Of a DNA stretch of 64,000 nucleotides, positions 1 to 64,000 are shown one piece after another. The notes under the pieces were generated by a model that was given only the letters and a program-made list of their open reading frames with translations, was not told the origin of the DNA and did not search any database. The translations under genes were made by a program, and so were the position numbers. Positions within the stretch are counted from its first letter, which is position 1; the number at the start of each line of letters is the position of its first letter. Source of the stretch: Candidatus Obscuribacterales bacterium (GTDB taxonomy: Bacteria > Cyanobacteriota > Vampirovibrionia > Obscuribacterales > Obscuribacteraceae); NCBI GenBank assembly GCA_965228855.1, contig CBDDIJ010000003.1, forward strand, positions 3,040,001 to 3,104,000, in the 5' to 3' direction.

Positions 1-161
1 ATTCCGTTGACACCATATCCGGTGCCGGCATTGAGCGGCTGGTCATAATAGCCCCAGATGTTCTCTTTGATTTCGAACGGTTTTGGTTCGCGAACAAACA
101 CGTACCAATAGGCCGTAGCTAGTATCGATAGTTCTACGAGGATTAAAAGGTAAGCGAACAT
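1..161 (-). CDS. Partial hypothetical membrane-anchored protein (runs off the window's left edge)
   Basis: ATG at 161 with GGAGG Shine-Dalgarno (cctcc 167-171). Translates MFAYLLILVELSILATAYWYVFVREPKPFEIKENIWGYY..., open to the window edge, with an N-terminal TM helix. Confidence 0.65.
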   Translation of the reverse strand, partial: MFAYLLILVELSILATAYWYVFVREPKPFEIKENIWGYYDQPLNAGTGYGVNG

Positions 162-639
162 GATCGCCTCCTGGGCGCAATCGCCTGGCGTGGTTTCCGG
201 TTATCTGTTGGCAGCAGACGGTTATTGAAATATCTTAACCTTGATGAACATTCTAACGATTCATTACAGAAATGCTAGGGCTTTTAATAATTTTCCTAGA
301 TGTCAAGCGATTAAATCTGAAAGTCGCAACACGAGACAGAGCCAGGGGATACGAAAGATGGTCACTATTGTTGACATGTAGGGTTTTCAGAACTACCAAA
401 AATCTTCACATTCCGAGCTGGTATCGCCCCTGATGTCAAGCGATCTTCTTTTCAGAAACCGTCAATTCCTGACAGTCTTCATTAACGGATTTTCGACGGC
501 AAATTCAACGCAGCAGCGCTTCTTTGTATTACGCTAATCGCGTCAGCTTGAAGCCATTGGAAACACCCAACGTTTCAAACAACATGACATCTTCTTACTA
601 AATTCGTCGAAAGTCGCAGTCAATTTCAAAGAGGTTTTC

Positions 640-1830
640 ATGCAGATCAACAGCGTCGCGGTAATTGGCGCAGGCACAATGGGAGCCTCAATTGCGGTAG
701 CTCTGATCAGCCATGGCTACACGGTCGTACTAAAAGAAGCGAACGATGAACTACTAAAAAAGGGTCTGGGACATATAGAGAAGATTCAACAAAAGCGTAT
801 CGAGAAGGGTCTAGAAGCCTCCGTAGCGGACGAAGAATCGCGACGCCTGGAACCCACCACCGACTATGCAAAACTCGCAGATGTCGACCTGATAATCGAA
901 GCGGTTCCCGAAAACATAGACATCAAAAAATCTGTTTTCGGAGACATTGATGAGAACGCGGATGTCAATGCCATCATCGCGACGAACACAAGCAGTTTGC
1001 CTATCACGCAATTAGCAGCGTTCACGCGACGTCCTGACAAGGTAGTCGGTCTTCATTTTTTCAATCCGGCCCATTTGATGCGGTTGGTTGAAGTCATTCC
1101 AGGTTTGGAAACGTCAGTAGATACAGTCGAGACCGCACTCGCATTCGGACAGTCGCTTGGAAAGCTCGCCGTACGCGTTGATGAATGCCCATCGTTTTTA
1201 GTAAACCGCCTGCTCGGACGATATATGAATGAAGCGCTTTTTTGCCTTCAAGATGGCGTTGCCTCGATCGAGGAAATCGACAACGCGGCAAAAGAATTTG
1301 CAGTCCCTGTTGGACCGCTCGCTCTACGCGACATGAACGGCGCCGATATCGGTTTAGCCGTCGCAAAATTCAACTATCAAGAGTACGGCGAAAGATTCGC
1401 ACCACCTGTCATTCTTGAAAAAATGGTCGAGCAAAATATGCTCGGAAGAAAAACAAATTCAGGCTTCTACCTCTATGACGAGAAGGGCCAGAAGGGCACT
1501 AAAAATCCGAAGATAGAAACGATACTGAAAGAGCTTTCGAAATCATCAAAACAATCGAATGGCAGCTTCAAGGTCGAGCGGCTCTTCCTCCCGATGATCA
1601 ATGAAGCTTTCATCGCTTTGCAAGAACGCATTTGCGCAGTCGAAGATTTAGATCCTGCGCTAATGGCGGGATTAGGGATGCGTCGAGGTCCGCTCACAAT
1701 CGCATCCGACATCGGACTCAAAGATTGCTTAGCCATGATTGAAGAACTAAATAAAGAGCACGGCGAGCGCTTTCGCCCGGCACCGCTGTTGAAACGCCTG
1801 GTCTGGGCCAAACGCAACACAATCTTTTAG
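640..1830 (+). CDS. 3-hydroxyacyl-CoA dehydrogenase (NAD-binding domain plus two C-terminal dimerisation domains)
   Basis: GAGTMG Rossmann motif, IIEAVPE, ATNTSSL, GLHFFNPA, FLVNRLL, GRKTNSGFY; second 3HCDH-like C-terminal domain. Confidence 0.93.
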   Translation: MQINSVAVIGAGTMGASIAVALISHGYTVVLKEANDELLKKGLGHIEKIQQKRIEKGLEASVADEESRRLEPTTDYAKLADVDLIIEAVPENIDIKKSVFGDIDENADVNAIIATNTSSLPITQLAAFTRRPDKVVGLHFFNPAHLMRLVEVIPGLETSVDTVETALAFGQSLGKLAVRVDECPSFLVNRLLGRYMNEALFCLQDGVASIEEIDNAAKEFAVPVGPLALRDMNGADIGLAVAKFNYQEYGERFAPPVILEKMVEQNMLGRKTNSGFYLYDEKGQKGTKNPKIETILKELSKSSKQSNGSFKVERLFLPMINEAFIALQERICAVEDLDPALMAGLGMRRGPLTIASDIGLKDCLAMIEELNKEHGERFRPAPLLKRLVWAKRNTIF

Positions 1831-1924
1831 AAAGTGGTTATGCCGGTTCCGACGGCGGAAGCAACTCTTCGGGCAAAAGTGGTTATGCCTGTTCCGGTGG
1901 TGTAAGCAACTCTTCAGCAAAGTG
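1831..1924. repeat. Imperfect 44/45-bp tandem duplication of the 3' end of the oppF-like gene
   Basis: aaagtggttatgccggttccgacggcggaagcaactcttcgggca (1831-1875) vs aaagtggttatgcctgttccggtggtgtaagcaactcttcagca (1876-1919). Confidence 0.85.
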
Positions 1925-2905
1925 ACAAGCAGAGAAGTGCGAAGGAGTGATCTCCCGAAGCTCTGGATCATCGACCTTGCATTTGTCTCGCGCCATCGGA
2001 CAGCGGGTGTGGAAGCGGCAACCCGACGGAGGATTTGCAGGACTGGGCAGATCGCCGGGTAGCAACATGCGATTGCTGCGGTCAAAATTTGGGTCAGGAA
2101 CGGGCGCCGCTGAGATCAGCGCTTTCGAATATGGATGCAGGGGCTGGTTATAAACCTCATCACATTCGCCCAACTCCACGATGCGTCCCAAATACATAAC
2201 GGCGATCCGATCGCTGATGTACCGAACAACATCAAGATTGTGAGCGATAAACAGATAGGTAAGCTTGAATTCCGATTTCAGTTGAATCAACAAATTCAGA
2301 ATTTGAGCTTGAACACTAACATCGAGTGCTGAAACCGGTTCGTCGGCAACGATCAGTTTCGGACGAAGAGCCAGTGCCCGAGCTATTCCCACGCGCTGCC
2401 GCTGCCCGCCCGAAAATTCGTGAGGGTAACGGTCAGCCATCTCTTTTGCTAAACCGACAAGATCCAAGAGGTTTAGAACGCGATCGCGTAAATCAGATCC
2501 GCTGGCGGTTTGATGGACCTCAAGAGGCTCTTGCACTATCTGCCTGATTGTCATGCGTGGATCCAGGCTGGCATAAGGGTTTTGAAACACGATCTGCATG
2601 TCGCGGCGAAACGCCTTCATCTCTTTTTCAGAAGCAGCAAGCACATTCTTACCTTCAAATGTGACACTGCCAGCGGTGGCAGGCAATAATCGAAGCACCA
2701 CCCTACCGAGAGTTGATTTTCCGCAGCCCGATTCACCTACAAGACCCAGTGTTTCGCCTTCGCGGATGGTCAAATCGATACCATCAAGCGCGCGCACGGC
2801 GCCGACCTGCCTGTTAAAAAAACCTTTTCGAATTGGAAAGTGCTTTTTCAGTCCAGAGATTTTGACTAACTCTTTGCCAGTTTCTGAACCGTTTGATGAC
2901 GACAT
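1883..2905 (-). CDS. Oligopeptide/dipeptide ABC transporter ATP-binding subunit (OppF/DppF/AppF type)
   Basis: GESGCGKST Walker A, FSGGQRQR signature, ADEPVSALD, HPYSKAL, PSGCRFHTRC oligo_HPY C-terminus. Confidence 0.95.
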   Translation of the reverse strand: MSSSNGSETGKELVKISGLKKHFPIRKGFFNRQVGAVRALDGIDLTIREGETLGLVGESGCGKSTLGRVVLRLLPATAGSVTFEGKNVLAASEKEMKAFRRDMQIVFQNPYASLDPRMTIRQIVQEPLEVHQTASGSDLRDRVLNLLDLVGLAKEMADRYPHEFSGGQRQRVGIARALALRPKLIVADEPVSALDVSVQAQILNLLIQLKSEFKLTYLFIAHNLDVVRYISDRIAVMYLGRIVELGECDEVYNQPLHPYSKALISAAPVPDPNFDRSNRMLLPGDLPSPANPPSGCRFHTRCPMARDKCKVDDPELREITPSHFSACHFAEELLTPPEQA

Positions 2906-2914
2906 GTACTATGT

Positions 2915-3787
2915 CTAGCCTCTTGAGCCGTCAGCCAACCGGGGGCGAAGATCGGTGACGCTGCCGTCGGTTCTTTGCCAAACAGCTCCAAATATGCCCC
3001 GTTCAACCAGGTCATCGTAGACAGAAAACACACATTTTCCTGGACCTACACCGGCTTCTTCCAACAATGGTTGAGTCCACTTTTGAAGAGTCATGATCCT
3101 TGGCGCACTTCCTGTGACAACCCAGATCGGAAATCCGGTTTTCAGGAAAGCACGAATTTTCGGCTCCCAATGACGTGTTTGACGGAAGTTCCCAGTGTCG
3201 ATTTCCAATAGGATACGCATCTGCTCCATTTGAGGATACGCAAATGAAATTGTCGCATCAGCTTGTTCGGCACCGAATACGATATCACCCGAAAGTTCCT
3301 TCCAGAACTCACGCCCGGTCGTAAAGTCCAGAGATTCAATGGCGCTCTGGTATTGAGCTTCCTCTAATGCCAATCGCACGTCGACTAACCGCAGGAAGTG
3401 TTCCTTATGATAAGTATGCGGCGGTCCGGTCGGAATTTCCTCCCACGAGATGCCACGATGCTGTTCGAGCGCTTTGGCACCCGCGGTGGTAAGAAAATAA
3501 ATCAGCTCAGGACGCCCACGCCCTTCCATCCGTCCACTCGAAGAACAGCCGGTGAAGCCGGCTTGCTGCAATCGTCGCAATCGCTTGCGAGCGGTTTCAT
3601 AACTGATATCGCTAAAGCAAAGCCGAGCAAGCTGTGTGGACGTCACGGTTCTGTGCAAATAAAGTTGCAACAGCGCCAGCAAATCACGCTCCATCAAAAC
3701 TAACGACTTTTTCCGAACCTTACTCCGCGCAACCCGCTCAACCATAGACACAGATCTACCGCCTCTGAATTCCCTATGCAAATACAA
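2915..3787 (-). CDS. Replication-relaxation (Replic_Relax-like) protein: wHTH plus PD-(D/E)XK nuclease; putative relaxase. True start may be the ATG at 3745.
   Basis: RDLLALLQLYLHRTVTSTQLARLCF...ARKRLRRL, IYFLTTAGA, HFLRLVDV, ADATI...LLEIDTG pattern; adjacent to VirD4. Confidence 0.8.
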   Translation of the reverse strand: MYLHREFRGGRSVSMVERVARSKVRKKSLVLMERDLLALLQLYLHRTVTSTQLARLCFSDISYETARKRLRRLQQAGFTGCSSSGRMEGRGRPELIYFLTTAGAKALEQHRGISWEEIPTGPPHTYHKEHFLRLVDVRLALEEAQYQSAIESLDFTTGREFWKELSGDIVFGAEQADATISFAYPQMEQMRILLEIDTGNFRQTRHWEPKIRAFLKTGFPIWVVTGSAPRIMTLQKWTQPLLEEAGVGPGKCVFSVYDDLVERGIFGAVWQRTDGSVTDLRPRLADGSRG

Positions 3788-3970
3788 CCGGAATTTCCGT
3801 GCCCCCAGATATCGCAGGACTATCTTGGGACAGCCATTCGAACTGCAACTTCAACGGCCGTATTTGTACCCCTTAAATAATTGTAGATCATGATTGCCCG
3901 ACTGACGATCACTTTGCTACCAACGACCCATAATTCTCACTTCCGGCGGTCTTCTTGAAAGGTTCAGATA

Positions 3971-4007
3971 AAACAAAAGGTCACGCGGCTTCGCAAAGCC
4001 GCGCGAC
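3971..4007 (-). terminator. Probable intrinsic terminator downstream of virD4
   Basis: Stem CGCGGCTT/AAGCCGCG followed on the minus strand by CCTTTTGTTTT. Confidence 0.7.
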
Positions 4008-4085
4008 ACCGAAACCGTCAAACCACGAGACATTCTCAGACTGTTTAGAACTCGCGCGCCGAGGTTCGCACTCGACGCGCCTGAC

Positions 4086-7000
4086 TTAGAATTCGACGCC
4101 CTGTTTCTTGCTGTGAGCCGGGTTGAAACCGAATTTGGCTACATCCGGATTCATGCTGGTCACGGTCGAGCGGTGATAGGGATTATTCTGTCCTGCGCCG
4201 ACAGCCTCAGCGGCGACACGCTGCGAGAGCGGTCCGGCATTGGGATTGCCGCCCGTGCCGTACGCCATGCGAGGGTCCACCGGAGCCTGAGCCGGAGCTT
4301 GACCTTGAGCTTGGGCTTGGGCATATGGATTGGCTGCTCCCATTTGCTGAGCGGCTTCCGCCATCGAAGGACGCTTGGACGGTAGGTTCTCACGCGAGGT
4401 CACTTCGAGCCCACCGTAGCGAGGCTGCGGTCTGCCTGTTTCCTTTCTTGCTCCCATTGGTCCGACCACTTGTTGTTGGACCGCCTGGATAGTGTCTTCG
4501 TGATTCGCTTGTTGCTGCGGCGCCGCGAGACTCGGGTTGAGCGACGGGATTGCCGACTGCGCTACCGGAGCTGCTGCAACGACATCAATCTTCTTGCCGC
4601 ACTCAATACAGAACTTGCCTTTGCCGGCATGCTTGCCACAGTGAGGGCAGTCTCTTTCGGAACCGGCGGGAGCCGATGGAGCCGCTTGCATCGGTTCGAC
4701 CACTGAACCGGTCACTGCAGTCTCGATTTGACCATACGGTTGTTGAGCGAACCCGCTGCCGGGGTTGGGGTCAAAGCTCTGTCCGGCGTTGTAACCATCG
4801 CCGATATTGCCGTTGCCACCTGCGTATCCATACGGATCTGTAGTCGGTCCCATCGCTTGAGCCGCTGCTCTCGACGCCGCTTGCAGGTTGGCGAGCTGGT
4901 CATTGCCATAGCCCTGAGCGAAGCCAGGCGCCGCATGCGGTGCCATTCCTTGCTGTGCTGCTACCGTGCCAGCGGCAAAAGCGCCGGCGGTTTCAGACAT
5001 CATGCGACCTGCGTTGGCGAAATCGCCTGCACCATGAGGTACCTGAGCAAAAGCTTGCGGTTGATGCTGCTGCATATTGGTCTGTTCAGGAGCCCTGCCA
5101 AGCAAGCTGCCGATTACCGATTGCACTCCTGTGGTGACCACCTGAGCCAGCTGATTTCCGACAGAACTCGCCGTGGGCGCAACTGGCTCCTGAGGCTGGT
5201 GCTGATGCATGCCGTTCTGTGGAGCTTGCTGGCCGTTTGGACCATCGTGGAAAACATTATTGATTGCGTCTGCTGCGTTCGGAACAGACATGAATGTCGG
5301 CACCGCATTCGGTGACGGAGCGCCGGGAATCGGAGCAGCATGACCTGGTCCATCGCCGCGGCGAACCGAGACGTTGTGCAACAAGTGCAATCTGGCAATT
5401 TCTTCAATACCTCTCAAGTCGACCATGAAAGGTTTTGTTTCGCCGAATTCTGGGTCGCCTGCAGGCGCCAGGTAAACGAGCGCGTGCTGCTTCTCCATCC
5501 GTTTAATTGTGTCAGAGTCAACTCGCGCAACTACTTGTTGCGAGTGAATTCTGTTCCAACTGGACGGGAAGATACCGAAACCTGTCGATTGATAGTGGTC
5601 TGCAATACCAGGGACGATAATGGCGTGCTTGCCGATTTCTTCAGAGAAGAATGCTGCCGTTTGTTCGTCCGCGTTGTGCAGACAGACACGAATTGCGCAG
5701 TTAGAGAATATGGTTCGCATTTCAGCTTCGGCGTTCTTGCCGCCGGAAGTGATCTGAGAGATGTTCTGGAGGATGAGTGTCAATCCGCCGTTGGCACCCC
5801 GGACGATAGCTGACAATCTGCCTGCTACGTCGATGTTCAAGGTTTGATATTCGTCGAAGAATGCGAACAATGGCAGGACCGACTTGGTACCGTATCTGGT
5901 GTGCAAAGCTTGTTGCATTTGATAGACGAAGCACGCAGCTAGAGACTCAGCGTCAGGTCCGAGTGATGCCGGCGCACCGAAGATGAGCACGGTCGGTCTG
6001 TTCATCGCTGCTTTCAAATCGATGTTCGAATATTCCGTAACCGCGAGAACGCCCGGGTTCTTAAACATACGCAGACGACCACGTACGCCCTGGATGTTCT
6101 TATCCCAGTCAGCATCGGTTCTGATGATGGACGAAAGACGCTGCGTCATTTCGCTCAACTCGGTGCCGTTGACTTCGGGTCTGTTTTTCGCCTGTCTCAA
6201 GGACTCGACGATGTTGCGACGGTTGTTGACCAGCTTCATCAAACCACGAGGGTTGCATGGAAGCTGCTCGAGTTCAGAAGCTTGACCGTTTTCATCTTCG
6301 CCGATGACCTGAACGGCGCCCCATTTGAGTAGTTGGGCAAGACCTTCGATGTAACCCATGTCACGCTCAGCCCAGTGCTGCTCTTCCGCGTCGAGTGAGT
6401 TGACGTCCTGCACAATCGAACTTGCAAATGTGTTGGGCGGCAGATCTAGAGGATTCCAGTGCACGGAATCTGTGTCGAGAGGGTTGAAGTACAGTGTGTC
6501 GAAACCGGCTTGTTGAGCCTCAGGCAACACTGTGTATTTGAAACCTTCTTTCTTTTCGTCGAGGTTCGGGTCGTTAGCCTTAGCTTCCAACGCGATGACG
6601 ACACAAGGTTTAGCCAACAAAGATTTGATGATGGCGCGCATCAAGGTCGTTTTACCGGAACCGGACGGCGCTACGATGAACATGTTTTTGTTTGGCAGGC
6701 GACCCATCGGAATCGTGATCGGCAGGTGCGTTCTTGCCAGGAAACCAAACGGAATGACAACGCCGTCGACTTCTTCCCAGGTCGCTTCCGGATTGCGCTT
6801 GCCCATGCGACCGTGACGGCGCAAGTTAGGCGGGCAGAGGAACGACCGCTCGTAATCGCGAGGCGTGAGCATGCCGGACGGGGGATTGAAAGTTCTGATT
6901 GTCTGCCAGGGGAAGAGGCGCTTCTTGTGCGCCGCCGCGATAATCAACGCAAGCAAGACGAGCGTCGGCAGCAAAATCGCGATCGACGTAGCGTCAAGGA

Positions 7001-7595
7001 AACCGTGATTTTTCTTCGGTCCGTGCTGCGCGCCGGCACCGTGCATCTGCGGGTGCGCGTGCGGAATTCCTTCAAGGCGAAGATTTTTGCCTTGCTTCAT
7101 CTGTCCGGCTGTGGGAGGTCGACCTTGAGTCGAATCAAGTGTGGTCTGACCTTGATAGGCGCCCATTTGATGACCGCCGCCAGGAGCTTGAGGAAGTCCG
7201 GGAACTTGTGAGCCGCCACCTGAAAGAATTGTCGCACCGGGCTGGATGAGAGGATCCGCACCAGCGCCGCCTTGCATCATACCTTGCTGCATGGGGGGCA
7301 TGCCCTGACCTTGCATCATCGGCATTTGCTGCATTGGCATTTGTTGCATCGGCATCTGCTGCATCGGCATCGGATGCCCGGTAGCCGGATCGATTGCCCC
7401 AGCCTGATACATTGGAGAGCCGCCCGCCATCGGGTATCCGCCGGCTTGAAGTTGACCGCCGTAGTGCTGCTGGGGAAGCATAGCGCCAAGCTGTTGGCGC
7501 TTCTCGTACTCTTTTGCGGAGATAGTCTCGCCAGTATCTACGTCCTTGTAGCAGACTGTCTGTCCTTTCTCATTAATAACTGCTTTGTACGTCAT
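4086..7595 (-). CDS. VirD4/TraG/TraD-like type IV coupling ATPase with long low-complexity N- and C-terminal extensions and a zinc ribbon
   Basis: TM helix (IAILLPTLVLLALIIAAA), Walker A APSGSGKT, Walker B FFDEYQ, WNPLD, RGANGGLTLILQNISQI, IFSNC, TAAFFSEEIG; CPHC..CIEC near the C-terminus. Confidence 0.9.
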   Translation of the reverse strand: MTYKAVINEKGQTVCYKDVDTGETISAKEYEKRQQLGAMLPQQHYGGQLQAGGYPMAGGSPMYQAGAIDPATGHPMPMQQMPMQQMPMQQMPMMQGQGMPPMQQGMMQGGAGADPLIQPGATILSGGGSQVPGLPQAPGGGHQMGAYQGQTTLDSTQGRPPTAGQMKQGKNLRLEGIPHAHPQMHGAGAQHGPKKNHGFLDATSIAILLPTLVLLALIIAAAHKKRLFPWQTIRTFNPPSGMLTPRDYERSFLCPPNLRRHGRMGKRNPEATWEEVDGVVIPFGFLARTHLPITIPMGRLPNKNMFIVAPSGSGKTTLMRAIIKSLLAKPCVVIALEAKANDPNLDEKKEGFKYTVLPEAQQAGFDTLYFNPLDTDSVHWNPLDLPPNTFASSIVQDVNSLDAEEQHWAERDMGYIEGLAQLLKWGAVQVIGEDENGQASELEQLPCNPRGLMKLVNNRRNIVESLRQAKNRPEVNGTELSEMTQRLSSIIRTDADWDKNIQGVRGRLRMFKNPGVLAVTEYSNIDLKAAMNRPTVLIFGAPASLGPDAESLAACFVYQMQQALHTRYGTKSVLPLFAFFDEYQTLNIDVAGRLSAIVRGANGGLTLILQNISQITSGGKNAEAEMRTIFSNCAIRVCLHNADEQTAAFFSEEIGKHAIIVPGIADHYQSTGFGIFPSSWNRIHSQQVVARVDSDTIKRMEKQHALVYLAPAGDPEFGETKPFMVDLRGIEEIARLHLLHNVSVRRGDGPGHAAPIPGAPSPNAVPTFMSVPNAADAINNVFHDGPNGQQAPQNGMHQHQPQEPVAPTASSVGNQLAQVVTTGVQSVIGSLLGRAPEQTNMQQHQPQAFAQVPHGAGDFANAGRMMSETAGAFAAGTVAAQQGMAPHAAPGFAQGYGNDQLANLQAASRAAAQAMGPTTDPYGYAGGNGNIGDGYNAGQSFDPNPGSGFAQQPYGQIETAVTGSVVEPMQAAPSAPAGSERDCPHCGKHAGKGKFCIECGKKIDVVAAAPVAQSAIPSLNPSLAAPQQQANHEDTIQAVQQQVVGPMGARKETGRPQPRYGGLEVTSRENLPSKRPSMAEAAQQMGAANPYAQAQAQGQAPAQAPVDPRMAYGTGGNPNAGPLSQRVAAEAVGAGQNNPYHRSTVTSMNPDVAKFGFNPAHSKKQGVEF

Positions 7596-7777
7596 TCTTG
7601 CTACCCTGAGCCTCTGAAACTTGAATGTTTTCGAACGGTATTTCGAACGGATGGCTTTCTAATGAATGCCTACTTTATCGGCTTATGAAGAATTATCGCC
7701 TTAGCAGTCGATTTCGAGAATGTTATAACTACGATACTCGGCACTAAACCATGGCAAAAATACGAAAAAAGTTTTGC

Positions 7778-8425
7778 TTAAATGCCAAAACCTTTTCCAG
7801 CTTCTCCCATACCGGCGATCTGCAATTTGCGATCCGGGGTCATTTTGACGAGATACTCGAATTTGACTTCGTGAACGTTTTGTCCTTTACCAGGCACATC
7901 TAGAATCTGCTTTCCTTCGACCAGCACTACGACCGCCCCATCCGGGCGTTGTTCTCCGATTTTCACAGAGTTCGTAATAAATTGGCTCACGGCGCCGGAT
8001 TGAGCGATAGTCTGAGCCATCTCCGGCGACCAGATGTTCGCGCGGTATGCTTGAGCGCACTCCGGCGACATATATTGAATCGCTTTCTCCTGGCTGCTTC
8101 CAGCAGTTTTCGCGCTGAAATCCCACGCCATCGGCAACCAATCACTGATCAAACGAAGAGCATCGTCAGCATTGGTTGGAGCAACCTGGGGTTCGGCCGT
8201 AAGCGGCGCCGCGCCTGGCTGCTGCGCCTGCGCATTGTATGCAGCAGCGCCGCGTCCACCGGTGACGTCCGGATGGTCGGCCCATTTGGGGCGTTGTTTG
8301 GCGCTTTGTTGCGGTCGCTGTTCAGGCTGAAGCAGGAGCGTGAAAAACATTCCCACCATGGCGCCGGCAAAGCCCACGATGATCAATGTCAGCTTATATT
8401 TTTCACCCGCCTGATAGTCGAACAT
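7778..8425 (-). CDS. VirB8/TraE-like bitopic membrane protein (NTF2-like fold predicted)
   Basis: Single N-terminal TM, linker, then DWLPMAWDFSAKT...QYMSPE helices and a beta-rich C-terminus; located between virB4 and virD4. Confidence 0.55.
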   Translation of the reverse strand: MFDYQAGEKYKLTLIIVGFAGAMVGMFFTLLLQPEQRPQQSAKQRPKWADHPDVTGGRGAAAYNAQAQQPGAAPLTAEPQVAPTNADDALRLISDWLPMAWDFSAKTAGSSQEKAIQYMSPECAQAYRANIWSPEMAQTIAQSGAVSQFITNSVKIGEQRPDGAVVVLVEGKQILDVPGKGQNVHEVKFEYLVKMTPDRKLQIAGMGEAGKGFGI

Positions 8426-8513
8426 TTTGAATTACCTGATGAATAAACCGTTTGCGCCTGTTCCAGTTTCACTAATCACGTCTGGCTCTAAGACAAACTA
8501 CTCGCGTTGAAAA

Positions 8514-11339
8514 CTAACCAGCGAGCAGCAAGTCGGGTGTAAACGTTTCCGGCGTATAGCCCTGACCAAGCAAATGGCAGGCCCAACGCGCGTCTCCGCG
8601 GCACAATTCAATCATGCGCGAGCGCATCGGCTGGTCCGTGTTAGGTTCAGTCGTTGCGACCCAGTACATGAAACGCGGGACCACAAGCCTGACTACACCA
8701 CGCGACATCTTGTGGTAGACAAGAAACGCGTCTGAATATTCTCTGTTTTTTCTAGTCAAATGACCGATCGAATTCATCTCCGCCGGCGTCAAACCGCAGG
8801 AATCACGAATGAGATCGAAGTTGCTCGGGTCGTTACCGAGAATGATCTTGAGTGAGCTGTTTGTCGCCAGGTTTCGAGCGCGCTCATCGCGCAACAAGTC
8901 GCCCAGCTCCTGGGAGATTCCGATGAACAGTAGACCTAAGTGGCGTGATGTACGCGAGGCGTCTTCAACCAGAGTCTTACCACCCTCGTATCTGAGCAGT
9001 CGCCACAACTCGTCTATGCAAAAAACAAATCGCGCCGGCTTGCCGGATTTCATCTGCTGCTGCTTGTGCTCGGCTGCGTTTCTCAAAACGAAGTCTGAAA
9101 CGAACAGAGTGACCACAGCCTCAAGAGTCTTATCGTGAGCCAGATCTGACGTATCGAACACAATCAATCTCGCGTTCGACGGAATCGACGTCGGTCCGTC
9201 GAAAAGTTTTCCGTAGATTGCGCCTCGGGTGTAGAGCGACAATCTGTTGACCAGGTCCTCGCAAGTCTCACCACGACGAGTACCTTTGCTCTTCTCGGCT
9301 TCTAGCTTGAGCCACTCGATCAAGTCTGACTCAATCGGCACGCGACCTTTCGTCGCGCACTCTCGATAAATCGCCTGAATGCCCATCATCAAGACCGGCT
9401 TCTCATCCTTGGTCATTGCTTGTTCGCCACGCTCACCGAGCATGACCGAATGGAAATTCAAAATCTTGATGATATGCGACTCGGGTGGATTGGCCGGGTC
9501 GATTTGCTTTCCGTCGGGACCGGCAAGCGGCAAGTCATATAGGTTTAAACAGACCTGACCATCGGGACCGAGTCTGATGTAAGAGGTTTCATCGTAAACC
9601 TCGGCGAGCATTCTGTATGAGCCGGAACGGTCAATAATCACCACTTTGGCGCCGGCAAGCATCTTCATCTGAATGATCTGCTGTGCCACCATGGATTTAC
9701 CTTCACCAGGCTGACCGAAGACTACACAGAGAGCGTTTGGCAGTTTTTCATCGTATGGATTCAGGAAAACCGGCTCCAATGTTTCTTTAGAGAAACCGAG
9801 CCAACTGCCCTTCGTCTCAGAGCCGAGCTTGGCATGAACAAATGGGAATGAGTTGCGCACGGTCGGCGTTCTCACAGCCTTTCCGCGGCGAGTGACATCA
9901 AGTCCCATGCCCGGAAGTGAACCGATGAAAAGACCCTTCTGCTCGCGATAGCCCACTACGAAACGGGCGCCGCGGCACTGAGGACCTGCGGTTCGCACGA
10001 GTTCCGTCGCACGGTTTAGCTCCTCTAGCGACTCGCCGAAGAGGGTGAAATAGATCGCGTAGTTGAACACTTCCATGTTGGATGTGTACAGTTCCGATCC
10101 GATATGCGCCGCTTCCTGTGCCTTTTCCGCTTCTTCCTGGTTAGGAGTCGAGCGTTGTCCCATCAAACTTTGATAGGTGTTCGCCGTGGCTTGCGCTTGT
10201 TTGCGCTGCATGGATTTTCTGAAAACTTCTTTGTCGAGCTTGTGAGCGTAGATGTTCATTCGCCACTCGCAGTTCAAGCGCAGAAGCGGCGAGAGCCACA
10301 ATGGACCGGTTCTTTCAGGGAGACGGCTCATATAAAGCGTGCGAATAAACAGCCCTTCTTTTTCCTTCGCATCCTCGACTGTTAGACTGGCGAGGTCCGA
10401 GATTCGCGCGTAATCCGGATTGCTGAAATCGTACTCCGATTCGGTCAATTGCTGACGAATCGTGGCTGGCTCCATATCAGGGAAAACGCGTCTCACTTTC
10501 GCAGAGACCGGCTGAGTGGTCGGTCTGAGCGGCTCAGGAAGCAGATCGTCAGTGACCTGTCCGAGTTTCGGATTCAGTTCTTTATAGAGCATTCTGAAAT
10601 ATTCGAGCGCGGAAACCGGACGGCCGGTCATTCCGCAGGCACCGAGCGTGCCCATGTAACCTTGCGCGCGTTGCAACAAAGTCGCGACGTTTTTCATATG
10701 CGCGCCCACGCTCTGACGAGCTGCGGTGTTTCCGAAGACGTCCTTGAGCGTCGTAGTGAAGCCTTCGATAAAACCGGCTTTCTTGGCTGGTTTTTCTTTG
10801 GGCGGACGATAGCAGAATGTGACGAAGAACTTCAATTCCGGAATAAAATTCCGAGATAAGAGGCTGGCCTGGTCGTTCTCAACGCACTTCGCTACGTACT
10901 CGAGAAATTCGTCTTTGACTACTTCGACCGGATGCTTCTCGAAATATTCGCGCTTAGTTGTGTTGTGGCAAACAATCGTGAATTGCACAGAAGTATCGAT
11001 ACCATTCAGGAATCCCGTGAAGTGGTTCATCATTGAGACCAGGCGCACTTCATCGAATCCGCTGACGTGAACGCCATCGACTTCGAACATCGTTCTATAA
11101 CTGCCGTCTTTCAGAACGATGATACCAAGTCCGGTGGCATCGTCCTGGAACAAATCCCAGAGAGGAAGAAGTCCGGCAGCTGGAGGGTGAGGTCTGGGAA
11201 CAGCCATTGAAGGCAGTTTCGCCATTGCCGCAGCAACTTTCGGGTCAAGCTTTTCCTTCTCGCCTTTCTTTAGAAGCGGAAGGCCAAGCTCTGGCTGTTT
11301 TGATCTGGGAAGAGAAGTCGTCATTTTTGACTGTACCAT
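8514..11339 (-). CDS. VirB4-like type IV secretion ATPase
   Basis: GIIVLKDG N-terminus, PVFLNPY, Walker A GQPGEGKS, VVIID, LIVFDTSDL, Walker B FCIDELW, SRHLG...ISQE, NSSLKIIL. Confidence 0.92.
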   Translation of the reverse strand: MVQSKMTTSLPRSKQPELGLPLLKKGEKEKLDPKVAAAMAKLPSMAVPRPHPPAAGLLPLWDLFQDDATGLGIIVLKDGSYRTMFEVDGVHVSGFDEVRLVSMMNHFTGFLNGIDTSVQFTIVCHNTTKREYFEKHPVEVVKDEFLEYVAKCVENDQASLLSRNFIPELKFFVTFCYRPPKEKPAKKAGFIEGFTTTLKDVFGNTAARQSVGAHMKNVATLLQRAQGYMGTLGACGMTGRPVSALEYFRMLYKELNPKLGQVTDDLLPEPLRPTTQPVSAKVRRVFPDMEPATIRQQLTESEYDFSNPDYARISDLASLTVEDAKEKEGLFIRTLYMSRLPERTGPLWLSPLLRLNCEWRMNIYAHKLDKEVFRKSMQRKQAQATANTYQSLMGQRSTPNQEEAEKAQEAAHIGSELYTSNMEVFNYAIYFTLFGESLEELNRATELVRTAGPQCRGARFVVGYREQKGLFIGSLPGMGLDVTRRGKAVRTPTVRNSFPFVHAKLGSETKGSWLGFSKETLEPVFLNPYDEKLPNALCVVFGQPGEGKSMVAQQIIQMKMLAGAKVVIIDRSGSYRMLAEVYDETSYIRLGPDGQVCLNLYDLPLAGPDGKQIDPANPPESHIIKILNFHSVMLGERGEQAMTKDEKPVLMMGIQAIYRECATKGRVPIESDLIEWLKLEAEKSKGTRRGETCEDLVNRLSLYTRGAIYGKLFDGPTSIPSNARLIVFDTSDLAHDKTLEAVVTLFVSDFVLRNAAEHKQQQMKSGKPARFVFCIDELWRLLRYEGGKTLVEDASRTSRHLGLLFIGISQELGDLLRDERARNLATNSSLKIILGNDPSNFDLIRDSCGLTPAEMNSIGHLTRKNREYSDAFLVYHKMSRGVVRLVVPRFMYWVATTEPNTDQPMRSRMIELCRGDARWACHLLGQGYTPETFTPDLLLAG

Positions 11340-11371
11340 AAAGAAACGTTGATGCTATTGGGGTGTGGCTG

Positions 11372-11785
11372 CTAGGCTGGTTCTTCGATTAATGTACTTT
11401 TTTCGATGAAGGCATTGACTTCGATTTCGAGGGAATCATCGAGGTCCTGGTCGATAAACTCCGGCAGCTTTTCATCTTTGAGAAAACGTACTGGATTCGG
11501 GTCCGGTCCTGGAATGTAGACCTGAGAACTCATGTAGAAGTTCATTATGCCTTCCCAGTGTCCGGTTGTGTGATTGAGAGTGAAGAGGCAATATGCTGGT
11601 CCGAGCAGACCAAGAAATATTGCTACGTCCAGTCTCAGGTCGTGCCCCATGAACGGCACTGGGCTCAGCCAGGAGTAAAGCTGAGTGGAAACTATCAAAC
11701 TGCCTAAACACGCAATTAGCTGGTCGTACCGCAGTCCGAACAGCTTTGGGGAGTCTTCTAAATTTAGTGGTGTTTGGTCTTCCAT
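11372..11785 (-). CDS. PrgI/VirB3-like small membrane protein
   Basis: PLNLEDSPKLFGLRYDQL start typical of PrgI/TcpE-like proteins, two TM helices, immediately upstream of virB4. Confidence 0.7.
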   Translation of the reverse strand: MEDQTPLNLEDSPKLFGLRYDQLIACLGSLIVSTQLYSWLSPVPFMGHDLRLDVAIFLGLLGPAYCLFTLNHTTGHWEGIMNFYMSSQVYIPGPDPNPVRFLKDEKLPEFIDQDLDDSLEIEVNAFIEKSTLIEEPA

Positions 11786-12001
11786 TGTTACTCGCTTGAT
11801 CCTTTTCTTGGCTTAGCGTTGTAATCTCGCGTATTTGCTAAATCATTTTGCTTTGCTCGATCTTGCGGTCCTCGCCTGGTCTTGTTGTCTTTGCTCGAAC
11901 TTGCCTTGCTTTCCTGAAACACTCAGCTTGGCTAGATCTTACTTCGCTTACTCCCTTATGCCCGGTCTGGCCCAATCTGCGGTCATCTTTAGTTATAAGT
12001 C

Positions 12002-12703
12002 TTAAGCCACTGATACGTCCGATGGAACGGCGGTGGGCACTATTGTCGGTTTCGGCAAGAAGATGTCTTCAATGATGTGGGGTGGAAGAAGGGTTGGCGT
12101 GGAATCGCCATTTTTTGCCTGTTCAATCTGGTGATTGATGAGTTCTCTCGGAAGGACTGAACGTCTATCGACCAGACTGTAGAAGCGCACGGCATCATGG
12201 AATTCACCCATCAAGCGTAGAACCTCGCCCATGATGAACTGATACCGTCCGCGGTTACCGTCCCAACTGTCGTCGTTGAGAGCTTCGTAAAGTTCGCGGG
12301 AGGCGAGTTCGAGCCATTTGTCGGCGGGCTGGAAATCTTCGCGTGCACACCAGTAGCCATTCAACGCGACGATTGCGCGATCGAGACTGTGAGCGCCGTT
12401 GTTTCTTCCGCTCAGAACAGCATGACCAAACTTCTTGGCATTGTCGACAGGAGGCGCATCCGGAAGCATTTCGGGCAAAAAGTAATGCGTTTGGAACGCG
12501 GATAGCCACCACGTGTAGAGACACTCCGGGCACATCGCAATCAGACTAGCTCGGATGGCGGCATCCGGTAGAACCCGGTGTAGATCGGTCTCTACGCGCG
12601 ACTCGCGTGAAAGCTTTGGCATTTTTGCAACCGGCGTGGCAAACGTGAGTTCGCATTTCGGGCAAATGACTGACGTGAGTTTGAGACTGTAGAGTTTCAT
12701 CAT
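12002..12703 (-). CDS. DUF2225-like protein (Zn-binding CxxC pairs plus TPR-like helices)
   Basis: VICPKCELTF...ETDL...MCPECLY, followed by YQFIMGEVLRLMGEFHDAVRFY TPR-like segment. Confidence 0.7.
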   Translation of the reverse strand: MMKLYSLKLTSVICPKCELTFATPVAKMPKLSRESRVETDLHRVLPDAAIRASLIAMCPECLYTWWLSAFQTHYFLPEMLPDAPPVDNAKKFGHAVLSGRNNGAHSLDRAIVALNGYWCAREDFQPADKWLELASRELYEALNDDSWDGNRGRYQFIMGEVLRLMGEFHDAVRFYSLVDRRSVLPRELINHQIEQAKNGDSTPTLLPPHIIEDIFLPKPTIVPTAVPSDVSVA

Positions 12704-12892
12704 GTTTTTTTAGATAGAGCGGAAGCTGGCTGTCGAATGTTTCATGAAACCGCGGGAGGGGTGTTCGTGTGGCGGTTTCTATAAATACAGATTAGATCCG
12801 TATCAGCCTGCGGTCCATCGGGGGAAATCCCACATAAGGTGGGAGAATGCCCATTTTTAGATTAAACTTGCGCGCCCGCCCTATGCTCCCCG

Positions 12893-13055
12893 ACTCACCC
12901 CGCCTCTTCAAACTTCTCCCCGCCCTCCGTTCCCCCACTCGCCCCGCATCTTCAAACTTCTCCCCGCACTCCGTTCCCACACTCGCCCCGCATCTTCAAA
13001 CTTCTCCCCGCCCTCCGTTCCCCCACTCGCCCCGCATCTTCAAACTTCTCCCCGC
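12893..13055. repeat. 44-bp C-rich tandem repeat, ~3.7 copies
   Basis: Unit ACTCGCCCCGCATCTTCAAACTTCTCCCCGCCCTCCGTTCCCCC starting at 12893, 12937, 12981 and 13025 (partial). Confidence 0.95.
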
Positions 13056-13129
13056 ACTCGCCCCGCCTCTCACTTCGCTCGCCTCTCACTCTCGCCCCGC
13101 GCCCCACTCGCCTCACCTCTCGAAACGGC

Positions 13130-13733
13130 GAGTGTGCAGAAAACAGGCCATCTTTTGCCGTTTTTGGATCCGTTTTTCACACATTTGCGATGAGTAGGAG
13201 GCGTGTTAGCCGGGTTTCCAACTGGTTAACTTCGCCCCGCGCTCCACCTCTCGAAACTGGGAGTGTGCAGAAAACAGGCCATATTTCGTCGATTTTTGAT
13301 CGGTTTTTCACACATTTGCGACTTTCACACATTTACGACGGACGACGCTGGTCAGTCGGCCCGAAGGCTGTGCTAGTCGAATCGGAACTCGCCCCCACAT
13401 CTCAAATCGGCGAGTGTGCAGAAAACGGGCCATCTTTTGCCGATTTTGGATCCGTTTTTCACACATTTGCGATGAGTAGGAGGCGTGTTAGCCGGGTCGG
13501 AAGGTGGTGGCGACCCGAAGGCTGTGCTAGTCGAATCGGAACTCGCCCCCGCCTCAAATCGGCGAGTGTGCAGAAAACGGGCCATATTTCGTCGATTTTT
13601 GATCGGTTTTTCACACATTTGCGACTTTCACACATTGACGACGGACGACGCTGGTCAGTCGGCCCGAACGGGTCGAAGGTGCGTTAGTCGGGTCGGAGGT
13701 GTTAGTCGGCCCGAAGGCTGTGTTAGTCGTCCG
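13130..13733. repeat. Array of four 61-bp imperfect palindromic (REP/BIME-like) units in ABAB order
   Basis: GAGTGTGCAGAAAAC...GTTTTTCACACATTTGCGA at 13130-13190, 13261-13321, 13412-13472, 13564-13624; alternating internal variants and linkers. Confidence 0.92.
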
Positions 13734-16700
13734 TTAGTCGTCTGGATCGTAGTAGCGACGGGAACCGCCACCACCACCGCTGCCGCCGGACTGCGAGTAC
13801 GAGCTCTGGTCGTCATAATCCTGATAGGTTCCGGAGCCGCCGTAATAGGGGTCCTTGCCTGCCAGACGCTGATCGACTTTCTCGCGGATTACGCGCACGA
13901 CTTGTTTGTGGAGCGAGGCGCCCGGTTTGCCGGAGTAGTCGGGATGGCTGATGATCTGATTGACGAAGTTCTTGGTCGGATACGATTGCAATTTCACGAC
14001 AGGGTGCTCTTGCGGCTCAGGTGAATTCGAGATGTCGTCTGCGTACTCGGCGAGCAGCTCGGTTCTGTATTCCTGTGTCGCGCCGTGAATTGCTTCGGCG
14101 GCGAAGATGCTCTTCGGATCGATGTTGTTCTGGTTCCACTTCGGATCGCAATCCATCATCGCTTGAACGACTTGAGTGCGCACCAGGCTGAAGTTATTAC
14201 CGCCAAGCTTTCCGGCGGTGACAGCTGCGGTTTGAGCCATCGACTTATCGGTTGCCATAACCTGCATTGCAACAGACGCAATCTTCGGATCCGAAAGCTG
14301 CTCATACGAGAAGCCTGCTGAATGCAAGTCGTAGACCACGTTGTACGCCATCTCGGCTGTCGTATCGTACTGGTTGACCATATTGCGCAAGTTGGCTTCG
14401 ACCTCGCCGGCACTGACACCACCGATGTCGCCTGTTTTACCGAACATCAGTTCGGCTTCAACATGCTGCTCGATGACCTGTCCGGAATTGCCAGGATCGT
14501 TGTAACCACCCATCTGCATATTGACTTGCGGAGTCGAATCTCTGAGCGGCGCTTCGAACCGAACGCGCTGCGTGCCGAGATTGTTGCTGCCGCCGCCATT
14601 GTTTCCGCCTGCGGTGAAAGTCACGTTTGCACGAATCTCGGACGGACGCGAACCGGCAGCCGGAGGTACTTTGATCAAACTCGGGTCGATAGGAGGAGGA
14701 GTCGGTGTATGTCCTGGAACAATCTCCACTTCCACGTTTTGTTCGTTGATGATTGGAGGAGGAGTGCCTACGCCGCCAACGTTGTTGATGTGGATAGGAC
14801 CGGTGCCGCTTGGATGCGAGCTGCCTTGCATACGCATTTGCTGCGTTGGAGGGGTGCCCATACCCTGGTTTGGAGCTTGTCTGAAAGTGACATTCGCTCT
14901 CGTGCCCGGGCCCATTCCGGGTCCCATAATCGGAGGTGTAATTCCGCCGAGATTGAGCGGTCCAACAGGCGAGGCGCCACCGTCGACGTCAACTGGGACG
15001 TCAACAACCTGTTCCATACCGCCGCCGCCACCGGGAAGAACCGTTCCAGAGACATTGGTTGAAACCATCGGCGATCCGCCGCCACCACCGCCGCCTCTGG
15101 GTTGGATGGGAGACACGCCGCCGCCACCACCGGCGAAACCACCACCGCCATTCTTGACGCTGTTTCCGATTCCCTGAACAGCCTTGAGAGCTTGATAGGT
15201 TTGAACGTACGAACCAACGTCCGCTCCGGCACCGACGATGTTCGCGACATCGTTGACCATTTTCACGTCTCGGCAGGCATCGTCGCCGAACTCTGCGCTC
15301 AATGCCGTCGCCGTGTTGACGACTGCCGGCGGCAGTAGTTGTGCTTCGCGACCGGTCCAGGCGTCTGCGACCATCGGATGAGCATCCGGAATCTCGTCGT
15401 TCTTTCTTGCTTCGAGGTAAGAAGAACATCCGGCGATTGCGGCACGTTGCTCCCATGGACGCGATCTGAGAACGGTTGCGTTTGTGGCTATAGCTCTTGA
15501 GGTCGCGTTGATCGGGATCGCGTTTCTCACCAGAGTTTCCGTAGCAGGGATGTGACCCCAGTGCCAGCTGGATTCCGGCGAACCGGCGTCAGTCATGATG
15601 TGGACGCCCCAGGCTTGCTGTTCGTCGGACATCGGACCATAGCGTTGGTTCAGATACTCGGTATACGCATTACCTGGCTGACCGTTGACGTATGCTTGCG
15701 AGCCGGCTACCGATTCAGTGTACAGGGCTTGCTGGAACGCTTGTTTGGCGTTCGCGGTTTGAGCCCAGGAGCCGCCGTTATAAGAAAGGATACCGGATGC
15801 CATTCTTTGAGCGAAACCTTTGGGCTTGTCGGCACCAGCTGCGATGGCAGACTGACGGGCTGCGTCATATGCGACAGGGTCATTGCCTACCAGAGTCGCA
15901 TAACCGGCGGTCATCATCTGCAGAGCCAGTCTGTCAGGGTCCATGCCTTCGGCGTGTCTGACGTGGAAGGTTTGTCCCTTCGCGTTACCCATCAATTCGG
16001 CTTCACCGGAAGTTGATGGTCCGAGAGTCACATCCTGAGCCAAACGGATGCCGCCAGAAATACCACGAGGTGGAATCCAGCGATAGCCTGCTTGTTGATA
16101 GTTGTTCATCGGAACAACCGACTGTGTGGCTTGAAGTCTTTGTTCGTGCGGGCTTGCCGGAGCTTGACCGTGTGGAGTTCTGCCGTCGTCCGGAGGAGTG
16201 TGCATGCCGCCGCCGCCACCATCGCCGCCATTTCCGCCGCCGCCACCGAAACCACCAGCACGGCTGGTGAGGTTCATCGGTCTAATCGGCGAGGAGTTAT
16301 CCGGCTCCCAGCCTGGATCTATGAAACCGCCCGGCGCTTGCGCACCTGTCCTGCCGGTTCCAGCTCTTCGCGCAGCGGGTACCGGGATGACCCCGCCCAG
16401 GTTCACACCCGGAATTCCACCAGCGGCAACTGTCGGTTGAATTTCGACCTTGCCGCCATCAGTCGTAGCGCCCGGAGTGCCGGTCGGAGGTTTGATTTCA
16501 CCTGTGACTGTTTGCTGAGCGTTGACGTTGTCGCCACCAGCCGGAGTCAAGCCAGGCTGTATACGCACTTGTCCGTCAGCGGTACCACCGGGAGTGACAA
16601 CTTCGCTGCCTTCGGCGGCTTTGCCGAGATTGCCAGTCGGAGCTTGTACGCGTCGTCCAGGCAACGAGACAGTGACGGGGACTTTGCCATCGGCACCAGC

Positions 16701-19433
16701 TGTGGTGACACCAGGAGTTACAGCACCAGCTTCTTTGCCGTCGATCTTGCCATCACCGGGCTTGAGTGGCGGAGGCAGTTTGGCCTCAGGAGTGAGCGAC
16801 GCGTCGACGCTGTCGTCTCCAATACCGGTAGTCGGGTCGATGTTACGTGCTTGAGTTGGCTGACCGGTAGATCTGCCCAATCCTTGAATTGTAGAGTCAG
16901 GATTATTTGTCGCTGGTTTACTTTCTGCACCTGGTCTGCGGAGCGGAACCGAAATTGTTCCTTCCGGACCAGCAGCGAGATTCACACCCGGCGTCTTTGT
17001 CGAAAGGTTGGCATTCGTTTGCGGTTTCAAGTCTCCGTCTTTCTTGTCAGCTCCACCAGTGGTGGCACCCGGAGCTAGTTTCACACCAGGAACACCGCCG
17101 CCGGCAGCACCTTCTTCGACATCCATGTTGAGCGGTCTACCATCCGGACCGAGGTTCGCGGCGCCATCTTTTTTGCCGTCACCGGAAAGGGCAGCCAGAT
17201 CTTTGGCACCAGGAGTCGGAGGCGTCACACCGAGTTTGTTACCGCCGGGACCTCCAGGCTTGATGGTTTTGTCGACGGGAGTGGTGATGTCTTTTTGCCC
17301 TTCCGGACCAGCCGCACCTTTTCCGTCAACTCCTTTTCCTGGAGGAACCAGACCTTTGTTCAAAGCGGAATTCAGGTCAGCGCCAGGGTTCTTGGTCTTA
17401 TCGTCGTTGTTGCCGGTTTTTACTTCCTTGCCGTCAACGAGTTGCGGACCTTTCGGTTGTTTATCCTTATCTTTGTCATCGCCGACGATACCAGCGTTGA
17501 TTTCGTTTTCCAATTTCTTCGCGGCCATAGCGGCTTGTTCCGCTTCGGCTCTTGCGCGCTTCGCTTCCTCGTCGCTACCGCCGGTTGGTGTTCTGCCAAC
17601 TCCGGCAGCTCCAAGTGCTGCTGCGCCGGCACCTGCTGCTGCTGCTACACCAGCACCCATTGCTCCTTTTTTGGCAGCATCGCCAATCGGATTGAGCGGT
17701 GCTCCGGCTGCTGACGCAGCGGTCTCCGGCACACCAGGTTTCTTAGCGTCTTCAGGTTTCTTCGGAGGTGTTACGCCAGGTTTTGCCCCAGCAGGACCAT
17801 CACCAGGTTTAATCGGCTTGCCATCGGCACCGATTCCGGTACCATCTCCTTTATCGCCCTTAGGACCTTTTGGTTCACCGTGAGCTGCATCACGAATGCC
17901 TTTGAGCAAGTGCGGATCTCTTGGTCCGTGAGCCAGACCTTTTAGTTCGGCTTTCTTCGACATCTCAGGTCCGCGAGCCGCACCGGTGGTGGTATCGCCG
18001 CCGATGAACTTCGCAAGCTGCATTCCGCGCTGAGAGAGTGTGTCTCCGAGAAATTTACCACCCTTCATCAAGCCGCCCGAAATTAGTCCGGCAGAAATAA
18101 AGTCCGACATCGGGCTGATCTGAGCGCGTGCCAGGAAGGACGGCACCTGGATCATCATCTGCAGAATACCGACAGCAAGGATGATTTTACCCCAGGGGTT
18201 GAAGTCCGAAAGAATCATGATGACGAAGATCTTGAGAAGACCAACCCAGACAAATGTCCAGAGGCTGACTTCAACGAATGATCTGACGAAACCGGATGTG
18301 ACGTTTTCAGTGTCCGGAGTCGCGAAAAATACAATAAAGATCGGAGCGAACATATACTGCGCGGTGAGCAGCGCTGTTTGAATCGCTTTCAAAACCAGGA
18401 TGTACACTAGCTCGGCGATCAGGATGCCGCCCAATATAAGGTAGATGATCAAGCCGGCGAATGCGACCAGGTTTCCTACGGTACCCAGTGCGATACCACC
18501 AGGACCTGCACCGAGTAGTCCACCGAATGCCTGACCGGCAACTGGTGCCGTTGCGTTAGCGATTAGACCTGCGCCAGCCATCAAGCCGCCTTTGACCGCT
18601 GCAGCCATGGCAGCATCAAGGGCGGAGACCTGGTCAGCAGAATTGAAATAAACAGCTTTGATCATTTCGTTCGTGATTTGAATTTCGAACGCGTAGATCG
18701 TCGGCCATGCAAGCATCAAACCTGCGGTGAAGATTAAACGACCGACAGCACCGACCAGGTTGCCACCGCCTCTCCAGGCTGCTTCAGCCCAGTACTTCCA
18801 TATACACAAGATAAAGAGGAGGAGGAGAAGGTCGACCGCGATACCGTACATGACGTCTGCACCCTGACGAATGAAGGGCGAGATATCATCGGCACTTCCG
18901 CCGCCTGGAACGTTGCTCATTCCATTAACTGCGACGTTCGGGTTGAGAACGAAAACGCGGAGGAAACCGGTCAAGAATTGCACGGCATCAGAAACCCAGC
19001 CGTTGATAAATTCAGTCAACCACTTACCAATCAGCTGACCGATGTTTGCGAACAGTTGCGAGATGATGTCATCACCCCAGAATGTATGCAAGCCGACATA
19101 GGTGTCGTTGTACTGTCTGAAGTTATCCGTCAGAAGAGCTTCTACGTTCTGGATAACGATGTCTTTGTTTTGCTCGGCGGCCTGGTTGACGTAGTTAGTC
19201 TGCGGTTCATCAGGAAACGCACGAGCGGTCGCATCGGTACCTTGTGCTCCAGGGCTCAGTGCGCCGGAACCTGGGTCTGCCGGCCATGCTTGACCGGGCG
19301 GCGGTGGCTCAGTTTGAGCGAATGCTGCCGAGAAACCGAAAGGCGCCAGCAGCGTGAAAATTGCTGCGAGCGCGACGACCGACTTGACGGTGCGATTGCG
19401 TATTGTGGCTAGGATTGAAGCTGGCTTGAGCAC
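13734..19433 (-). CDS. Extended VirB6/TrbL-like polytopic membrane protein with ~1450-aa Gly/Pro-rich C-terminal extension
   Basis: Signal-like N-terminus (AFA|Q) and multi-TM core (LLLLFILCIW, GRLIFTAGLML, MFAPIFIVFFATPDT...FVRSFVEVSLWTFVW) typical of VirB6-family channels; T4SS context. Confidence 0.75.
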   Translation of the reverse strand: MLKPASILATIRNRTVKSVVALAAIFTLLAPFGFSAAFAQTEPPPPGQAWPADPGSGALSPGAQGTDATARAFPDEPQTNYVNQAAEQNKDIVIQNVEALLTDNFRQYNDTYVGLHTFWGDDIISQLFANIGQLIGKWLTEFINGWVSDAVQFLTGFLRVFVLNPNVAVNGMSNVPGGGSADDISPFIRQGADVMYGIAVDLLLLLFILCIWKYWAEAAWRGGGNLVGAVGRLIFTAGLMLAWPTIYAFEIQITNEMIKAVYFNSADQVSALDAAMAAAVKGGLMAGAGLIANATAPVAGQAFGGLLGAGPGGIALGTVGNLVAFAGLIIYLILGGILIAELVYILVLKAIQTALLTAQYMFAPIFIVFFATPDTENVTSGFVRSFVEVSLWTFVWVGLLKIFVIMILSDFNPWGKIILAVGILQMMIQVPSFLARAQISPMSDFISAGLISGGLMKGGKFLGDTLSQRGMQLAKFIGGDTTTGAARGPEMSKKAELKGLAHGPRDPHLLKGIRDAAHGEPKGPKGDKGDGTGIGADGKPIKPGDGPAGAKPGVTPPKKPEDAKKPGVPETAASAAGAPLNPIGDAAKKGAMGAGVAAAAGAGAAALGAAGVGRTPTGGSDEEAKRARAEAEQAAMAAKKLENEINAGIVGDDKDKDKQPKGPQLVDGKEVKTGNNDDKTKNPGADLNSALNKGLVPPGKGVDGKGAAGPEGQKDITTPVDKTIKPGGPGGNKLGVTPPTPGAKDLAALSGDGKKDGAANLGPDGRPLNMDVEEGAAGGGVPGVKLAPGATTGGADKKDGDLKPQTNANLSTKTPGVNLAAGPEGTISVPLRRPGAESKPATNNPDSTIQGLGRSTGQPTQARNIDPTTGIGDDSVDASLTPEAKLPPPLKPGDGKIDGKEAGAVTPGVTTAGADGKVPVTVSLPGRRVQAPTGNLGKAAEGSEVVTPGGTADGQVRIQPGLTPAGGDNVNAQQTVTGEIKPPTGTPGATTDGGKVEIQPTVAAGGIPGVNLGGVIPVPAARRAGTGRTGAQAPGGFIDPGWEPDNSSPIRPMNLTSRAGGFGGGGGNGGDGGGGGMHTPPDDGRTPHGQAPASPHEQRLQATQSVVPMNNYQQAGYRWIPPRGISGGIRLAQDVTLGPSTSGEAELMGNAKGQTFHVRHAEGMDPDRLALQMMTAGYATLVGNDPVAYDAARQSAIAAGADKPKGFAQRMASGILSYNGGSWAQTANAKQAFQQALYTESVAGSQAYVNGQPGNAYTEYLNQRYGPMSDEQQAWGVHIMTDAGSPESSWHWGHIPATETLVRNAIPINATSRAIATNATVLRSRPWEQRAAIAGCSSYLEARKNDEIPDAHPMVADAWTGREAQLLPPAVVNTATALSAEFGDDACRDVKMVNDVANIVGAGADVGSYVQTYQALKAVQGIGNSVKNGGGGFAGGGGGVSPIQPRGGGGGGGSPMVSTNVSGTVLPGGGGGMEQVVDVPVDVDGGASPVGPLNLGGITPPIMGPGMGPGTRANVTFRQAPNQGMGTPPTQQMRMQGSSHPSGTGPIHINNVGGVGTPPPIINEQNVEVEIVPGHTPTPPPIDPSLIKVPPAAGSRPSEIRANVTFTAGGNNGGGSNNLGTQRVRFEAPLRDSTPQVNMQMGGYNDPGNSGQVIEQHVEAELMFGKTGDIGGVSAGEVEANLRNMVNQYDTTAEMAYNVVYDLHSAGFSYEQLSDPKIASVAMQVMATDKSMAQTAAVTAGKLGGNNFSLVRTQVVQAMMDCDPKWNQNNIDPKSIFAAEAIHGATQEYRTELLAEYADDISNSPEPQEHPVVKLQSYPTKNFVNQIISHPDYSGKPGASLHKQVVRVIREKVDQRLAGKDPYYGGSGTYQDYDDQSSYSQSGGSGGGGGSRRYYDPDD

Positions 19434-19994
19434 GGGGTGTTTTAATTTGCGAAAGAAACTGGAGTGGATTATGTCTGAAGTCTAAGCCTGGCGAGAAAAT
19501 CTGTCATTGGGGAAATTCCCATCAAAGGCGGGGCGAGCGAGCATTTCTTTCGGCTTTTTTGGGGCAAGCAAAAACGGTTTTTGCCCCGATAGATCTGCAT
19601 ATAAGTAAGAAGCCCATTAATAGGCAATTTCCAACACTCTTTTCGAAAATTTGTCAGAAATTTTTTCGAGCATCGACAAGCATTAAACTTGGTCAAAACC
19701 GAAGATTTAATCTGAACAGCTCAGGCTGCAAAGCACACAGCTATTTTCAGCAGAAATTATGTCGCTCGCAGGGACACTAGCCTAGCCAGCCAGGTCCAAG
19801 GCGCTTAGAGGAAGACAGACAGCCAGCCCTGAAATCACGGAAGGACCGACACATAATGCCGATCCCATCCGAGCCGTTCGACACAAAATTTGTGACGAGC
19901 TTGATGATTTAGTTGTAGAACTCTCAGACGTTAGTCGCAGAACAACTCAACACTTAGCATTCAGACTAAGGCATCAAGCCGATCGAGCCTTTAG

Positions 19995-20034
19995 TTCGAC
20001 CGAGGTCCGCGTATAACGAACCTCGGTTTCGAAC
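19995..20034 (-). terminator. Stem-loop immediately downstream of pilin A
   Basis: GTTCGA-CCGAGGT...ACCTCGG-TT-TCGAAC inverted repeat 7 nt after the stop; no clear U-tract. Confidence 0.45.
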
Positions 20035-20041
20035 AAGATTT

Positions 20042-20458
20042 TTAGAGACCGCCGCCGAGACCGCCGTAGTTGTTGATAGCGAAGGTACCGATCAAGTGAA
20101 CCGCAGTCGGTCCGCCGAATCCAACGCCCAGTCCTTTTGCGACGTTCATTGCCGACTCACCGCCATCTCTCTGACCGAAGGCAATCTTCATGCCGGCGAG
20201 TGACGAAGGTACTGTCGAGAGAGCTGTGACTACACGCGAGATGTCTCGAGCGGTGTCATAACCGAAGTCTGCCAATTGTCCTACTTCGTTCGATTGTCCG
20301 TAACGGGGGTCAACCGGAGCGCCTACCAGACCTTGTGCATGTGCGGCTTGGTCGTAGATACCGAACGCCATGAGCACCAGTTGGGGAGCCAGAAGGAAAC
20401 CAACACGAGTGGCAACCTTGAATTTGTGCGAAGAGGTGAGTTTGCTGAGTTTAGACAT
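20042..20458 (-). CDS. VirB2/TrbC-like pilin, copy A
   Basis: Leader ending AAHA|Q; two hydrophobic segments joined by LAGMKIAFGQRDG; GLGVGFGGPTAV; strong AGGAGG SD. Confidence 0.7.
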   Translation of the reverse strand: MSKLSKLTSSHKFKVATRVGFLLAPQLVLMAFGIYDQAAHAQGLVGAPVDPRYGQSNEVGQLADFGYDTARDISRVVTALSTVPSSLAGMKIAFGQRDGGESAMNVAKGLGVGFGGPTAVHLIGTFAINNYGGLGGGL

Positions 20459-20508
20459 GAGTTGCCTCCTAAGGGTGAGAATCGAATGGGGGTAGTGGAA
20501 GACTGAAT

Positions 20509-21186
20509 TTACTTGTGGTGGTTTATGATTTGACCGTAAACATCGGAGTTGGAGCTAAATCCAGAGCTCGTAGGTCTGGTCGATCCCGGTGAGAAGAATT
20601 GATTTCCGTACGATGCGACTTTCGGCTGTGCGTTCAGGCTCGATGGTTGTTTTGGTTTGACCAATCTGCCGGATACAGCACTTCGAGTTTGCGCCGGGCG
20701 TTTTGGAACCATTCGTCCGGACAAACTCTTGTTCGAACTCGGGGCTGTCATCTGCTTCGGCGCTGCCGGTGGAAGCGATTGGGCGACCACTGGCGCATTT
20801 TGTTGGGGTGCTCCGAATCCGGGATTGAACGGGGTTGCCGTCAAAGACGGTTTCGGAACGATATTTGCCTGGGGCTGACCATACGACATGCTGGGATGTA
20901 CGCTGGTCGCGACTCGCGGCTGAACCGGTTGTGGCTTCGGCGCTGGTTTGAGCACACTCGGATCGACACCGAGGAAGCTTGCTGCTTTAGGGACAGCTCC
21001 GTGTCCAACGCTCGTGGTGGGAGGATTGAAATTCTGATAGTGACGTTTCTCAAACTGTTGCGGTCCCCATTTGTTGGGTTCGAAGTCGAAACGTGCTCCG
21101 CGTTGACCTTGAGCCATCGCCGGGTCTACAGCGCCGACTGCAAGAGTGGCGAGTGTCAAAATTGAGAGGGTAATGATGTTCTTCAT
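20509..21186 (-). CDS. Secreted Pro/Ser/Gln-rich hypothetical protein
   Basis: Sec signal peptide (PAMA|Q), low-complexity basic body; co-oriented upstream of pilin A. Confidence 0.75.
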   Translation of the reverse strand: MKNIITLSILTLATLAVGAVDPAMAQGQRGARFDFEPNKWGPQQFEKRHYQNFNPPTTSVGHGAVPKAASFLGVDPSVLKPAPKPQPVQPRVATSVHPSMSYGQPQANIVPKPSLTATPFNPGFGAPQQNAPVVAQSLPPAAPKQMTAPSSNKSLSGRMVPKRPAQTRSAVSGRLVKPKQPSSLNAQPKVASYGNQFFSPGSTRPTSSGFSSNSDVYGQIINHHK

Positions 21187-21197
21187 TGCTGTAAATC

Positions 21198-21956
21198 CTA
21201 AAAACGAAATCCGTTTCTCATCCCGAAACCTGTCATCGTCAGACCTGTGAAACCTAAACCGAAGAGCGAACCAGGTCTTCTGAGTTGCGTGGCCAGTAGC
21301 CCGGCTCCGAGTCCTGCAGTTCCCGCAAGGTTGTTGGCGAAGCCGCCTCTGCGAGTGTCGCGTCTTACGATAGGGGTCTTAGATCCTCCGGTTAGAGTTT
21401 GGGTTTGACTGGAATTTCCGTATTGCGGTGCATTGTTGTTGCTCGCGAAACCTGGATTGAGCCAGTCGGGTTGACCGATTGCGTACTGACCTTGAGCGCC
21501 GGGCATCTGGTTCGGTTGGTTGAACGGGGTAAATTGACCAGGTGCACCCATTGCTTGTTGGCCGTACTGCGGCGTTTGATTTGACAGCTGTGTATTCCCA
21601 AGAAGTGAATCGAATGCTGCTCTGCGCATGTCCTTTGCAGACATGATGCCGCTTGCCGGATTCAAATTCATATGTCCAGCATCAGGAGTCATCTCCGTGA
21701 GCTGCCCAGGGGTAGCACTCATCATCATTCCTGCACCGGCATCTGCCTGGGGCACCACCTCTGGTGGCAGGAAGGAATCTTGAGAATAATTAGCTCCCAT
21801 GGATTGATCGAGAGAAGGAGATTGAGCTTCGAAGCCCTGCGCCAGGACCGGTGTCGAAAGCTGGCTCAAGAAGCCAACCGTAAGAACGACTGCAAGCATT
21901 TGCTTGCGACCATTCTTTTTCGATTCCGTGTGTCTAGCTTGCATCTCGTTTTCCAA
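21198..21956 (-). CDS. Secreted Gln/Gly/Met-rich hypothetical protein with Gly-zipper-like hydrophobic C-terminus
   Basis: Signal peptide (VLA|Q); C-terminal GTAGLGAGLLA...LFGLGFTGLTMTGFG. Confidence 0.75.
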   Translation of the reverse strand: MENEMQARHTESKKNGRKQMLAVVLTVGFLSQLSTPVLAQGFEAQSPSLDQSMGANYSQDSFLPPEVVPQADAGAGMMMSATPGQLTEMTPDAGHMNLNPASGIMSAKDMRRAAFDSLLGNTQLSNQTPQYGQQAMGAPGQFTPFNQPNQMPGAQGQYAIGQPDWLNPGFASNNNAPQYGNSSQTQTLTGGSKTPIVRRDTRRGGFANNLAGTAGLGAGLLATQLRRPGSLFGLGFTGLTMTGFGMRNGFRF

Positions 21957-22412
21957 ATCGTTGGGTTGCCGTCGAACGTGAGTTCATAGTACGAAATCGC
22001 TCATCGGACGAACATCGGTGGTTTTCCCCCCACTATGGGAAAATCCCCCCTCCCTTCATCCATATATAATTTTGTCTACTAGAAAATATCGTGCGTCTCA
22101 AAGCTCAAGAGAGAGCACCTGTAGGTCTTTCGAGAGCCCACGGAAGTCAAGCGCCACTAGTTTGGCAGTCCTGCGTAGACAGAAATTTTGTTTTCCGTCA
22201 TCGCAGGATAGACAATTAGAGCTTTACAAATGCCTAAAGACAGCATCATCGTCGGATCCGAGTTCGTATGCTCTCCAAGGCATGTATGCCGCGGACGCCT
22301 GGCGGCTGCGGTCAGGCACTCGTTAGGCACTCGTTCCAAATCGCACTCAAGAGCCAGCTACCTCAAAATCGGCTCCGACACCTCAGAGCGTCCCGCGGCG
22401 GCGCTTAGCGTT

Positions 22413-22490
22413 CTTCTACCCACAGTAGATTTCGACCGCAAAGGTCCCTGACTCAAGCCGCTTCGGGTTGCTTCTACCCACAGTAGATTT
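22413..22490. repeat. Two exact 20-bp hairpin-forming direct repeats, 38 bp apart
   Basis: CTTCTACCCACAGTAGATTT at 22413-22432 and 22471-22490. Confidence 0.9.
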
Positions 22491-22532
22491 GCCAGTAGAG
22501 GTCTCTCTAGGTTCGACAAGAAGAGACTCGGG

Positions 22533-22566
22533 AAAAACGGCGGTCCGCTGTTCGGCAGGACCGCCG
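22533..22566 (-). terminator. Intrinsic terminator
   Basis: Perfect 9-bp GC stem CGGCGGTCC/GGACCGCCG followed on the minus strand by TTTTT. Confidence 0.7.
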
Positions 22567-22650
22567 GGAACAGCAAAATCGTTCTCGTTTAACTTGCTGG
22601 TGGAATCTAGAAATACTAGAAGAGACCATTAGAGCTCTCGAAGGAGCTAT

Positions 22651-22695
22651 GTCTGTTTTGAAAATGTCTGTTTAGAAATCGTCTGTTTCGAAATA
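22651..22695. repeat. 3 x 15-bp tandem repeat
   Basis: GTCTGTTTnGAAAnn at 22651, 22666, 22681. Confidence 0.85.
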
Positions 22696-23006
22696 AATCG
22701 ACTCAGGTCTTGCGTCGAGACTGAAGTTTCAATTGACACTGCTGATGCTGTTTCACCTTGGCGGCTATGAGAACGCCGGCGACGAGCATCTAAGAGTCTC
22801 GACTGTTTAGGACGCAAACCTTCGACGTTCGAACTGAAGATTCGCATACATATAAATGATTGGGCTGATTCTTTTTGAGTTCGCAAGGGATTTGCGCAGA
22901 CCGCTTCTAATAGCGGTATCAGATATAAATGACTAGAGTCCGCACTTGCGCTGACGGTAGTTTGCCGCGCCTGGCGTGCTGAGGTGATGATCGTCGGAAA
23001 CGGTTT

Positions 23007-23075
23007 ATGGTCATGGGAAGGCCCAGCAGATGGTCACGGGAGTGTCCAGAAGATGGTCATGGGAAGGACCGGCAG
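23007..23075. repeat. 3 x 23-bp tandem repeat
   Basis: ATGGTCATGGGAAGGCCCAGCAG / ATGGTCACGGGAGTGTCCAGAAG / ATGGTCATGGGAAGGACCGGCAG. Confidence 0.85.
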
Positions 23076-23137
23076 ATTGCCATCCGCCGATCCTTTCCGA
23101 GCCGTTCGACAAATTTACTTTCCCAGTCGAGATCTTT

Positions 23138-23560
23138 TTAGAGACCGCCGCCGAGACCGCCGTAGTTGTTGATGGCGAATGTACCGATCAAGTGAACCGC
23201 TGTCGGTCCGCCGAATCCTACACCCAAGCCTTTGGCGACGTTCATTGCGGATTCTCCGCCGTCTCTCTGACCGAATGCGATCTTCATTCCTGCCAGTGAC
23301 GAAGGCACTGTGGATAGCGCTGTGACAACACGGGAGATGTCACGGGCGGTGTCATAACCAAAGTCAGCCAACTGACCTACTTCGTTCGATTGTCCGTAAC
23401 GTGGGTCGACCGGAGCGCCGACCAGACCTTGTGCGTGTGCGGCTTGGTCATAGATACCGAAGGCCATGAGCACCAGCTGAGGCGCCAGGAGGAAACCGAC
23501 GCGAGTGGCGACTTTGAACTTGTGCGAGGACTTAATCTCTTTAAGCGATAGCTTAGCCAT
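23138..23560 (-). CDS. VirB2/TrbC-like pilin, copy B
   Basis: Identical to copy A from SSHKFK to the C-terminus (130 aa); AAGGAG SD. Confidence 0.7.
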   Translation of the reverse strand: MAKLSLKEIKSSHKFKVATRVGFLLAPQLVLMAFGIYDQAAHAQGLVGAPVDPRYGQSNEVGQLADFGYDTARDISRVVTALSTVPSSLAGMKIAFGQRDGGESAMNVAKGLGVGFGGPTAVHLIGTFAINNYGGLGGGL

Positions 23561-23700
23561 TGTTGAATCTCCTTGAGTCTATTTTTACGGTTTTTGAAAA
23601 GTCTTTTTTTGTTTAGGACTGAGTCCTGTGTGCTGTTCGGACTGTTGTCCTGAGTTTTGCGATTGCGAGGACTTGCGTCCTTGAGGTGATGAACTAAGAG

Positions 23701-24696
23701 TTAGAAGTTGGTGATGATTGCCGTTGGCAGTAGAAGTTGATCTCTCTTTTGCGGGTTGGTATTCGCGGGATCAAACTGTGCGTAGGGGAAACCAAAATCA
23801 GTTGATTTGCTCGAGTATTGCGGCAGTCTTCTCATGCCTTGACCAAACTCTGTCGTTTGTTGAGCGGTCAGACCGAGGATGCCGTTTTGTCTCGTCGAGG
23901 ACAGACCGTAGTCTTGGACCGTTGAGCCTGTCGGAATCGTAGTTCCGCCGGCTTGGAATCTTTGACCGCCGCCCAGGTCGATGGCGCTGTTTCTCCAGCC
24001 GTTACCTGACGGTACACCGGTTACTGCACCCCAACCAGCCCAGGGTCCTAATCTTTCGATGTTGTCCTGGCTTCCGTCTGTACCGCCGCCACCGATGATG
24101 GAGTTTCTGCCGCGATATTCATATTGATGGGATTCTTGTCCGCCTCGTCTGACTGTCGGGATGGAGGTGTAATAGCCACCGGTTCCTGGAAGTCCGCCAG
24201 CGGGATTGATGTTGATTTCGTCAGCCGGGTTGATGTAGCCCATCGGAGCTTGCATTGAACCCGGGTCAGGACCAGGCGTTGACGGAGGTGCCGGAATGAA
24301 CGGTGTCAGAGCCGGTCCCAGAACTCCTGGAGGAGACTGAACTGCTGGGTTGATTGGCAGTGGAATACCCGAAGTGCTGTTGTCGATCTGGTTTGCCGGA
24401 ATTGACGGCACCCAGGGAAGGAGTGTGAGCGGCATACCAGCCTGACCAGGATGAACTCCGGCAGGTGTAGGACCGTCGCCCATCGCAGGCGGTTGACCTT
24501 CCGGCGGAGGTACAAAGGGTGCCGAGCTCGGAGCGCCATCCAACAACGGCGTACGGATTGTTTCAACCGGTGCTCCGGGCATTACTCCCGGTTGCACTGG
24601 ATTGCCGGGAAACGGCTGTGCATTTGCCGCTGCCGAGATGCTGACGCTGAGGGCAGCTGCTGCAAATAATGTGGAGAGAATCTTGGACTTACGCAT
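23701..24696 (-). CDS. Secreted Pro/Gly-rich hypothetical protein (paralog of 24757-25575)
   Basis: Signal peptide (ANA|Q), AGGAGG SD; shares motifs with the neighbouring gene. Confidence 0.78.
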   Translation of the reverse strand: MRKSKILSTLFAAAALSVSISAAANAQPFPGNPVQPGVMPGAPVETIRTPLLDGAPSSAPFVPPPEGQPPAMGDGPTPAGVHPGQAGMPLTLLPWVPSIPANQIDNSTSGIPLPINPAVQSPPGVLGPALTPFIPAPPSTPGPDPGSMQAPMGYINPADEININPAGGLPGTGGYYTSIPTVRRGGQESHQYEYRGRNSIIGGGGTDGSQDNIERLGPWAGWGAVTGVPSGNGWRNSAIDLGGGQRFQAGGTTIPTGSTVQDYGLSSTRQNGILGLTAQQTTEFGQGMRRLPQYSSKSTDFGFPYAQFDPANTNPQKRDQLLLPTAIITNF

Positions 24697-24756
24697 TGTT
24701 GGCCTCCTGAAGCCATATACAACTAGTGGTTTTGGCGATGCCGTCGTCGGCGGTGC

Positions 24757-25575
24757 CTAGTATGGAGCGATGGTGAGTCGAGCTCTGAGGTTTTCCCCTT
24801 TGAAAAAGGTTCTGTTTCCATTGAGGTCGGTGGTGGATTGAGCGCCTGGCAAATTCGCCGATCGGTTTGCTTGACCTCTTTGTCCCGGTGACTGTTGATT
24901 TCGTGGTCCGTCTTCCGATGACTGAGGTGCTTTCTGGAGGTTCGACTTTTGGCTGAGTCGTTCGCCGAAGTCGGTGGTTTGCGAGCCTCCTGTGCCTCTC
25001 ATGAAGCTGCGGAGTCCGTGATCTTCACTTGTCTGTCCGCCCCATCTTTGTATAGGAGCACTTCCCGAGATTCCGCCGCCGCTGTTTATGTTTGTCACCG
25101 TGACCGGTGGTTGATAAAAGTCCGGAGGGGAGTCGATGCTTCCAGGGTCGGAGGTCGGATAGATGGTCGGAGGAGTCAGGTACCCTGCTGCGGCGGCTGT
25201 AGCTGCAGCTTTGCCGTCTTGTCCCGGCGGAATCAATGGCATGCTGACGTGAGATGCCGGCGTCGGGACACCGTAACCGGCGTGACCGGTGTTGATGCCC
25301 ATCGGCGCATAGCCGTCTCCAATCGGGGGGGCCTGTCCTTGAGGAGGTGCAGAGTAAGGGGGCTGCGTCGAACCGTTTTCGACGTTCGGCAACCACATGC
25401 TAGAGTCTGCATCATAATTAGGATTAGGATTCCAGACCTGGGCGTTGGCATTGCCGGTCAGAGAGACTACAGCCACAAGTGCCAGCGTTGCCGCTAACAT
25501 CAATTTGCCGTTTCTCGTCTGAGCCTTGTTCACTTTGTTCTCCGTTTTGTAGGTTTTCCGGTTCGGCAACGTCAT
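24757..25575 (-). CDS. Secreted Pro/Gly-rich hypothetical protein (paralog of 23701-24696)
   Basis: Signal peptide (ANA|Q); PPQGQAPPIGDG, DPGS, RWGGQ, QTTDFG motifs. Confidence 0.78.
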   Translation of the reverse strand: MTLPNRKTYKTENKVNKAQTRNGKLMLAATLALVAVVSLTGNANAQVWNPNPNYDADSSMWLPNVENGSTQPPYSAPPQGQAPPIGDGYAPMGINTGHAGYGVPTPASHVSMPLIPPGQDGKAAATAAAAGYLTPPTIYPTSDPGSIDSPPDFYQPPVTVTNINSGGGISGSAPIQRWGGQTSEDHGLRSFMRGTGGSQTTDFGERLSQKSNLQKAPQSSEDGPRNQQSPGQRGQANRSANLPGAQSTTDLNGNRTFFKGENLRARLTIAPY

Positions 25576-26183
25576 CGCCGCCTCGCGGATTACTCATCGG
25601 ATTCAAAGGTACTACCTGCGGCAAGCCATGTCTGTCGGTGAATCTACGTATACCCCCCCGGTTTTTCCCACTCTCTTCGAAAAATCTGCCACCCATTAAG
25701 AGGAAGTCGAAAGCCTGGCCCTGCGCCAGCTGTCAAGCGGACGGCGAATCAATATACATTCATATAGAATGCTGACCCGCGCATTCGCGGTCGGGCACCC
25801 ACTTCAAACCCAGAGTGAACAAAGTCCAGGATTCTGCAAATCTGATAGCCAATCGACTTCCTTGCCGCTACACGACGAGAACCAAAGCTGATATCGAAAA
25901 CTCGACCATATTGTCGAGCTTAGATATTTGAGGACCAATACACTGGCCAGCATGATCACTGAGTTTCATTCGACAGAGAACTAATGTGTGCCACCACATT
26001 TACACTCAAGATCTGATCGCAAGAGATTTCCAATCGAAGCAAACTCCAAAATTTAAAATCGGAAATCGTCATCAGGATCTCCTACACTCAATCTTGGCCG
26101 TCACCCGCGTTCATATCAAATCAGAAACCGTTTACCTGAGCGCTTTTCTGCCAGGGTCTCGCGAGGTCTTCTTTCGATTCCGT

Positions 26184-26270
26184 TGGAGCCAGGTGGTATC
26201 ACAGTGGTGTCATTGTGGTACCAAGATGGTGTCATACTGGTGGCAATATGGTGGCATCGGTCTGGTATCA
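26184..26270. repeat. Helically phased 11-bp direct-repeat array (TGGTRNCA-N3), candidate protein-binding site
   Basis: Octamers at 26194, 26205, 26216, 26227, 26238 and 26249 (exact 11-bp period), plus 26263 and a degenerate copy at 26184. Confidence 0.88.
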
Positions 26271-26504
26271 AATTCGGTGATAGTTGCGAAGAGCTTCCGA
26301 TAAATGCAAAAGACAAATTGCGAAAAACGCCACAGGCACCATATGAGGTGTCATTAAAAATATCTTCGATAAGCCCGTCAGAATGGGCTTATCGCGCAAC
26401 TGGTGATCGATAAGGTGCCTTCCGGAGCACTCCGGATGGTGGCAAATTGTTTTTACAAACAGGAACTTAGCCGTTATTATATTGTCCAAGAAAGGGGGGT
26501 CTTT

Positions 26505-27137
26505 GTGAGCACGCAACCAGAATTAGCTACCGGATATAGCTTTACTACCCCGGAAGTAAACGAACACGATCATGCGGTATCACTAGACGGCTTGGATCAC
26601 ATCTTCAAGTGGGCATCGGATGTGGTATCAGACGGCGAAGACGAGCGTATTAAAGTCGCCAGAGAGCGCCGCGTTCGCCGGCAGGTCCTTGAAGTCGTAA
26701 CTAAGTACCAGCAGCAGCGACTCGCTGCCAAGACCCAAGACGAAATCGCGTATCTGCAAAGACGCGTGATCGCCCTCTTGCAAAAGGTTCAAGAAATCAC
26801 TGAAGAAAATTCTGCAGTGAAACAAATTATGGTCAGTCAGTATTTTTCAATTCAAAGAATTCCACAATTGGAATTCGAAGTGAAACAACTGAAAGCCATC
26901 GAGTTCGAGCGCGAAGCTGCTGTGACAGAAAGGCGCTACCTCATGGACGCACTTGCAAAGCTGAAAGTGGAACGAGACTACTTAGAGGACACTCTCACAT
27001 CGGCCGAACAAGAGAATTCGAGACTGGCAAATATATTGAGCGATACGAAAGCCGAACTCGAAGAAGTGAAGGCTCGTAGATGGTGGCATGTGTTTTCCCG
27101 ACTATTCAAGAAGGATAACAAAAGCGCATTCGCATAA
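26505..27137 (+). CDS. Coiled-coil protein with C-terminal amphipathic RRWWHVFSRLF motif (ORF track start 26403; GTG at 26505 preferred)
   Basis: AAGGGGG SD before GTG 26505; long heptad-repeat region; terminal WW..F..LF helix. Confidence 0.75.
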   Translation: MSTQPELATGYSFTTPEVNEHDHAVSLDGLDHIFKWASDVVSDGEDERIKVARERRVRRQVLEVVTKYQQQRLAAKTQDEIAYLQRRVIALLQKVQEITEENSAVKQIMVSQYFSIQRIPQLEFEVKQLKAIEFEREAAVTERRYLMDALAKLKVERDYLEDTLTSAEQENSRLANILSDTKAELEEVKARRWWHVFSRLFKKDNKSAFA

Positions 27138-27340
27138 TAACTTCAAGTTCCAATCAAAAGTCTTTTGATTAGAACAAAACCAGCTTTACTCCAGCAGCAC
27201 AGGCGGTCGGAAGGATCGGTCCACCAGGATAAACCAGGTGGACCGGTCTGCTTTTTGCACAGGTTTCAAGACACTCGCAGAAATTGGTTTCAATACACTC
27301 TCAGACATTCTCGCAATCAAATGCTATTGATGGAAGGTTT

Positions 27341-28618
27341 TCAGGACGACGCGTCTTTGACTTTGCCTTCAAAACCACGGGCGGTCGGTTTGTAATACTT
27401 CCGGTTCTGCAATTCCTTCGGCAAACACTTCATCTCTGTTTTAGCATTCTCGTAATCATGAGCATATTGATAGCCGGCACCATATCCGATGTCCTTCATC
27501 AATTTTGTTGGAGCATTGCGAAGATGCATCGGGACTGGATGCTGCATAGTGTTGTTCGCGTCATCAGCAGCCATTCCATATGCCTTGTATACCGCATTGG
27601 ATTTCGGTGCCAGAGCAAGAAAAACAACCGATTGAGCTAGAGCAAGTTTTGCCTCCGGCATACCGATCAACTCAACCGCATGCATGGCGGCAACTGTTTG
27701 TGGTAGCGCCTGCGGTGCCGCCAGTCCAACATCTTCAGACGCGAATCGAACAAGGCGGCGCGCGACATAGAGGGGATCTTCTCCAGCCTCGAGCATCCTG
27801 GCAAGCCAGTACAGCGCGGCATCAGCATCCGAGTTGCGTATGGATTTATGCAGCGCGGATATGATGTTGTAGTGATGTTCTCCACCCTTGTCATATTTTA
27901 AAACAGCTTGTTGAATGGCCTCTTTTATAACTCGTTCGTCGAGTTCATTCAAACCTCGCTTCTTCGCAAGCAGAAGCGCGAGTTCCAAACTATTTAGTGC
28001 AGTTCGTGCATCACCTGATGAATAGACAGCGAGCCTCGAAAGCATTTCGTCAGACGCGGAAATTTTTTCGGCACCTAAACCACGCTCTTCGTCATTCAGC
28101 GCACTTCTAAGAATCGTAAGAAGGGCATCAAGACTTAGTTCTTCAAGTACAAAAACCTTCAGTCGCGAAAGCAGCGCGGAGTTGATTTCAAACGATGGAT
28201 TTTCAGTTGTCGCGCCAACAAGCACGATGGTTCCGTTTTCAACATACGGAAGAAATGCATCCTGCTGAGCTTTGTTGAAACGATGAATTTCGTCAACGAA
28301 CAAAATCGTCCGTTTGCCTTCAATTTTCATGAACGCCTCAGCTTCAGCCATGACGCTCTTAATTTCCTTAATTCCTGATATTACCGCGGAAAAGGCGACC
28401 CAGCGGCTATCGGTATTCTGAGCGATGATTCTCGCCATCGTCGTCTTCCCGACACCAGGCGGTCCCCAGAGAATAAAGGAGACCAGTTCACCACCACCGG
28501 CCATCTCGCGAAGAACACCGCCCTCACCCAGAAGGCGCTCCTGACCGTGGAACTCATCGAGATTTCGCGGACGCATACGCTCCGCTAAAGGTATTTTGCG
28601 CGTCGATACCGCATCCAT
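27341..28618 (-). CDS. rarA: Replication-associated recombination protein A (MgsA/RarA AAA+ ATPase)
   Basis: [64 protein letters not shown]. Confidence 0.96.
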
Positions 28619-28698
28619 TGGCAGCCCTCCAGACAATTAAAGGCTACCAGAAGAATGGCACAACGGTATGAATCCCGCTAAATTGATAAACTCGGTTT

Positions 28699-30333
28699 CT
28701 AAACCTGAACTGCCTGCAAGTACGACTTCAACTCCGCAGCCGATGTATAGCGCAGTTTCGAGTCTTTACGAAGCGTGCGCATTATAATGCCCTGAAGAAT
28801 GGCAGGCGCTTTGCTCCCGGCTCCCGTCTGCGAAATATGCACGGGGTCGGTGAATATCTGATGCATCAAGGCTTCTGAGACATTGTCAGCTTTGATGGCG
28901 GTTTCTCCAGTCAAAGCCTCGTACATCAAACAACCCAGCGAATAAATGTCGGATGACGGCTCCAACGTCGTACCGCGACATTGCTCCGGGCTCATGTAGA
29001 GCGGCGAACCAAAAACAAATCCAGGCTGCGAAGGCTCCATTGAAAAACCGTTGATCTGTTTGGTGAGCATGGACGTTCCAAAATCGAGAATACGAGCCAG
29101 CGGAGCGGCTGAACCTACAGCGCTGACGATCACGTTACTCGGTTTCATATCACGATGCAACACACCAGCTTGATGCGCATACTCAAGTCCGTCACACAGC
29201 TGGATGAAGAGCGGAAGCGCTTCCTGAGCCGTTAGCGGGCCGCGTTTCTCAATAAAGCGCGACAGCGTGTGACCATGATAGTAGTCCATGATCATAAACG
29301 CCAAACCCTTCTCCGTCACGCCGAAATCCAGGACGGAGACTATGTTTGGATGGGACAGAAATGATGACGCAATCGCTTCGTGCCGAAATCTCTGCAACGC
29401 GTGGAATCGTCTGTTGGCACTCGGATGCATGATTTTGATTGCAACCATCTTCAACATAAATCGATGCTTTGCCTTGTACACAGTGCCGCCTGCGCCCGAT
29501 CCGAGCACGGACAGAATGTCGTATCGGTCGGCAAATATCGTGCCGATCAAATTATCGATTTGGGTCGGACTCCCATCGTATGAGCAAGTATGTTTGTTCA
29601 GAGGCCAGCTCATATGGCAGCGTGGACAGATTCTAGAGAGGCGGTGTTCAGCGCTGACGCGCATGTGCCGAGATTTGTCCGTAGCGCGAACAGTTTCCGA
29701 CCGACTTAAGGATAACTTGGTCATCAATCGTTGAGAGTGGGCATGCACGAAATTAGCATGAACACCCAAGTCTGTCGCGATACCATCCAGATTCACGCCT
29801 TCCAAAATCATATTCAAAATGCGCAACTCTAAATCCGTCAGCGAGCTCTGTCCATCGACCGCATCCGGATCGATAGAGGACAACTGCGAGATAACGGTGT
29901 TTGCGATGTCATCGCTGAGCCACGTTCCATTGTTGTAAACCGAAACGATTGCAGACACTAATTGCTCTTTGTTGACGGCTTTCGCGCAATAACCATCAGC
30001 ACCAGCTCTCAATGCGGAGAGGATGGCGCTCTTGTCAGAATTATTCGAGAGAATCAGTACTCGAGCATCTGTAGCTTTTTTGATTTGCTCGGTGGCGACA
30101 ATTCCGTTGAAGATGGGCAAGCCGATGTCCATCAGCACCACGGATGGTTTCTGCTCGATAGCACCACGAACCGCCTCAGGACCGCTTGCAGCCTCCGCGC
30201 ATACGTTTATATTTTGATTTTCCAGAGCCAGCCGCAAACTCAGTCGATGAAGATCGTCGTCCTCTGCAATGAGCACTCTGATCGGATTATCGTTATATGC
30301 GGTCAATTGTGCGCTTGTATGCGCGTTCTGCAT
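28699..30333 (-). CDS. Fusion of a NarL/LuxR-type response regulator (REC + HTH) with a Hanks-type Ser/Thr kinase
   Basis: AEDD...VLMDIGLP...GADGYCAK (REC); LTDLELRIL...IATDLG (LuxR HTH); GSGAGGTVY, VAIK, HRDMKPSN, DFG, YMSPEQ (kinase). Confidence 0.9.
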   Translation of the reverse strand: MQNAHTSAQLTAYNDNPIRVLIAEDDDLHRLSLRLALENQNINVCAEAASGPEAVRGAIEQKPSVVLMDIGLPIFNGIVATEQIKKATDARVLILSNNSDKSAILSALRAGADGYCAKAVNKEQLVSAIVSVYNNGTWLSDDIANTVISQLSSIDPDAVDGQSSLTDLELRILNMILEGVNLDGIATDLGVHANFVHAHSQRLMTKLSLSRSETVRATDKSRHMRVSAEHRLSRICPRCHMSWPLNKHTCSYDGSPTQIDNLIGTIFADRYDILSVLGSGAGGTVYKAKHRFMLKMVAIKIMHPSANRRFHALQRFRHEAIASSFLSHPNIVSVLDFGVTEKGLAFMIMDYYHGHTLSRFIEKRGPLTAQEALPLFIQLCDGLEYAHQAGVLHRDMKPSNVIVSAVGSAAPLARILDFGTSMLTKQINGFSMEPSQPGFVFGSPLYMSPEQCRGTTLEPSSDIYSLGCLMYEALTGETAIKADNVSEALMHQIFTDPVHISQTGAGSKAPAILQGIIMRTLRKDSKLRYTSAAELKSYLQAVQV

Positions 30334-30756
30334 CTCTCAACACCCTCCGGTATTTGCTGCCGAAGCACCAGACAAAACATAGTCGAGTGAACAAACACCA
30401 ACGACAGCCTTATACAAATCCGATGGACTTGCGCGGTCGACGTCGATGACGAACTCGAACGTGTATTGATATGGTCAGTCGTGTTGGGCGTTATGCCGGT
30501 GATGCCAGATTCCTGAATTCATCGGCTTGTTTTGTCGTATGAGATCAGCGTGAAACTTTTACTTCCGACAAAACTAGAGGCGGGTCGCGGCTGGTAATCC
30601 GCGTAAGGCTCCTTTCTCCGTCTTATCACGGCAACCCAAAAGTCCGCTATCCCTTAAAGGAAGTAGGGAAGCGAAGGTCGAATGAAAGCGTCGACTCGGT
30701 GAGGGTTTTATTAGATAAAGGAGTTACAAATCCACTTCAGGATTCGTAACAACTCA

Positions 30757-31191
30757 TCAGTCCGAAGTCTGGATACTCGCATTCTGCGAAAAAATCATAT
30801 TAACGACAGCAACGCGACGCGTACTATAAGTTTGTGCGGTCAGCTTAACCGCTTCCTCGAGCTCCCGCGTCGCGGGTGCGTAAACATAAACACCCTGCTC
30901 AACGGCTTTAACCAATCCGCACTGCTCGAAGTGCATTAACCCCCCGAGAATCACCTCGGGGTTCATATACAAAGCCTGCGCAATCGACGCGGCGGAATGA
31001 CCATCCAACGTCTGACTGTTGCCGAGCGTGCGCATGTGCAGAAGAAGCTCCAGTTGCCAGACAGACCGGATATTCTTCAAAATAAAACTGGATACAATCG
31101 GCGATAAGTCCGAAATGGTCGCAACCTCTGATTCCCAGTAAGGCGTCACCAGGTCGACGCCACCAACACTCCTAGTGTATTCAATGAACAT
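30757..31191 (-). CDS. Hypothetical protein, winged-helix-like
   Basis: FILKNIRSVWQLELLL...ASIAQALYM...GLV...YVYAP...YSTRRVAVVNMIFS pattern. Confidence 0.65.
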   Translation of the reverse strand: MFIEYTRSVGGVDLVTPYWESEVATISDLSPIVSSFILKNIRSVWQLELLLHMRTLGNSQTLDGHSAASIAQALYMNPEVILGGLMHFEQCGLVKAVEQGVYVYAPATRELEEAVKLTAQTYSTRRVAVVNMIFSQNASIQTSD

Positions 31192-31267
31192 TTCTCGAAA
31201 ATTTCAGTTGAGAACAACGTGAATAAGAGCTATATGATTACTTGTATGAACCCTTCAGAGTTTAATC

Positions 31268-31936
31268 ATGCGAATTCTTCTCGCTGAAGACGATCGGTTT
31301 TTGGCCGACGGACTTTCTCTAGTTCTCAAGGATGGTGGCTACGCTGTAGACGTGGTCGCATCAGGACTCGACGCAGACATCGCCTTGAATCAGATTCCAT
31401 ACGACCTGCTGATTTTAGACCTTGGTCTTCCAAAGATTGACGGCATGGAACTGCTTAAGCGCATTCGCAATCGCGGACAGCAACTCCCGGTGCTCATCTT
31501 GACCGCCCGAGATCGACTGGAGGATCGCGTCACCGGTTTGGATTTAGGCGCCAACGACTATATGACTAAACCGTTTCAGCTGCCCGAACTCGAAGCACGA
31601 ATACGAGCTTTGCTCCGAAAAGAGCAGTGGGCAAATCGCACCGAAGTGACCTTTGGTCCGCTGTCATTCAACACCGTTACGCGAACCCCCGTTGTCGATG
31701 GGGTTCCCCTCGAACTCTCGGCACGCGAACTGGCAATTTTAGAAATTATGGTTCAGAGAATCGGTCGGATCGTCAGCAAAGATCAAATCACGGACATGCT
31801 TTCGAGCTGGGACACGGAAATCACATTCAACGCAATCGGAATCGCGATTCATAGATTGAGAAAAAAATTGGAGTCGCACGGTGTAACGATCAAAGCAATC
31901 AGGGGGCTTGGATACAGACTTGAAGAGTCCGCCTGA
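31268..31936 (+). CDS. OmpR-family response regulator (TctD/QseB-like)
   Basis: LAEDD, ILDLGLP, ILTARD, GANDYMTKPF, IHRLRKKL, IRGLGY. Confidence 0.95.
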   Translation: MRILLAEDDRFLADGLSLVLKDGGYAVDVVASGLDADIALNQIPYDLLILDLGLPKIDGMELLKRIRNRGQQLPVLILTARDRLEDRVTGLDLGANDYMTKPFQLPELEARIRALLRKEQWANRTEVTFGPLSFNTVTRTPVVDGVPLELSARELAILEIMVQRIGRIVSKDQITDMLSSWDTEITFNAIGIAIHRLRKKLESHGVTIKAIRGLGYRLEESA

Positions 31937-33356
31937 TCGCTCCATTCGAATTCAATTATTGAATTCGCTGTTCGCACCTTTGTGCGTACTCTGGCTGCTG
32001 AGCACCGGCGTCGCTTATCTCCTCGCGGTGGGATTCGCAAATGATTCCTACGACGGAAGCCTTGTTAATTCTGCCGACTCCGTGGTTGCAAGACTGAGAT
32101 ACGAAGATGGCAAGGTTATTGCGGATTTACCGGAAGCCGCCCAGGAAATTCTTCGACATCATAACCTGGACAAGTTTTACTATCAGGTTGTGTCGACAAC
32201 AGGCGCAAGAATCACAGGAGATGCCCTTCTTCCTGGTCCGTACACCCGACTCGATGCAAAAGAACCCGTTTTCAGATACGCCACATTGAACGGTGAAGAA
32301 CTGCGCGTTGCTCGAGTACGTGCGGATATCGCCGGTTTTCCGGAAGGACAGGTTCTGGTTCAAGTAGCAGAAACGCTTCACAGCCGACATAGACTCGCAA
32401 ATCAAATCCTGCTCAGCATCATCATCCCGCAGATCTTTCTGATACTGGTAGGTGGAGCAGCTGTCGCGCAAAACGTCTCCAACAGTTTTAAACCACTATC
32501 AGCACTGCAGGAAGCTATCGCGAACAGAACTCAAAAAGACCTTTCTCCTGTTTCAGAAGAGAATATTCCATCAGAAGTGCGCCCACTGGTGACCGCTATC
32601 AATGAGCTTTTGTCGCGCCTTCGCAACGATCTGGAAACCCAGAATCGTTTCGTAGCAAATGCCGCCCATCAGTTCCGCACTCCACTTGCCGGTTTAAAAA
32701 CATACATCTACTATGCCAAGAAACTACTCTCCGGCGAGGACGAGGCAGTTGATCCGGAGATGAGACGCAAACAAATAGATACGGTTCTCGATCAAATCGA
32801 TTCCGGAACCGATAGGATGACGCATCTGGCGAACAAGCTTCTCGCTCTGGCCAAGACGGATCCGGCGATCAGCACCTCGCGTTTTGAAGCAGTCGATCTA
32901 AACTTCATAGTCTCGGAGATAACTTCCGAATTAATTGGAGAAGCGCTTAAAAAGAACCTTGACCTTGAGTTCATGGGATCTGAAGTTCCCGCGATTATCA
33001 AAGGTGACCCACTCAATTTGACCGAGCTAGCGGAAAATCTGATTGAGAACGCCGTTCTTTATACAGAGCCCGGCGGCAAGGTTCTTGTCACTATCGTTAA
33101 CTCCGGACATATTCTTCTTGCGGTACAAGACAATGGTCCTGGAATTCCAGCAGAAGAGCGCGCTCGTGTGTTTGAGCGCTTCTACCGGGCTCTGGGAACC
33201 GACGTGCCAGGAAGCGGACTGGGATTGCCGATAGTCAAAGAAATAGCCACCGCTCACAATGCCGAAGTCTTAATAACCACCGGTCCGAGCGGCTCGGGCA
33301 CGACAGTTGCAGTAACGTTTCCAGCAATGGATGAAAGCGATCGCTCCACAAACTGA
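31908..33356 (+). CDS. Sensor histidine kinase (TctE/QseC-like)
   Basis: Two TMs, VQVAET, FVANAAHQFRTPL H-box, NLIENAVLY, DNGPGI, GSGLGL; overlaps the response regulator stop. Confidence 0.95.
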   Translation: MDTDLKSPPDRSIRIQLLNSLFAPLCVLWLLSTGVAYLLAVGFANDSYDGSLVNSADSVVARLRYEDGKVIADLPEAAQEILRHHNLDKFYYQVVSTTGARITGDALLPGPYTRLDAKEPVFRYATLNGEELRVARVRADIAGFPEGQVLVQVAETLHSRHRLANQILLSIIIPQIFLILVGGAAVAQNVSNSFKPLSALQEAIANRTQKDLSPVSEENIPSEVRPLVTAINELLSRLRNDLETQNRFVANAAHQFRTPLAGLKTYIYYAKKLLSGEDEAVDPEMRRKQIDTVLDQIDSGTDRMTHLANKLLALAKTDPAISTSRFEAVDLNFIVSEITSELIGEALKKNLDLEFMGSEVPAIIKGDPLNLTELAENLIENAVLYTEPGGKVLVTIVNSGHILLAVQDNGPGIPAEERARVFERFYRALGTDVPGSGLGLPIVKEIATAHNAEVLITTGPSGSGTTVAVTFPAMDESDRSTN

Positions 33357-33371
33357 GGTTGAAACTAGCTT

Positions 33372-33476
33372 TTAGAAGAAAGCTGGAATAATTGACGCAC
33401 CAAGCGAAGCGAGAAACGCAACTACCATTATCCAGGTGATGGTCTTAGTGTGTCTTCTGAAAAAATCGCTGTTCAT
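33372..33476 (-). CDS. Small 34-aa single-TM protein (absent from the ORF track)
   Basis: MNSDFFRRHTKTITWIMVVAFLASLGASIIPAFF*: basic N-terminus plus hydrophobic helix. Confidence 0.55.
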   Translation of the reverse strand: MNSDFFRRHTKTITWIMVVAFLASLGASIIPAFF

Positions 33477-33563
33477 AGCTAATCTGCCCGCACGGACGGT
33501 TGACAACAATAAACAAAGATTACCATAGACCTTAAAGCAAAACGTTGGACCGCGCTAAGCATC

Positions 33564-35573
33564 TCATTGTTCGTTCACATCGTACTCTCCGCCCTCTTCC
33601 GCGACCAGCGGAACCGGTGGATGAAGCGTGTTATAGATGCTCGCGGCCACATTTTTTGGAAGGCCGACCACCTTTTCCAGGTCCTCGAGCGACGCCTGGC
33701 GAATCTTCGACATGGTGCCGAAGTGGTTTAACAGAAGTTTGCGCCGCGCCTGCCCGACCCCCTTCAGGTCGTCGAGTTCGGACTTCAGAGAACGCTTCGC
33801 TCTGCGCTTTCTATGGAACGTGACGGCAAATCGATGAGCCTCATTTCGCACTCTTTGAAGCAGGAACAAAGCCTCACTTCGCCGGGAGAGCAGCACAGGA
33901 TCTGAGCGATGCGGAAAGAAAACCTCTTCGTGCCTCTTTGCTAAACCTACTATATCGAATTGCTTCATATCCAGACCGCGCGGAATCAGCTCGTCGAGGG
34001 CCTCCAGCGCGGCACCCAGTTGCCCCTTGCCGCCATCTATAATGATCAAGTCTGGGAACGCGCGACCTTCTTCGAGAATGCGAGAATAGCGCCTACCAAC
34101 AACTTCTTTCATCGAAGCGAAGTCGTTCGGCTCACCCTCGACTGATTTTATTTTGAACGTTCTATAGTCGCTCTTCTTTGGCATCCCTCGCTCGAATACG
34201 ACCATACTCGCGACGTTGTCCGTTCCCGAAATATTCGATATATCAAAACACTCGATGCGTTTTGGCAAATGACTGATACCAAGCTCTTCTTTTAGACGCG
34301 TCAAAACACTCTCAGTGCGTCCATCAGCGTCTTCGTCAATAGTAGAGATTTCCAACTCAAGGTTTTGCTGAGCATTTTTCCTTGCCATTTCAATCAAATT
34401 CATTTTCGGACCGCCGCGTTGTGGAACCAAAAGTTTCACAATGCGCTGAGCTTTTGCGCTGAGCAGCTCCTGAAGGGCATTCACATCTTCGAGTTCGTGC
34501 TGGACGAGAACTTCACCGGGAACGTAAACGTCCTCGCACTGCGCATAATACTGATCGACAAACGACTGAAACGCCTCATCCCAACCCGTTTTATCCGTGA
34601 GCGGAAGACAAACCGTTTCAGACGACACCAACTTCCCTTCACGCACGCGCATGATGCAGGCAGCCAACATTTTCTCTGTATGCGCCTCGGCGATGACATC
34701 ACTGCTCACTTTTCTGCTTTCAAAAAACACTTGCTGTTTTTCGATTACAGTTTCCAATGCCTTTAAACGGTCTCGAATCTTCGCGGCTTGCTCGAACTCC
34801 AGGTCTTCCGATGCCGACTGCATCTCCTGCGTGAGTTGTTGAACAACTTCAGTTTGTCGACCGGAAAGAAACAATTCCACCTGCTTAACCATAGCATCGT
34901 AAACTTGCTCTTCAACCAGGTTTCGGCAAGGCGCAAGACATAAACCAATGTAGTAGTTCATACAAGGTCTATCTTTGAACAAAGGCTTCTTTCGCTGTCG
35001 CATCGGAAAGACCTTGCGTAAGACGCGCACGGTTTCCCACATCTGACCGGTTTCAACATAAGGACCGAAGACTCTGTTTTTCGGATGAGTCTTCCGGTAA
35101 CTCACCGGATCACGCACCATAATCAACCGCGGGAAAGGAACATCGTACGTGATGGCGAGCCAGGGATATCGCCTGTCGTCCTTGAGCGCGATATTGTATT
35201 TCGGCATGTGCTGCCGGATCAGCGTCGCCTCCAGCAACAGCGCTTCCTTTTCCGAATGCGTGAGAATGGTGTCAATTCTCGAAACCTTCGGCATCATCAC
35301 ATACAGCTTAGGTCGCTCGCGCCATGACGCCTGGTTCCAATATGATTTCACGCGTGACTTTAGCGAAAGTGCCTTGCCGATGTAAACGATTGAGTTTGAG
35401 CTGTCCTTGAACAAATAGACGCCAGGCTGATCCGCAAGCATTGATAGCTGCAGTTTCAATTCGTCTGAGATATCGAGGTCGCCCATGTCTTGAGTCGTTG
35501 CTGACCGTTTAATTTTCTGCCCGAGTCGCTTGTAAGGGTCTTTGCGATTTTTCATTTTGGAAACTGGCGTCAT
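33564..35573 (-). CDS. uvrC: Excinuclease ABC subunit C
   Basis: PGVYLF...YIGKALSLKSRV GIY-YIG, UVR domain, RIECFDISN, PDLIIIDGGKGQL, RNEAHRFA, HhH. Confidence 0.97.
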   Translation of the reverse strand: MTPVSKMKNRKDPYKRLGQKIKRSATTQDMGDLDISDELKLQLSMLADQPGVYLFKDSSNSIVYIGKALSLKSRVKSYWNQASWRERPKLYVMMPKVSRIDTILTHSEKEALLLEATLIRQHMPKYNIALKDDRRYPWLAITYDVPFPRLIMVRDPVSYRKTHPKNRVFGPYVETGQMWETVRVLRKVFPMRQRKKPLFKDRPCMNYYIGLCLAPCRNLVEEQVYDAMVKQVELFLSGRQTEVVQQLTQEMQSASEDLEFEQAAKIRDRLKALETVIEKQQVFFESRKVSSDVIAEAHTEKMLAACIMRVREGKLVSSETVCLPLTDKTGWDEAFQSFVDQYYAQCEDVYVPGEVLVQHELEDVNALQELLSAKAQRIVKLLVPQRGGPKMNLIEMARKNAQQNLELEISTIDEDADGRTESVLTRLKEELGISHLPKRIECFDISNISGTDNVASMVVFERGMPKKSDYRTFKIKSVEGEPNDFASMKEVVGRRYSRILEEGRAFPDLIIIDGGKGQLGAALEALDELIPRGLDMKQFDIVGLAKRHEEVFFPHRSDPVLLSRRSEALFLLQRVRNEAHRFAVTFHRKRRAKRSLKSELDDLKGVGQARRKLLLNHFGTMSKIRQASLEDLEKVVGLPKNVAASIYNTLHPPVPLVAEEGGEYDVNEQ

Positions 35574-35734
35574 TCGGACTGCGGACAGCCCACGACAAAC
35601 TATCGCTGTTCACATCATATTCAGATTTTACTAGGCTCGGAACCTTTAGCAATTAAAGATTCATTGTTCTTTCAAGGCTGGACGTTTAACTGGCTCGGCG
35701 CGACCCTCAAAGACGGCTCTGTACTGAAAACGAT

Positions 35735-37240
35735 TTACATGAACGGTTTCATGTCCAGCGGAAAATCTTTGTCTTGCATTGCCGCCGCGAACACCGCGTC
35801 ATCTTTCTTCTTCTCTGATTTCGAGAAATCGATTCCCGGCATAGCTATGAGAAGCGCCTCTGTCAATGTTTCCACACCAATAACTTCCATCTGTTTAGAC
35901 CGAATATTAATCGGCAGATTGCACTTAGGCACAATTGCTCGTTTGAAACCCAGACGAGCCGCCTCTTTCACGCGATGCTCCAGCATCACGACAGGACGAA
36001 CTTCGCCTGTCAATCCAACTTCGCCAATAAAAATTGTAGACGAATCCACGGATCGATCCAGAAGCGAAGTAGCGATGGCAACGCCTACGCCAAGATCACC
36101 GGCTGGATCATCGATGTCGATGCCGCCGACGATGTTGACGTAAATGTCGGCGCGAGCAAGACCTAGACCGACCTTCTTTTCGAGAACAGCAATCAGCTGC
36201 AGAAGCCTGTTGCTATCCCATCCATTCGCCAACCGACGAGGCGCAGAATAAGTAGTGACGCTAACCAGGGCTTGAACTTCCAACAGCAATGTCCGGCTAC
36301 CTTCGCCGGTCGCGATTACGGCCGTACCGGAAGGCGCTTGTCTGGATCCCATTTTGTTTAAGCGGTCACCAAGCAGAAACTCGCTTGGATTGCCGACCTC
36401 GTTCAATCCACCTTCCGTCATCGAGAAGATCGCAATCTCTGAAGTGGAACCGAATCTGTTTTTGTTCGGTCGCAAAATTCGCAATTGGCGAGTGCGATCG
36501 CCCTCGAAGTGAAGCACGACATCGACCATGTGTTCCAGGATTCGAGGTCCTGCGATCGAACCCTCTTTGGTTACATGCCCGACCAGAATGGTGGCAATAT
36601 TCGCTGCCTTAGCGGAGTTGATTATGATTTGCGCAGACTCCCGAACCTGGCTCACTGAGCCAGCCGCACTCGTTATGTCTCTATGAAAAATCGACTGGAT
36701 ACTATCGATGATCGCGACACCGTTGGAGAACTCTTGCATCGTCTCCGAAATTTTCACCGAGTCCTGTTGCGTGTCGACATGAACGCGCGAATCCTGCATG
36801 TTGAGCCGACTCGCACGCAACTTAACTTGCATCGCGGATTCCTCGCCGGCAACATAGAGAACCTCCTTCTCTGCGCTGACGTGTCGAGCAACCTGCAACA
36901 GTAGGGTCGACTTTCCGATACCAGGATCACCGGCGAGAAGAATCACTGCTCCGGGAACGAAACCGCCGCCGAGCACCTCATCCAATCCAGGGATCCCGGT
37001 GAATATACGTTCGGAGTGCGACGCCTTAAGATCTTGTAAGAGGGTTGGTTTAGTCGATTCCTGACCGTCGGATGACAAAACCGAGCGAGTCACGTTTTTC
37101 GAGAAAGCGCTCTGGCTGTCGAGCGAGGAAACCTCCTCGACCATGGAACCCCAGCTGCCGCATTCCGTGCAACGCCCCAGGAATCCGGATGTTTGAAAAC
37201 CGCATCCCTGACAGGTCCAGCGAGATCGCGCCTTGGCCAT
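35735..37240 (-). CDS. radA: DNA repair protein RadA/Sms
   Basis: C4 zinc finger, GDPGIGKSTLL, IDSIQ, GHVTKEG, KNRFG motif, Lon-like C-terminus. Confidence 0.97.
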   Translation of the reverse strand: MAKARSRWTCQGCGFQTSGFLGRCTECGSWGSMVEEVSSLDSQSAFSKNVTRSVLSSDGQESTKPTLLQDLKASHSERIFTGIPGLDEVLGGGFVPGAVILLAGDPGIGKSTLLLQVARHVSAEKEVLYVAGEESAMQVKLRASRLNMQDSRVHVDTQQDSVKISETMQEFSNGVAIIDSIQSIFHRDITSAAGSVSQVRESAQIIINSAKAANIATILVGHVTKEGSIAGPRILEHMVDVVLHFEGDRTRQLRILRPNKNRFGSTSEIAIFSMTEGGLNEVGNPSEFLLGDRLNKMGSRQAPSGTAVIATGEGSRTLLLEVQALVSVTTYSAPRRLANGWDSNRLLQLIAVLEKKVGLGLARADIYVNIVGGIDIDDPAGDLGVGVAIATSLLDRSVDSSTIFIGEVGLTGEVRPVVMLEHRVKEAARLGFKRAIVPKCNLPINIRSKQMEVIGVETLTEALLIAMPGIDFSKSEKKKDDAVFAAAMQDKDFPLDMKPFM

Positions 37241-37455
37241 AAACACCTCCGTATGGTGCCACCATTTTAGCCGGTGTTGCGGATCGTTCCGTTACAGTGA
37301 TGTCATTCTAAATTCGGACATAGCGCGCATATATACTCGAAACTGAAGGGAAGCGGAATGGAAACGGAATGATTAATGCGTTGTGTTAGAAACCTAGCCG
37401 TTTCCGAAAGCGTTCGTTTGCTATAAAGGAAGCGTAAGAAAGGGAGCCTCTTTGC

Positions 37456-38271
37456 ATGCACTTTCAGTCGCCTGGCGCGTTCGTTATAAACGTCGGCTTC
37501 GTAACCATCCGCTGGTATGGTTTGCTCATCGCGACCGGATTTGTGATAGCCGCTATCATGGCGCACCATCTGGCGCGCCGATGGAAACTAGATCCGGAGC
37601 AAGTGACGAACCTCTGTCTCATTTCGTTCATCGGTGGCATCATCGGGGGACGTCTCTACTTCGTCGCTTTGAACTGGTCTAGCTTCTGGTCACAGCCACT
37701 CGAAATATTTGCGATGTGGCACGGAGGAATGTCAATTCATGGTGGTATCATCGGCGGTTTCTTAACCGCTGCAATTTATAGTCGCATCGCTAAACTTCCT
37801 GTGCTTCGCTGCTTCGATCTCGGCGGCTGCGTCATGCCTCTGGCGCAAGCAATCGGCCGCTGGGGAAACTTCTTCAATTCCGAGGCCTTCGGACAACCGG
37901 TGCCGGACAACTTTCCGTTGAAACTCTTTATTCCTAGAGAATCGAGACCCTATCAGTATTTCAATCACGAGTATTTCCATCCGACCTTTCTGTACGAATC
38001 GATTTGGAACCTGCTCATCTTTCTGTTTCTCTATCACTTCGCATCGAAGAAACTCTACAAATACCCGGGTCTCACGTTTCTCCTCTACATCGATCTGTAC
38101 TCCCTGGGCCGCTTGATGATCGAACCAATCCGCGTCGACAGCATCATGGCCGGCGAAACCCCAGTCCCAATCATAGCCAGCGCCGCCAGCCTAATCATCG
38201 CGAGCATCCTGTTTCTTGCTCTCCTCGCCTACTACAAGAAAAAAGGCATCACCGTCCCCATCCCGGACTAA
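37456..38271 (+). CDS. lgt: Prolipoprotein diacylglyceryl transferase
   Basis: IRWYG, GGRLYFV, GGMSIHGG, QAIGRWGNFFNSEAFG, HPTFLYES. Confidence 0.97.
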   Translation: MHFQSPGAFVINVGFVTIRWYGLLIATGFVIAAIMAHHLARRWKLDPEQVTNLCLISFIGGIIGGRLYFVALNWSSFWSQPLEIFAMWHGGMSIHGGIIGGFLTAAIYSRIAKLPVLRCFDLGGCVMPLAQAIGRWGNFFNSEAFGQPVPDNFPLKLFIPRESRPYQYFNHEYFHPTFLYESIWNLLIFLFLYHFASKKLYKYPGLTFLLYIDLYSLGRLMIEPIRVDSIMAGETPVPIIASAASLIIASILFLALLAYYKKKGITVPIPD

Positions 38272-38277
38272 GTCCCT

Positions 38278-38984
38278 CCCTACTATAACCGACGGTAGCA
38301 CCAGTTACCAAAGACTGGCTCAACGCAGGCATTTCCAGCCCTCGCCCCGAGACGGATTATTTTAAAGCTAGCCTTTGGCTACGACAGATAGACGCTTTTC
38401 GCGAACACGATCTATCTACTATAATCGACGGTAGTACCAGTTACCAAAAACTGGCTCAGCGCAGGCATTTCCAGTCCTCGTCCCAAGAGGGCGTATTCAA
38501 AAACTAGCGTTTGGCTACGACAGATAGACGCTTTTCGCGAAATCCGGCATCGCACGATAGCCAAAAATCATCCCTACTATAGAGCCCAGCAGGCTTATTC
38601 CTCAGAAAGGCTCATCTCCACGCGCTTCTCCGCCTTCACTACAAATGGCCAGTGCCCAAAGATAGCGTTTGGCTACGACAGATAGACGCTTTTCGCGAAA
38701 TCCGGCATCGCTGGATAGCCAAACACCCCCCAACATCCCTACTATAGAGCCAAGCAGGCTCAATCCGCAGAAAGGCTCCCCTCCGCGCGCTTCTCCGCCT
38801 TCATTACAAATGGCCAGTGCCCAAAGACAGCCTTTGGCTACGAGAGATAGACGCTTTTCGCGAAATCCGGCATCGCTGGATAGCCAAAAACAACTTTCTG
38901 ACTAGTCCTTCTCGATGGTACCGTTGAAAACCTTCCCGACGACGCGTTCTACGGTCGGAGGTCATCCTAACTCGTATAGTAGGG
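38278..38984. repeat. Intergenic array of four ~140-165-bp units with 56-bp palindromic cores (AABB), bounded by a 10-bp inverted repeat
   Basis: Core TTTGGCTACGACAGATAGACGCTTTTCGCGAAATCCGGCATCGCTGGATAGCCAAA at 38374 (truncated), 38510, 38668, 38833; (CC)CTACTATA at 38278, 38416, 38572, 38737; TATAGTAGGG at 38975. Confidence 0.92.
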
Positions 38985-39024
38985 TGCCCGGGGGCATCGC
39001 TGGATAGGCCCGAGCAAGAAGCGC

Positions 39025-42000
39025 TTAGCGTTTCTTGCCTGGCGCGGCTGGGGCGACACGCTTCAAGCCATCTTTGACGGCTGCAGCGTTCGCGCCTGCG
39101 GGCTGCAATTGCAAGTACTTCGTATAGTCCTTGCGAGCAGCTTCGTTTTGCTTCAGGTCCTCGTAGATCAAGCCGCGATAGTAGTAGGCATCGGCAAGAG
39201 TCGCATTCTTGTTGATTGCCGCGGTGTATTCCTGCAACGCACCAGTATTGTCGTTATTGGCTTGCAGAGCCGTTCCGAGGTTGAGGTGGGTGCTGGCGTC
39301 GTCGTTGATCTTGAGAGCAGCGCGGTAGTCAGCGATAGCTCCGGCGAGATCGTACTTACCGTCAGGCAATGCTGTCGTCTGCTTCTTGATAGCGCTGTCG
39401 ATGAGCGGTTGAGCTTGGAACGCCCGCAGGTTAGTTGCAGCTTCTTTGTAAGCCTTCTCTTGCGGAGCAAGCGAGATAGCTTTGTCGTAATCAGCCAGAG
39501 CGGATGCGATATCGTTCTTACTCTCGTCGTTACGAGCTTGATAGCAAGTACCACGCGCGTAGTAGTAGGCTGCTTCGCTGGGCGATGCTGTAATAGCTTT
39601 GCCGTAGGCCGCCAGCGCATCGTCGTATTTTTGTTCGCCCTGCAACTTGATCGCATCGTTGTATGCTTGTTGCGTTTCCGCCGTTTGCGCTTGTTGCGCA
39701 GCGGTCTGAATCTTCTGCAGATTCGTCGGGTTTGCCTTGATGTCTTTCAAGCGCTGTTCAGCCTGGGCTCGGAATCCACCACTGGGCGATACCTGGATGT
39801 ATTGCGTGTAGTGCATGAGCGCATTACTTGCATTGCCGTCGTTCTCATCCAGCACACCCAGGAAATACAGGTTGTCGGCTTTCGCTTTGCCGCCAATCTT
39901 GTAGCCCTGCTCGTAACCGTTTCGCGCCTTAGCAAAGTCGCCGAGATTCTGATAGCTAGCGCCCAAGAATGTCCAGGCGTCAGCATTGTTGGGAGTAATC
40001 TTCAAGGCTGCGTCATACTTTTGAGCCGCAGTTTGGAAGTCGCTCGCCGCATATGCTTTGTTAGCTTCGTCAATTAGCGGCGCAGCATCGGCCTCAGTCA
40101 AACCTGTCAGCAAGTCATTAATTTGCTTAATCTGGTCTTTGTTTTTAGTGAGCGCAAGCGCCTTTTGATAGTAGGTCTTCGCATTTGCGTTGTCGCCTTT
40201 ACCCTGGTAAGCAGTTCCTATCGCGAACGGATAAGCGAACTCTGTTGGAACAGCTGCAGCAGCTTTCTGATACTCAGCAATTGCTTCGTCGAACTTCGAG
40301 TCTTTCTGCAACTGCATACCAGCGTTGTAGGAGTCCTCTGCAATCTTTGCGTTTGCAAGTTCACCCTGCGTAGCCAATTTCTGCGTGTCCGTTACGTTCT
40401 TCTTCAGCGCATCCCAGCGTGATTTAGCCGCAGTGTAATACGCACCACCGGTGCCGGCAGCCTTGATGTATCTGTCGTACAGCTCGAATGCAGATTGACC
40501 CTTGCCAAAGTTTTCGTCAATCACACCCATGAGATACAAGTTACCGACTTCATTCTTAGAGTCAGTGTCGAAGCCTTTCTTATAAGCATCTCTTGCTTTT
40601 TCAAACTGGTCTGTTTGCTGATACGCACTACCAAGGTTCGTCCACAACTTACCATTCTCTGGTATCAGCTGTAGTGCCTGCAAATACATTGAAATCGCGC
40701 CTGCGTTATCGCCATCTTGCTGCTTCTTAACAGCGGCATCAACAATTGGCTGCGCTTTATCCTGGTTCGCAGACTGAATTGCCTCGTCCATGATTTTGTT
40801 GTCGCCTTTCGCGTTCAGCGACTTCGCTTTCTGATACTGCGCGATAGCCTCATCGTACTTGTCCATCGCTTGCAACAGTGTACCTAAACCATAGACGAAG
40901 TCCGGGTTATTCGGCATGTTCTGAATTGCTGTTTGATAGAGCGGAAGCGCCTGGTCGTATTGGTTTTGCTTCTGCAATGCGACTGCCTTTTGGAAAGCAT
41001 CAAACGCGGCTGTTTCCTTCGCGCGATCTTCTTCTGATTTGATCTTGATCGTGGCGGTTATATCTTTGCGAAGAGCAGCAATTCTCTCGTTAGCCTCTTT
41101 TACGTAGGTGCCGTTAGGCGCCTTCTGAATGTAGGTAGAGTAATCCGTTAACGCTTTCGTTCCGTTTCCATTGTTCTCATCAATGGTGCCGATGAAGTAG
41201 AGAACATCCACACGACCTTTCGGATCGAGGTCATATGCTTTCTGATACGACTGCTCGGCGCGGTTGTAATCGAGATAAGAATACTGAGCGGCACCAAGGT
41301 TGTACCAAACCTCATCATTCTTATCGCGGATCTTCAAATATTCTTGGTACGCAGGAATTGCTTCGGCGTATTTTTTCTCTTTGTGCAACGCGAGAGCTTT
41401 GTCGAGAAGCGGCTGCGCCTTCAAGTCCATCGCCTCATCGTACGCGTCGGCGTAACTCTGGTTCTTCTGATCCAGCGACTTGGCAGCGGCGTATTCGCGC
41501 AGCGCAGAGTCTAGATCTTTCTTGGCTTGATACGCGGCACCAAGGTTGAAGTGAACACCCGCATCTTTGTTGTCGATCTTCAGCAACTCGAGATACGCTG
41601 CAATCGCCTCGTCGTATCGACCCGCTTTGAACGCGTCGTTACCAGATTTTCCGAGCGCGTCGATACGCTGATCTTGTTGCGCATCGGTTGCAGTCTGAAT
41701 ACCTTTAATAGCGTCGGCGTTATCCTTTTTGAAGTTGAGCGCTTGCTTGTAGGCTTTGATCGCGTTCGGATAATCCTTCATCGCCTGGTAAACCGTACCC
41801 AGGTTGACCCAGATGGTGTCATCGTTAGGAGACAACTTCAACGCCATCAAGTACTGATCCAGCGCTTGTTTAAACTTGCCACCAGTCTGATACTCGTAAC
41901 CCAAGTTGATCAAATTGTCGACTTGAGCTTTCTTCTTAGCGTCATCGAGCTTAGCAAGAAGCGCTTGAGCAGTAGGGTTTTGTGTCCCCTTGGATAAACG

Positions 42001-42852
42001 GATCGCAGCGAGATATTCTTCCTTCGCTTGATCGAAATCACCTTTATATTGGAACGCTTGTCCCAAACCGACGTGGTTATCCGGCGAAAGCGGATTGGCT
42101 TTGACAGCCTCTCCCCAGGCAGCGACGAGCGCATCGAGCACATCGGGATCGGTCGAGTTCAACTTCAGAGCTCTACCGAGGGCACCAATGGCGGTGGCAA
42201 CATCATTCTTTGCCATGTAGGCACGCGCCAGTTTCACTTCCAGAATAGCAGAATCCTTGATGCGAATTCCGTTCTGATACTCAGTGATCGCCTTATCGTA
42301 TTTTTGAATGAAACTGTAGATATCGCCTAGCTTTTCACGAACTCCCGGATCGTCTTTGATTAGCAAAGCCGCCTGGTATTCAACAATCGGTCCCGCCCAA
42401 TCTTGTGGCGAACGCACCTGCTTTCTCGCGTCGTCACCGAGGTCGACGCGATCCTGGAAGCTGTTTGGATCACGATTCAAACTCGAGATAACGATGCCCA
42501 AGTTTTTCTTTGTGACCAGGTTGGTCGGATCGAGGTAAAAGGCTTTGTGGAAATACTTGATTGCCTCGGCATAGTTCTTGTTTTGAGCGAGTCCCAAACC
42601 ATAGTTGTTGTAGGCGATACCCAGATTGGAGCTTGCTTTTTTGTAAGCAGGGTCAAGCTTCACCGCGGCTTCAAGTTTTTGAAACGCCAATGGATAGTTC
42701 TTCGCCTCAAGCGCGCGCACGCCCTGGTTGTTCAAATCAACGGCGCCCGGGTCGCCTTGATAGTCCTGCGCACCCGCTACAGTAGCCAATTGAGAACTGA
42801 GAAGGGATGCAAGCGCAAGAGCCAGTGCCTGTTTTTTCTGATTTCCGTGCAT
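39025..42852 (-). CDS. Large secreted multi-TPR protein
   Basis: Signal peptide (AGA|Q); many TPR motifs (NLGxAY, YxxALxLxP). Confidence 0.9.
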   Translation of the reverse strand: MHGNQKKQALALALASLLSSQLATVAGAQDYQGDPGAVDLNNQGVRALEAKNYPLAFQKLEAAVKLDPAYKKASSNLGIAYNNYGLGLAQNKNYAEAIKYFHKAFYLDPTNLVTKKNLGIVISSLNRDPNSFQDRVDLGDDARKQVRSPQDWAGPIVEYQAALLIKDDPGVREKLGDIYSFIQKYDKAITEYQNGIRIKDSAILEVKLARAYMAKNDVATAIGALGRALKLNSTDPDVLDALVAAWGEAVKANPLSPDNHVGLGQAFQYKGDFDQAKEEYLAAIRLSKGTQNPTAQALLAKLDDAKKKAQVDNLINLGYEYQTGGKFKQALDQYLMALKLSPNDDTIWVNLGTVYQAMKDYPNAIKAYKQALNFKKDNADAIKGIQTATDAQQDQRIDALGKSGNDAFKAGRYDEAIAAYLELLKIDNKDAGVHFNLGAAYQAKKDLDSALREYAAAKSLDQKNQSYADAYDEAMDLKAQPLLDKALALHKEKKYAEAIPAYQEYLKIRDKNDEVWYNLGAAQYSYLDYNRAEQSYQKAYDLDPKGRVDVLYFIGTIDENNGNGTKALTDYSTYIQKAPNGTYVKEANERIAALRKDITATIKIKSEEDRAKETAAFDAFQKAVALQKQNQYDQALPLYQTAIQNMPNNPDFVYGLGTLLQAMDKYDEAIAQYQKAKSLNAKGDNKIMDEAIQSANQDKAQPIVDAAVKKQQDGDNAGAISMYLQALQLIPENGKLWTNLGSAYQQTDQFEKARDAYKKGFDTDSKNEVGNLYLMGVIDENFGKGQSAFELYDRYIKAAGTGGAYYTAAKSRWDALKKNVTDTQKLATQGELANAKIAEDSYNAGMQLQKDSKFDEAIAEYQKAAAAVPTEFAYPFAIGTAYQGKGDNANAKTYYQKALALTKNKDQIKQINDLLTGLTEADAAPLIDEANKAYAASDFQTAAQKYDAALKITPNNADAWTFLGASYQNLGDFAKARNGYEQGYKIGGKAKADNLYFLGVLDENDGNASNALMHYTQYIQVSPSGGFRAQAEQRLKDIKANPTNLQKIQTAAQQAQTAETQQAYNDAIKLQGEQKYDDALAAYGKAITASPSEAAYYYARGTCYQARNDESKNDIASALADYDKAISLAPQEKAYKEAATNLRAFQAQPLIDSAIKKQTTALPDGKYDLAGAIADYRAALKINDDASTHLNLGTALQANNDNTGALQEYTAAINKNATLADAYYYRGLIYEDLKQNEAARKDYTKYLQLQPAGANAAAVKDGLKRVAPAAPGKKR

Positions 42853-43109
42853 CGTAAACCGGTTACCACCTATCGAAACTGCCTATTACTCATGACATTT
42901 AGTAAGAAATTCACCTATGGATTCTAAAGGATTCAGCAAGAACATAAATGGGCTTTCTCCTAGAAAGATGAAAGTGTTTATAAACCGAAGTTGTCAGAAG
43001 TCCGCACACCCCGTCAACCAGGCTGTGCGTCTGGTCGCAACCAGCATGTCAAGGACAGACGGTCCTGCCCCAACTTTGTTTCTTCTCAAAAACCTTTCGC
43101 GAGCTTCGT

Positions 43110-43700
43110 TTAATAGTGCGGTTCGATCAAACCGAAGTTGCCGTCGCGACGGTGATAAAGCGTGCTGACCTTGCCGGTTTCCGCATTGATGAACATGAAG
43201 AACTCGTGCTCGAGCAAATCGATATGTTTGCAAGCCTCATCAGGCATCATGGTTTCAAGCTTGATCTGATTGGAGCGCACAATCTTGGGACCAACGATCT
43301 CGATTGAGAAGTCCTGTTCTTCTCCTTCTCCGGCACCTTCATTCTCCAGCTCCTCCTCGGTGACGACTCGGAGATGGCGATCCTTGCTCTTCTGATGACC
43401 TTTGGTTGAATATCGCGTCTTGTATTTGCGCAGCTGGCGCTCGATTTTGTCAGCAACAAAGTCGATTGAAGCGTACATGTTTTCCGTCGATTCCGCGCCT
43501 CGGATAGTCTGTCCATTCAATTGCACAGTCACTTCGGCAGTCTGACTCTTGGCAATAGATGGATTCTTCGCAACGCTCAGCATCGCCTTACAGTGGATCT
43601 CATGGTCGAAGTGCTTCTGCGCGCGCTGAAGCTTATCGATCACGTAGTCCTTAAGTGCGGACGTAACTTCAATGTTGCGACCAGTAACCGTGACTTGCAT
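43110..43700 (-). CDS. hpf: Ribosome hibernation promoting factor (long HPF / RaiA / LrtA)
   Basis: MQVTVTGRNIEVTSALKDY, NMYASID...KIERQLRKYK, C-terminal FFMFINAETG..LYHRRDGNFGLIEP; GGAGG SD before ATG 43700. Confidence 0.95.
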   Translation of the reverse strand: MQVTVTGRNIEVTSALKDYVIDKLQRAQKHFDHEIHCKAMLSVAKNPSIAKSQTAEVTVQLNGQTIRGAESTENMYASIDFVADKIERQLRKYKTRYSTKGHQKSKDRHLRVVTEEELENEGAGEGEEQDFSIEIVGPKIVRSNQIKLETMMPDEACKHIDLLEHEFFMFINAETGKVSTLYHRRDGNFGLIEPHY

Positions 43701-44071
43701 GGGCAATCCTCCCTGGAGAACTGGGGTTTGTCAGGAAACACCAACGCCTCCCGATCGAATCATCTCGAATGAAACGAGACTTCGATCGCGGAGGGCGCGA
43801 ATAACTTTGAATCCGGTAGTTTGGTAGTTTGTTTTATTGGTTGAAAACATCAAACGCCTTTCGAAGGAAACCCTCTTGAATAGCGAGGCTCCCTGCAAAA
43901 GAAAACGGCAGCAAATGAGTTATCGTGTACGAAACTCATCTATATTCATGCTAAATATCATACGCCTCTTTCAAGGATCGCGATAGCCTTGCAAGTGCAG
44001 AAACAGAAAAATTTTCCGCAGTGCTCAGAAAGAAGACAGAGCTTGCCTCCAGCAAGGTCGCCCGCGATTAT

Positions 44072-45508
44072 CTAGCGAAAATCGTGCTCAGCGCTCAAGA
44101 TAATGTGCGCCGCATCCATGTATGTGAGCACCTGTTTGGTCGGCGGACTTGCCGGTTCAGCCATAGCCGGCAATGAGAACCAGTCTCCGCGCTTTTGAGC
44201 GCGCAGAAGATTCACCGGTTTCTGACCGTCCAGTTTCACACCTGCCTTCTGCGCCCGGCTCTTCGCCTCAATCAGATTGGCAACCAGAGCGTAGGCTTCA
44301 CGATGCTCCATGTCCTCGCCTTCATAACGCGGCTTCGACGCGAAGCCTTGCTTGTGTTGGTCGGGGACCAGACCATAATCCATCAGGAGACGAACAGCTT
44401 CAGCCTCTTGCATATTAGTTCGCCCGGTCAACTTATGAGCGAGTATGTGATAGAACTCGCCTCTCGGCATCGCCTTTGCAGGATCAAGAACCGGGCGCGG
44501 CATCGCTCCACTCTTAATCAGCTCGCGAAAAGCGGCAAGACGATATCTGGAATTAACCGGGAAGTACTCATGGTACTGAGTCAGACATTGAAACTGCTCT
44601 TCGGTCATCTGATGAAACGGATAGAGACTGGCGCTGGTGACAGCCGTATCATGACAGGCTTTCATGAAATCCTTGATCTCAGGAGCGTGCGTCTTCATAC
44701 CGTCGCCGATAATGTGAATCTCAACATCCTGACGCCCACAAAGCTCGCGCACTTTTTTAATGGTGTCACGCGTGTAGGAATAAGCTTCCAGCTTCGCGTA
44801 TTTGCTGTTCCAATAATTCATCGGAGCAATAACATCGTAGTATTTGTCGAGCATTTTCCACGGAATGTTCGCGACTTGCGTGGCTTTGTTCAAAGGACTA
44901 AAAACAACTGCAATCATCGGATAGCTCTGTCCGAGTTCCGCTCGCAAAGCCTTGCTGATGCGCTCGACCTTCGCCGGATTCAAATCCTTCTCCATATTCG
45001 GCGCAATCGCGTCAAACGACTGTCCGGTTTTAGTGCGGAATCTTGCGGCATCAACCAACTTCTGAGCATCGGCTTCAGGATTGGCGAGTTCGAGAAAAGA
45101 CCAGGCAATCACACGGATTTTATAGTGGTGGCATCCATCGATCAAAGCGCTTAAAACTTCCGGTTGACGAATCGACTCGGTGTTGCTGCGCGAGGTTTGA
45201 ACAAACAGATTTCGAACGCCGGAATTGTGCAACTTAAGACAATAGGCATCGACGTTGTTAACCGGATAGCTCCAGATGTTCATCCAAACACCCGGTCCAT
45301 CGGCTAAACCGACCGGCGCGGCCGGACCGGCTGACGTGTGAGTAGTTCTATCCGCAGCGGCAGCCGGCGACGCTTGGGTCGCGAAAACAGTGGACGCTGC
45401 GAGAAGGGTCGAAACCCACCACTTACTCTTCATTTGCACCAGACTTCCTAGTAAAACCCGCTCAATATCACTATTTAAACCGCGTTTTCTCAAATGATCA
45501 AGAGTCAT
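44072..45508 (-). CDS. Secreted hypothetical protein, possible glycoside-hydrolase-like TIM barrel
   Basis: Signal-like segment; GVWMNIW, LFVQT, VIAWSF, DVIAPMNYW beta/alpha pattern. Confidence 0.55.
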   Translation of the reverse strand: MTLDHLRKRGLNSDIERVLLGSLVQMKSKWWVSTLLAASTVFATQASPAAAADRTTHTSAGPAAPVGLADGPGVWMNIWSYPVNNVDAYCLKLHNSGVRNLFVQTSRSNTESIRQPEVLSALIDGCHHYKIRVIAWSFLELANPEADAQKLVDAARFRTKTGQSFDAIAPNMEKDLNPAKVERISKALRAELGQSYPMIAVVFSPLNKATQVANIPWKMLDKYYDVIAPMNYWNSKYAKLEAYSYTRDTIKKVRELCGRQDVEIHIIGDGMKTHAPEIKDFMKACHDTAVTSASLYPFHQMTEEQFQCLTQYHEYFPVNSRYRLAAFRELIKSGAMPRPVLDPAKAMPRGEFYHILAHKLTGRTNMQEAEAVRLLMDYGLVPDQHKQGFASKPRYEGEDMEHREAYALVANLIEAKSRAQKAGVKLDGQKPVNLLRAQKRGDWFSLPAMAEPASPPTKQVLTYMDAAHIILSAEHDFR

Positions 45509-45745
45509 ATAAAATTATCTTCCCCACAAAAACGGCTGTTCATGCGGTTTACATATTAATTCGCAGATTAATTCGAATCTTTCGAACGATATAGGATCAC
45601 CCCACCGGTGGTGCGACCAAATGCCTCCATGTGCCCGCCCATGAAGGGTTCAACCGCCATCCAACATAGTAGTTTTAATGTTCTGGTGATATGCTTATAG
45701 GGGATTTCTGCAGACAGCCATCAGAAGAATCAGGACGATTGAAAT

Positions 45746-46324
45746 ATGCGGATGAAGGACGAGCACATTCAGAAAAAGCTTGTGGAGCTGGAAGCAGCAA
45801 TTCTGAAAGAATCGAAAGCCGATATCGTCACGCCTGAAGGCAAACAACAGACACGGCTCGTGACACCAGCAGAAGGGTCAAGCGAGTTGCAAACCTTACG
45901 CTCGCAATCCGAGTTGGACCCTGTACAGAAGTCGGACTTGCAGTTCTTCGGCGGCATTGGCTTGCTCCTCGTCGGATTGTTTCTCCTTTTCAATCATGTC
46001 CGCGTCACAAGCGGCTACGCCTCACTCTGGGGATGGTCCGGCAACAACATCGGCTATTTGATGTTGCCGTTTCTTCTGGGTGTCGGCTGGATTTTTTACA
46101 ATGCGAAAAGCGTTTGGGGATGGCTTATTTCGGCAGTAAGCCTGGTAATGATAGTATTCTCGATTATCAGCGGTCTGCGAATATGGTTTGCGCCTATATC
46201 AATGATTGATTTGATGATCATGCTCGTCCCATTCGCCATCGGTGCAGCCTGGGTGCTCAAAGGTATGGGCGGGCCAAAAGGCATTGACGAAGCCATACGC
46301 AAACAAATCGGTCGCAGCAAATAA
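45746..46324 (+). CDS. Hypothetical 4-TM membrane protein
   Basis: Four hydrophobic helices; PFLLGVGWIFYN. Confidence 0.75.
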   Translation: MRMKDEHIQKKLVELEAAILKESKADIVTPEGKQQTRLVTPAEGSSELQTLRSQSELDPVQKSDLQFFGGIGLLLVGLFLLFNHVRVTSGYASLWGWSGNNIGYLMLPFLLGVGWIFYNAKSVWGWLISAVSLVMIVFSIISGLRIWFAPISMIDLMIMLVPFAIGAAWVLKGMGGPKGIDEAIRKQIGRSK

Positions 46325-46327
46325 TTG

Positions 46328-46942
46328 ATGCAAAGGCTCTTTGTAGGCACATTCCTTTCCGACGATGGAATCGAACGGCTGGCGAAACTATCAGCAGACA
46401 ATAGAAGTTTAGGTGAAACCTGGAACGCGAAAATCCGCTGGACAAAAGGCGATAAGCTGCACATAACCTGGGTATTTCTAGGCGACGTCGACTCCGAGGC
46501 GATACCGGATGTGATATCAGCACTAAGAGGCGCTATCAGTTCCTTTACTTTGAAACAAAAACCGCTAACGCTACTCTACGACAGAATCGAGCTCTGGCCG
46601 AATGAAAAACAGGCTAGACTAGCGGTTCTCTCGCCAAGCTCAACACCGGATGACGTTTTTAAACTGGACGATGCAATTAAACGTGCTGTTGGAAAATTCA
46701 TCTCGCCGTCTCAGAAGCAACACGAGTTTAAAAACTTTCGACCGCACCTCACCCTTCTCCGGTTTGCCGATGGACAGCGCCGCCGCTCTCCAATACCAAA
46801 AACTACAGACTTCGAGAACGCAGACTCGCTAATGCCGATCGAACACGAAATCAGCGACGTTCATCTAATAGAAAGTACGACTCAGACAGATGCCCATCAG
46901 TACAAAAGTCTAGCAAGGTTTCAATTCAACCTGGATGGATAA
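46328..46942 (+). CDS. thpR: RNA 2',3'-cyclic phosphodiesterase (2H family)
   Basis: QRLFVG start; two HxT motifs, LHITWVFLG and FRPHLTL. Confidence 0.9.
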   Translation: MQRLFVGTFLSDDGIERLAKLSADNRSLGETWNAKIRWTKGDKLHITWVFLGDVDSEAIPDVISALRGAISSFTLKQKPLTLLYDRIELWPNEKQARLAVLSPSSTPDDVFKLDDAIKRAVGKFISPSQKQHEFKNFRPHLTLLRFADGQRRRSPIPKTTDFENADSLMPIEHEISDVHLIESTTQTDAHQYKSLARFQFNLDG

Positions 46943-46970
46943 ACAGAAAATCCGGGATAGAAAACGATTG

Positions 46971-48353
46971 CTATGGGCGCGGCGCCGACAACTCACCAGC
47001 ATGCTCCGGTCCAACCTCGATCGGTCCACGCAATGGAGGCAGCCCTTGTGGCGCTGTGGATGGAACGATTACCGATGGCACCACCTCTGTTGGTGACTTT
47101 GGCCCACTCTGCGGTTTCACTTCAAACATCACCACAGGCGCCTTCACGGGCGGTACTGGAGCATTAGCAGCCGGCTGAGAGGAACCCGGTTCTTCGTTCT
47201 TCGGCTCACCGGGTGGTGGCGTATATGGTACTCCTTGAATTACGACTGGTTTACGTTCTGGTGTCGCTGATGGTGTCGGATTGGCTGGTAGCGGTTTTCC
47301 CTGAACGGTTAGATGAGGCTGCAAAATAGTTTCAGGCGGCGGCTCCGCTACCGCAGGAGTTTCCTTATAGTCGCCCCAACTCCTGGATTGCTTGTCCATT
47401 GAATTCAGTTTGTAAGCAATTGCCTCGTTGCGATGACGGTCCTTAGTCCATAGAAACGTCTTCCAGTCGAAGTGCACGGGGTCTGTGTGATCGCCTTGCT
47501 GAGCGTACCTGTGCGTGATGATATTTTCGCTCTGCACGCCGTAGCGATCTTGCAGGTAGGTGACCAGTCGAATCACTGATTGCAGTTGTGCATCAGGATA
47601 TTCCTGGCTTCCAGTGTGATTCATCTCAATGCCGATACTGTTGTCGTTGTTGATACCTGGAAGCGTTTTCAGAATATTGATGTGAACCGTTGCTAGATCC
47701 GGATCGACGGATTGAATGATAGAGCCATCACGGTCGACCACGTATTGCGCACCAGGATGCCGGCGCCCCATAGAACTCCAGCTTTCAATCACTCGAACGC
47801 CGCTCACCGGAACGCCAGTTTCAGTCGAATGCATAATGATGTACTTTACCGGCTCGCGACGCCAGAAGATCCCGCCGCGCAGCGGATGGTGCTTCACCAC
47901 CCCGGCCCTTACCAGTGTACGAGCTGGATACTTGTCAGCGATACCGCGCGCAAAAGCGCTCTTCACTTCGTAGGCTTGATCCTCATCGAGCGGAGAAGCA
48001 TCGAAATCAGGTGCCTTCATCATGAACATCTCGACGGGGTAAGCATAGCGCGGTTTATGCGCGACGTGGTGGTGATGATGGGCCGCGTGATGCTTGCTAT
48101 GCTTGCTGTGCTTACCATGCTTGCTGTGAGCAACTTCGTGACGCCCGCCGGATCTCCCGCGCGAAGATGAGGTTCGCGAGGATTTCGATGAAGAGCGCGA
48201 AGATTTCGAAGATTTGGCGTGAGAAGATGATTTACTCGCGGCGCTTTTCTTGCGAGCCTCAGACGGTAAATCCAGGCTGAATCCGAGTGCCACCACTAGT
48301 AGCACTATCAGAAAGACGAGTCTCTGGATATACGATCGGCAACGTCCGGACAC
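46971..48353 (-). CDS. N-acetylmuramoyl-L-alanine amidase (Amidase_2/AmpD-like) with Ser/Lys- and His-rich N-terminus
   Basis: IIMHSTE, AQYVVDRDG, NDNSIGIEM, ITHRY...HTDP. Confidence 0.88.
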   Translation of the reverse strand: MSGRCRSYIQRLVFLIVLLVVALGFSLDLPSEARKKSAASKSSSHAKSSKSSRSSSKSSRTSSSRGRSGGRHEVAHSKHGKHSKHSKHHAAHHHHHVAHKPRYAYPVEMFMMKAPDFDASPLDEDQAYEVKSAFARGIADKYPARTLVRAGVVKHHPLRGGIFWRREPVKYIIMHSTETGVPVSGVRVIESWSSMGRRHPGAQYVVDRDGSIIQSVDPDLATVHINILKTLPGINNDNSIGIEMNHTGSQEYPDAQLQSVIRLVTYLQDRYGVQSENIITHRYAQQGDHTDPVHFDWKTFLWTKDRHRNEAIAYKLNSMDKQSRSWGDYKETPAVAEPPPETILQPHLTVQGKPLPANPTPSATPERKPVVIQGVPYTPPPGEPKNEEPGSSQPAANAPVPPVKAPVVMFEVKPQSGPKSPTEVVPSVIVPSTAPQGLPPLRGPIEVGPEHAGELSAPRP

Positions 48354-48485
48354 CTGCGCCCTCCAAACCTAGTATTTGCCAGGAAAGTACCACGATTGCA
48401 CACTCCTTGCAATCCATTTTATTCTGCCTGAGAACAATTTGCACGGTCAGTCTATACAACGGACGCCAAGAGCATATCTAACGCA

Positions 48486-49700
48486 TTAGTCGATCCAGCC
48501 GCCACCAAGGATGACATCATCGGCTTCGTCGTAAACGCCCAGGACCTGCCCCGGCGTAATCGCGGGTTGCGGTTCATCAAAGACGACGCGAACGCGGTTG
48601 CCTTCCATCGGATAGATGGTCGCTTCTTCCGTCGGGCTGTTATAGCGGATCTTCGCGCGCGCGAGGAATGTGCCAACCGGAGCGGTCGGCATAATCCAGT
48701 TAACGTCGCTTGCTGTCAGTTCCTTTCGCAGCAATGCTTCTTTGGGACCGGCATAGACGACTCTTGTATCAGGGTCGACGTTGGTCACGTACAGCGGCTC
48801 GGGATGAGCAATTCCAAGCCCCTTGCGCTGACCAATAGTGTAATTGTGCGTGCCTTTGTGATAACCCAAAATTTCCAGGGTTTCGCAATGGATGATGGGA
48901 CCTGGCTTCTCCACGATGAAATTGGCAAGATACTGCTGCGGCGTGGTGCCAATTGGAATGAAACACAAATCCTGACTATCAGGTCGATTTGCTGTAGCCA
49001 ACTTCTGCGAATTGGCGATATTGCGTATTTCGTCCTTCGTGTAGTCACCGAGCGGCAGAAGCGTGGCGTCAAGCTGCTCCATCGTCAGACCCCAGAGAAC
49101 ATACGACTGATCTTTCTTCGGATCACGAGCCCGGCCGAGGCGCTTACCATCAGGTGTTTGAATAACGCGAGCATAATGTCCGGTCGCAACATAAGTAGCG
49201 TCCAAATGTTTACGCCCATAGTTCAACAACGCGCCCCATTTGATCACGGTGTTGCAAACACTGCATGGCAGCGGCGTTCTACCTTTCGAATAGGATTGAT
49301 GGAATTGGTCGATCACTTCGGATTTAAACAGCTCGCGCAAATCCACGGCATGATGCTCAATGCCGAGCTGTTCGCAAACCCGCGCGGCGTCAACCATACC
49401 CGTATCGCAACAGCGACTGCCTGATTTGATCAGCCAGCCCGTTACACCGATGATATCGTAGCCCTGTTCCATAAGAAGGTAAGCGGTCGCGCTCGAATCG
49501 ACGCCTCCGCTCATACAAACGGCGACACGCGTTTTATTCTTCGGCACAGGCGAAGCTTTTTTCTTACCGGCTTGTTTGGCGATTCTTTCAACATCCTCAG
49601 GAGTTGGCATCGGCTGCGCCACCACGGGACAAACAGCCCCTTCCTGCTCGTCGTCACGAACCGGCGCATCCAGTACAAGTTGTTTATCCTTGTCGCTCAT
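48486..49700 (-). CDS. mnmA: tRNA-specific 2-thiouridylase
   Basis: MSGGVDSS, ATGHYAR, KDQSYVL, DSQDLCF, YTIGQRKGL, AITPGQ. Confidence 0.97.
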   Translation of the reverse strand: MSDKDKQLVLDAPVRDDEQEGAVCPVVAQPMPTPEDVERIAKQAGKKKASPVPKNKTRVAVCMSGGVDSSATAYLLMEQGYDIIGVTGWLIKSGSRCCDTGMVDAARVCEQLGIEHHAVDLRELFKSEVIDQFHQSYSKGRTPLPCSVCNTVIKWGALLNYGRKHLDATYVATGHYARVIQTPDGKRLGRARDPKKDQSYVLWGLTMEQLDATLLPLGDYTKDEIRNIANSQKLATANRPDSQDLCFIPIGTTPQQYLANFIVEKPGPIIHCETLEILGYHKGTHNYTIGQRKGLGIAHPEPLYVTNVDPDTRVVYAGPKEALLRKELTASDVNWIMPTAPVGTFLARAKIRYNSPTEEATIYPMEGNRVRVVFDEPQPAITPGQVLGVYDEADDVILGGGWID

Positions 49701-49839
49701 AGGTCTTCCCTTCGCCCGAGCCGCTACTCGAGGTGTTTAGAACAAGAAACGCCAGGCGAAGCCTGACGGAATATTGATTCTACTACAAACCACGCTTATT
49801 TTTATTGACAACCATGCGTTTGTAAACCGCCGCCAACCA

Positions 49840-51324
49840 CTAAATACTCAGCAGGTTGAGCCGCAACTTAGCCTTCGATATGTTTAAACCGCTCGGCGCG
49901 CTATCAATGTAGCTTTGATACTCTTGCTTAGCCTCTTTCTGCTTGTTCAGCTTCTCGAGGCAGATTGCCCGGTTGTAATGAAACACCGGATACTTGCCCA
50001 TCGACTGAGCGATTGCAAGTTTGTACTCCTGGTCGGCGTTGGCAAATTGGCCTTTTTGCTTAAACACAATCGCCCGCAGGTTGTGCACCAGAGGACATAC
50101 GGAGTTCTGAGCCCGAGCAGACGCAATCGCCTTGACGCACTCTTTGTCGCAGGACACAAAATCCCCTTTGGCGCGGTAAGCCTGGGCGAGGTTGTAATTC
50201 GCCTGATAGAGCTTGCCTTTGCTGAACTTAATCGCGTTTTTGTAAGCAGCGATCGCCTCATCATACTTGGAGGGACCTATCTGCGACAGACTTAAACCGT
50301 AGTTATTCCATAGTATGGGATCCTTCGAAGATCCGCCTTTCAAGAGCTTCTCGAACTCTTTCACGACATTGCCCATGCGCTGCTCGATTATTCCAGCCGT
50401 TCCCATTTTCTGATCAAACAGGCTTGCAGAGCTGGACATGCCGGCTGCAAAATTTGTCTTACCAAGCATCGGCGGCCCGGCGTCCGCGGAGGCCAGGGTA
50501 TTATTTACGGGAGGAACGGCTGCCGGAGCGCTCATTGCAACCGTGGTCGTCTCAGGTCCCCTGCGCATCTGCTCTTTCAAACGAGCGATTTTTTCGCGTG
50601 TATCATCGGCATAATCTTTGCGATCTTCGTACTTGAGCGAATCTTCGTACGCCTTGATTGCCTCCGGATACTTCTCGCGAGCCGCTTCGAGCAGTCCAAG
50701 ATGGTAGTAGGCAAGCGCATAATCCGGCTTCAACTTGATCGCGTATTTAATCTCACGCTCAGCGTCATTGAACTTTTTCAAACAAAAGTAGGTCGCCCCA
50801 AGCCCGTTGTGAGCCGCGGGAAAGTCCGGGCGTAAATCAATCGACTTGATGTAGTGCTCTCTGGCTTTCTCGTAATTTTTCTGGTCCCGCAATACGTTGG
50901 CATAGTTGTATTGAATTTCTGCGTCCTTGCCCTGCGAGAGGTCCAGCGCCAAACGGTACAGACCGGTAGCCTTATCTAGCTTGCGTTGTTGGTGGCGGAC
51001 GGCTCCGAGATTTGTAATCGAGGGGACGAAACCGGGCTCGAGTTCAATCGCATTCATATAAGCCTCGGCGGCTTTGTCGAGATTTCCTTCCCTATAGTAG
51101 GTCAGCCCGATATTGTTCCAGGCCTCGTGACACTTGGGCTCCAGCTCCGTTGCTCGAACGAAGTTCTGCCGAGCCTCGGCCAGCTTGCCTTCACGCAGTA
51201 AAGCCGTCCCCCGGCCCAATTGCTCGGCGACCTCGGGAGTGTACGACGACTCATCCGCGTACGCCGCCGGTACAGCGGCGGAAAGCGTGACCACTAACGA
51301 TAGAGTTAGGAAAAGTTTTAACAA
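49840..51324 (-). CDS. Secreted TPR protein
   Basis: Signal peptide (AYA|D), multiple TPRs. Confidence 0.88.
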   Translation of the reverse strand: MLKLFLTLSLVVTLSAAVPAAYADESSYTPEVAEQLGRGTALLREGKLAEARQNFVRATELEPKCHEAWNNIGLTYYREGNLDKAAEAYMNAIELEPGFVPSITNLGAVRHQQRKLDKATGLYRLALDLSQGKDAEIQYNYANVLRDQKNYEKAREHYIKSIDLRPDFPAAHNGLGATYFCLKKFNDAEREIKYAIKLKPDYALAYYHLGLLEAAREKYPEAIKAYEDSLKYEDRKDYADDTREKIARLKEQMRRGPETTTVAMSAPAAVPPVNNTLASADAGPPMLGKTNFAAGMSSSASLFDQKMGTAGIIEQRMGNVVKEFEKLLKGGSSKDPILWNNYGLSLSQIGPSKYDEAIAAYKNAIKFSKGKLYQANYNLAQAYRAKGDFVSCDKECVKAIASARAQNSVCPLVHNLRAIVFKQKGQFANADQEYKLAIAQSMGKYPVFHYNRAICLEKLNKQKEAKQEYQSYIDSAPSGLNISKAKLRLNLLSI

Positions 51325-51511
51325 AAGGTAGAGGTTCCGAATTCAGTACTGATTCTATTAGTAAATTGTATATGAGAAAAGTAGGCGGTTTTGCAATAGG
51401 AAATATCCTGACCTCTGACGTGGTCCTCTTGCATGGCCTTGTGTTACCATTAGAAATTCGCCCAAATTAGCGCCAGATGACGATCTTGCTGGACGGCGGG
51501 CAAAGAATACC

Positions 51512-54500
51512 ATGGCAATAATCCCAGAAACGACCCAAATTGCGACGGACAAAGACGCCCCGCAGAACAATGCTCGGAAACCCAGTATGCGTGACAATCC
51601 ACTAGCCAATGCGCTGCACCAAGTTTTTATCAACAGTCCTAACTATGCGCGTCTGTTAGCAAGGACAGCAAAACAGGCGCAGACGGAGTTGAATCTGGCA
51701 GGTCTGACCGATTCTGCCAAAACGCTCGTTATGACTGTGCTCCAGCACGAGATTCGCCGCCCGATGTTTCTCGTGGTCGCCGACAACCATTCCGGTGCGT
51801 TTTTCCACCAGGAATTAAACAATTTGAGCCGGTACCCGGTTTTTCTTTATCCGTCGTCAGAAGTGTCACCGTACGAACAGGTGCTGTCGAGCCCTGACAA
51901 CGTAGCTTCGCAACTCGAAGTCCTGCAGAACGTTTCACAACAGCAGCAACCGTATGTGGTGGTGGTGACTGCGCGCGCATTGATGCAGCGAGTGCTCGCA
52001 CCGGACGTGCTGGCGAAAAACACTCTCGAGTTGAAAGCCGGCGATGCATACGACACAACAGCTCTGGCGAACAAGCTGGCCAGGCTCGGCTACACTCGCG
52101 AAGCCATGGTTACGTTGCGCGGTGAGTTTAGCATCCGAGGCGATATCATCGACATCTTCCCGTCGAGCGGCTCACCAGTTCGAATCGAGCTATTCGGTGA
52201 CGAGGTTGAATCGGTCCGCGTATTTAATATCGACAATCAACGTTCTGTAGAACCGCGTAATTCCGTAATCATTCCACCGAGATGGTGGATTATTCTGGAC
52301 AGCGATGAGGAAGAGAGATCGAAACTTGTGGCTCGGCTTCGCGAAGTCACGAACGAACGTATTAAAGAACTGGATGATTCGCGTGCGGATACATTGCGCT
52401 CGGTCATGGAAAACGACCTGGTTAGTCTGGCTTCAGGAGCCTATCCGGAGTCAGTTGAATACTATGCTCCTTACGTTCACGAGCAATTCGCGACTCTGTT
52501 CGACTACCTTCCCCAAGATGCTTTGATTGCATTTGATGAATGGGATTCAATCGAACAAAGCTTGCGAAGCTACGAAGAGAAACTGCAAAAGGCTTACGAC
52601 GAGGGTTTGGAAACTGGTCGACTGTTGCCGCTCCCGCGACCATTGCACATGCCTGCAGATCAAGTTCTCCTCTCATCAAAGTCGAATCAAAGAGTGTTTC
52701 TCTCCAGTCTGCCCGTCTTCGAAGAAAGCGAGAAGATGGCTGTCGTCGAATTTCAAGCGAAACCAGTCGATAAGTTCGGCAATCAGATGAACGTGCTCAT
52801 CCAAAAGATCAAAGACTGGCAACGTGAAGGAAAGCGGGTCGTCATCTCGACTGAGCAGCCTCAGCGTCTCATGGGTATCATGAAGGAATGGGACTGCTCA
52901 TCGAAATACGTGCCTGGTCCAAACGACGCTACCGTCATACGTGGCACCACAGACAGTGCCGCAAACATTAGTGATGAAACCGCACCGGCTTCCGATGTGG
53001 CCCTGAAAGAATCAGTTATGATGCGCCATCTGGAAGCATTGAAATCTGGTGACAATGCTGTCTGGGTAACTCGTCACGGTTTCATTCACGGTTTTACCCT
53101 CGAAGCCGAGGGCTTGGTTTCAATCACAGACGGCGAGATGTTCGGGTTGAAACGCAAACCGACAGTGTACAGGCGCCCGGTCGCGGAGAAAAACTACGAA
53201 CGTTTCACATCCGTTGCCGATCTCAAAATTGACGATTATGTAGTTCACTTGAAGCAGGGAATCGGTCAATTCGTCGGCGTTCAGCGAATCGTGGTCGACA
53301 ACCAGCATCGCGAGTATCTGACCATTCAATACTCCGGTGACGACAGGCTGTACGTACCCGTTGATCAGATAAACATGTTGTCGCGATACCGTGGCGCAGG
53401 AGAACACAAGCCGCGCCTATCGCGTCTGGGCGGCGCTGAATGGGAATCGACGAAGAAGCGTGTGAAACGATCGGTGAAGCAAATCGCCGAAGATCTCGTC
53501 AATCTTTACGCCATGCGTGCGAAGCAAGAAGGCTTCCAGTGCGTACCGGACACCCCCTGGCAGTACGAGATGGAAGAAGCGTTTCCTTTTGAAGAAACTC
53601 CGGACCAGTGGCAGGCAATCGTTGATGTAAAAAACGATCTGGAGTCGGCAAAACCGATGGATCGATTGGTTTGCGGAGACGTGGGTTTTGGAAAAACCGA
53701 AGTAGCAATTCGCGGTATTTTCAAAACAGTGATGTCCGGCCGGCAAGCTGCAATTCTGGTGCCAACGACAATTCTCGCGCAGCAGCACTTCAATAATATT
53801 GCAGAGCGCTTTGCGGCGTTTCCAATCAGAGTCGGCTTGTTGAGCCGTTTCCGCAGCGCTAAAGAACAGCGCGATGTTGTTCGCAGACTGGCGACCGGCG
53901 AATGCGATGTGGTTGTTGGAACGCACCGCATGCTTCAAAAAGACATAGCGTTCAAAGATCTCGGCTTGGTTGTAATCGACGAAGAGCACAGATTCGGTGT
54001 CGGTCACAAAGAGAAGTTGAAACAATTACGCGTGATGGTCGACGTGCTCACAATGTCAGCGACACCTATTCCGAGAACGCTTCACATGGCGCTCTCCGGA
54101 GCTCGCGATATGTCGCTGATCCACACGCCTCCCATCAATAGATCTCCAGTTAAAACATTTGTCGGCGAGTTTAAGCTACCACTTGTTCGCACCGCGATCC
54201 TTCACGAGATGGAACGTGGCGGACAGATCTACTTCCTGCATAATCGTGTGGAAACGATCGAGCAGATGGTTTATGAACTGAAGCAGCTCGTTCCCGAAGC
54301 GCGCATCATCTACGGTCACGGACAGATGGGCGAGCGTGAGTTGGAAAACGTTATGCTCTCGTTCATGGCGCACGAATTCGACATACTGGTTTGCACCACG
54401 ATTATCGAATCCGGTCTCGACATTCCGAATACAAACACGATCATTATCAATGAAGCCGATCGCTTTGGTCTGGCTCAGTTGTATCAGTTGAGAGGTCGCG

Positions 54501-55261
54501 TCGGCCGGTCCGACGTTCAAGCCTATTGCTACTGCTTATACAAACCGCAGAAAGTAATTACAGAACTAGCTCAAAGTCGCTTAAAGGCAATTCGCGAATT
54601 CACATCGCTTGGATCCGGCTATCAGATTGCCTTGCGCGATATGGAAATCCGCGGCGTTGGAAACATTCTGGGCGGAGAACAGCATGGACACATGGTTTCC
54701 GTTGGATTCGATCTTTATTGCAAACTGTTGGAAGAATCAGTTTCAGAACTGAAAGGTGCTAATGTTTCAAGAGAATCGGACAGCCAGATCGATATCAACG
54801 TAACCGCATACATTCCTGAAACGTACATTCAAGACAACCAGCAAAGACTGCTTGAATACAAGCGACTCGCCGATGTAAGAAATGAGCACGAGCTGGTGCG
54901 CTTGATGGAAGAATGGAAGGATCGTTTTGGAACGGTTCCGGTGGAAGCAGTTCAACTAACCAAAGTAATCAAGCTGCGGTTGTTGGCGACCCAGGCAGGT
55001 GTCTCTCACATCAAGCCTGACATGCAATCCGGACTGCGGCTATCCGTCGCATATAGACTGCAACAGTGGCTGCCTATTCAAAATAACTTGCCGAAACACC
55101 TCGCGCGAGTGACAACTTATAAACCTGGTATCGCCGGTGGTCAAGGTTCAAGTCCGTACATCATAGTGAAGGCGGATGGTACGGCACCCGAAGACCAACT
55201 CAATTTGCTAGAAGAACTGCTTAGTGCTATGGTTGCAAATTGTCAGCCAAACGCCGTTTAA
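51512..55261 (+). CDS. mfd: Transcription-repair coupling factor
   Basis: GEFSIRGDIIDIF, RID domain, CGDVGFGKTEVA, DEEHRFG, SATPIPRT, QLRGRVGRS, TRG motif. Confidence 0.98.
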   Translation: MAIIPETTQIATDKDAPQNNARKPSMRDNPLANALHQVFINSPNYARLLARTAKQAQTELNLAGLTDSAKTLVMTVLQHEIRRPMFLVVADNHSGAFFHQELNNLSRYPVFLYPSSEVSPYEQVLSSPDNVASQLEVLQNVSQQQQPYVVVVTARALMQRVLAPDVLAKNTLELKAGDAYDTTALANKLARLGYTREAMVTLRGEFSIRGDIIDIFPSSGSPVRIELFGDEVESVRVFNIDNQRSVEPRNSVIIPPRWWIILDSDEEERSKLVARLREVTNERIKELDDSRADTLRSVMENDLVSLASGAYPESVEYYAPYVHEQFATLFDYLPQDALIAFDEWDSIEQSLRSYEEKLQKAYDEGLETGRLLPLPRPLHMPADQVLLSSKSNQRVFLSSLPVFEESEKMAVVEFQAKPVDKFGNQMNVLIQKIKDWQREGKRVVISTEQPQRLMGIMKEWDCSSKYVPGPNDATVIRGTTDSAANISDETAPASDVALKESVMMRHLEALKSGDNAVWVTRHGFIHGFTLEAEGLVSITDGEMFGLKRKPTVYRRPVAEKNYERFTSVADLKIDDYVVHLKQGIGQFVGVQRIVVDNQHREYLTIQYSGDDRLYVPVDQINMLSRYRGAGEHKPRLSRLGGAEWESTKKRVKRSVKQIAEDLVNLYAMRAKQEGFQCVPDTPWQYEMEEAFPFEETPDQWQAIVDVKNDLESAKPMDRLVCGDVGFGKTEVAIRGIFKTVMSGRQAAILVPTTILAQQHFNNIAERFAAFPIRVGLLSRFRSAKEQRDVVRRLATGECDVVVGTHRMLQKDIAFKDLGLVVIDEEHRFGVGHKEKLKQLRVMVDVLTMSATPIPRTLHMALSGARDMSLIHTPPINRSPVKTFVGEFKLPLVRTAILHEMERGGQIYFLHNRVETIEQMVYELKQLVPEARIIYGHGQMGERELENVMLSFMAHEFDILVCTTIIESGLDIPNTNTIIINEADRFGLAQLYQLRGRVGRSDVQAYCYCLYKPQKVITELAQSRLKAIREFTSLGSGYQIALRDMEIRGVGNILGGEQHGHMVSVGFDLYCKLLEESVSELKGANVSRESDSQIDINVTAYIPETYIQDNQQRLLEYKRLADVRNEHELVRLMEEWKDRFGTVPVEAVQLTKVIKLRLLATQAGVSHIKPDMQSGLRLSVAYRLQQWLPIQNNLPKHLARVTTYKPGIAGGQGSSPYIIVKADGTAPEDQLNLLEELLSAMVANCQPNAV

Positions 55262-55275
55262 AGTGAGGACAAAAA

Positions 55276-56826
55276 TTGAAAACTGTATTTCGTCTTTCGA
55301 TTCTGGCACTGAGTCTCACATTGCTACCGACGGCCTGCGGAAAACGAGAGCCGGAGCTTCCGAAAGCCGACGGCGATAAGGCGACTACAACCACAGACGC
55401 GACTAAAACTCCAGCTGCCACCAGTGGCGACACCACTGCAAATGGCGCTCCAACCACAAAAATCCAGGAAGAAAACCTGAAAACGCTTGAGACACTGAAC
55501 TCCGTAACGAGCCTCGCGGAAATTATCAAGAAGAACAACATCCCGGGACAGACCGTGATATGTACAGTCGGTGGTGACAGCGTAAATGTCTCCGATTACA
55601 AACATATTCTCAAAGCTAAACAAGATCAGATCAGACAGGTCCTGCAACAAGATCCTTCGCAAAGACTTCCACTTCTCGAACATGCGAATAAAGAAAACGT
55701 CCAGCTCACAGCAGAAGAGAAGAAAAATCTTTTAGAGCAGGCGCACAACACCCTCGGCAAGAATCTACCGGCGCTTCTGAAGCAGAACAAATTGACCGAA
55801 GCTCAATTCGAATCGCAGATGATGGAGATGGGTCGCGCGTTGAAAACCGCAACGCGAGCGATTGAGAAGAAATTGATCAACGAACTGATCAATCAGGCGA
55901 TACTCGTTGATGCCGCAAGAAATGCCGGCATGGCAAAGACCGCATTCAATCGCTACATCGAATTCAAACACTCACCTGCATACGATCAAGTTACCAGTTT
56001 CACAGACCTGACTCCGGATCAGCTTCGAGACAAAATTATCGAAGAATACCTCTCCGAAGCGATGCAAAAGAAGATTGTCGAGGCGCATGCGCTACCGGAT
56101 TCGAAAGTACTTGAGCTTTATAATTCGCAGAAGGAACAGTTCAAACATCCTGCTCGCGTGAAGTGGAGCCAGATCGTCATTGCGGCGCCATCGCAGGACA
56201 TGGGCGCTATGGAAAGCATCCGCTCTCAAGTGAAAAGGCAGTTCCCGGATCTGTCCGGTGCAGCCCTGGAAGCTAAGGTAAAAGAAACGGAAGAGTTCCA
56301 ACACAAAAAAGCAGTCGACATCCTCAACGAAATCAAAGCGGGCAAAGACTTCGCTGCCGAGGCAAACGAGAAGACAGATGATCTTCCCGCCAAAGCGTCA
56401 GCCAAGGGCGGCGACATGGGATATGTCGACATTGACGAAATCAAAAAGAATGAACTGCTTTCCAAAGTTGGCGACGCTTTACAAAAATTGAAAGTCGGAG
56501 AGGTTTGTCAGGAACCGATTCAATCACTGTTTGGCTGGCACATTGTGAAGTTGACAGGCAAACAAGACGCCGGCACAGCATCATTCGCGGAAGTCAAGGA
56601 CGAACTTAAACAAGCTCTCGCTCAGCAGCAAGCAGGCATGGCTGTTGGAATGTGGATAATGGAAAAGCGTAAGACCGTGCCGATTCGCATCACGCCAGAG
56701 TTTCAGAAATATCTTGACGCAACGTCAGGAGCGGTTAAAGCGGCGACATCAAGTCAACCAGCACCGGCTGCAACAAGCGCGGCTTCGGCACCGACATCCA
56801 AGCCTGCAACGTCTAAACCAAACTAA
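55276..56826 (+). CDS. PpiC/parvulin-type peptidyl-prolyl isomerase, lipoprotein (PrsA/SurA-like)
   Basis: Lipobox-like PTAC, GKDFAAEA, KGGDMG, PIQSLFGWHIVK. Confidence 0.88.
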   Translation: MKTVFRLSILALSLTLLPTACGKREPELPKADGDKATTTTDATKTPAATSGDTTANGAPTTKIQEENLKTLETLNSVTSLAEIIKKNNIPGQTVICTVGGDSVNVSDYKHILKAKQDQIRQVLQQDPSQRLPLLEHANKENVQLTAEEKKNLLEQAHNTLGKNLPALLKQNKLTEAQFESQMMEMGRALKTATRAIEKKLINELINQAILVDAARNAGMAKTAFNRYIEFKHSPAYDQVTSFTDLTPDQLRDKIIEEYLSEAMQKKIVEAHALPDSKVLELYNSQKEQFKHPARVKWSQIVIAAPSQDMGAMESIRSQVKRQFPDLSGAALEAKVKETEEFQHKKAVDILNEIKAGKDFAAEANEKTDDLPAKASAKGGDMGYVDIDEIKKNELLSKVGDALQKLKVGEVCQEPIQSLFGWHIVKLTGKQDAGTASFAEVKDELKQALAQQQAGMAVGMWIMEKRKTVPIRITPEFQKYLDATSGAVKAATSSQPAPAATSAASAPTSKPATSKPN

Positions 56827-56897
56827 TAGCCTCTCAGCAACTACGAATTACCCTTCAATCTGAGATAATGGCTCCAACGATGACCGGAGGAGCTTAG

Positions 56898-57758
56898 ATG
56901 ATCTTGAAAACCACCAACAACTCAAGACGAGCATTTTTTACTACACTCACTGTATTAACGATCGCTCTGCAAGGGTTCACCGTATGTGGTGCCGAAGCAG
57001 CATCAAAAAAGAAGCAAGAAAAAGCCCCCGCAGTCAGCTCAACGACTGAGGACCTCGTAGAAGCGGGCGTGCGCGATCTATCGTTTAAGAAAACGACAGA
57101 AGCCCTGGCAAACTTCGATAAGGCTATCAAAGAAAATCCGAATTACGCTCTCAGCTACGGCAACAGAGCAAATGCTTACATCGCCCAAGGTAAGTACAAA
57201 GAAGCGATCGCTGATTGCGACAAAGCAATCTCACTTGACCCTTCACTCGCAATTGCGTACGTAAACAGATCGTGGGTCTATAACCTTACTCGTCAATACC
57301 AGAAATCGGTTGCCGATTGCGACAAAGCTATCAGCCTGGCACCGAATATGGTGATTGCGTACACGAACCGGTCTCATGCTTATAACAAACTCGGAAAGCA
57401 CAAAGAGGCTCTCGAGGACTGCAATAAGGTCATTGGAATCAATAAAGAGTTTGCACCGGCGTATGTAAACCGCGCTCACACTTATATCGGTATGGGAGAG
57501 TTCAACAAAGCAGTGGCCGATTGCGACACCGCAATCAAATTGAAAGGCGATTACACCAAGGCTTATTTAAACCGTGGTCATGCCTACCGCGAACTCGGCG
57601 AACTGGACAAAGCGTTAGCTGATCTCGACAAAGCAATTTCGCAACATGATGGTCTTGGTGCTGCCTACTACAACCGTTCCAAGGTCTATCAAATGAAAGC
57701 AGCGAAGGACATGGAGAAGGCCAAGAAATTCGGTTTCCTCATGAAAGACGCCGACTAA
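56898..57758 (+). CDS. Secreted TPR protein
   Basis: Tandem 34-aa TPRs (AYxNR...A.AD.DKAI). Confidence 0.9.
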   Translation: MILKTTNNSRRAFFTTLTVLTIALQGFTVCGAEAASKKKQEKAPAVSSTTEDLVEAGVRDLSFKKTTEALANFDKAIKENPNYALSYGNRANAYIAQGKYKEAIADCDKAISLDPSLAIAYVNRSWVYNLTRQYQKSVADCDKAISLAPNMVIAYTNRSHAYNKLGKHKEALEDCNKVIGINKEFAPAYVNRAHTYIGMGEFNKAVADCDTAIKLKGDYTKAYLNRGHAYRELGELDKALADLDKAISQHDGLGAAYYNRSKVYQMKAAKDMEKAKKFGFLMKDAD

Positions 57759-57779
57759 GTTACCGAACTCAGATTGTTT

Positions 57780-57817
57780 AAAACGCGTTTCGCCCATCAA
57801 AAGCGAAACGCGTTTTC
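57780..57817. terminator. Bidirectional intrinsic terminator
   Basis: AAACGCGTTTCGC-loop-GCGAAACGCGTTTT between convergent genes. Confidence 0.8.
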
Positions 57818-57961
57818 TCTTGAGTGAAATCTAGCGCGACATCGCCTGACGCACAAAAATTCGACGCACCAACATTCTCACTGCCAATACGGCACTAAAT
57901 CGGCGTTGGAAGTACGTCAAGAATTGAACGAAGTTTGCGTTTTTAAAGTGGTTTTGAACGA

Positions 57962-58348
57962 TTAGCGTCCGTAGTATTGGACGTAACGGCCCGTGTTGGC
58001 GACGGAATTCTCGCTGCCGCCCCAGACCGCAGAGGAAGAGGAGCCTGTGTCGTATACGCCACCGGATTGCGAACTTGCTTCCGATTGCAACACTCCGCCG
58101 GAATCTGACTCAGCACCTGTGTCCATAGGACCACCTGATTCCGAATTGCCCCATTGATAGCCACCGGACTCGGTTGAACCGGCAGAGCCCACGCCGCCGG
58201 ATGCAGAGTCGCCGCCGCCGACCATAATAAAACCGGCTTCCGAATCTGCCATCGCCACGTTAGTCAACGATAGACTCGCTACCGCCGCCAGTGCCATCGA
58301 AAAAAATAGTGTTTTCAAACTTTTGCTAGTTTGTCTCATCGTTTTCAC
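57962..58348 (-). CDS. Small secreted Gly/Ser-rich repeat protein
   Basis: Signal peptide (AMA|D); five xxSGG repeats at 10-12-aa spacing. Confidence 0.7.
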   Translation of the reverse strand: MKTMRQTSKSLKTLFFSMALAAVASLSLTNVAMADSEAGFIMVGGGDSASGGVGSAGSTESGGYQWGNSESGGPMDTGAESDSGGVLQSEASSQSGGVYDTGSSSSAVWGGSENSVANTGRYVQYYGR

Positions 58349-58562
58349 TCCACGTCTTTTTCCAAGAACACCAACTTCAGGGCAAGGCAGAATTTGGTTT
58401 ACGCAACCATCCTACCAGACAATTTCACCGTATTCATCCGCTTGAAAGGTTCGAATCCCTCTTAACAACAGTCGTGTTTATGTACCTTCTATACTTCCAG
58501 AGCCAGCGAAGAACCGCAATTATTCCTTAATATGGTATGTTTCCTGTGTCACGAGCGAGAGA

Positions 58563-59774
58563 GTGGCTAACAAAATGGGTGTCGCAGATACTAAGAGAAT
58601 CCGCCTCGGAATACTGATGATCGACGCGGGGCTTATAACGCGGGACGAACTGGAAGAGTGCCTGCGAATGTCACGCGAGACTGGCTTGCCGGTAGGCCGA
58701 ATGCTGCTGGTTGCCGCCAAGACCTCTGAGACGGTTTTACAGGCTGCGGTGCAGGCTCAATCATTGCTCAAGGATGGTCTCATCGACCTGGACACCGCCT
58801 ATAAAGCTTTGCGTATCGTCAAAGACGAGAAAAAATCCTTCGACAATGCGCTTAAACAGCTCAACGTCATAGTAGAAGAGGTGAAAATCAACAAGCTCGG
58901 CCAGCTTCTCCTCTCCTCGAATTTCTGTACGGAAGAACAGCTGGAAGAGGCTCTTGCCGGAAGCGCGTCGACAGGTTTGCCGTTTGGACGCATGCTCGTT
59001 TTGAACGGTGTGATCAACGAGTCGCAACTGGCCGCCACCCTCAACGCACAAATTCTAATCCGCGACGACAAAATCACAAAAGATCAAGCCGTAGAAGGGT
59101 TAAAACAAGCGCGCCGCCGTCAAATCGCCGTTGAAGTTCCGCTTATGGAAAAGGGCTTTTACAGAGTGCAAACTCGAGACGCGATCCGGCTTGGTGAACT
59201 CCTTTCACTCGCCGGTCTGATATCAGAGTCGCAGCTATTGAACGCGGTCGAACTCGGTTTGATCTCTCAAAAACCGCTCGGTCAGGTTTTAATCGAAACC
59301 AATCTTGTGAGCGAAGAAATTTTGAAGGTCGCGCTCCAGCTTCAAGACCTGGTTATGAAAGGGACGCTACGCCCGCTACAAGCTTCGCAAGTTCTTGTCC
59401 AGGTCAAGGAAACAGGCAAGTCCATTCCGGAAGCGGTCGCCTTGATTGAGCGTGGTGCCGCATCCGATACCATCGATATTACGCTGAAAGACTTCTTGAT
59501 GACATCAAAGACTGTCACCACCGATGATATCGCCACGGCATTCGAGGTTTCTGTTAACAACAACCAGATACTTGGACGCATGCTGCTTCTCTCCGGTATC
59601 ATCGATGAATCGACGCTACAAGCCGCAATGCGACTGGTCTTTCTCGTCAAAGGCGGAATTCTGAATATCGAGCAAGCGCAAAAGGCGTTCGACTACAGCA
59701 CACGTCATCGTGCCACCATAGATGAAGCGCTGCAGGAATTGAACATCCAGCACACGCCGCCGGCTCAGGCTTAG
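58563..59774 (+). CDS. Protein built of tandem MshEN-like (c-di-GMP-binding-type) motifs
   Basis: RLGILMIDAGLIT, KLGQLLL, PFGRMLVLNGVI, RLGELLSLAGLISESQL, PLGQVLI, ILGRMLLLSGII. Confidence 0.75.
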   Translation: MANKMGVADTKRIRLGILMIDAGLITRDELEECLRMSRETGLPVGRMLLVAAKTSETVLQAAVQAQSLLKDGLIDLDTAYKALRIVKDEKKSFDNALKQLNVIVEEVKINKLGQLLLSSNFCTEEQLEEALAGSASTGLPFGRMLVLNGVINESQLAATLNAQILIRDDKITKDQAVEGLKQARRRQIAVEVPLMEKGFYRVQTRDAIRLGELLSLAGLISESQLLNAVELGLISQKPLGQVLIETNLVSEEILKVALQLQDLVMKGTLRPLQASQVLVQVKETGKSIPEAVALIERGAASDTIDITLKDFLMTSKTVTTDDIATAFEVSVNNNQILGRMLLLSGIIDESTLQAAMRLVFLVKGGILNIEQAQKAFDYSTRHRATIDEALQELNIQHTPPAQA

Positions 59775-59878
59775 TCACCACGCCGGATCATTCAGTTTCG
59801 CATACTCAACTTTTGTATTGCAGACTCAGGTTTAACGAACAACGTTAAACCGGCTCGACGGTCCACAGTCGAAACAAC

Positions 59879-60520
59879 CTAGCGCGCGCTGACGAAAGGA
59901 TTCTGGCGCTTCTCGCTCCAGATGGTCGTATCCGGACCGTGCCCTGCAATAACTCTTGTGCTGTCATCAAGTTTATACAATCGATTCGAGATCGAATCGA
60001 CGATTTCCTCGAATGAGCCGCCCCAGAGATCGGTGCGCCCGACGCCATGTTTGAACAGCGTATCACCGGCGAACAAAACACTATCTTTATCGGCGACCGA
60101 GTAGCATAAACTTCCAGGTGTATGACCGGGTGTGTGAATCACGGAAGCTTTCAGGTTTCCGAATTTGACGTCTTCTTCGTCACTCAAGTAGTGATCGACC
60201 GGCAAAGGTTCTGTTGCTGAAAAACCGAACATGCTGCACTGTTTCAAAAGATTGTCGTACAGCCACTGATCTCCTTTGTGCAAGCAGATCTTGGCGCCGG
60301 TTCTCTCTTTCATTTCCCGACTACCGATTATGTGATCGAAGTGCGCGTGAGTATGCAGCAGGTATTTAACCTTCAGACCATGTTTTTCAGCGATCTCGAT
60401 AATCTCATCGACATCACCGCCCGGGTCTATAACGGCGGCTTCGCCGGTTTCCTTGCAGCCGATAATCGAGCAGTTGCACTGCAAGGGTCCGGCTTGAAAC
60501 GTTTCAAGAACGAGTGACAT
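59879..60520 (-). CDS. MBL-fold metallo-hydrolase (glyoxalase II/GloC-like)
   Basis: HTHAHFDH, HTPGHTPG, AGDTLF, GRTDL, GHG. Confidence 0.92.
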   Translation of the reverse strand: MSLVLETFQAGPLQCNCSIIGCKETGEAAVIDPGGDVDEIIEIAEKHGLKVKYLLHTHAHFDHIIGSREMKERTGAKICLHKGDQWLYDNLLKQCSMFGFSATEPLPVDHYLSDEEDVKFGNLKASVIHTPGHTPGSLCYSVADKDSVLFAGDTLFKHGVGRTDLWGGSFEEIVDSISNRLYKLDDSTRVIAGHGPDTTIWSEKRQNPFVSAR

Positions 60521-61579
60521 CTATTCGAACATCTCGCTAACCGAGGAATCATCATGGATACGCGCGATTGCTTCTCCAAGCAAGCGAGCAACAGAGAGCA
60601 TCACAATTTTATCGGAGATGTTTTCGCGCTCGTGCGGAATCGAGTTTGTGACGATCAGTTTCTTGATGCAAGACTTGTCGAGACGCTCATTGGCAGGACC
60701 GGAAAGAACGGCATGAGTTGCGCAAGCGTACACTTCGCGGGCGCCCTCTTTCATCAGGAGCTCGGCTCCTTTGACGAGTGTTCCTGCTGTGTCGACCATA
60801 TCGTCGACCATGATTGCGACTTTGCCTTTGACGTCACCGACCACCGACATGACTTCGGCGACATTGTGTTTCTCGGGACTTCTGCGTTTGTCGATAATGG
60901 CGATCGGCGCATCGTCGAGTTTTTTCGCGAATGCTCTTGTACGTGACACACCGCCGACATCGGGGCTCACAAGAACAATATCTTCGAGGTCCATGGTGCG
61001 GATGTAGTCGAGGAGTACTGGGCTGGCGTACAGGTGGTCGACAAGAATATTGAAGAAGCCCATGATCTGAGGGGCGTGAAGGTCGAGCGCGACGACACGC
61101 TGAGCACCTGAGGTGGTGAGCAGATCGGCGATTAGTTTAGCCGTGATTGCTTCGCGACCGGCCGCTTTACGATCCTGCCTGCCATAACCGTAATAGGGCA
61201 TCACAACTGTTATGCGTCCCGCCGAAGCGCGCTTCAGAGCGTCCAGCAGAATCAAAAGCTCCATCAGGTTCTCATTGACCGGCGTGCAAGTCGGCTGAAT
61301 TACGAAACAATCCAGTCCGCGCACGCTCTCTTGAACCTGCACATAAATTTCACCGTCTGAGAATGGGGAAATTTTGATAGGCGAGACATGAAGTCCCATG
61401 TACTCCGCCACTTCCTTGGCCAGCTCTGGGTTGGCTGTCCCAGCGAGAATGCGAAGTTCGGTCTTTCCACCTGCTAACAATCGCTGCCGTGCGGGCATTT
61501 GTGCAACCAAGAGCCTGTCCTCCAAGCAATTCCAGCGTAATTGTAGTGGAGAATTCGGTTTAGATAAACTATTGATCAA
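60521..61579 (-). CDS. prs: Ribose-phosphate pyrophosphokinase (true start possibly the ATG at 61498)
   Basis: FSDGEI, PYYGYGRQDRK, DLHAPQI, VSPDVGG, VDDMVDTAGT, THAVLS. Confidence 0.97.
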   Translation of the reverse strand: MINSLSKPNSPLQLRWNCLEDRLLVAQMPARQRLLAGGKTELRILAGTANPELAKEVAEYMGLHVSPIKISPFSDGEIYVQVQESVRGLDCFVIQPTCTPVNENLMELLILLDALKRASAGRITVVMPYYGYGRQDRKAAGREAITAKLIADLLTTSGAQRVVALDLHAPQIMGFFNILVDHLYASPVLLDYIRTMDLEDIVLVSPDVGGVSRTRAFAKKLDDAPIAIIDKRRSPEKHNVAEVMSVVGDVKGKVAIMVDDMVDTAGTLVKGAELLMKEGAREVYACATHAVLSGPANERLDKSCIKKLIVTNSIPHERENISDKIVMLSVARLLGEAIARIHDDSSVSEMFE

Positions 61580-61594
61580 ATGTTTAACTACATA

Positions 61595-62893
61595 TCAGGC
61601 GTTCGTGAATGGCAGATCGCCGCTCAGGGAGAGGCTTAACGCCCCTTCAAGAGAGCACTTAACATGCATATATGAGAGACCGCCCTGCACGTATGCGGCA
61701 AACGGTGGACGCAACGGCCCATCAGCGGAGAATTCGATAGTCGAGCCTTCAACGAAGGTGCCTCCCGCCATGATGATTTGATCCTGGTAACCAGGCATAT
61801 TTGCCGGTTCGGGGTCGACATGGGCATTGACCGGCGAAAACCGTTGTATTGCCTTGCAGAAGTTAATCAGCTTTTCTTTGCCGCCGAACTCAATCGACTG
61901 GATGATATCGAACCTTTCTTCGTCGGGAGCAGGACTGACCTTGAAGCCCAGGTCGCGGAACACGGATGCAGTGAGGGCTACGCCTTTCAGTGCCGACGAA
62001 ACGACTGACGGCGCGAGAAAAAGACCCTGAAAAATCATTCGCCCCTGATTGAAGCTGTGACCCATATGACCGCCCACTCCGGGCGCGGTCAGTCTGTTTA
62101 GAGCCGATTCGACAGCGGATCTTTTGCCGGCAATATATCCACCGGCTACACATAGACCACCACCAGGATTTTTGATCAAACTGCCCGCGACTAAATCCGC
62201 TCCGACATTGGTCGGCTCGTCTACCTCGACGAACTCACCGTAGCAGTTGTCGACCATAATAAGCCCGTCTTTGTCTATGGAACGAACGGCATCAATCATC
62301 TTCTTCAGGTCACGATTGGAATATGTGCGCCGCGACATACTGTATCCTCGCGACTTTTGCAGATAATAGATGCGAGCCGGCGCGTGCGGTTTTATCGCAT
62401 TAATAAGAGCGGCTCTGACAGCAGTCTCCGAGCAACCAGTGCCTGAGTCGTCCAACAAAGGACCAAGATCGATCTGTTCGTACTTGGCGCCCAGTTTTGT
62501 TAAACTACCGGGCTCGTCACCCGTGATTCCCAGTACCTCTTCGAGGGAATCGTAAGGCGCGCCGGTGAGACATAGAAGTTTCTCAGAGCTCGAAATGTTT
62601 CCGAGAATGGCGCAGGCGAGCGCATGCGTTCCACTGACGAATTGCATCCGCAGGCACGCGGCTTCGGCGCCGAAGATGTGAGCAACAATTTCGTCGAGAG
62701 CATCGCGACCGGCATTGTCTATTCCGTAACCGGTTTTCTCAGCGAAAAACTCCTCGGTAACGCGCGCTTCGCGAAAAGCTTTCAGAACCTTGTGCTGATT
62801 TGCCAGCGCCGCATCGTCGATGGCTTTGAAAACGTCTTTGAGCCGTTCTTCTCCGGCGTCGATCAAATCACGTGCGTTCAGGGTTGTTGTCAT
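61595..62893 (-). CDS. Methionine gamma-lyase / aluminium-resistance family PLP enzyme (YnbB-like)
   Basis: VSGTHA, MVDNCYGEF, AGSLIKNPGGG, IMAGGTFVEGSTIEFSADGP. Confidence 0.93.
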   Translation of the reverse strand: MTTTLNARDLIDAGEERLKDVFKAIDDAALANQHKVLKAFREARVTEEFFAEKTGYGIDNAGRDALDEIVAHIFGAEAACLRMQFVSGTHALACAILGNISSSEKLLCLTGAPYDSLEEVLGITGDEPGSLTKLGAKYEQIDLGPLLDDSGTGCSETAVRAALINAIKPHAPARIYYLQKSRGYSMSRRTYSNRDLKKMIDAVRSIDKDGLIMVDNCYGEFVEVDEPTNVGADLVAGSLIKNPGGGLCVAGGYIAGKRSAVESALNRLTAPGVGGHMGHSFNQGRMIFQGLFLAPSVVSSALKGVALTASVFRDLGFKVSPAPDEERFDIIQSIEFGGKEKLINFCKAIQRFSPVNAHVDPEPANMPGYQDQIIMAGGTFVEGSTIEFSADGPLRPPFAAYVQGGLSYMHVKCSLEGALSLSLSGDLPFTNA

Positions 62894-62975
62894 CGCTGTC
62901 TCTTTTATGAAATCTGCGCGTTCAATTGAACTAATTTCAGCGTCGCTACGTCAATAAAAATATAGAGATGTAATT

Positions 62976-63839
62976 TTGTTCAGGAGGTCGGTCGTGAATA
63001 AGACGTTGTCCGCCGTCCGCAATCTGTTTGTGGATAAACCGATTGCGCTTTTCAAGTACCTCGACGTTTCCTCTTATTTCTGCGAGGAGAAGTGCCGCGC
63101 ATGTGGCAGATCGGTTCTCGAAGAACCGTTCAATTCTGAACATTCGGAGAGTAAATTCGAGCCTCGCTCGAACCGCTGTTGTCTGTGTCATGAGTGCCAT
63201 GCAAAATTCTTGCGAAACCGGCAGTCACTGTGGTGGCTTCCTGTTGATGGGGAGAAAACAGGTGCTGAGGTTTTTAACCGAAAAATCGGCAACACCACAT
63301 TCGACACCACTCAACTCCTACCGGTCGCCACAGCTGCAATGTACGAGGGGGTAATGCAAAAGCTTATAAGGAAACTAAAGTACGATGACGACCGGCTGGT
63401 TGTCAGAGACATCAACGTTCCCATGCAGCAAGCGTTTCTAAAACTGCAGAGTGAAGTCGATGCGTTTCGAGATGGACGTAACTTGCTGATTGTTCCAATC
63501 CCTCTGCATAAGAGTCGAGAGCGCAAACGCGGCTACAACCAGGCAAAATTACTGGCGAAAGGCGTGGCTGACAGTAATAAACTTTCAGTCAATTGTGATG
63601 TTCTAAAACGAGTGAAGAAGACCAAACCACAGTTCGGATTGAATAAACAGGACCGATTAGCAAACATCGACGGAGCATTTTCACTTGGAAGAACCGACGT
63701 GACGGGCAAATCAATTATTCTCATAGATGATGTCTTCACTTCAGGCGCGACCCTGACTTTGTGCGCAAAACTACTCACCACAGGTGGTGCCAGTAACGTC
63801 GCCGCCATAGCAGCGGCTCGGGCCCCGTATGATCGCTAG
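62976..63839 (+). CDS. comF: ComF/GntX family competence protein (zinc ribbon plus PRTase)
   Basis: CRAC...CHEC, LKY, VPIPLHKSRERKRGYNQA, LIDDVFTSGATL. Confidence 0.9.
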   Translation: MFRRSVVNKTLSAVRNLFVDKPIALFKYLDVSSYFCEEKCRACGRSVLEEPFNSEHSESKFEPRSNRCCLCHECHAKFLRNRQSLWWLPVDGEKTGAEVFNRKIGNTTFDTTQLLPVATAAMYEGVMQKLIRKLKYDDDRLVVRDINVPMQQAFLKLQSEVDAFRDGRNLLIVPIPLHKSRERKRGYNQAKLLAKGVADSNKLSVNCDVLKRVKKTKPQFGLNKQDRLANIDGAFSLGRTDVTGKSIILIDDVFTSGATLTLCAKLLTTGGASNVAAIAAARAPYDR

Positions 63840-64000
63840 TTCAGTTTCAACGACGAAATGCGTTCGTTTCAGCCGTTTGTGAACGCTCTATCACGTGCGC
63901 AATGGTTGAAACACTTGAGTAATGTTTTGCAATCAAAAGCCTAATAAGAATAAAGAGGGGCTGCAAAGTTGTATGATCAGACTCCTTCAATATATAGGGA

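Follow-up and report, generated by a model that had tools for sequence, protein, structure and literature searches.

An order-wide, vertically inherited type IV secretion system with a monoderm-type core and a relaxase-family nuclease in diderm Obscuribacterales

Chromosomal, lineage-wide and vertically inherited type IV secretion systems (T4SSs) have been described from Patescibacteria and are reported to feature VirB4, PrgI and VirB6 (plus VirB8), VirB2-like pilins that are often multiple and ~25% identical, neither VirB9 nor VirB11, and a relaxase in only 103 of 3,035 genomes (PMC12102498). A relaxase of the MOB_C family accompanies MPF_FATA systems such as those of the actinobacterial Embleya plasmid NZ_CP108778 and of pCF10, which have a PrgI-type VirB3 and a TrbL-type VirB6, and putative mobile elements of Thermoleophilia (Solirubrobacteraceae; L112-L181) show the order pilin, VirB6-like, PrgI and VirB4, with a pilin matching TrbC at E 1.5e-4; no paper on these elements was found in the largely open-access literature searched. 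Chromosomal DNA, rather than discrete elements, is moved by the gonococcal GGI, by mycobacterial distributive conjugal transfer (DCT) and by Streptomyces TraB, the first being described as an MPF_F/MOB_H system on a variable island, the second as using ESX and the third as a lone translocase (PMC12857230), while the archaeal Ced and Ted systems are described as reduced T4SSs that import DNA (PMC12102498). Vampirovibrio chlorellavorus, a related class member, carries T4SSs of MPF_T type, two of three reportedly on plasmids, and has been proposed to use its T4SS in predation (PMC4451040). No description of the Obscuribacterales system reported here was found in the same, largely open-access, literature.

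Here, we describe such a system from an Obscuribacterales bacterium whose diderm envelope, proposed in an earlier sequence-only reading of the same DNA, is borne out by the presence of LpxC and BamA. The window, i.e. the whole 64-kb stretch that was analysed, contains the following features, the last gene lying outside the coordinates covered by that reading.

2915..3787, minus strand: MOB_C/Replic_Relax-family nuclease, N-terminal winged helix-turn-helix (wHTH) and PD-(D/E)xK-type domain
4086..7595, minus strand: VirD4-type coupling ATPase
7778..8425, minus strand: VirB8/DotI-fold bitopic protein
8514..11339, minus strand: VirB4 ATPase (paralogue 1, VirB4-1)
11372..11785, minus strand: PrgI/VirB3-like membrane protein
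12002..12703, minus strand: Zn-ribbon/TPR protein (DUF2225-like)
12819..12853, no strand: doublet TGGGA-N4-TCCCA palindromic predicted operator, upstream of the duf2225-prgI-virB4 block
12875..13668, no strand: intergenic repeats, a 44-bp tandem x4 and 131-152-bp units x4
13734..19433, minus strand: extended VirB6-like protein
19508..19521, no strand: palindromic predicted operator site upstream of virB6
20042..20458, minus strand: pilin-like subunit 1, with a signal peptide followed by a helical hairpin
20509..21186, minus strand: s1, secreted, Pro/Ser-rich
21198..21956, minus strand: s2, secreted, Gly/Gln-rich
22014..22050, no strand: predicted operator doublet upstream of s2
23138..23560, minus strand: pilin-like subunit 2, recent duplicate of subunit 1
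23701..24696, minus strand: s3, secreted, Pro/Gly-rich, C-terminal half conserved and ending in Phe
24757..25575, minus strand: s4, secreted paralogue of s3
26403..27137, plus strand: divergent coiled-coil gene, cc

Thirteen co-oriented minus-strand ORFs had been claimed between 2915 and 25575 and, with their coordinates re-checked, all are present, as are the motifs quoted for VirB4 (GQPGEGKS/CIDE) and VirD4 (APSGSGKT/FDEYQ). Together with these motifs, profile matches confirm both ATPases: VirB4 matches P-loop_TraG (2.4e-17) in Pfam as well as the NCBIfam models TraC-F (3e-53) and CD1110-type (2e-46), both below cut-off, and VirD4 matches PF02534 (T4SS-DNA_transf, 4.4e-19). VirD4 is also extended at both ends by long low-complexity regions and carries a double zinc ribbon at its C-terminus, and its Walker A, Walker B and CxxC..CxxC motifs are kept in 55/55 full-length homologues. 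The VirB8-like assignment is upheld by fold comparison, the AF2 model (pLDDT 85.7) being matched in VIA by DotI (Z 14.2, rmsd 3.0, 129 aligned), TraM/TrwG/VirB8 (Z 13.0-13.5) and PrgL (Z 12.8), with a Foldseek E of 4e-6; the fold is common to PrgL. Six hydropathy-predicted transmembrane segments and the language-model (ESM) neighbours TrbL_3/4/5 (0.90-0.92) agree with the proposed giant VirB6, which comprises a signal peptide, a periplasmic domain, a transmembrane bundle (residues 194-435) and a ~1,400-aa low-complexity tail. The PrgI/VirB3-like call stands in weak form: PF12666 matches 4/29 homologues (best E 0.0014), and, among reference ORFs, it is Thermoleophilia PrgIs that the profile matches best, at E 0.05-0.4. 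Similarly, a DUF2225 match was found, at E 9.4e-4 and below cut-off, for the Zn-ribbon/TPR protein; this protein occurs in 66/70 loci, has a paralogue at the matching position of a second locus (see below) and is a probable cytoplasmic adaptor. TPR proteins are plentiful in genomes of the order. The other nine proteins match no Pfam or NCBIfam family save for one weak NCBIfam match (s4, E 0.033), and PDB sequence-profile searches with the VirB8-like, pilin, nuclease, VirB10-like and lipoprotein alignments gave nothing meaningful. Judged by the VirB4 motifs and grouping and by the VirB3/VirB6/VirB8 plus VirD4 set, the locus belongs to the T4SS superfamily, and it pairs a monoderm-type inner-membrane set with a pilin-like subunit in a diderm host.

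The system is vertically inherited, core chromosomal equipment of the order. VirB4-1 is present in 26/27 order relatives and in 0/13 class members outside the order, is 74-99% identical across full-length matches in order relatives, and is missing, together with the nuclease, solely from a genome that is 85% complete (G020). The synteny and species-tree comparisons that had been proposed as checks both favour a fixed locus: across 21 genomes VirB4 tracks RpoC2 (r 0.91, slope 0.97), with 13/18 splits and 10/11 strongly supported splits in common and no strong conflict, and gene order and one flank (rarA/cc) are conserved in relatives. The cc gene adjoins s4 in 10/12 relative stretches, with rarA in nine, the other two stopping at contig ends, and is possibly part of the system. 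In the nine genes present in L004, dN is far below dS (0.002/0.18 for VirB4 and 0.002/0.28 for the nuclease), which by these estimates amounts to strong purifying selection on the system. An ordinary or decaying ICE could draw on the full conjugation triad (relaxase, T4CP and MPF) and on the locus genes having a GC content (0.50-0.59) a little higher than the contig mean of 0.50. That origin is highly improbable and already largely refuted, because of the order-wide presence, the RpoC2 congruence and the conserved gene order and flank; intact frames and a host-wide operator also speak against it. Consistent with the earlier statement that integrase and att site are lacking, no tRNA gene lies within the window and, among 17 tyrosine recombinase matches genome-wide, none lies within ~160 kb of the locus, the genome-wide search being limited to this recombinase class.

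Nesting of VirB4 within a described MPF class, which would have counted against the earlier proposal, was not seen for the sampled MPF_FATA. The tree comprised 54 rows without VirD4, which as the outgroup of an earlier tree was not monophyletic; for that earlier tree 21 representatives were thinned and P0161, which had no Walker A match, was dropped, and further rows were thinned for the present one. MPF_I, MPF_G and Ced/Ted were without identified references, and a 24-row environmental clade bears organism labels on few rows (6/30 clusters checked). In this tree, the Thermoleophilia element VirB4s lie in the clade sister to VirB4-1 (support 94/95), and a branch supported at 99/98 separates eight FATA/archaeal references from both Obscuribacterales paralogues, the sampling being sparse; VirB4-1 thus appears beside the sampled FATA, in a clade with Thermoleophilia elements outside the MPF references sampled here. 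Grouping with MPF_C is absent from the best tree and, with a single long-branch reference, was not rejected by the AU test (p 0.118). Cyanobacterial MPF_C likewise has a VirB10-like gene, and none of the top hits of the locus profiles was to a Nostoc MPF_C accessory protein. Viral contigs scanned with P0150 gave no match, and a gene of an other-order cluster considered as a VirD4 proved by Pfam to be HATPase_c.

The layout presented earlier as atypical, a monoderm core with a VirB2 pilin, is published for Patescibacteria and also occurs in the Thermoleophilia elements. Compared with what is reported for Patescibacteria (PMC12102498), the present host is diderm, VirD4 lies inside the operon, there are two paralogous loci, the MOB_C nuclease is order-wide and the pilin near-invariant, and VirB4 does not group in the clade with the single row labelled as Patescibacteria. 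The PrgI-type VirB3 and TrbL/PrgH-type VirB6 of MPF_FATA are found here by weak matches, and the Embleya plasmid has the same module order (VirB6-like/PrgI/VirB4/VirD4/Replic_Relax). Unlike MPF_FATA, the locus has no cell-wall hydrolase among its 13 genes (Pfam/NCBIfam), carries a pilin-like gene, resides in a diderm and is not mobile, and its VirB4 shares 20-26% identity with the listed matches on plasmids. The Thermoleophilia elements (25-29% identity) differ in their monoderm host, in SSB and primase flanks, in encoding a PASTA protein as well as a probable hydrolase, and in having no Replic_Relax in the stretches scanned.

The Replic_Relax-type nuclease anticipated from the sequence was recovered by PF13814 at 43 bits (E 7e-11; cut-off 25.3), and its true start is probably the ATG at 3745. 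D177, E195, D197 and K210 are invariant in 20/20 aligned sequences, the three acidic residues forming the triad of MOB_C as D-E-D vs the D-E-E of that family, and Y63 and Y126 are likewise invariant. F214 is also invariant, at a position where the Embleya plasmid homologue has Tyr (hhalign, low probability); this may correspond to Y181 of the MOB_C relaxase TraX, which is essential for transfer (PMC6736028), the comparison running through the Embleya homologue with TraX itself outside the alignment. The wHTH matches HTH_20 (E 0.002). The nuclease gene is present in 26/27 order relatives and 0/13 other class members, is kept even where it lies 20-35 kb off or on another contig (G011, G017, G024, G025), and has a codon bias (CAI) at the 5th percentile.

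The two pilin-like subunits are 96% identical in amino acids and 89% in nucleotides (dN 0.023, dS 0.73), and subunit 1 shares 80-97% identity with 17 main-clade homologues from relatives. Its predicted hairpin (H65-95/H102-129, pLDDT 63) and ESM neighbours (DUF4134 0.90, DUF2976 0.88, TrbC 0.88) provide a lead towards a VirB2-like identity. Fold comparison picked out nothing specific (generic hairpins in VIA, with Z 7.2 at best; none at E<=0.001 in Foldseek), hhalign to R388 TrwL and to the Thermoleophilia pilin gave no match, and Pfam none that was specific. Both genes have ribosomal-protein-like codon bias (CAI at the 99th percentile), and elsewhere pilin domains occur as fusions with other proteins. 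Two pilin-like genes are thus present as described before; as a defining feature the dual cassette does not hold, duplication being variable (1-3 copies in relatives, with the two-copy layout in 5/11 informative relative stretches). Likewise, s1-s4 match no family, in keeping with their description as four novel secreted proteins, with the correction that s3 and s4 are paralogues by alignment (BLASTP E 1e-11); s1 occurs in 30/70 loci, a count bounded by the 10-kb flank. The suggestion that these proteins replace the outer-membrane core is not borne out: they are Pro/Gly-rich with no Cys beyond residue 30, none of the analyses gave a result in favour of an outer-membrane channel, and the genome has VirB10-like genes and an OEP/Ig lipoprotein gene outside this locus.

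One such set, a VirB10-like gene (27/27) and a TolC-helix/Ig (OEP/Ig) lipoprotein, is linked to a second, paralogous and order-wide T4SS locus that has two each of VirB6 and VirB8 but no VirD4 or nuclease, and the claimed lack of an outer-membrane core is therefore limited to locus 1. Three TrbI-like matches occur in trans in the host genome (G000), one over cut-off, and the VirB10-like match is weak (TrbI E 1e-4); weak TrbI matches are also found in 8/13 genomes of other orders. No VirB9 (PF03524, CagX family) was matched by profile in G000, where a divergent analogue may exist, and 2/27 order relatives carry separate canonical copies. Six VirB11 matches all fell short of the cut-off and lie away from both loci; VirB11 is needed in MPF_T only. 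Since the AU tests rejected neither the MPF_C grouping nor a grouping of the two Obscuribacterales paralogues (p 0.296), duplication and two captures both fit the origin of the loci.

A palindromic predicted operator precedes three sub-operons of locus 1. The doublet occurs in 36/66 relatives' upstream regions vs 0/70 control stretches, and the palindrome upstream of virB6 (PWM 20.3 bits) is conserved in 15 distinct relative sequences. It is found at ~20 promoters genome-wide, among them those of TPR, HEAT/LRV-repeat and peptidase genes, and as predicted from these sites the locus is wired into a host regulon. No conserved oriT candidate was recognised at the locus: the palindrome is disfavoured as oriT because it is promoter-associated across the genome, and the intergenic repeats were rejected because they are strain-level, conserved only in the closest relative, and recur in four other bins of the genome.

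Our preferred reading, held tentatively at a probability of about 0.45, is that a captured conjugation machine became core equipment of the order and, on contact between kin, transfers the cell's own DNA in the manner of Hfr or DCT. The ancestor of Obscuribacterales would have captured it from a monoderm-type lineage related to the Thermoleophilia elements, although the donor is insecure with the MPF_C grouping not rejected, and kept it on the chromosome. VirB4, PrgI, VirB6 and VirB8 would form a channel through the inner membrane and drive polymerisation of the abundant pilin. DNA would be cut by the MOB_C-type nuclease, perhaps with no covalent Tyr linkage, and pumped by VirD4 into the channel. 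The pilus may cross the outer membrane helped by parts encoded in trans, for which locus 2 supplies the best candidates, its VirB10-like protein and OEP/Ig lipoprotein, and the two loci may cooperate. In function, the system would most likely resemble GGI, DCT, TraB and Ced/Ted, with different machinery. Own-DNA transfer is favoured by the common distribution of VirB4-1 and nuclease, by the persistence of the nuclease gene where it has moved away, by the invariant nuclease triad and Lys and VirD4 Walker motifs, by the RpoC2 congruence and low dN, by the matching module order of the Embleya plasmid, and by retention of a relaxase-type nuclease that, as reported, is mostly lost in Patescibacteria (PMC12102498). 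Counted against it are that no oriT was recognised, Phe in place of Tyr at 214, the service of VirD4 in protein secretion as well, the lack of VirD4 and nuclease in locus 2, the weak VirB10-like match and that no VirB9 was detected in G000. A bolder version is doubtful, namely that loci 1 and 2 form an undescribed T4SS class in which a monoderm core, maintained with the stringency of RNA polymerase and refitted with a VirB10-like barrel and a TolC-helix/Ig conduit replacing VirB7/VirB9, would serve constitutive chromosomal-DNA exchange via a tyrosine-less MOB_C nuclease.

Apart from the ICE origin discussed above, three other explanations were weighed. A domesticated T4SS that delivers proteins on contact to prey, competitors or algal or cyanobacterial neighbours, with effector adaptors in the Zn/TPR protein and in the tail and zinc ribbon of VirD4, and the nuclease as cargo or regulator, is unlikely but deserves serious weight. 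It would suit the large extended VirD4 C-tail with its conserved zinc ribbon, the extended VirB6, the marginally nearest VirB8 fold (DotI, tied with others), the operator shared with TPR, HEAT/LRV-repeat and peptidase genes in TPR-rich genomes, and the predation role proposed for the Vampirovibrio T4SS, though the latter is reported as MPF_T (PMC4451040). The nuclease, single-copy, strongly conserved and tracking VirB4-1, is unlike variable effectors, and effector/immunity pairs are absent from the locus. The contrast in codon bias between pilin and nuclease, the repeated amplification and fusion of pilin domains, and the wHTH and Tyr-to-Phe change of the nuclease would instead fit a structural pilus for adhesion, aggregation or junctions, with the nuclease as operon regulator and s1-s4 as pilus or matrix accessories. 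We consider this improbable, as the catalytic acidic residues and VirD4 ATPase motifs are invariant, for which a protein that only regulates and a machine that only builds a pilus would have no use. Still less probable is Ced/Ted-like DNA import for repair or nutrition; it would accord with a chromosomal, order-universal system under strong purifying selection and with the reported import by reduced T4SSs (PMC12102498), but CedD scores weakly (E 0.009), VirD4 and a MOB_C nuclease are an export pair, and a scan of 14 other operator-linked genes turned up no DNA-repair family.

Conjugation machines usually occur as patchily distributed passengers, whereas here one is fixed across a whole order. 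It evolves at the rate of RNA polymerase and keeps its coupling protein and relaxase-type nuclease, unlike the system reported for Patescibacteria (PMC12102498). Whatever its cargo, it poses the structural question of how a monoderm-type T4SS core crosses an outer membrane without VirB9 and VirB11. If chromosomal DNA is what it moves, cyanobacteria would have a sister group with a bacterial 'sex' system of a rare, heritable kind.

All 13 minus-strand genes that the sequence-only reading had assigned to locus 1 (window 2915..25575) are present as described. The nuclease is a Replic_Relax protein (43 bits against a cut-off of 25.3; Pfam/NCBIfam) and VirD4 matches PF02534 (E 4e-19; Pfam); the best NCBIfam matches of VirB4, TraC-F (3e-53) and CD1110 (2e-46), are both under cut-off, the DUF2225 assignment is a weak match only (Pfam/NCBIfam), and the PrgI family is matched by 4/29 homologues of the PrgI-like protein. 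Residues 60-470 of the giant VirB6-like protein have TrbL_3/4/5 clusters as neighbours. For the protein encoded at 7778-8425, which had been taken as VirB8-like, the AlphaFold model (pLDDT 85.7) matches DotI, TraM, TrwG, VirB8 and PrgL at Z 12.8-14.2, and on these matches its predicted structure belongs to the VirB8 fold, in line with that suggestion. Each of the four secreted proteins (s1-s4) starts with a Sec-type signal peptide and is Pro/Gly-rich; none contains Cys beyond residue 30, and none matched a family in Pfam/NCBIfam. Beyond the locus, window 28699-30333 encodes a fusion of a receiver domain, a LuxR-type HTH and a Ser/Thr kinase.

The pilin-like protein of locus 1 has a predicted signal peptide and helical hairpin, and its ESM neighbours are DUF4134, DUF2976 and TrbC, which we take to be conjugative pilin families; on a plasmid from Bacteroidota, VirB4 has a DUF4134 gene upstream of it. 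Since fold and HMM comparisons gave non-specific matches, we grade its identity with VirB2 as likely. The dual pilins proposed earlier are real here, as two copies 96% identical, but copy number varies from 1 to 3 among relatives, with the split layout of the window seen again in 5/11 informative stretches. Pilin codon bias lies at the 99th percentile among 4,666 ORFs. Elsewhere in the source genome (G000, contigs C2, C3 and C5) the mature part of the pilin, or the beginning of that part, follows unrelated N-terminal domains in fusion proteins, two of which have a Cys-rich domain in that place; these are possible minor pilins or decoys:

G000:C3:504177-504812, pilin-domain fusion
G000:C3:868465-871377, pilin-domain fusion
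G000:C5:128288-131584, pilin-domain fusion
G000:C2:182989-184031, pilin-domain fusion

The view of locus 1 as chromosomally fixed and lineage-specific is sustained by its distribution and inheritance. Its VirB4 (VirB4-1) occurs in 26/27 order relatives (Obscuribacterales genomes) and in 0/13 genomes of other orders of the class (E<=1e-100), the nuclease has the same counts (26/27 and 0/13), and one 85%-complete genome lacks both. Across 21 genomes carrying both genes, VirB4 tracks RpoC2 (tree distances r 0.91, slope 0.97; 0/2,000 permutations as high), the trees having 10/11 strongly supported splits in common and none in conflict, and in every comparison where dS can be measured it greatly exceeds dN. 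Synteny agrees with this congruence: among 70 loci with close VirB4 relatives, the order virB6-duf2225-prgI-virB4-virB8-virD4 is conserved wherever visible, and within the bounds of the 10-kb flank and contig ends prgI is present in 68, virB8 in 67, duf2225 in 66, virD4 in 64, virB6 in 57, pilin in 40 and the nuclease, frequently relocated yet kept, in 27. These loci are labelled Obscuribacterales/Obscuribacter (37), Melainabacteria (15), cyanobacterial (10), 'bacterium' (5) or other phyla (3), and for the last three groups we suspect mislabelling or mis-binning. A divergent coiled-coil gene (window 26403..27137, +) adjoins s4 in 10/12 relative stretches, in 9 of them together with rarA; the oppF flank is less fixed and frequently inverted, and in G025, from a more distant family, the virB6/pilin block upstream does not adjoin the other genes. 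The host is diderm, as had been supposed, since the source genome encodes LpxC and BamA. Strain-level intergenic repeat arrays occupy window 12875-13668; C2:163869-164265 and C5:1596061-1596308 contain related units.

Walker A/B of VirD4 is kept in 55/55 homologues, and residues D177/E195/D197/K210 of the nuclease in 20/20 aligned. MOB_C relaxases belong to the PD-(D/E)xK enzymes and have a DEE motif; for one of them no covalent intermediate of cutting could be detected (PMC6736028; PMC12857230), and TraX requires Y181 (PMC6736028); the locus-1 nuclease has Phe at the apparently equivalent residue. The function that we rank first, with a probability of about 0.45, is contact-dependent transfer of chromosomal DNA, which the locus-1 machine would carry out; we infer those steps that go beyond gene identity, inheritance and selection. 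Protein secretion is an unlikely but still sizeable second reading, a pilus or adhesion system in which the nuclease has turned regulator is a good deal less probable, and DNA import is more doubtful again. An ICE has very little left to recommend it, being rejected by the order-wide presence, the RpoC2 congruence, the conserved flank and the finding of neither a tRNA nor a tyrosine recombinase near locus 1.

The same genome has a second, paralogous locus (locus 2) and several scattered parts:

G000:C2:1983354-2007731 (L071, L072), locus 2 with its divergent operon
G000:C2:1990062-2007731, main gene run of locus 2
C2:1991895-1993898, locus-2 lipoprotein of 667 aa, OEP/Ig type, with weak OEP and DUF4352 matches
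C2:1983354-1984505, VirB10-like gene, TrbI-like
G000:C2:642113-644323, orphan VirB4 without Walker A
G000:C3:87870-95287, orphan pair of VirB6-like genes
G000:C2:2071200-2072108, orphan third VirB8

Locus 2 encodes two secreted proteins, the lipoprotein (Cys19 nearly invariant), two VirB6-like proteins, DUF2225, PrgI, two VirB8-like proteins and a VirB4 (VirB4-2) that is 28% identical to VirB4-1; VirD4 and the nuclease are absent from it. The divergent operon encodes the secreted VirB10(TrbI)-like protein together with two TPR proteins and a pair of small membrane proteins. Orthologues of VirB4-2 were found in 34/35 order genomes, the VirB10-like gene in 27/27 order relatives and 0/13 outside, and the lipoprotein in 23/27 and 0/13. 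In 17/27 relatives the VirB10-like gene shares a contig with VirB4-2, at most about 25 kb away from it, and in the other 10 the two are on separate contigs or VirB4-2 is missing; weak TrbI matches also in 8/13 genomes of other orders caution against over-reading this gene. A profile search found no VirB9 in the source genome, and all VirB11-like matches there were below cut-off. The lack of an outer-membrane core is therefore true of locus 1, but the genome encodes a VirB10-like protein and an OEP/Ig lipoprotein elsewhere, and these are better candidates for an outer-membrane role than s1-s4, whose proposed part as replacements is not supported. Extra VirB4-2 copies (59-70%) are stand-alone in G001, G004, G005 and G130, and G122 has a tandem arrangement; the N-terminal periplasmic domain of locus-1 VirB6 recurs as small stand-alone proteins at G000:C3:1670064-1670597 and C3:3339165-3339833. 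Two compared genomes (G008, G011) have additional canonical VirB9/VirB10 genes, probably of separate MPF_T-type elements.

VirB4-1 is 20-26% identical to the plasmid matches listed. An ML tree of 54 rows places the two paralogues and 18 environmental proteins together in a clade of 24 rows (97/92). This clade neighbours the FATA+FA references (joint node 94/93), with VirB4 outside the sampled FATA clade, and is separate from MPF_F, B, T and C; a further tree recovered the same grouping. Named members of the VirB4-1 sister group are Solirubrobacteraceae, with loci of the layout VirD4-PASTA-pilin-VirB6-like-PrgI-VirB4 adjoining SSB and primase genes. AU tests rejected neither a link of VirB4-1 to MPF_C nor monophyly of both paralogues, which leaves an origin of the locus-1 VirB4 beside such Thermoleophilia-type elements as probable. 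These elements (L112-L181) form a conserved T4SS type of a monoderm host, with a TrbC-like pilin; SSB, primase and ECF-like sigma factor genes adjoin them, and we found no paper on them. Other orders of the class (families f4 and f10; L087, L088, L089, L105) have a distinct chromosomal cluster among housekeeping genes, with small membrane genes, a VirB4, a protein of about the size of VirB8, a HATPase protein and a large membrane protein; weak VirB4 matches occur in 10/115 genomes, and the cluster forms a long-branch clade of its own. Myxococcus stipitatus plasmid pYRE (L074, locus 9732-20151), typed non-mobilizable, yet has VirD4 and VirB4, and one of its proteins matches the locus-1 VirB8 profile (E 1.4e-4).

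A TGGGA-N4-TCCCA palindrome, whose spacing may resemble that of CRP/FNR-type sites, is shared by several genera and lies upstream of s2, virB6 and duf2225:

window 12819-12853, palindrome site
window 19508-19521, palindrome site
window 22014-22050, palindrome site
plus about 15 other promoters

With a matrix trained partly on the same relatives, the doublet upstream of duf2225 was found in 36/66 relatives against 0/70 control stretches. In the source genome, 18/22 strict palindromes, three of them belonging to locus 1, are in upstream windows, which cover 18% of the sequence, and the total of 22 falls short of the roughly 34 expected from shuffled sequence; this concentration argues that the palindrome defines an undescribed host regulon. 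Among 14 of the 15 other linked genes scanned, eight have Pfam matches (TPR, HEAT/LRV, acyltransferase, peptidase, AAA) and none belongs to a DNA-repair family; the fifteenth resembles riboflavin synthase by eye.

We found no description of the two-locus system in the literature. By analogy, the locus-1 system may work in the manner of the domesticated T4SS described for Patescibacteria (PMC12102498), without being a member of that clade or of MPF_FATA as sampled, and would resemble chromosomal transfer systems (PMC12857230) if its cargo is DNA; the T4SS described for Vampirovibrio is of MPF_T type (PMC4451040). The T4SS of Obscuribacterales is real, order-wide and domesticated, with two loci, and is an undescribed variant of an already known kind of T4SS.

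Follow-up and report, generated by a model that had tools for sequence, protein, structure and literature searches.

Conjugative pilins of the VirB2/TrbC/TraA group (PF04956 and its kin) have a long leader ending in AxA and a helical hairpin with a short charged loop and a Gly-rich end, and their genes lie beside VirB4. In Patescibacteria, a widespread chromosomal VirB4 cluster has PrgI/VirB6-type parts and almost no VirB9/VirB10; its VirB2-like genes form arrays, tandem or split by non-pilin genes, whose members share 25% identity on average and 54% at most, and relaxases are seldom found (PMC12102498, in the excerpt used here). The archaeal Ced and Ted systems are built from host-encoded homologues of VirB4, VirB6, and VirB2; the leader of the TedC pilin is cleaved, and Ced imports DNA without a relaxase, as far as the excerpt of PMC9905601 describes them.

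The window, as we call the whole 64,000-nt stretch of DNA analysed here, carries two pilin-like genes:

20042..20458, minus strand: pilin-like gene, downstream copy, 138 aa; predicted mature part at 20045-20335, 97 aa, after AHA|Q
23138..23560, minus strand: pilin-like gene, upstream copy, 140 aa; predicted mature part at 23141-23431, protein identical to that of the other copy

The host belongs to the Obscuribacterales, non-photosynthetic relatives of cyanobacteria. The protein shares the VirB2/TrbC/TraA features named above, and its loop region aligns with a TrbC. It differs in matching no profile, in helices that are less hydrophobic and Gly-rich, in a longer polar N-terminal arm, and in being the product of a chromosomal core gene, present in near-identical copies and conserved beyond EF-Tu. 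The locus resembles that of Patescibacteria in its chromosomal VirB4 cluster, its pilin-like copies, and the scarcity of VirB9/VirB10; in contrast to the excerpt of PMC12102498, a Replic_Relax gene is here rarely missing, and the mature parts of copies within one locus share at least 96% identity. With Ced and Ted it shares host-encoded VirB4, VirB6, and VirB2 homologues, but the cluster is bacterial and, unlike Ced as portrayed in the excerpt of PMC9905601, includes a coupling protein and a relaxase-family gene, and therefore looks like an exporter. With moderate confidence, we read the two genes as old duplicates encoding one 97-residue protein that is likely the major, VirB2-type pilin of a predicted DNA-exporting T4SS fixed in the chromosomes of Obscuribacterales.

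From SSHKFK to the stop, the two genes can be compared over 131 codons. Forty-five of these differ, by one base each, and no residue changes. Counted by the Nei–Gojobori method (NG86), there are 101.8 synonymous and 288.2 non-synonymous sites, with pS 0.44, a Jukes–Cantor dS of 0.67, and dN 0; at this pS, about 127 non-synonymous differences would be expected without selection. The remaining N-terminal differences are confined to the first 8 and 10 residues. These values bear out the initial annotation, which had described two genes with one protein, some 45 synonymous differences, and divergence in the first 8-10 leader residues only, had suggested comparing dN with dS, and had attributed the identity to very strong purifying selection. 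Its further statement that the hydrophobic leader segment is invariant holds for this pair but not for the eight other two-copy loci of this arrangement, where the 31 pre-cleavage leader residues differ at 1-5 positions.

Two co-assembled strains could mimic such a pair, given an assembly contamination of 5.8% and short-read contigs that break at a 39-nt piece common to both 3' ends. However, both copies are found in 8/8 genomes of the genus, and the DNA flanking the two copies is unrelated. In addition, contigs from run X3, which is possibly the source sample, match with 0 differences, and one of 3117 nt spans 20048 to 23164, joining one copy to the 3' end of the other; in run X18, which comes from a separate study and represents another strain, both copies keep this order. 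An assembly artefact is thus refuted and hardly credible, as the earlier reader had held. Across the genus, the mature protein is identical in 15 of the 16 copies, and the remaining copy is one residue off.

The duplication was also called old, and this is upheld: relative to the nearest species, positional orthologues have pS 0.06-0.09, compared with 0.39-0.44 for paralogues. Whole-gene conversion or a recent duplication could likewise make copies identical. In its favour, the copies of the window and of locus L031 group together at 84/95 (not starred), 21 sites support sisterhood within lineages and 23 support an old split, between which the AU test does not decide (p 0.40), and copies L057_b and L057_d are the same over 128 codons. 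Against it, the differences behind the pS of 0.44 run the length of the gene, identical stretches in the core reach at most 33 nt, no conversion tract is found in the window's pair (p 0.99), the split of the copies is older than that of the nearest species, and genomes with a single copy have nearly the same protein. As the sole cause this explanation is refuted, and we give it very little credence; older partial conversion is possible. A breakpoint between 5' and 3' parts in the conversion signal of the genus is not found (p 0.34). The earlier rejection of recent conversion therefore stands for this pair but not for the family, in which conversion does act: copy L090_b has a tract at codons 68-81 that 0/20000 permutations reach, and as judged from the sequences of this relative, short-tract gene conversion spreads amino-acid changes to all copies.

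What the earlier reader missed is that the constraint spans the whole order, single-copy genomes included, so the identity of the pair needs no cause specific to the pair. The predicted 97-residue mature protein is present at 88-100% identity in 36/39 genomes of the order. It is closer to that of the window than EF-Tu is in 27 of the 30 genomes with both proteins full-length, lower in 2 and tied in 1 (6 of the 36 were set aside for a partial, foreign-looking, or missing match). Among the closest 68 loci of a larger set, the pilin is more conserved than RarA in 42/42, than VirB4 in 33/33, and than UvrC in 13/13. Conservation rises past AHA|Q: 74/97 mature columns are invariant across 30 distinct sequences, as against 12/31 leader columns. 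Copy number, which the initial annotation had proposed to compare among relatives, ranges from 1 to 4 per genome; 44/69 loci hold a single copy, some of them cut by contig ends. Of 42 within-locus pairs, 33 are free of mature differences. In the pairs of 6 related loci, at least 2 conservative differences persist, so exact matching of copies is not obligatory. Outside the family, weak matches occur in 7/20 genomes of another family, and in the 5 checked the match is confined to the Cys-rich leader domain and leaves out the pilin part; no relatives are found in plasmids (2 matches, E 2 and 5) or in viral contigs.

The leader has a basic N-region, a hydrophobic stretch, and the AHA|Q site, where a signal peptidase is predicted to cut. 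An AlphaFold2 model of the protein is a two-helix hairpin (helices 17-53 and 61-91, pLDDT 77) with a short charged loop. The mature part is embedded by a language model near DUF2976, DUF4134, DUF3852, T4SS_pilin, and TrbC (named neighbours among the ESM Atlas matches listed, at 0.84-0.87, where scores below 0.9 are leads only); we take DUF2976 and DUF4134 to be pilin families. The hairpin aligns loop on loop with a TrbC from another contig of the assembly, with a score that 5/2000 shuffles reach, and the gene is clustered with VirB4. The helices are much less hydrophobic than those of TrbC (KD19 peaks 1.3-1.4 versus 2.1-2.6). Together, leader, hairpin, language-model neighbours, and weak TrbC alignment suggest that the protein likely works as a VirB2-type pilin, a putative identity drawn from context, anatomy, and weak similarity and so far unproven.

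Profile searches with Pfam and NCBIfam assign neither copy to a family, and membership of TrbC (PF04956) or T4SS_pilin (PF18895) is rejected, as no score exceeds the curated cut-off; 1 of 79 alignment members touches the TrbC profile (E 0.026). Run against the sequences of the PDB, the protein and two profiles yield 0 matches at E 10. In hhalign, the probability is below 1% against one single TrbC and likewise against the N-terminus of the VirB6-like protein. For the TrbC, viral contigs yield 1 relative. Foldseek and VIA-align, run with full and mature models, retrieve generic helical hairpins (Z up to 7.5) with no conjugative pilin among the matches listed, an outcome that excludes nothing.

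Another possible architecture is a closed membrane ring or short channel resembling the c-ring of ATP synthase, which would be an inner-membrane or periplasmic conduit of the machine and never an extracellular pilus. Gly makes up 20 of the 97 mature residues, and the GxGxG packing motif of helix 2, which also speaks for the pilin reading, is invariant (31/31 cluster-type rows, 0/11 derived rows). Chains of c-rings are among the tied matches (2wie_A, Z 6.6, rmsd 3.8, 79 aligned; 6qum_O, Z 6.7, rmsd 3.1, 68 aligned), but such Z values mean a common hairpin only. A hidden structure would escape phage-driven diversification, and the cluster has no recognised gene for an outer-membrane core; on the other hand, the protein has a cleavable-looking leader and its Atlas neighbours are pilin families. 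ATP synthase subunit c is marked by a mid-helix acidic residue and an RQP loop. Both are absent here and atpE lies elsewhere, at C3:288.7 kb, so subunit c identity is rejected and the ring is unlikely.

As for processing, an exosortase is rejected as the enzyme, being present in 16/39 genomes of the order versus 36/39 for the pilin; the exosortase of the window's genome adjoins its own PEP-CTERM target. The cyclic pilins RP4 TrbC and TrhA undergo head-to-tail cyclisation with C-terminal trimming (PMC12037004, in the excerpt used here). The pilin cluster contains no S26 peptidase, and a nearby one is discarded as a cyclase, since it occurs in 14/60 genomes of the order at E 1e-40 with inconsistent linkage.

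The other genes of the cluster, from first to last, are as follows:

24757..25575, minus strand: predicted exported protein, 272 aa, first cluster gene; 56/68 loci
23701..24696, minus strand: predicted exported Pro/Gly-rich protein, 331 aa; 58/68 loci, median 66% identity
21198..21956, minus strand: predicted exported low-complexity protein, 252 aa, between the copies; no Pfam/NCBIfam match; 60/68 loci
20509..21186, minus strand: predicted exported low-complexity protein, 225 aa, between the copies; no Pfam/NCBIfam match; homologue in 64/68 loci
13734..19433, minus strand: polytopic membrane protein with a long low-complexity tail, putatively VirB6-like by position and hydrophobicity only; no Pfam/NCBIfam match; 61/68 loci
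12002..12703, minus strand: DUF2225-like zinc-binding protein (PF09986, E 9e-4, below cut-off)
11372..11785, minus strand: small two-helix membrane protein, putatively PrgI/VirB3-like by position only; no match; 33/68 loci, median 71%
8514..11339, minus strand: VirB4-type ATPase (PF19044 above cut-off; TIGR02746 at 181 bits and NF045971 at 159 bits, both below cut-off)
7778..8425, minus strand: single-pass membrane protein, putatively VirB8-like by position only; no match
4086..7595, minus strand: VirD4-type coupling protein (PF02534, PF12696, and PF10412 above cut-off); core in 58/60 genomes of the order
2915..3787, minus strand: Replic_Relax-family protein, candidate relaxase, last cluster gene (PF13814 above cut-off); 58/60 genomes of the order, one strong copy each

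The conjugative set of VirB4, coupling protein, and relaxase-family gene is present (PF19044, PF02534, and PF13814 above cut-off), and PF13814 serves as a relaxase model in the excerpt of PMC11104534. Judged by this gene content only, the machine is predicted to pass DNA between cells. The cluster, which links the pilin, VirB4, coupling protein, and Replic_Relax genes, is chromosomally fixed: it adjoins rarA in 42/68 loci and occurs in nearly all genomes of the order. An integrative conjugative element is rejected, as the distribution is not patchy and a profile search for integrases of the tyrosine type finds none at the border (nearest about 165 kb away; serine and DDE enzymes lie outside this search). 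No VirB9/VirB10-type gene is recognised among the cluster proteins, which leaves passage through an outer membrane unexplained; three TrbI-like genes lie elsewhere in the genome, one above cut-off, and the cluster's four exported proteins carry no assignment. A literature search covering neither supplements nor subscription papers finds no paper on Obscuribacterales with VirB4 or conjugation.

The protein may also be the pilin of a machine that, instead of exchanging DNA, makes contact with a host or prey and delivers proteins, a role proposed for Patescibacteria, whose chromosomal T4SSs with VirB2 arrays mostly lack a relaxase (excerpt of PMC12102498). For Vampirovibrio, a T4SS directed at its prey has been proposed (excerpt of PMC4451040), and in the window the pilin genes have four exported low-complexity proteins as neighbours. 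Yet a Replic_Relax gene ends the cluster and is retained in the order as listed above, and host-contact pilin arrays are diverse in the excerpt of PMC12102498 (mean 25% identity), the opposite of this pilin. We consider delivery to a host or prey quite improbable.

Several signals near the copies bear on expression:

20465..20470, minus strand: Shine-Dalgarno-like AGGAGG, 6 nt 5' of the start of the downstream copy; similar sites precede orthologues
23569..23573, minus strand: Shine-Dalgarno-like AGGAG, 8 nt 5' of the start of the upstream copy
19839..19883, minus strand: conserved 3' element with stem-loop, after the downstream copy; only 2 sites in the genome, one per copy
23062..23111, minus strand: the same 3' element, after the upstream copy, then three 23-nt direct repeats (23007-23082)

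The share of C-ending codons is 0.90 and 0.81 in the pilin copies, compared with 0.91 in EF-Tu and a contig median of 0.54. The downstream copy ranks 3rd and the upstream copy in the top 30 of 2665 genes on contig C3, to which the ranking is confined because high-GC contigs disturb a whole-genome ranking. The 3' element is retained behind pilin copies in relatives and likely acts as an mRNA end or stabiliser; Rfam gives no match to it, and promoter and terminator scans are at chance level. In one soil metatranscriptome, a few short contigs of a relative lie over the downstream copy; the coding part of the upstream copy is uncovered, an absence that is no evidence, and RNA contigs cannot rank expression. 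In accordance with the initial annotation, both copies are probably expressed, to judge from codon bias, ribosome-binding sites, and the shared 3' hairpin.

The pair is best read as dosage duplicates, with both genes encoding a co-polymerising subunit on which purifying selection is extreme. GvpA of gas vesicles, histones, and the isogenes of mammalian ATP synthase subunit c are multicopy genes for polymer or ring subunits with identical products. They resemble the pilin pair in combining old copies, synonymous divergence, and differing leaders with one mature sequence, and in the joint action of dosage, purifying selection, and occasional conversion; the analogy is one of evolutionary pattern only, with no sequence relation. 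For a VirB2-type pilin, the leader would be removed at AHA|Q and the Gly/Ala/Ser-rich helical hairpin placed in the inner membrane, from which VirB4 and the VirB6-like protein would pull subunits into a helical protein-lipid tube. Substitutions would be purged because nearly every residue would contact a neighbour, lipid, or an assembly factor. The second copy would increase output, and a mismatched copy would be selected against because both products would join one polymer. A rare accepted change could be carried to other copies by short conversion tracts, as seen in one relative and not in the window's pair.

Some VIT-domain proteins end in C-terminal tails that repeat the two ends of the pilin and parts of other cluster genes, at the place where relatives have PEP-CTERM; one VIT protein with a pilin-like tail is encoded at C3:868465-871326. 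A broader proposal, tentative and rather doubtful, is that a complete conjugation machine, once domesticated, has become a core organelle for exchange of chromosomal DNA, a bacterial counterpart of Ced/Ted with the pilin frozen throughout the order as a universal self-compatible conduit, and that outward-facing pilin ends and VirB6-like and VirD4 pieces are reused as a C-terminal docking or decoy tag of a new class, replacing PEP-CTERM on VIT-domain surface proteins. The pilin-derived tails could represent a type of sorting or decoy signal not described before.

The 45 synonymous markers permit copy-specific RNA-seq, and one peptide set or antibody would detect the structure in any Obscuribacterales-rich sludge or enrichment. 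L090 offers a clean bacterial case in which amino-acid changes appear to reach old paralogues via short conversion tracts. Few surface proteins vary as much as pilins usually do; the order-wide conservation of this one suggests that the structure is concealed from phage, or that it must be compatible across species. Conservation beyond EF-Tu, up to four copies, and top-rank codons suggest that the secretion machine is an abundant core function of these bacteria, not a passenger.

The two pilin-like genes lie on the same strand of the window:

20042-20458, minus strand: pilin-like ORF, downstream copy, 138 aa
23138-23560, minus strand: pilin-like ORF, upstream copy, 140 aa

From SSHKFK to the stop, the copies differ at 45 of 131 codons, and every difference is synonymous (pS 0.44, JC dS 0.67, dN 0), in agreement with the initial annotation, which had described an identical protein despite about 45 synonymous differences. 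Assembly artefact, already discounted there, is ruled out by read-derived contigs and by relatives. Contigs of sequencing run X3 show 0 differences to the window, and one of them bridges 20048-23164; run X18, from another strain, carries both copies in unchanged order; and the pair is present in 8/8 genomes of the genus, with an identical mature sequence (the predicted 97 aa after the leader) in 15 of 16 copies. The flanks of the two copies are unrelated, save one short 3′ element. The claim that the hydrophobic leader is invariant holds for this pair (0/31 differences) but not for eight other loci of the same arrangement, in which 1-5 of 31 leader residues differ and leader drift exceeds that of the mature part. 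The earlier observation is correct and its interpretation mostly right, though incomplete.

The likely reason for the match between the copies is constraint on the pilin-like protein that spans the whole order Obscuribacterales. The mature protein is detected in 36/39 order genomes at 88-100% identity. Where both proteins are matched at full length (30 genomes), it is closer to that of the window than EF-Tu is in 27, less close in 2, and tied in 1; excluded from this comparison are G015 and G029, whose EF-Tu match is partial, G034, whose EF-Tu looks foreign, G035 and G039, in which EF-Tu is unmatched, and G024, in which the pilin is truncated. Over the 68 closest loci, drawn from a set (best 80 of 125 matches) biased toward close relatives, the mature protein is better conserved than RarA (42/42), VirB4 (33/33), and UvrC (13/13). 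The 102 full-length copies reduce to 30 distinct mature sequences, in whose alignment 74 of 97 columns do not vary. This near-invariance, together with dN of 0 at dS 0.67, supports the very strong purifying selection proposed initially.

Copy number in related genomes, a check suggested at the outset, ranges from one to four per locus (one in 44 of 69 loci, two in 18, three in 6, and four in 1). Of 42 pairs of copies that share a locus, 33 are identical in the mature part. Exact matching of copies is not required, since six related loci (L047, L073-L077) stably keep two conservative differences between them. At L140 (G024:C11:243428-244336), the reading of both copies breaks off past the same GFGG codons and runs into DNA that differs between them, and either assembly collapse or real truncation could account for this. 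In one lineage (L046, L049, L055, and L061), a divergent pilin-like gene (34-42% identity), a candidate minor pilin, directly follows the conserved copy.

The duplication is old, as had been supposed. In the nearest species, pS is 0.06-0.09 between positional orthologues and 0.39-0.44 between paralogues; therefore, the split predates speciation from the nearest species. At deeper branching, 23 sites favor an old split of the two copies and 21 favor within-lineage sisters (AU p 0.40), and the copies of the window and locus L031 join in the tree at 84/95, a node not starred. No conversion tract is seen in the window pair (p 0.99), consistent with the earlier exclusion of recent gene conversion. 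In a three-copy clade, positional orthologues remain closest at synonymous sites, yet two amino-acid changes are common to all three copies of its locus L090; L090_b agrees with its paralogue over an unbroken run of 10 informative codons (68-81; 0/20000 permutations) and L090_c at 5 (p 0.00045), although this locus was picked after the data were seen, and two control copies have 2 paralogue-matching codons each. In genome G031, three copies about 0.2 apart in synonymous distance share one mature sequence, 13 residues from that of the window. Old copies with one product are familiar from other polymer subunits, and the evolutionary pattern is itself already known.

The protein starts with a leader, first basic and then hydrophobic, whose last residues are AHA; a polar N-arm follows, and then two helices modelled as a hairpin around the loop QRDGGE (AF2 pLDDT 77). 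Sequence searches of Pfam, NCBIfam, and PDB give no match, and the protein is not placed in PF04956. Fold searches return generic hairpins only. The nearest named neighbours in the ESM Atlas (DUF2976, DUF4134, DUF3852, T4SS_pilin, and TrbC clusters; 0.84-0.90) serve as leads only. An IncP-type TrbC encoded on contig C4 of the source assembly can be aligned with the hairpin so that the two loops coincide, at a score reached by 5/2000 shuffles; the hhalign probability is <1%. This 182-kb contig, either plasmid or contaminant, bears IncP-type trbB/trbC/trbD-like genes (L122, G000:C4:58542-58838) plus a coupling protein of its own. Compared with TrbC, the helices are less hydrophobic; glycine makes up 20/97 residues, and GxGxG in helix 2 is kept in 31/31 cluster-type rows. 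The main structural rival is a closed c-ring-like conduit in place of a pilus. The protein likely works like a VirB2 pilin.

Besides the two pilin copies, the co-oriented cluster encodes four predicted exported proteins; three membrane proteins, of which one is large and polytopic, one small, and one single-pass; a DUF2225-like protein; and the profile-assigned VirB4 (PF19044), VirD4 (PF02534), and Replic_Relax protein (PF13814). The labels VirB6, PrgI, and VirB8 are tentative, assigned by position and hydrophobicity. Named relatives are nearly all Obscuribacterales or Melainabacteria. VirB4 matches occur in 39/39 order genomes (one with a distant paralogue only) and 0/21 others of the class; the VirD4 core and the Replic_Relax gene are each found in 58/60 order genomes. 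The pilin family profile matches in 79/79 order genomes and weakly in just 7 of 171 other class genomes, and 5 of these matches, when checked, cover another domain. Given this near-universal presence, rarA adjacent in 42 of 68 fetched loci, and a nearest tyrosine integrase ~165 kb away, the cluster is a fixed chromosomal system.

No VirB9 or VirB10 is recognised in the cluster. TrbI/VirB10-like exported proteins are encoded elsewhere in the source genome (C2:1983354-1984505, C5:37604-38653, and C2:865045-865758), one of them 6 kb from a second VirB4 cluster (L104, C2:1990062-2007731; VirB4 ~32% identity). The gene order of the latter resembles that of the pilin-bearing cluster (exported proteins, a pair of large membrane proteins, DUF2225, a small membrane protein, VirB4, two single-pass proteins), pilin and VirD4 are not seen in it, and it is possibly a recipient or import machine; most order genomes carry a second VirB4. 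In the window, the intergenic stretches 12700-13730, 22000-23100, and 25600-26400 are long, vary between strains, which replace parts of them, and contain short direct repeats with periods of 15, 22, and 23 nt; they are candidate oriT or regulatory sites. Just upstream of the cluster, 27341-37246 holds rarA, uvrC, and a radA-like gene, a hint of a tie to DNA repair, as for Ced.

Patescibacteria have a comparable chromosomal T4SS, but theirs has VirB2 arrays averaging 25% identity and mostly lacks a relaxase (PMC12102498). Archaeal Ced/Ted are domesticated importers without relaxase (PMC9905601), and the Vampirovibrio T4SS is a T-type system located in part on plasmids (PMC4451040). A literature search for Obscuribacterales with VirB4 or with conjugation found no paper in the collection searched.

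A search of 1.84 billion representatives yields 136 matches to the pilin-like protein. Sorted by pattern, these include 24 of VIT type and 20 bearing a Cys-rich leader domain, the pilin part lying C-terminally; assembly chimerism may underlie some of the fusions with kinase, TIR, or M56 domains. Across 61 aligned matches, identity is 71% in the N-arm, 68% in the C-arm, and only 17% in the hairpin core, where residues are bulkier and more basic. In six of the 136, part of the N-terminus of the VirB6-like protein is present together with its motif (E 9e-30 to 0.01). Of five long fusions scanned, four show a clear or weak resemblance to the XrtN target TIGR04477, all below cut-off. In the source genome, one VIT protein carries an ordinary PEP-CTERM and is encoded next to its exosortase; a paralogue of this VIT protein (26% across 800 aa, E 2e-61) ends in a pilin module. 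Exosortase, present in only 16/39 genomes, is rejected as a pilin partner. VIT membrane proteins with a terminal pilin module (L099, C3:868465-871326) and with a pilin N-arm plus VirD4-like motif (L101, C5:128288-131584) are encoded there; in the second VIT protein the N-arm is followed by a 9-residue VirD4 match occurring just twice in the six frames of the genome. Stand-alone small genes at C3:1670064-1670597 and 3339165-3339833 encode a copy of the periplasmic segment from the N-terminus of the VirB6-like protein (59% and 41% identity). Small proteins at C3:504177-504812, C2:182989-184031, and C5:740189-740845 mostly have a Cys-rich leader domain, then a whole or partial pilin-like module. 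Derived copies could act as docking tag, decoy, or minor subunit.

Both genes are probably expressed. C-ending codons make up 18/20 and 17/21 of Phe/Tyr/Asn/Ile codons in the two copies, which rank 3rd and within the top 30 among 2665 gene proxies on contig C3 (EF-Tu 0.91, median 0.54). A Shine-Dalgarno-like site precedes each copy, and the common 3′ element is a stem-loop found nowhere else in the genome and kept in relatives. In one soil metatranscriptome, whose library may include DNA, short contigs of a relative cover 20194-20787 and a few other cluster genes.

We propose that the two gene products, once their leaders are cleaved, would be the same subunit, seated in the inner membrane, that VirB4 together with the VirB6-like protein would pull these subunits into a densely packed tube of protein and lipid, and that VirD4 and the Replic_Relax protein, as assigned from sequence, may feed DNA into it. 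Close packing on all faces would explain the near-invariance, a need for many subunits would explain the multiple copies and codon bias, and co-assembly would explain why copies within one genome tend to match.
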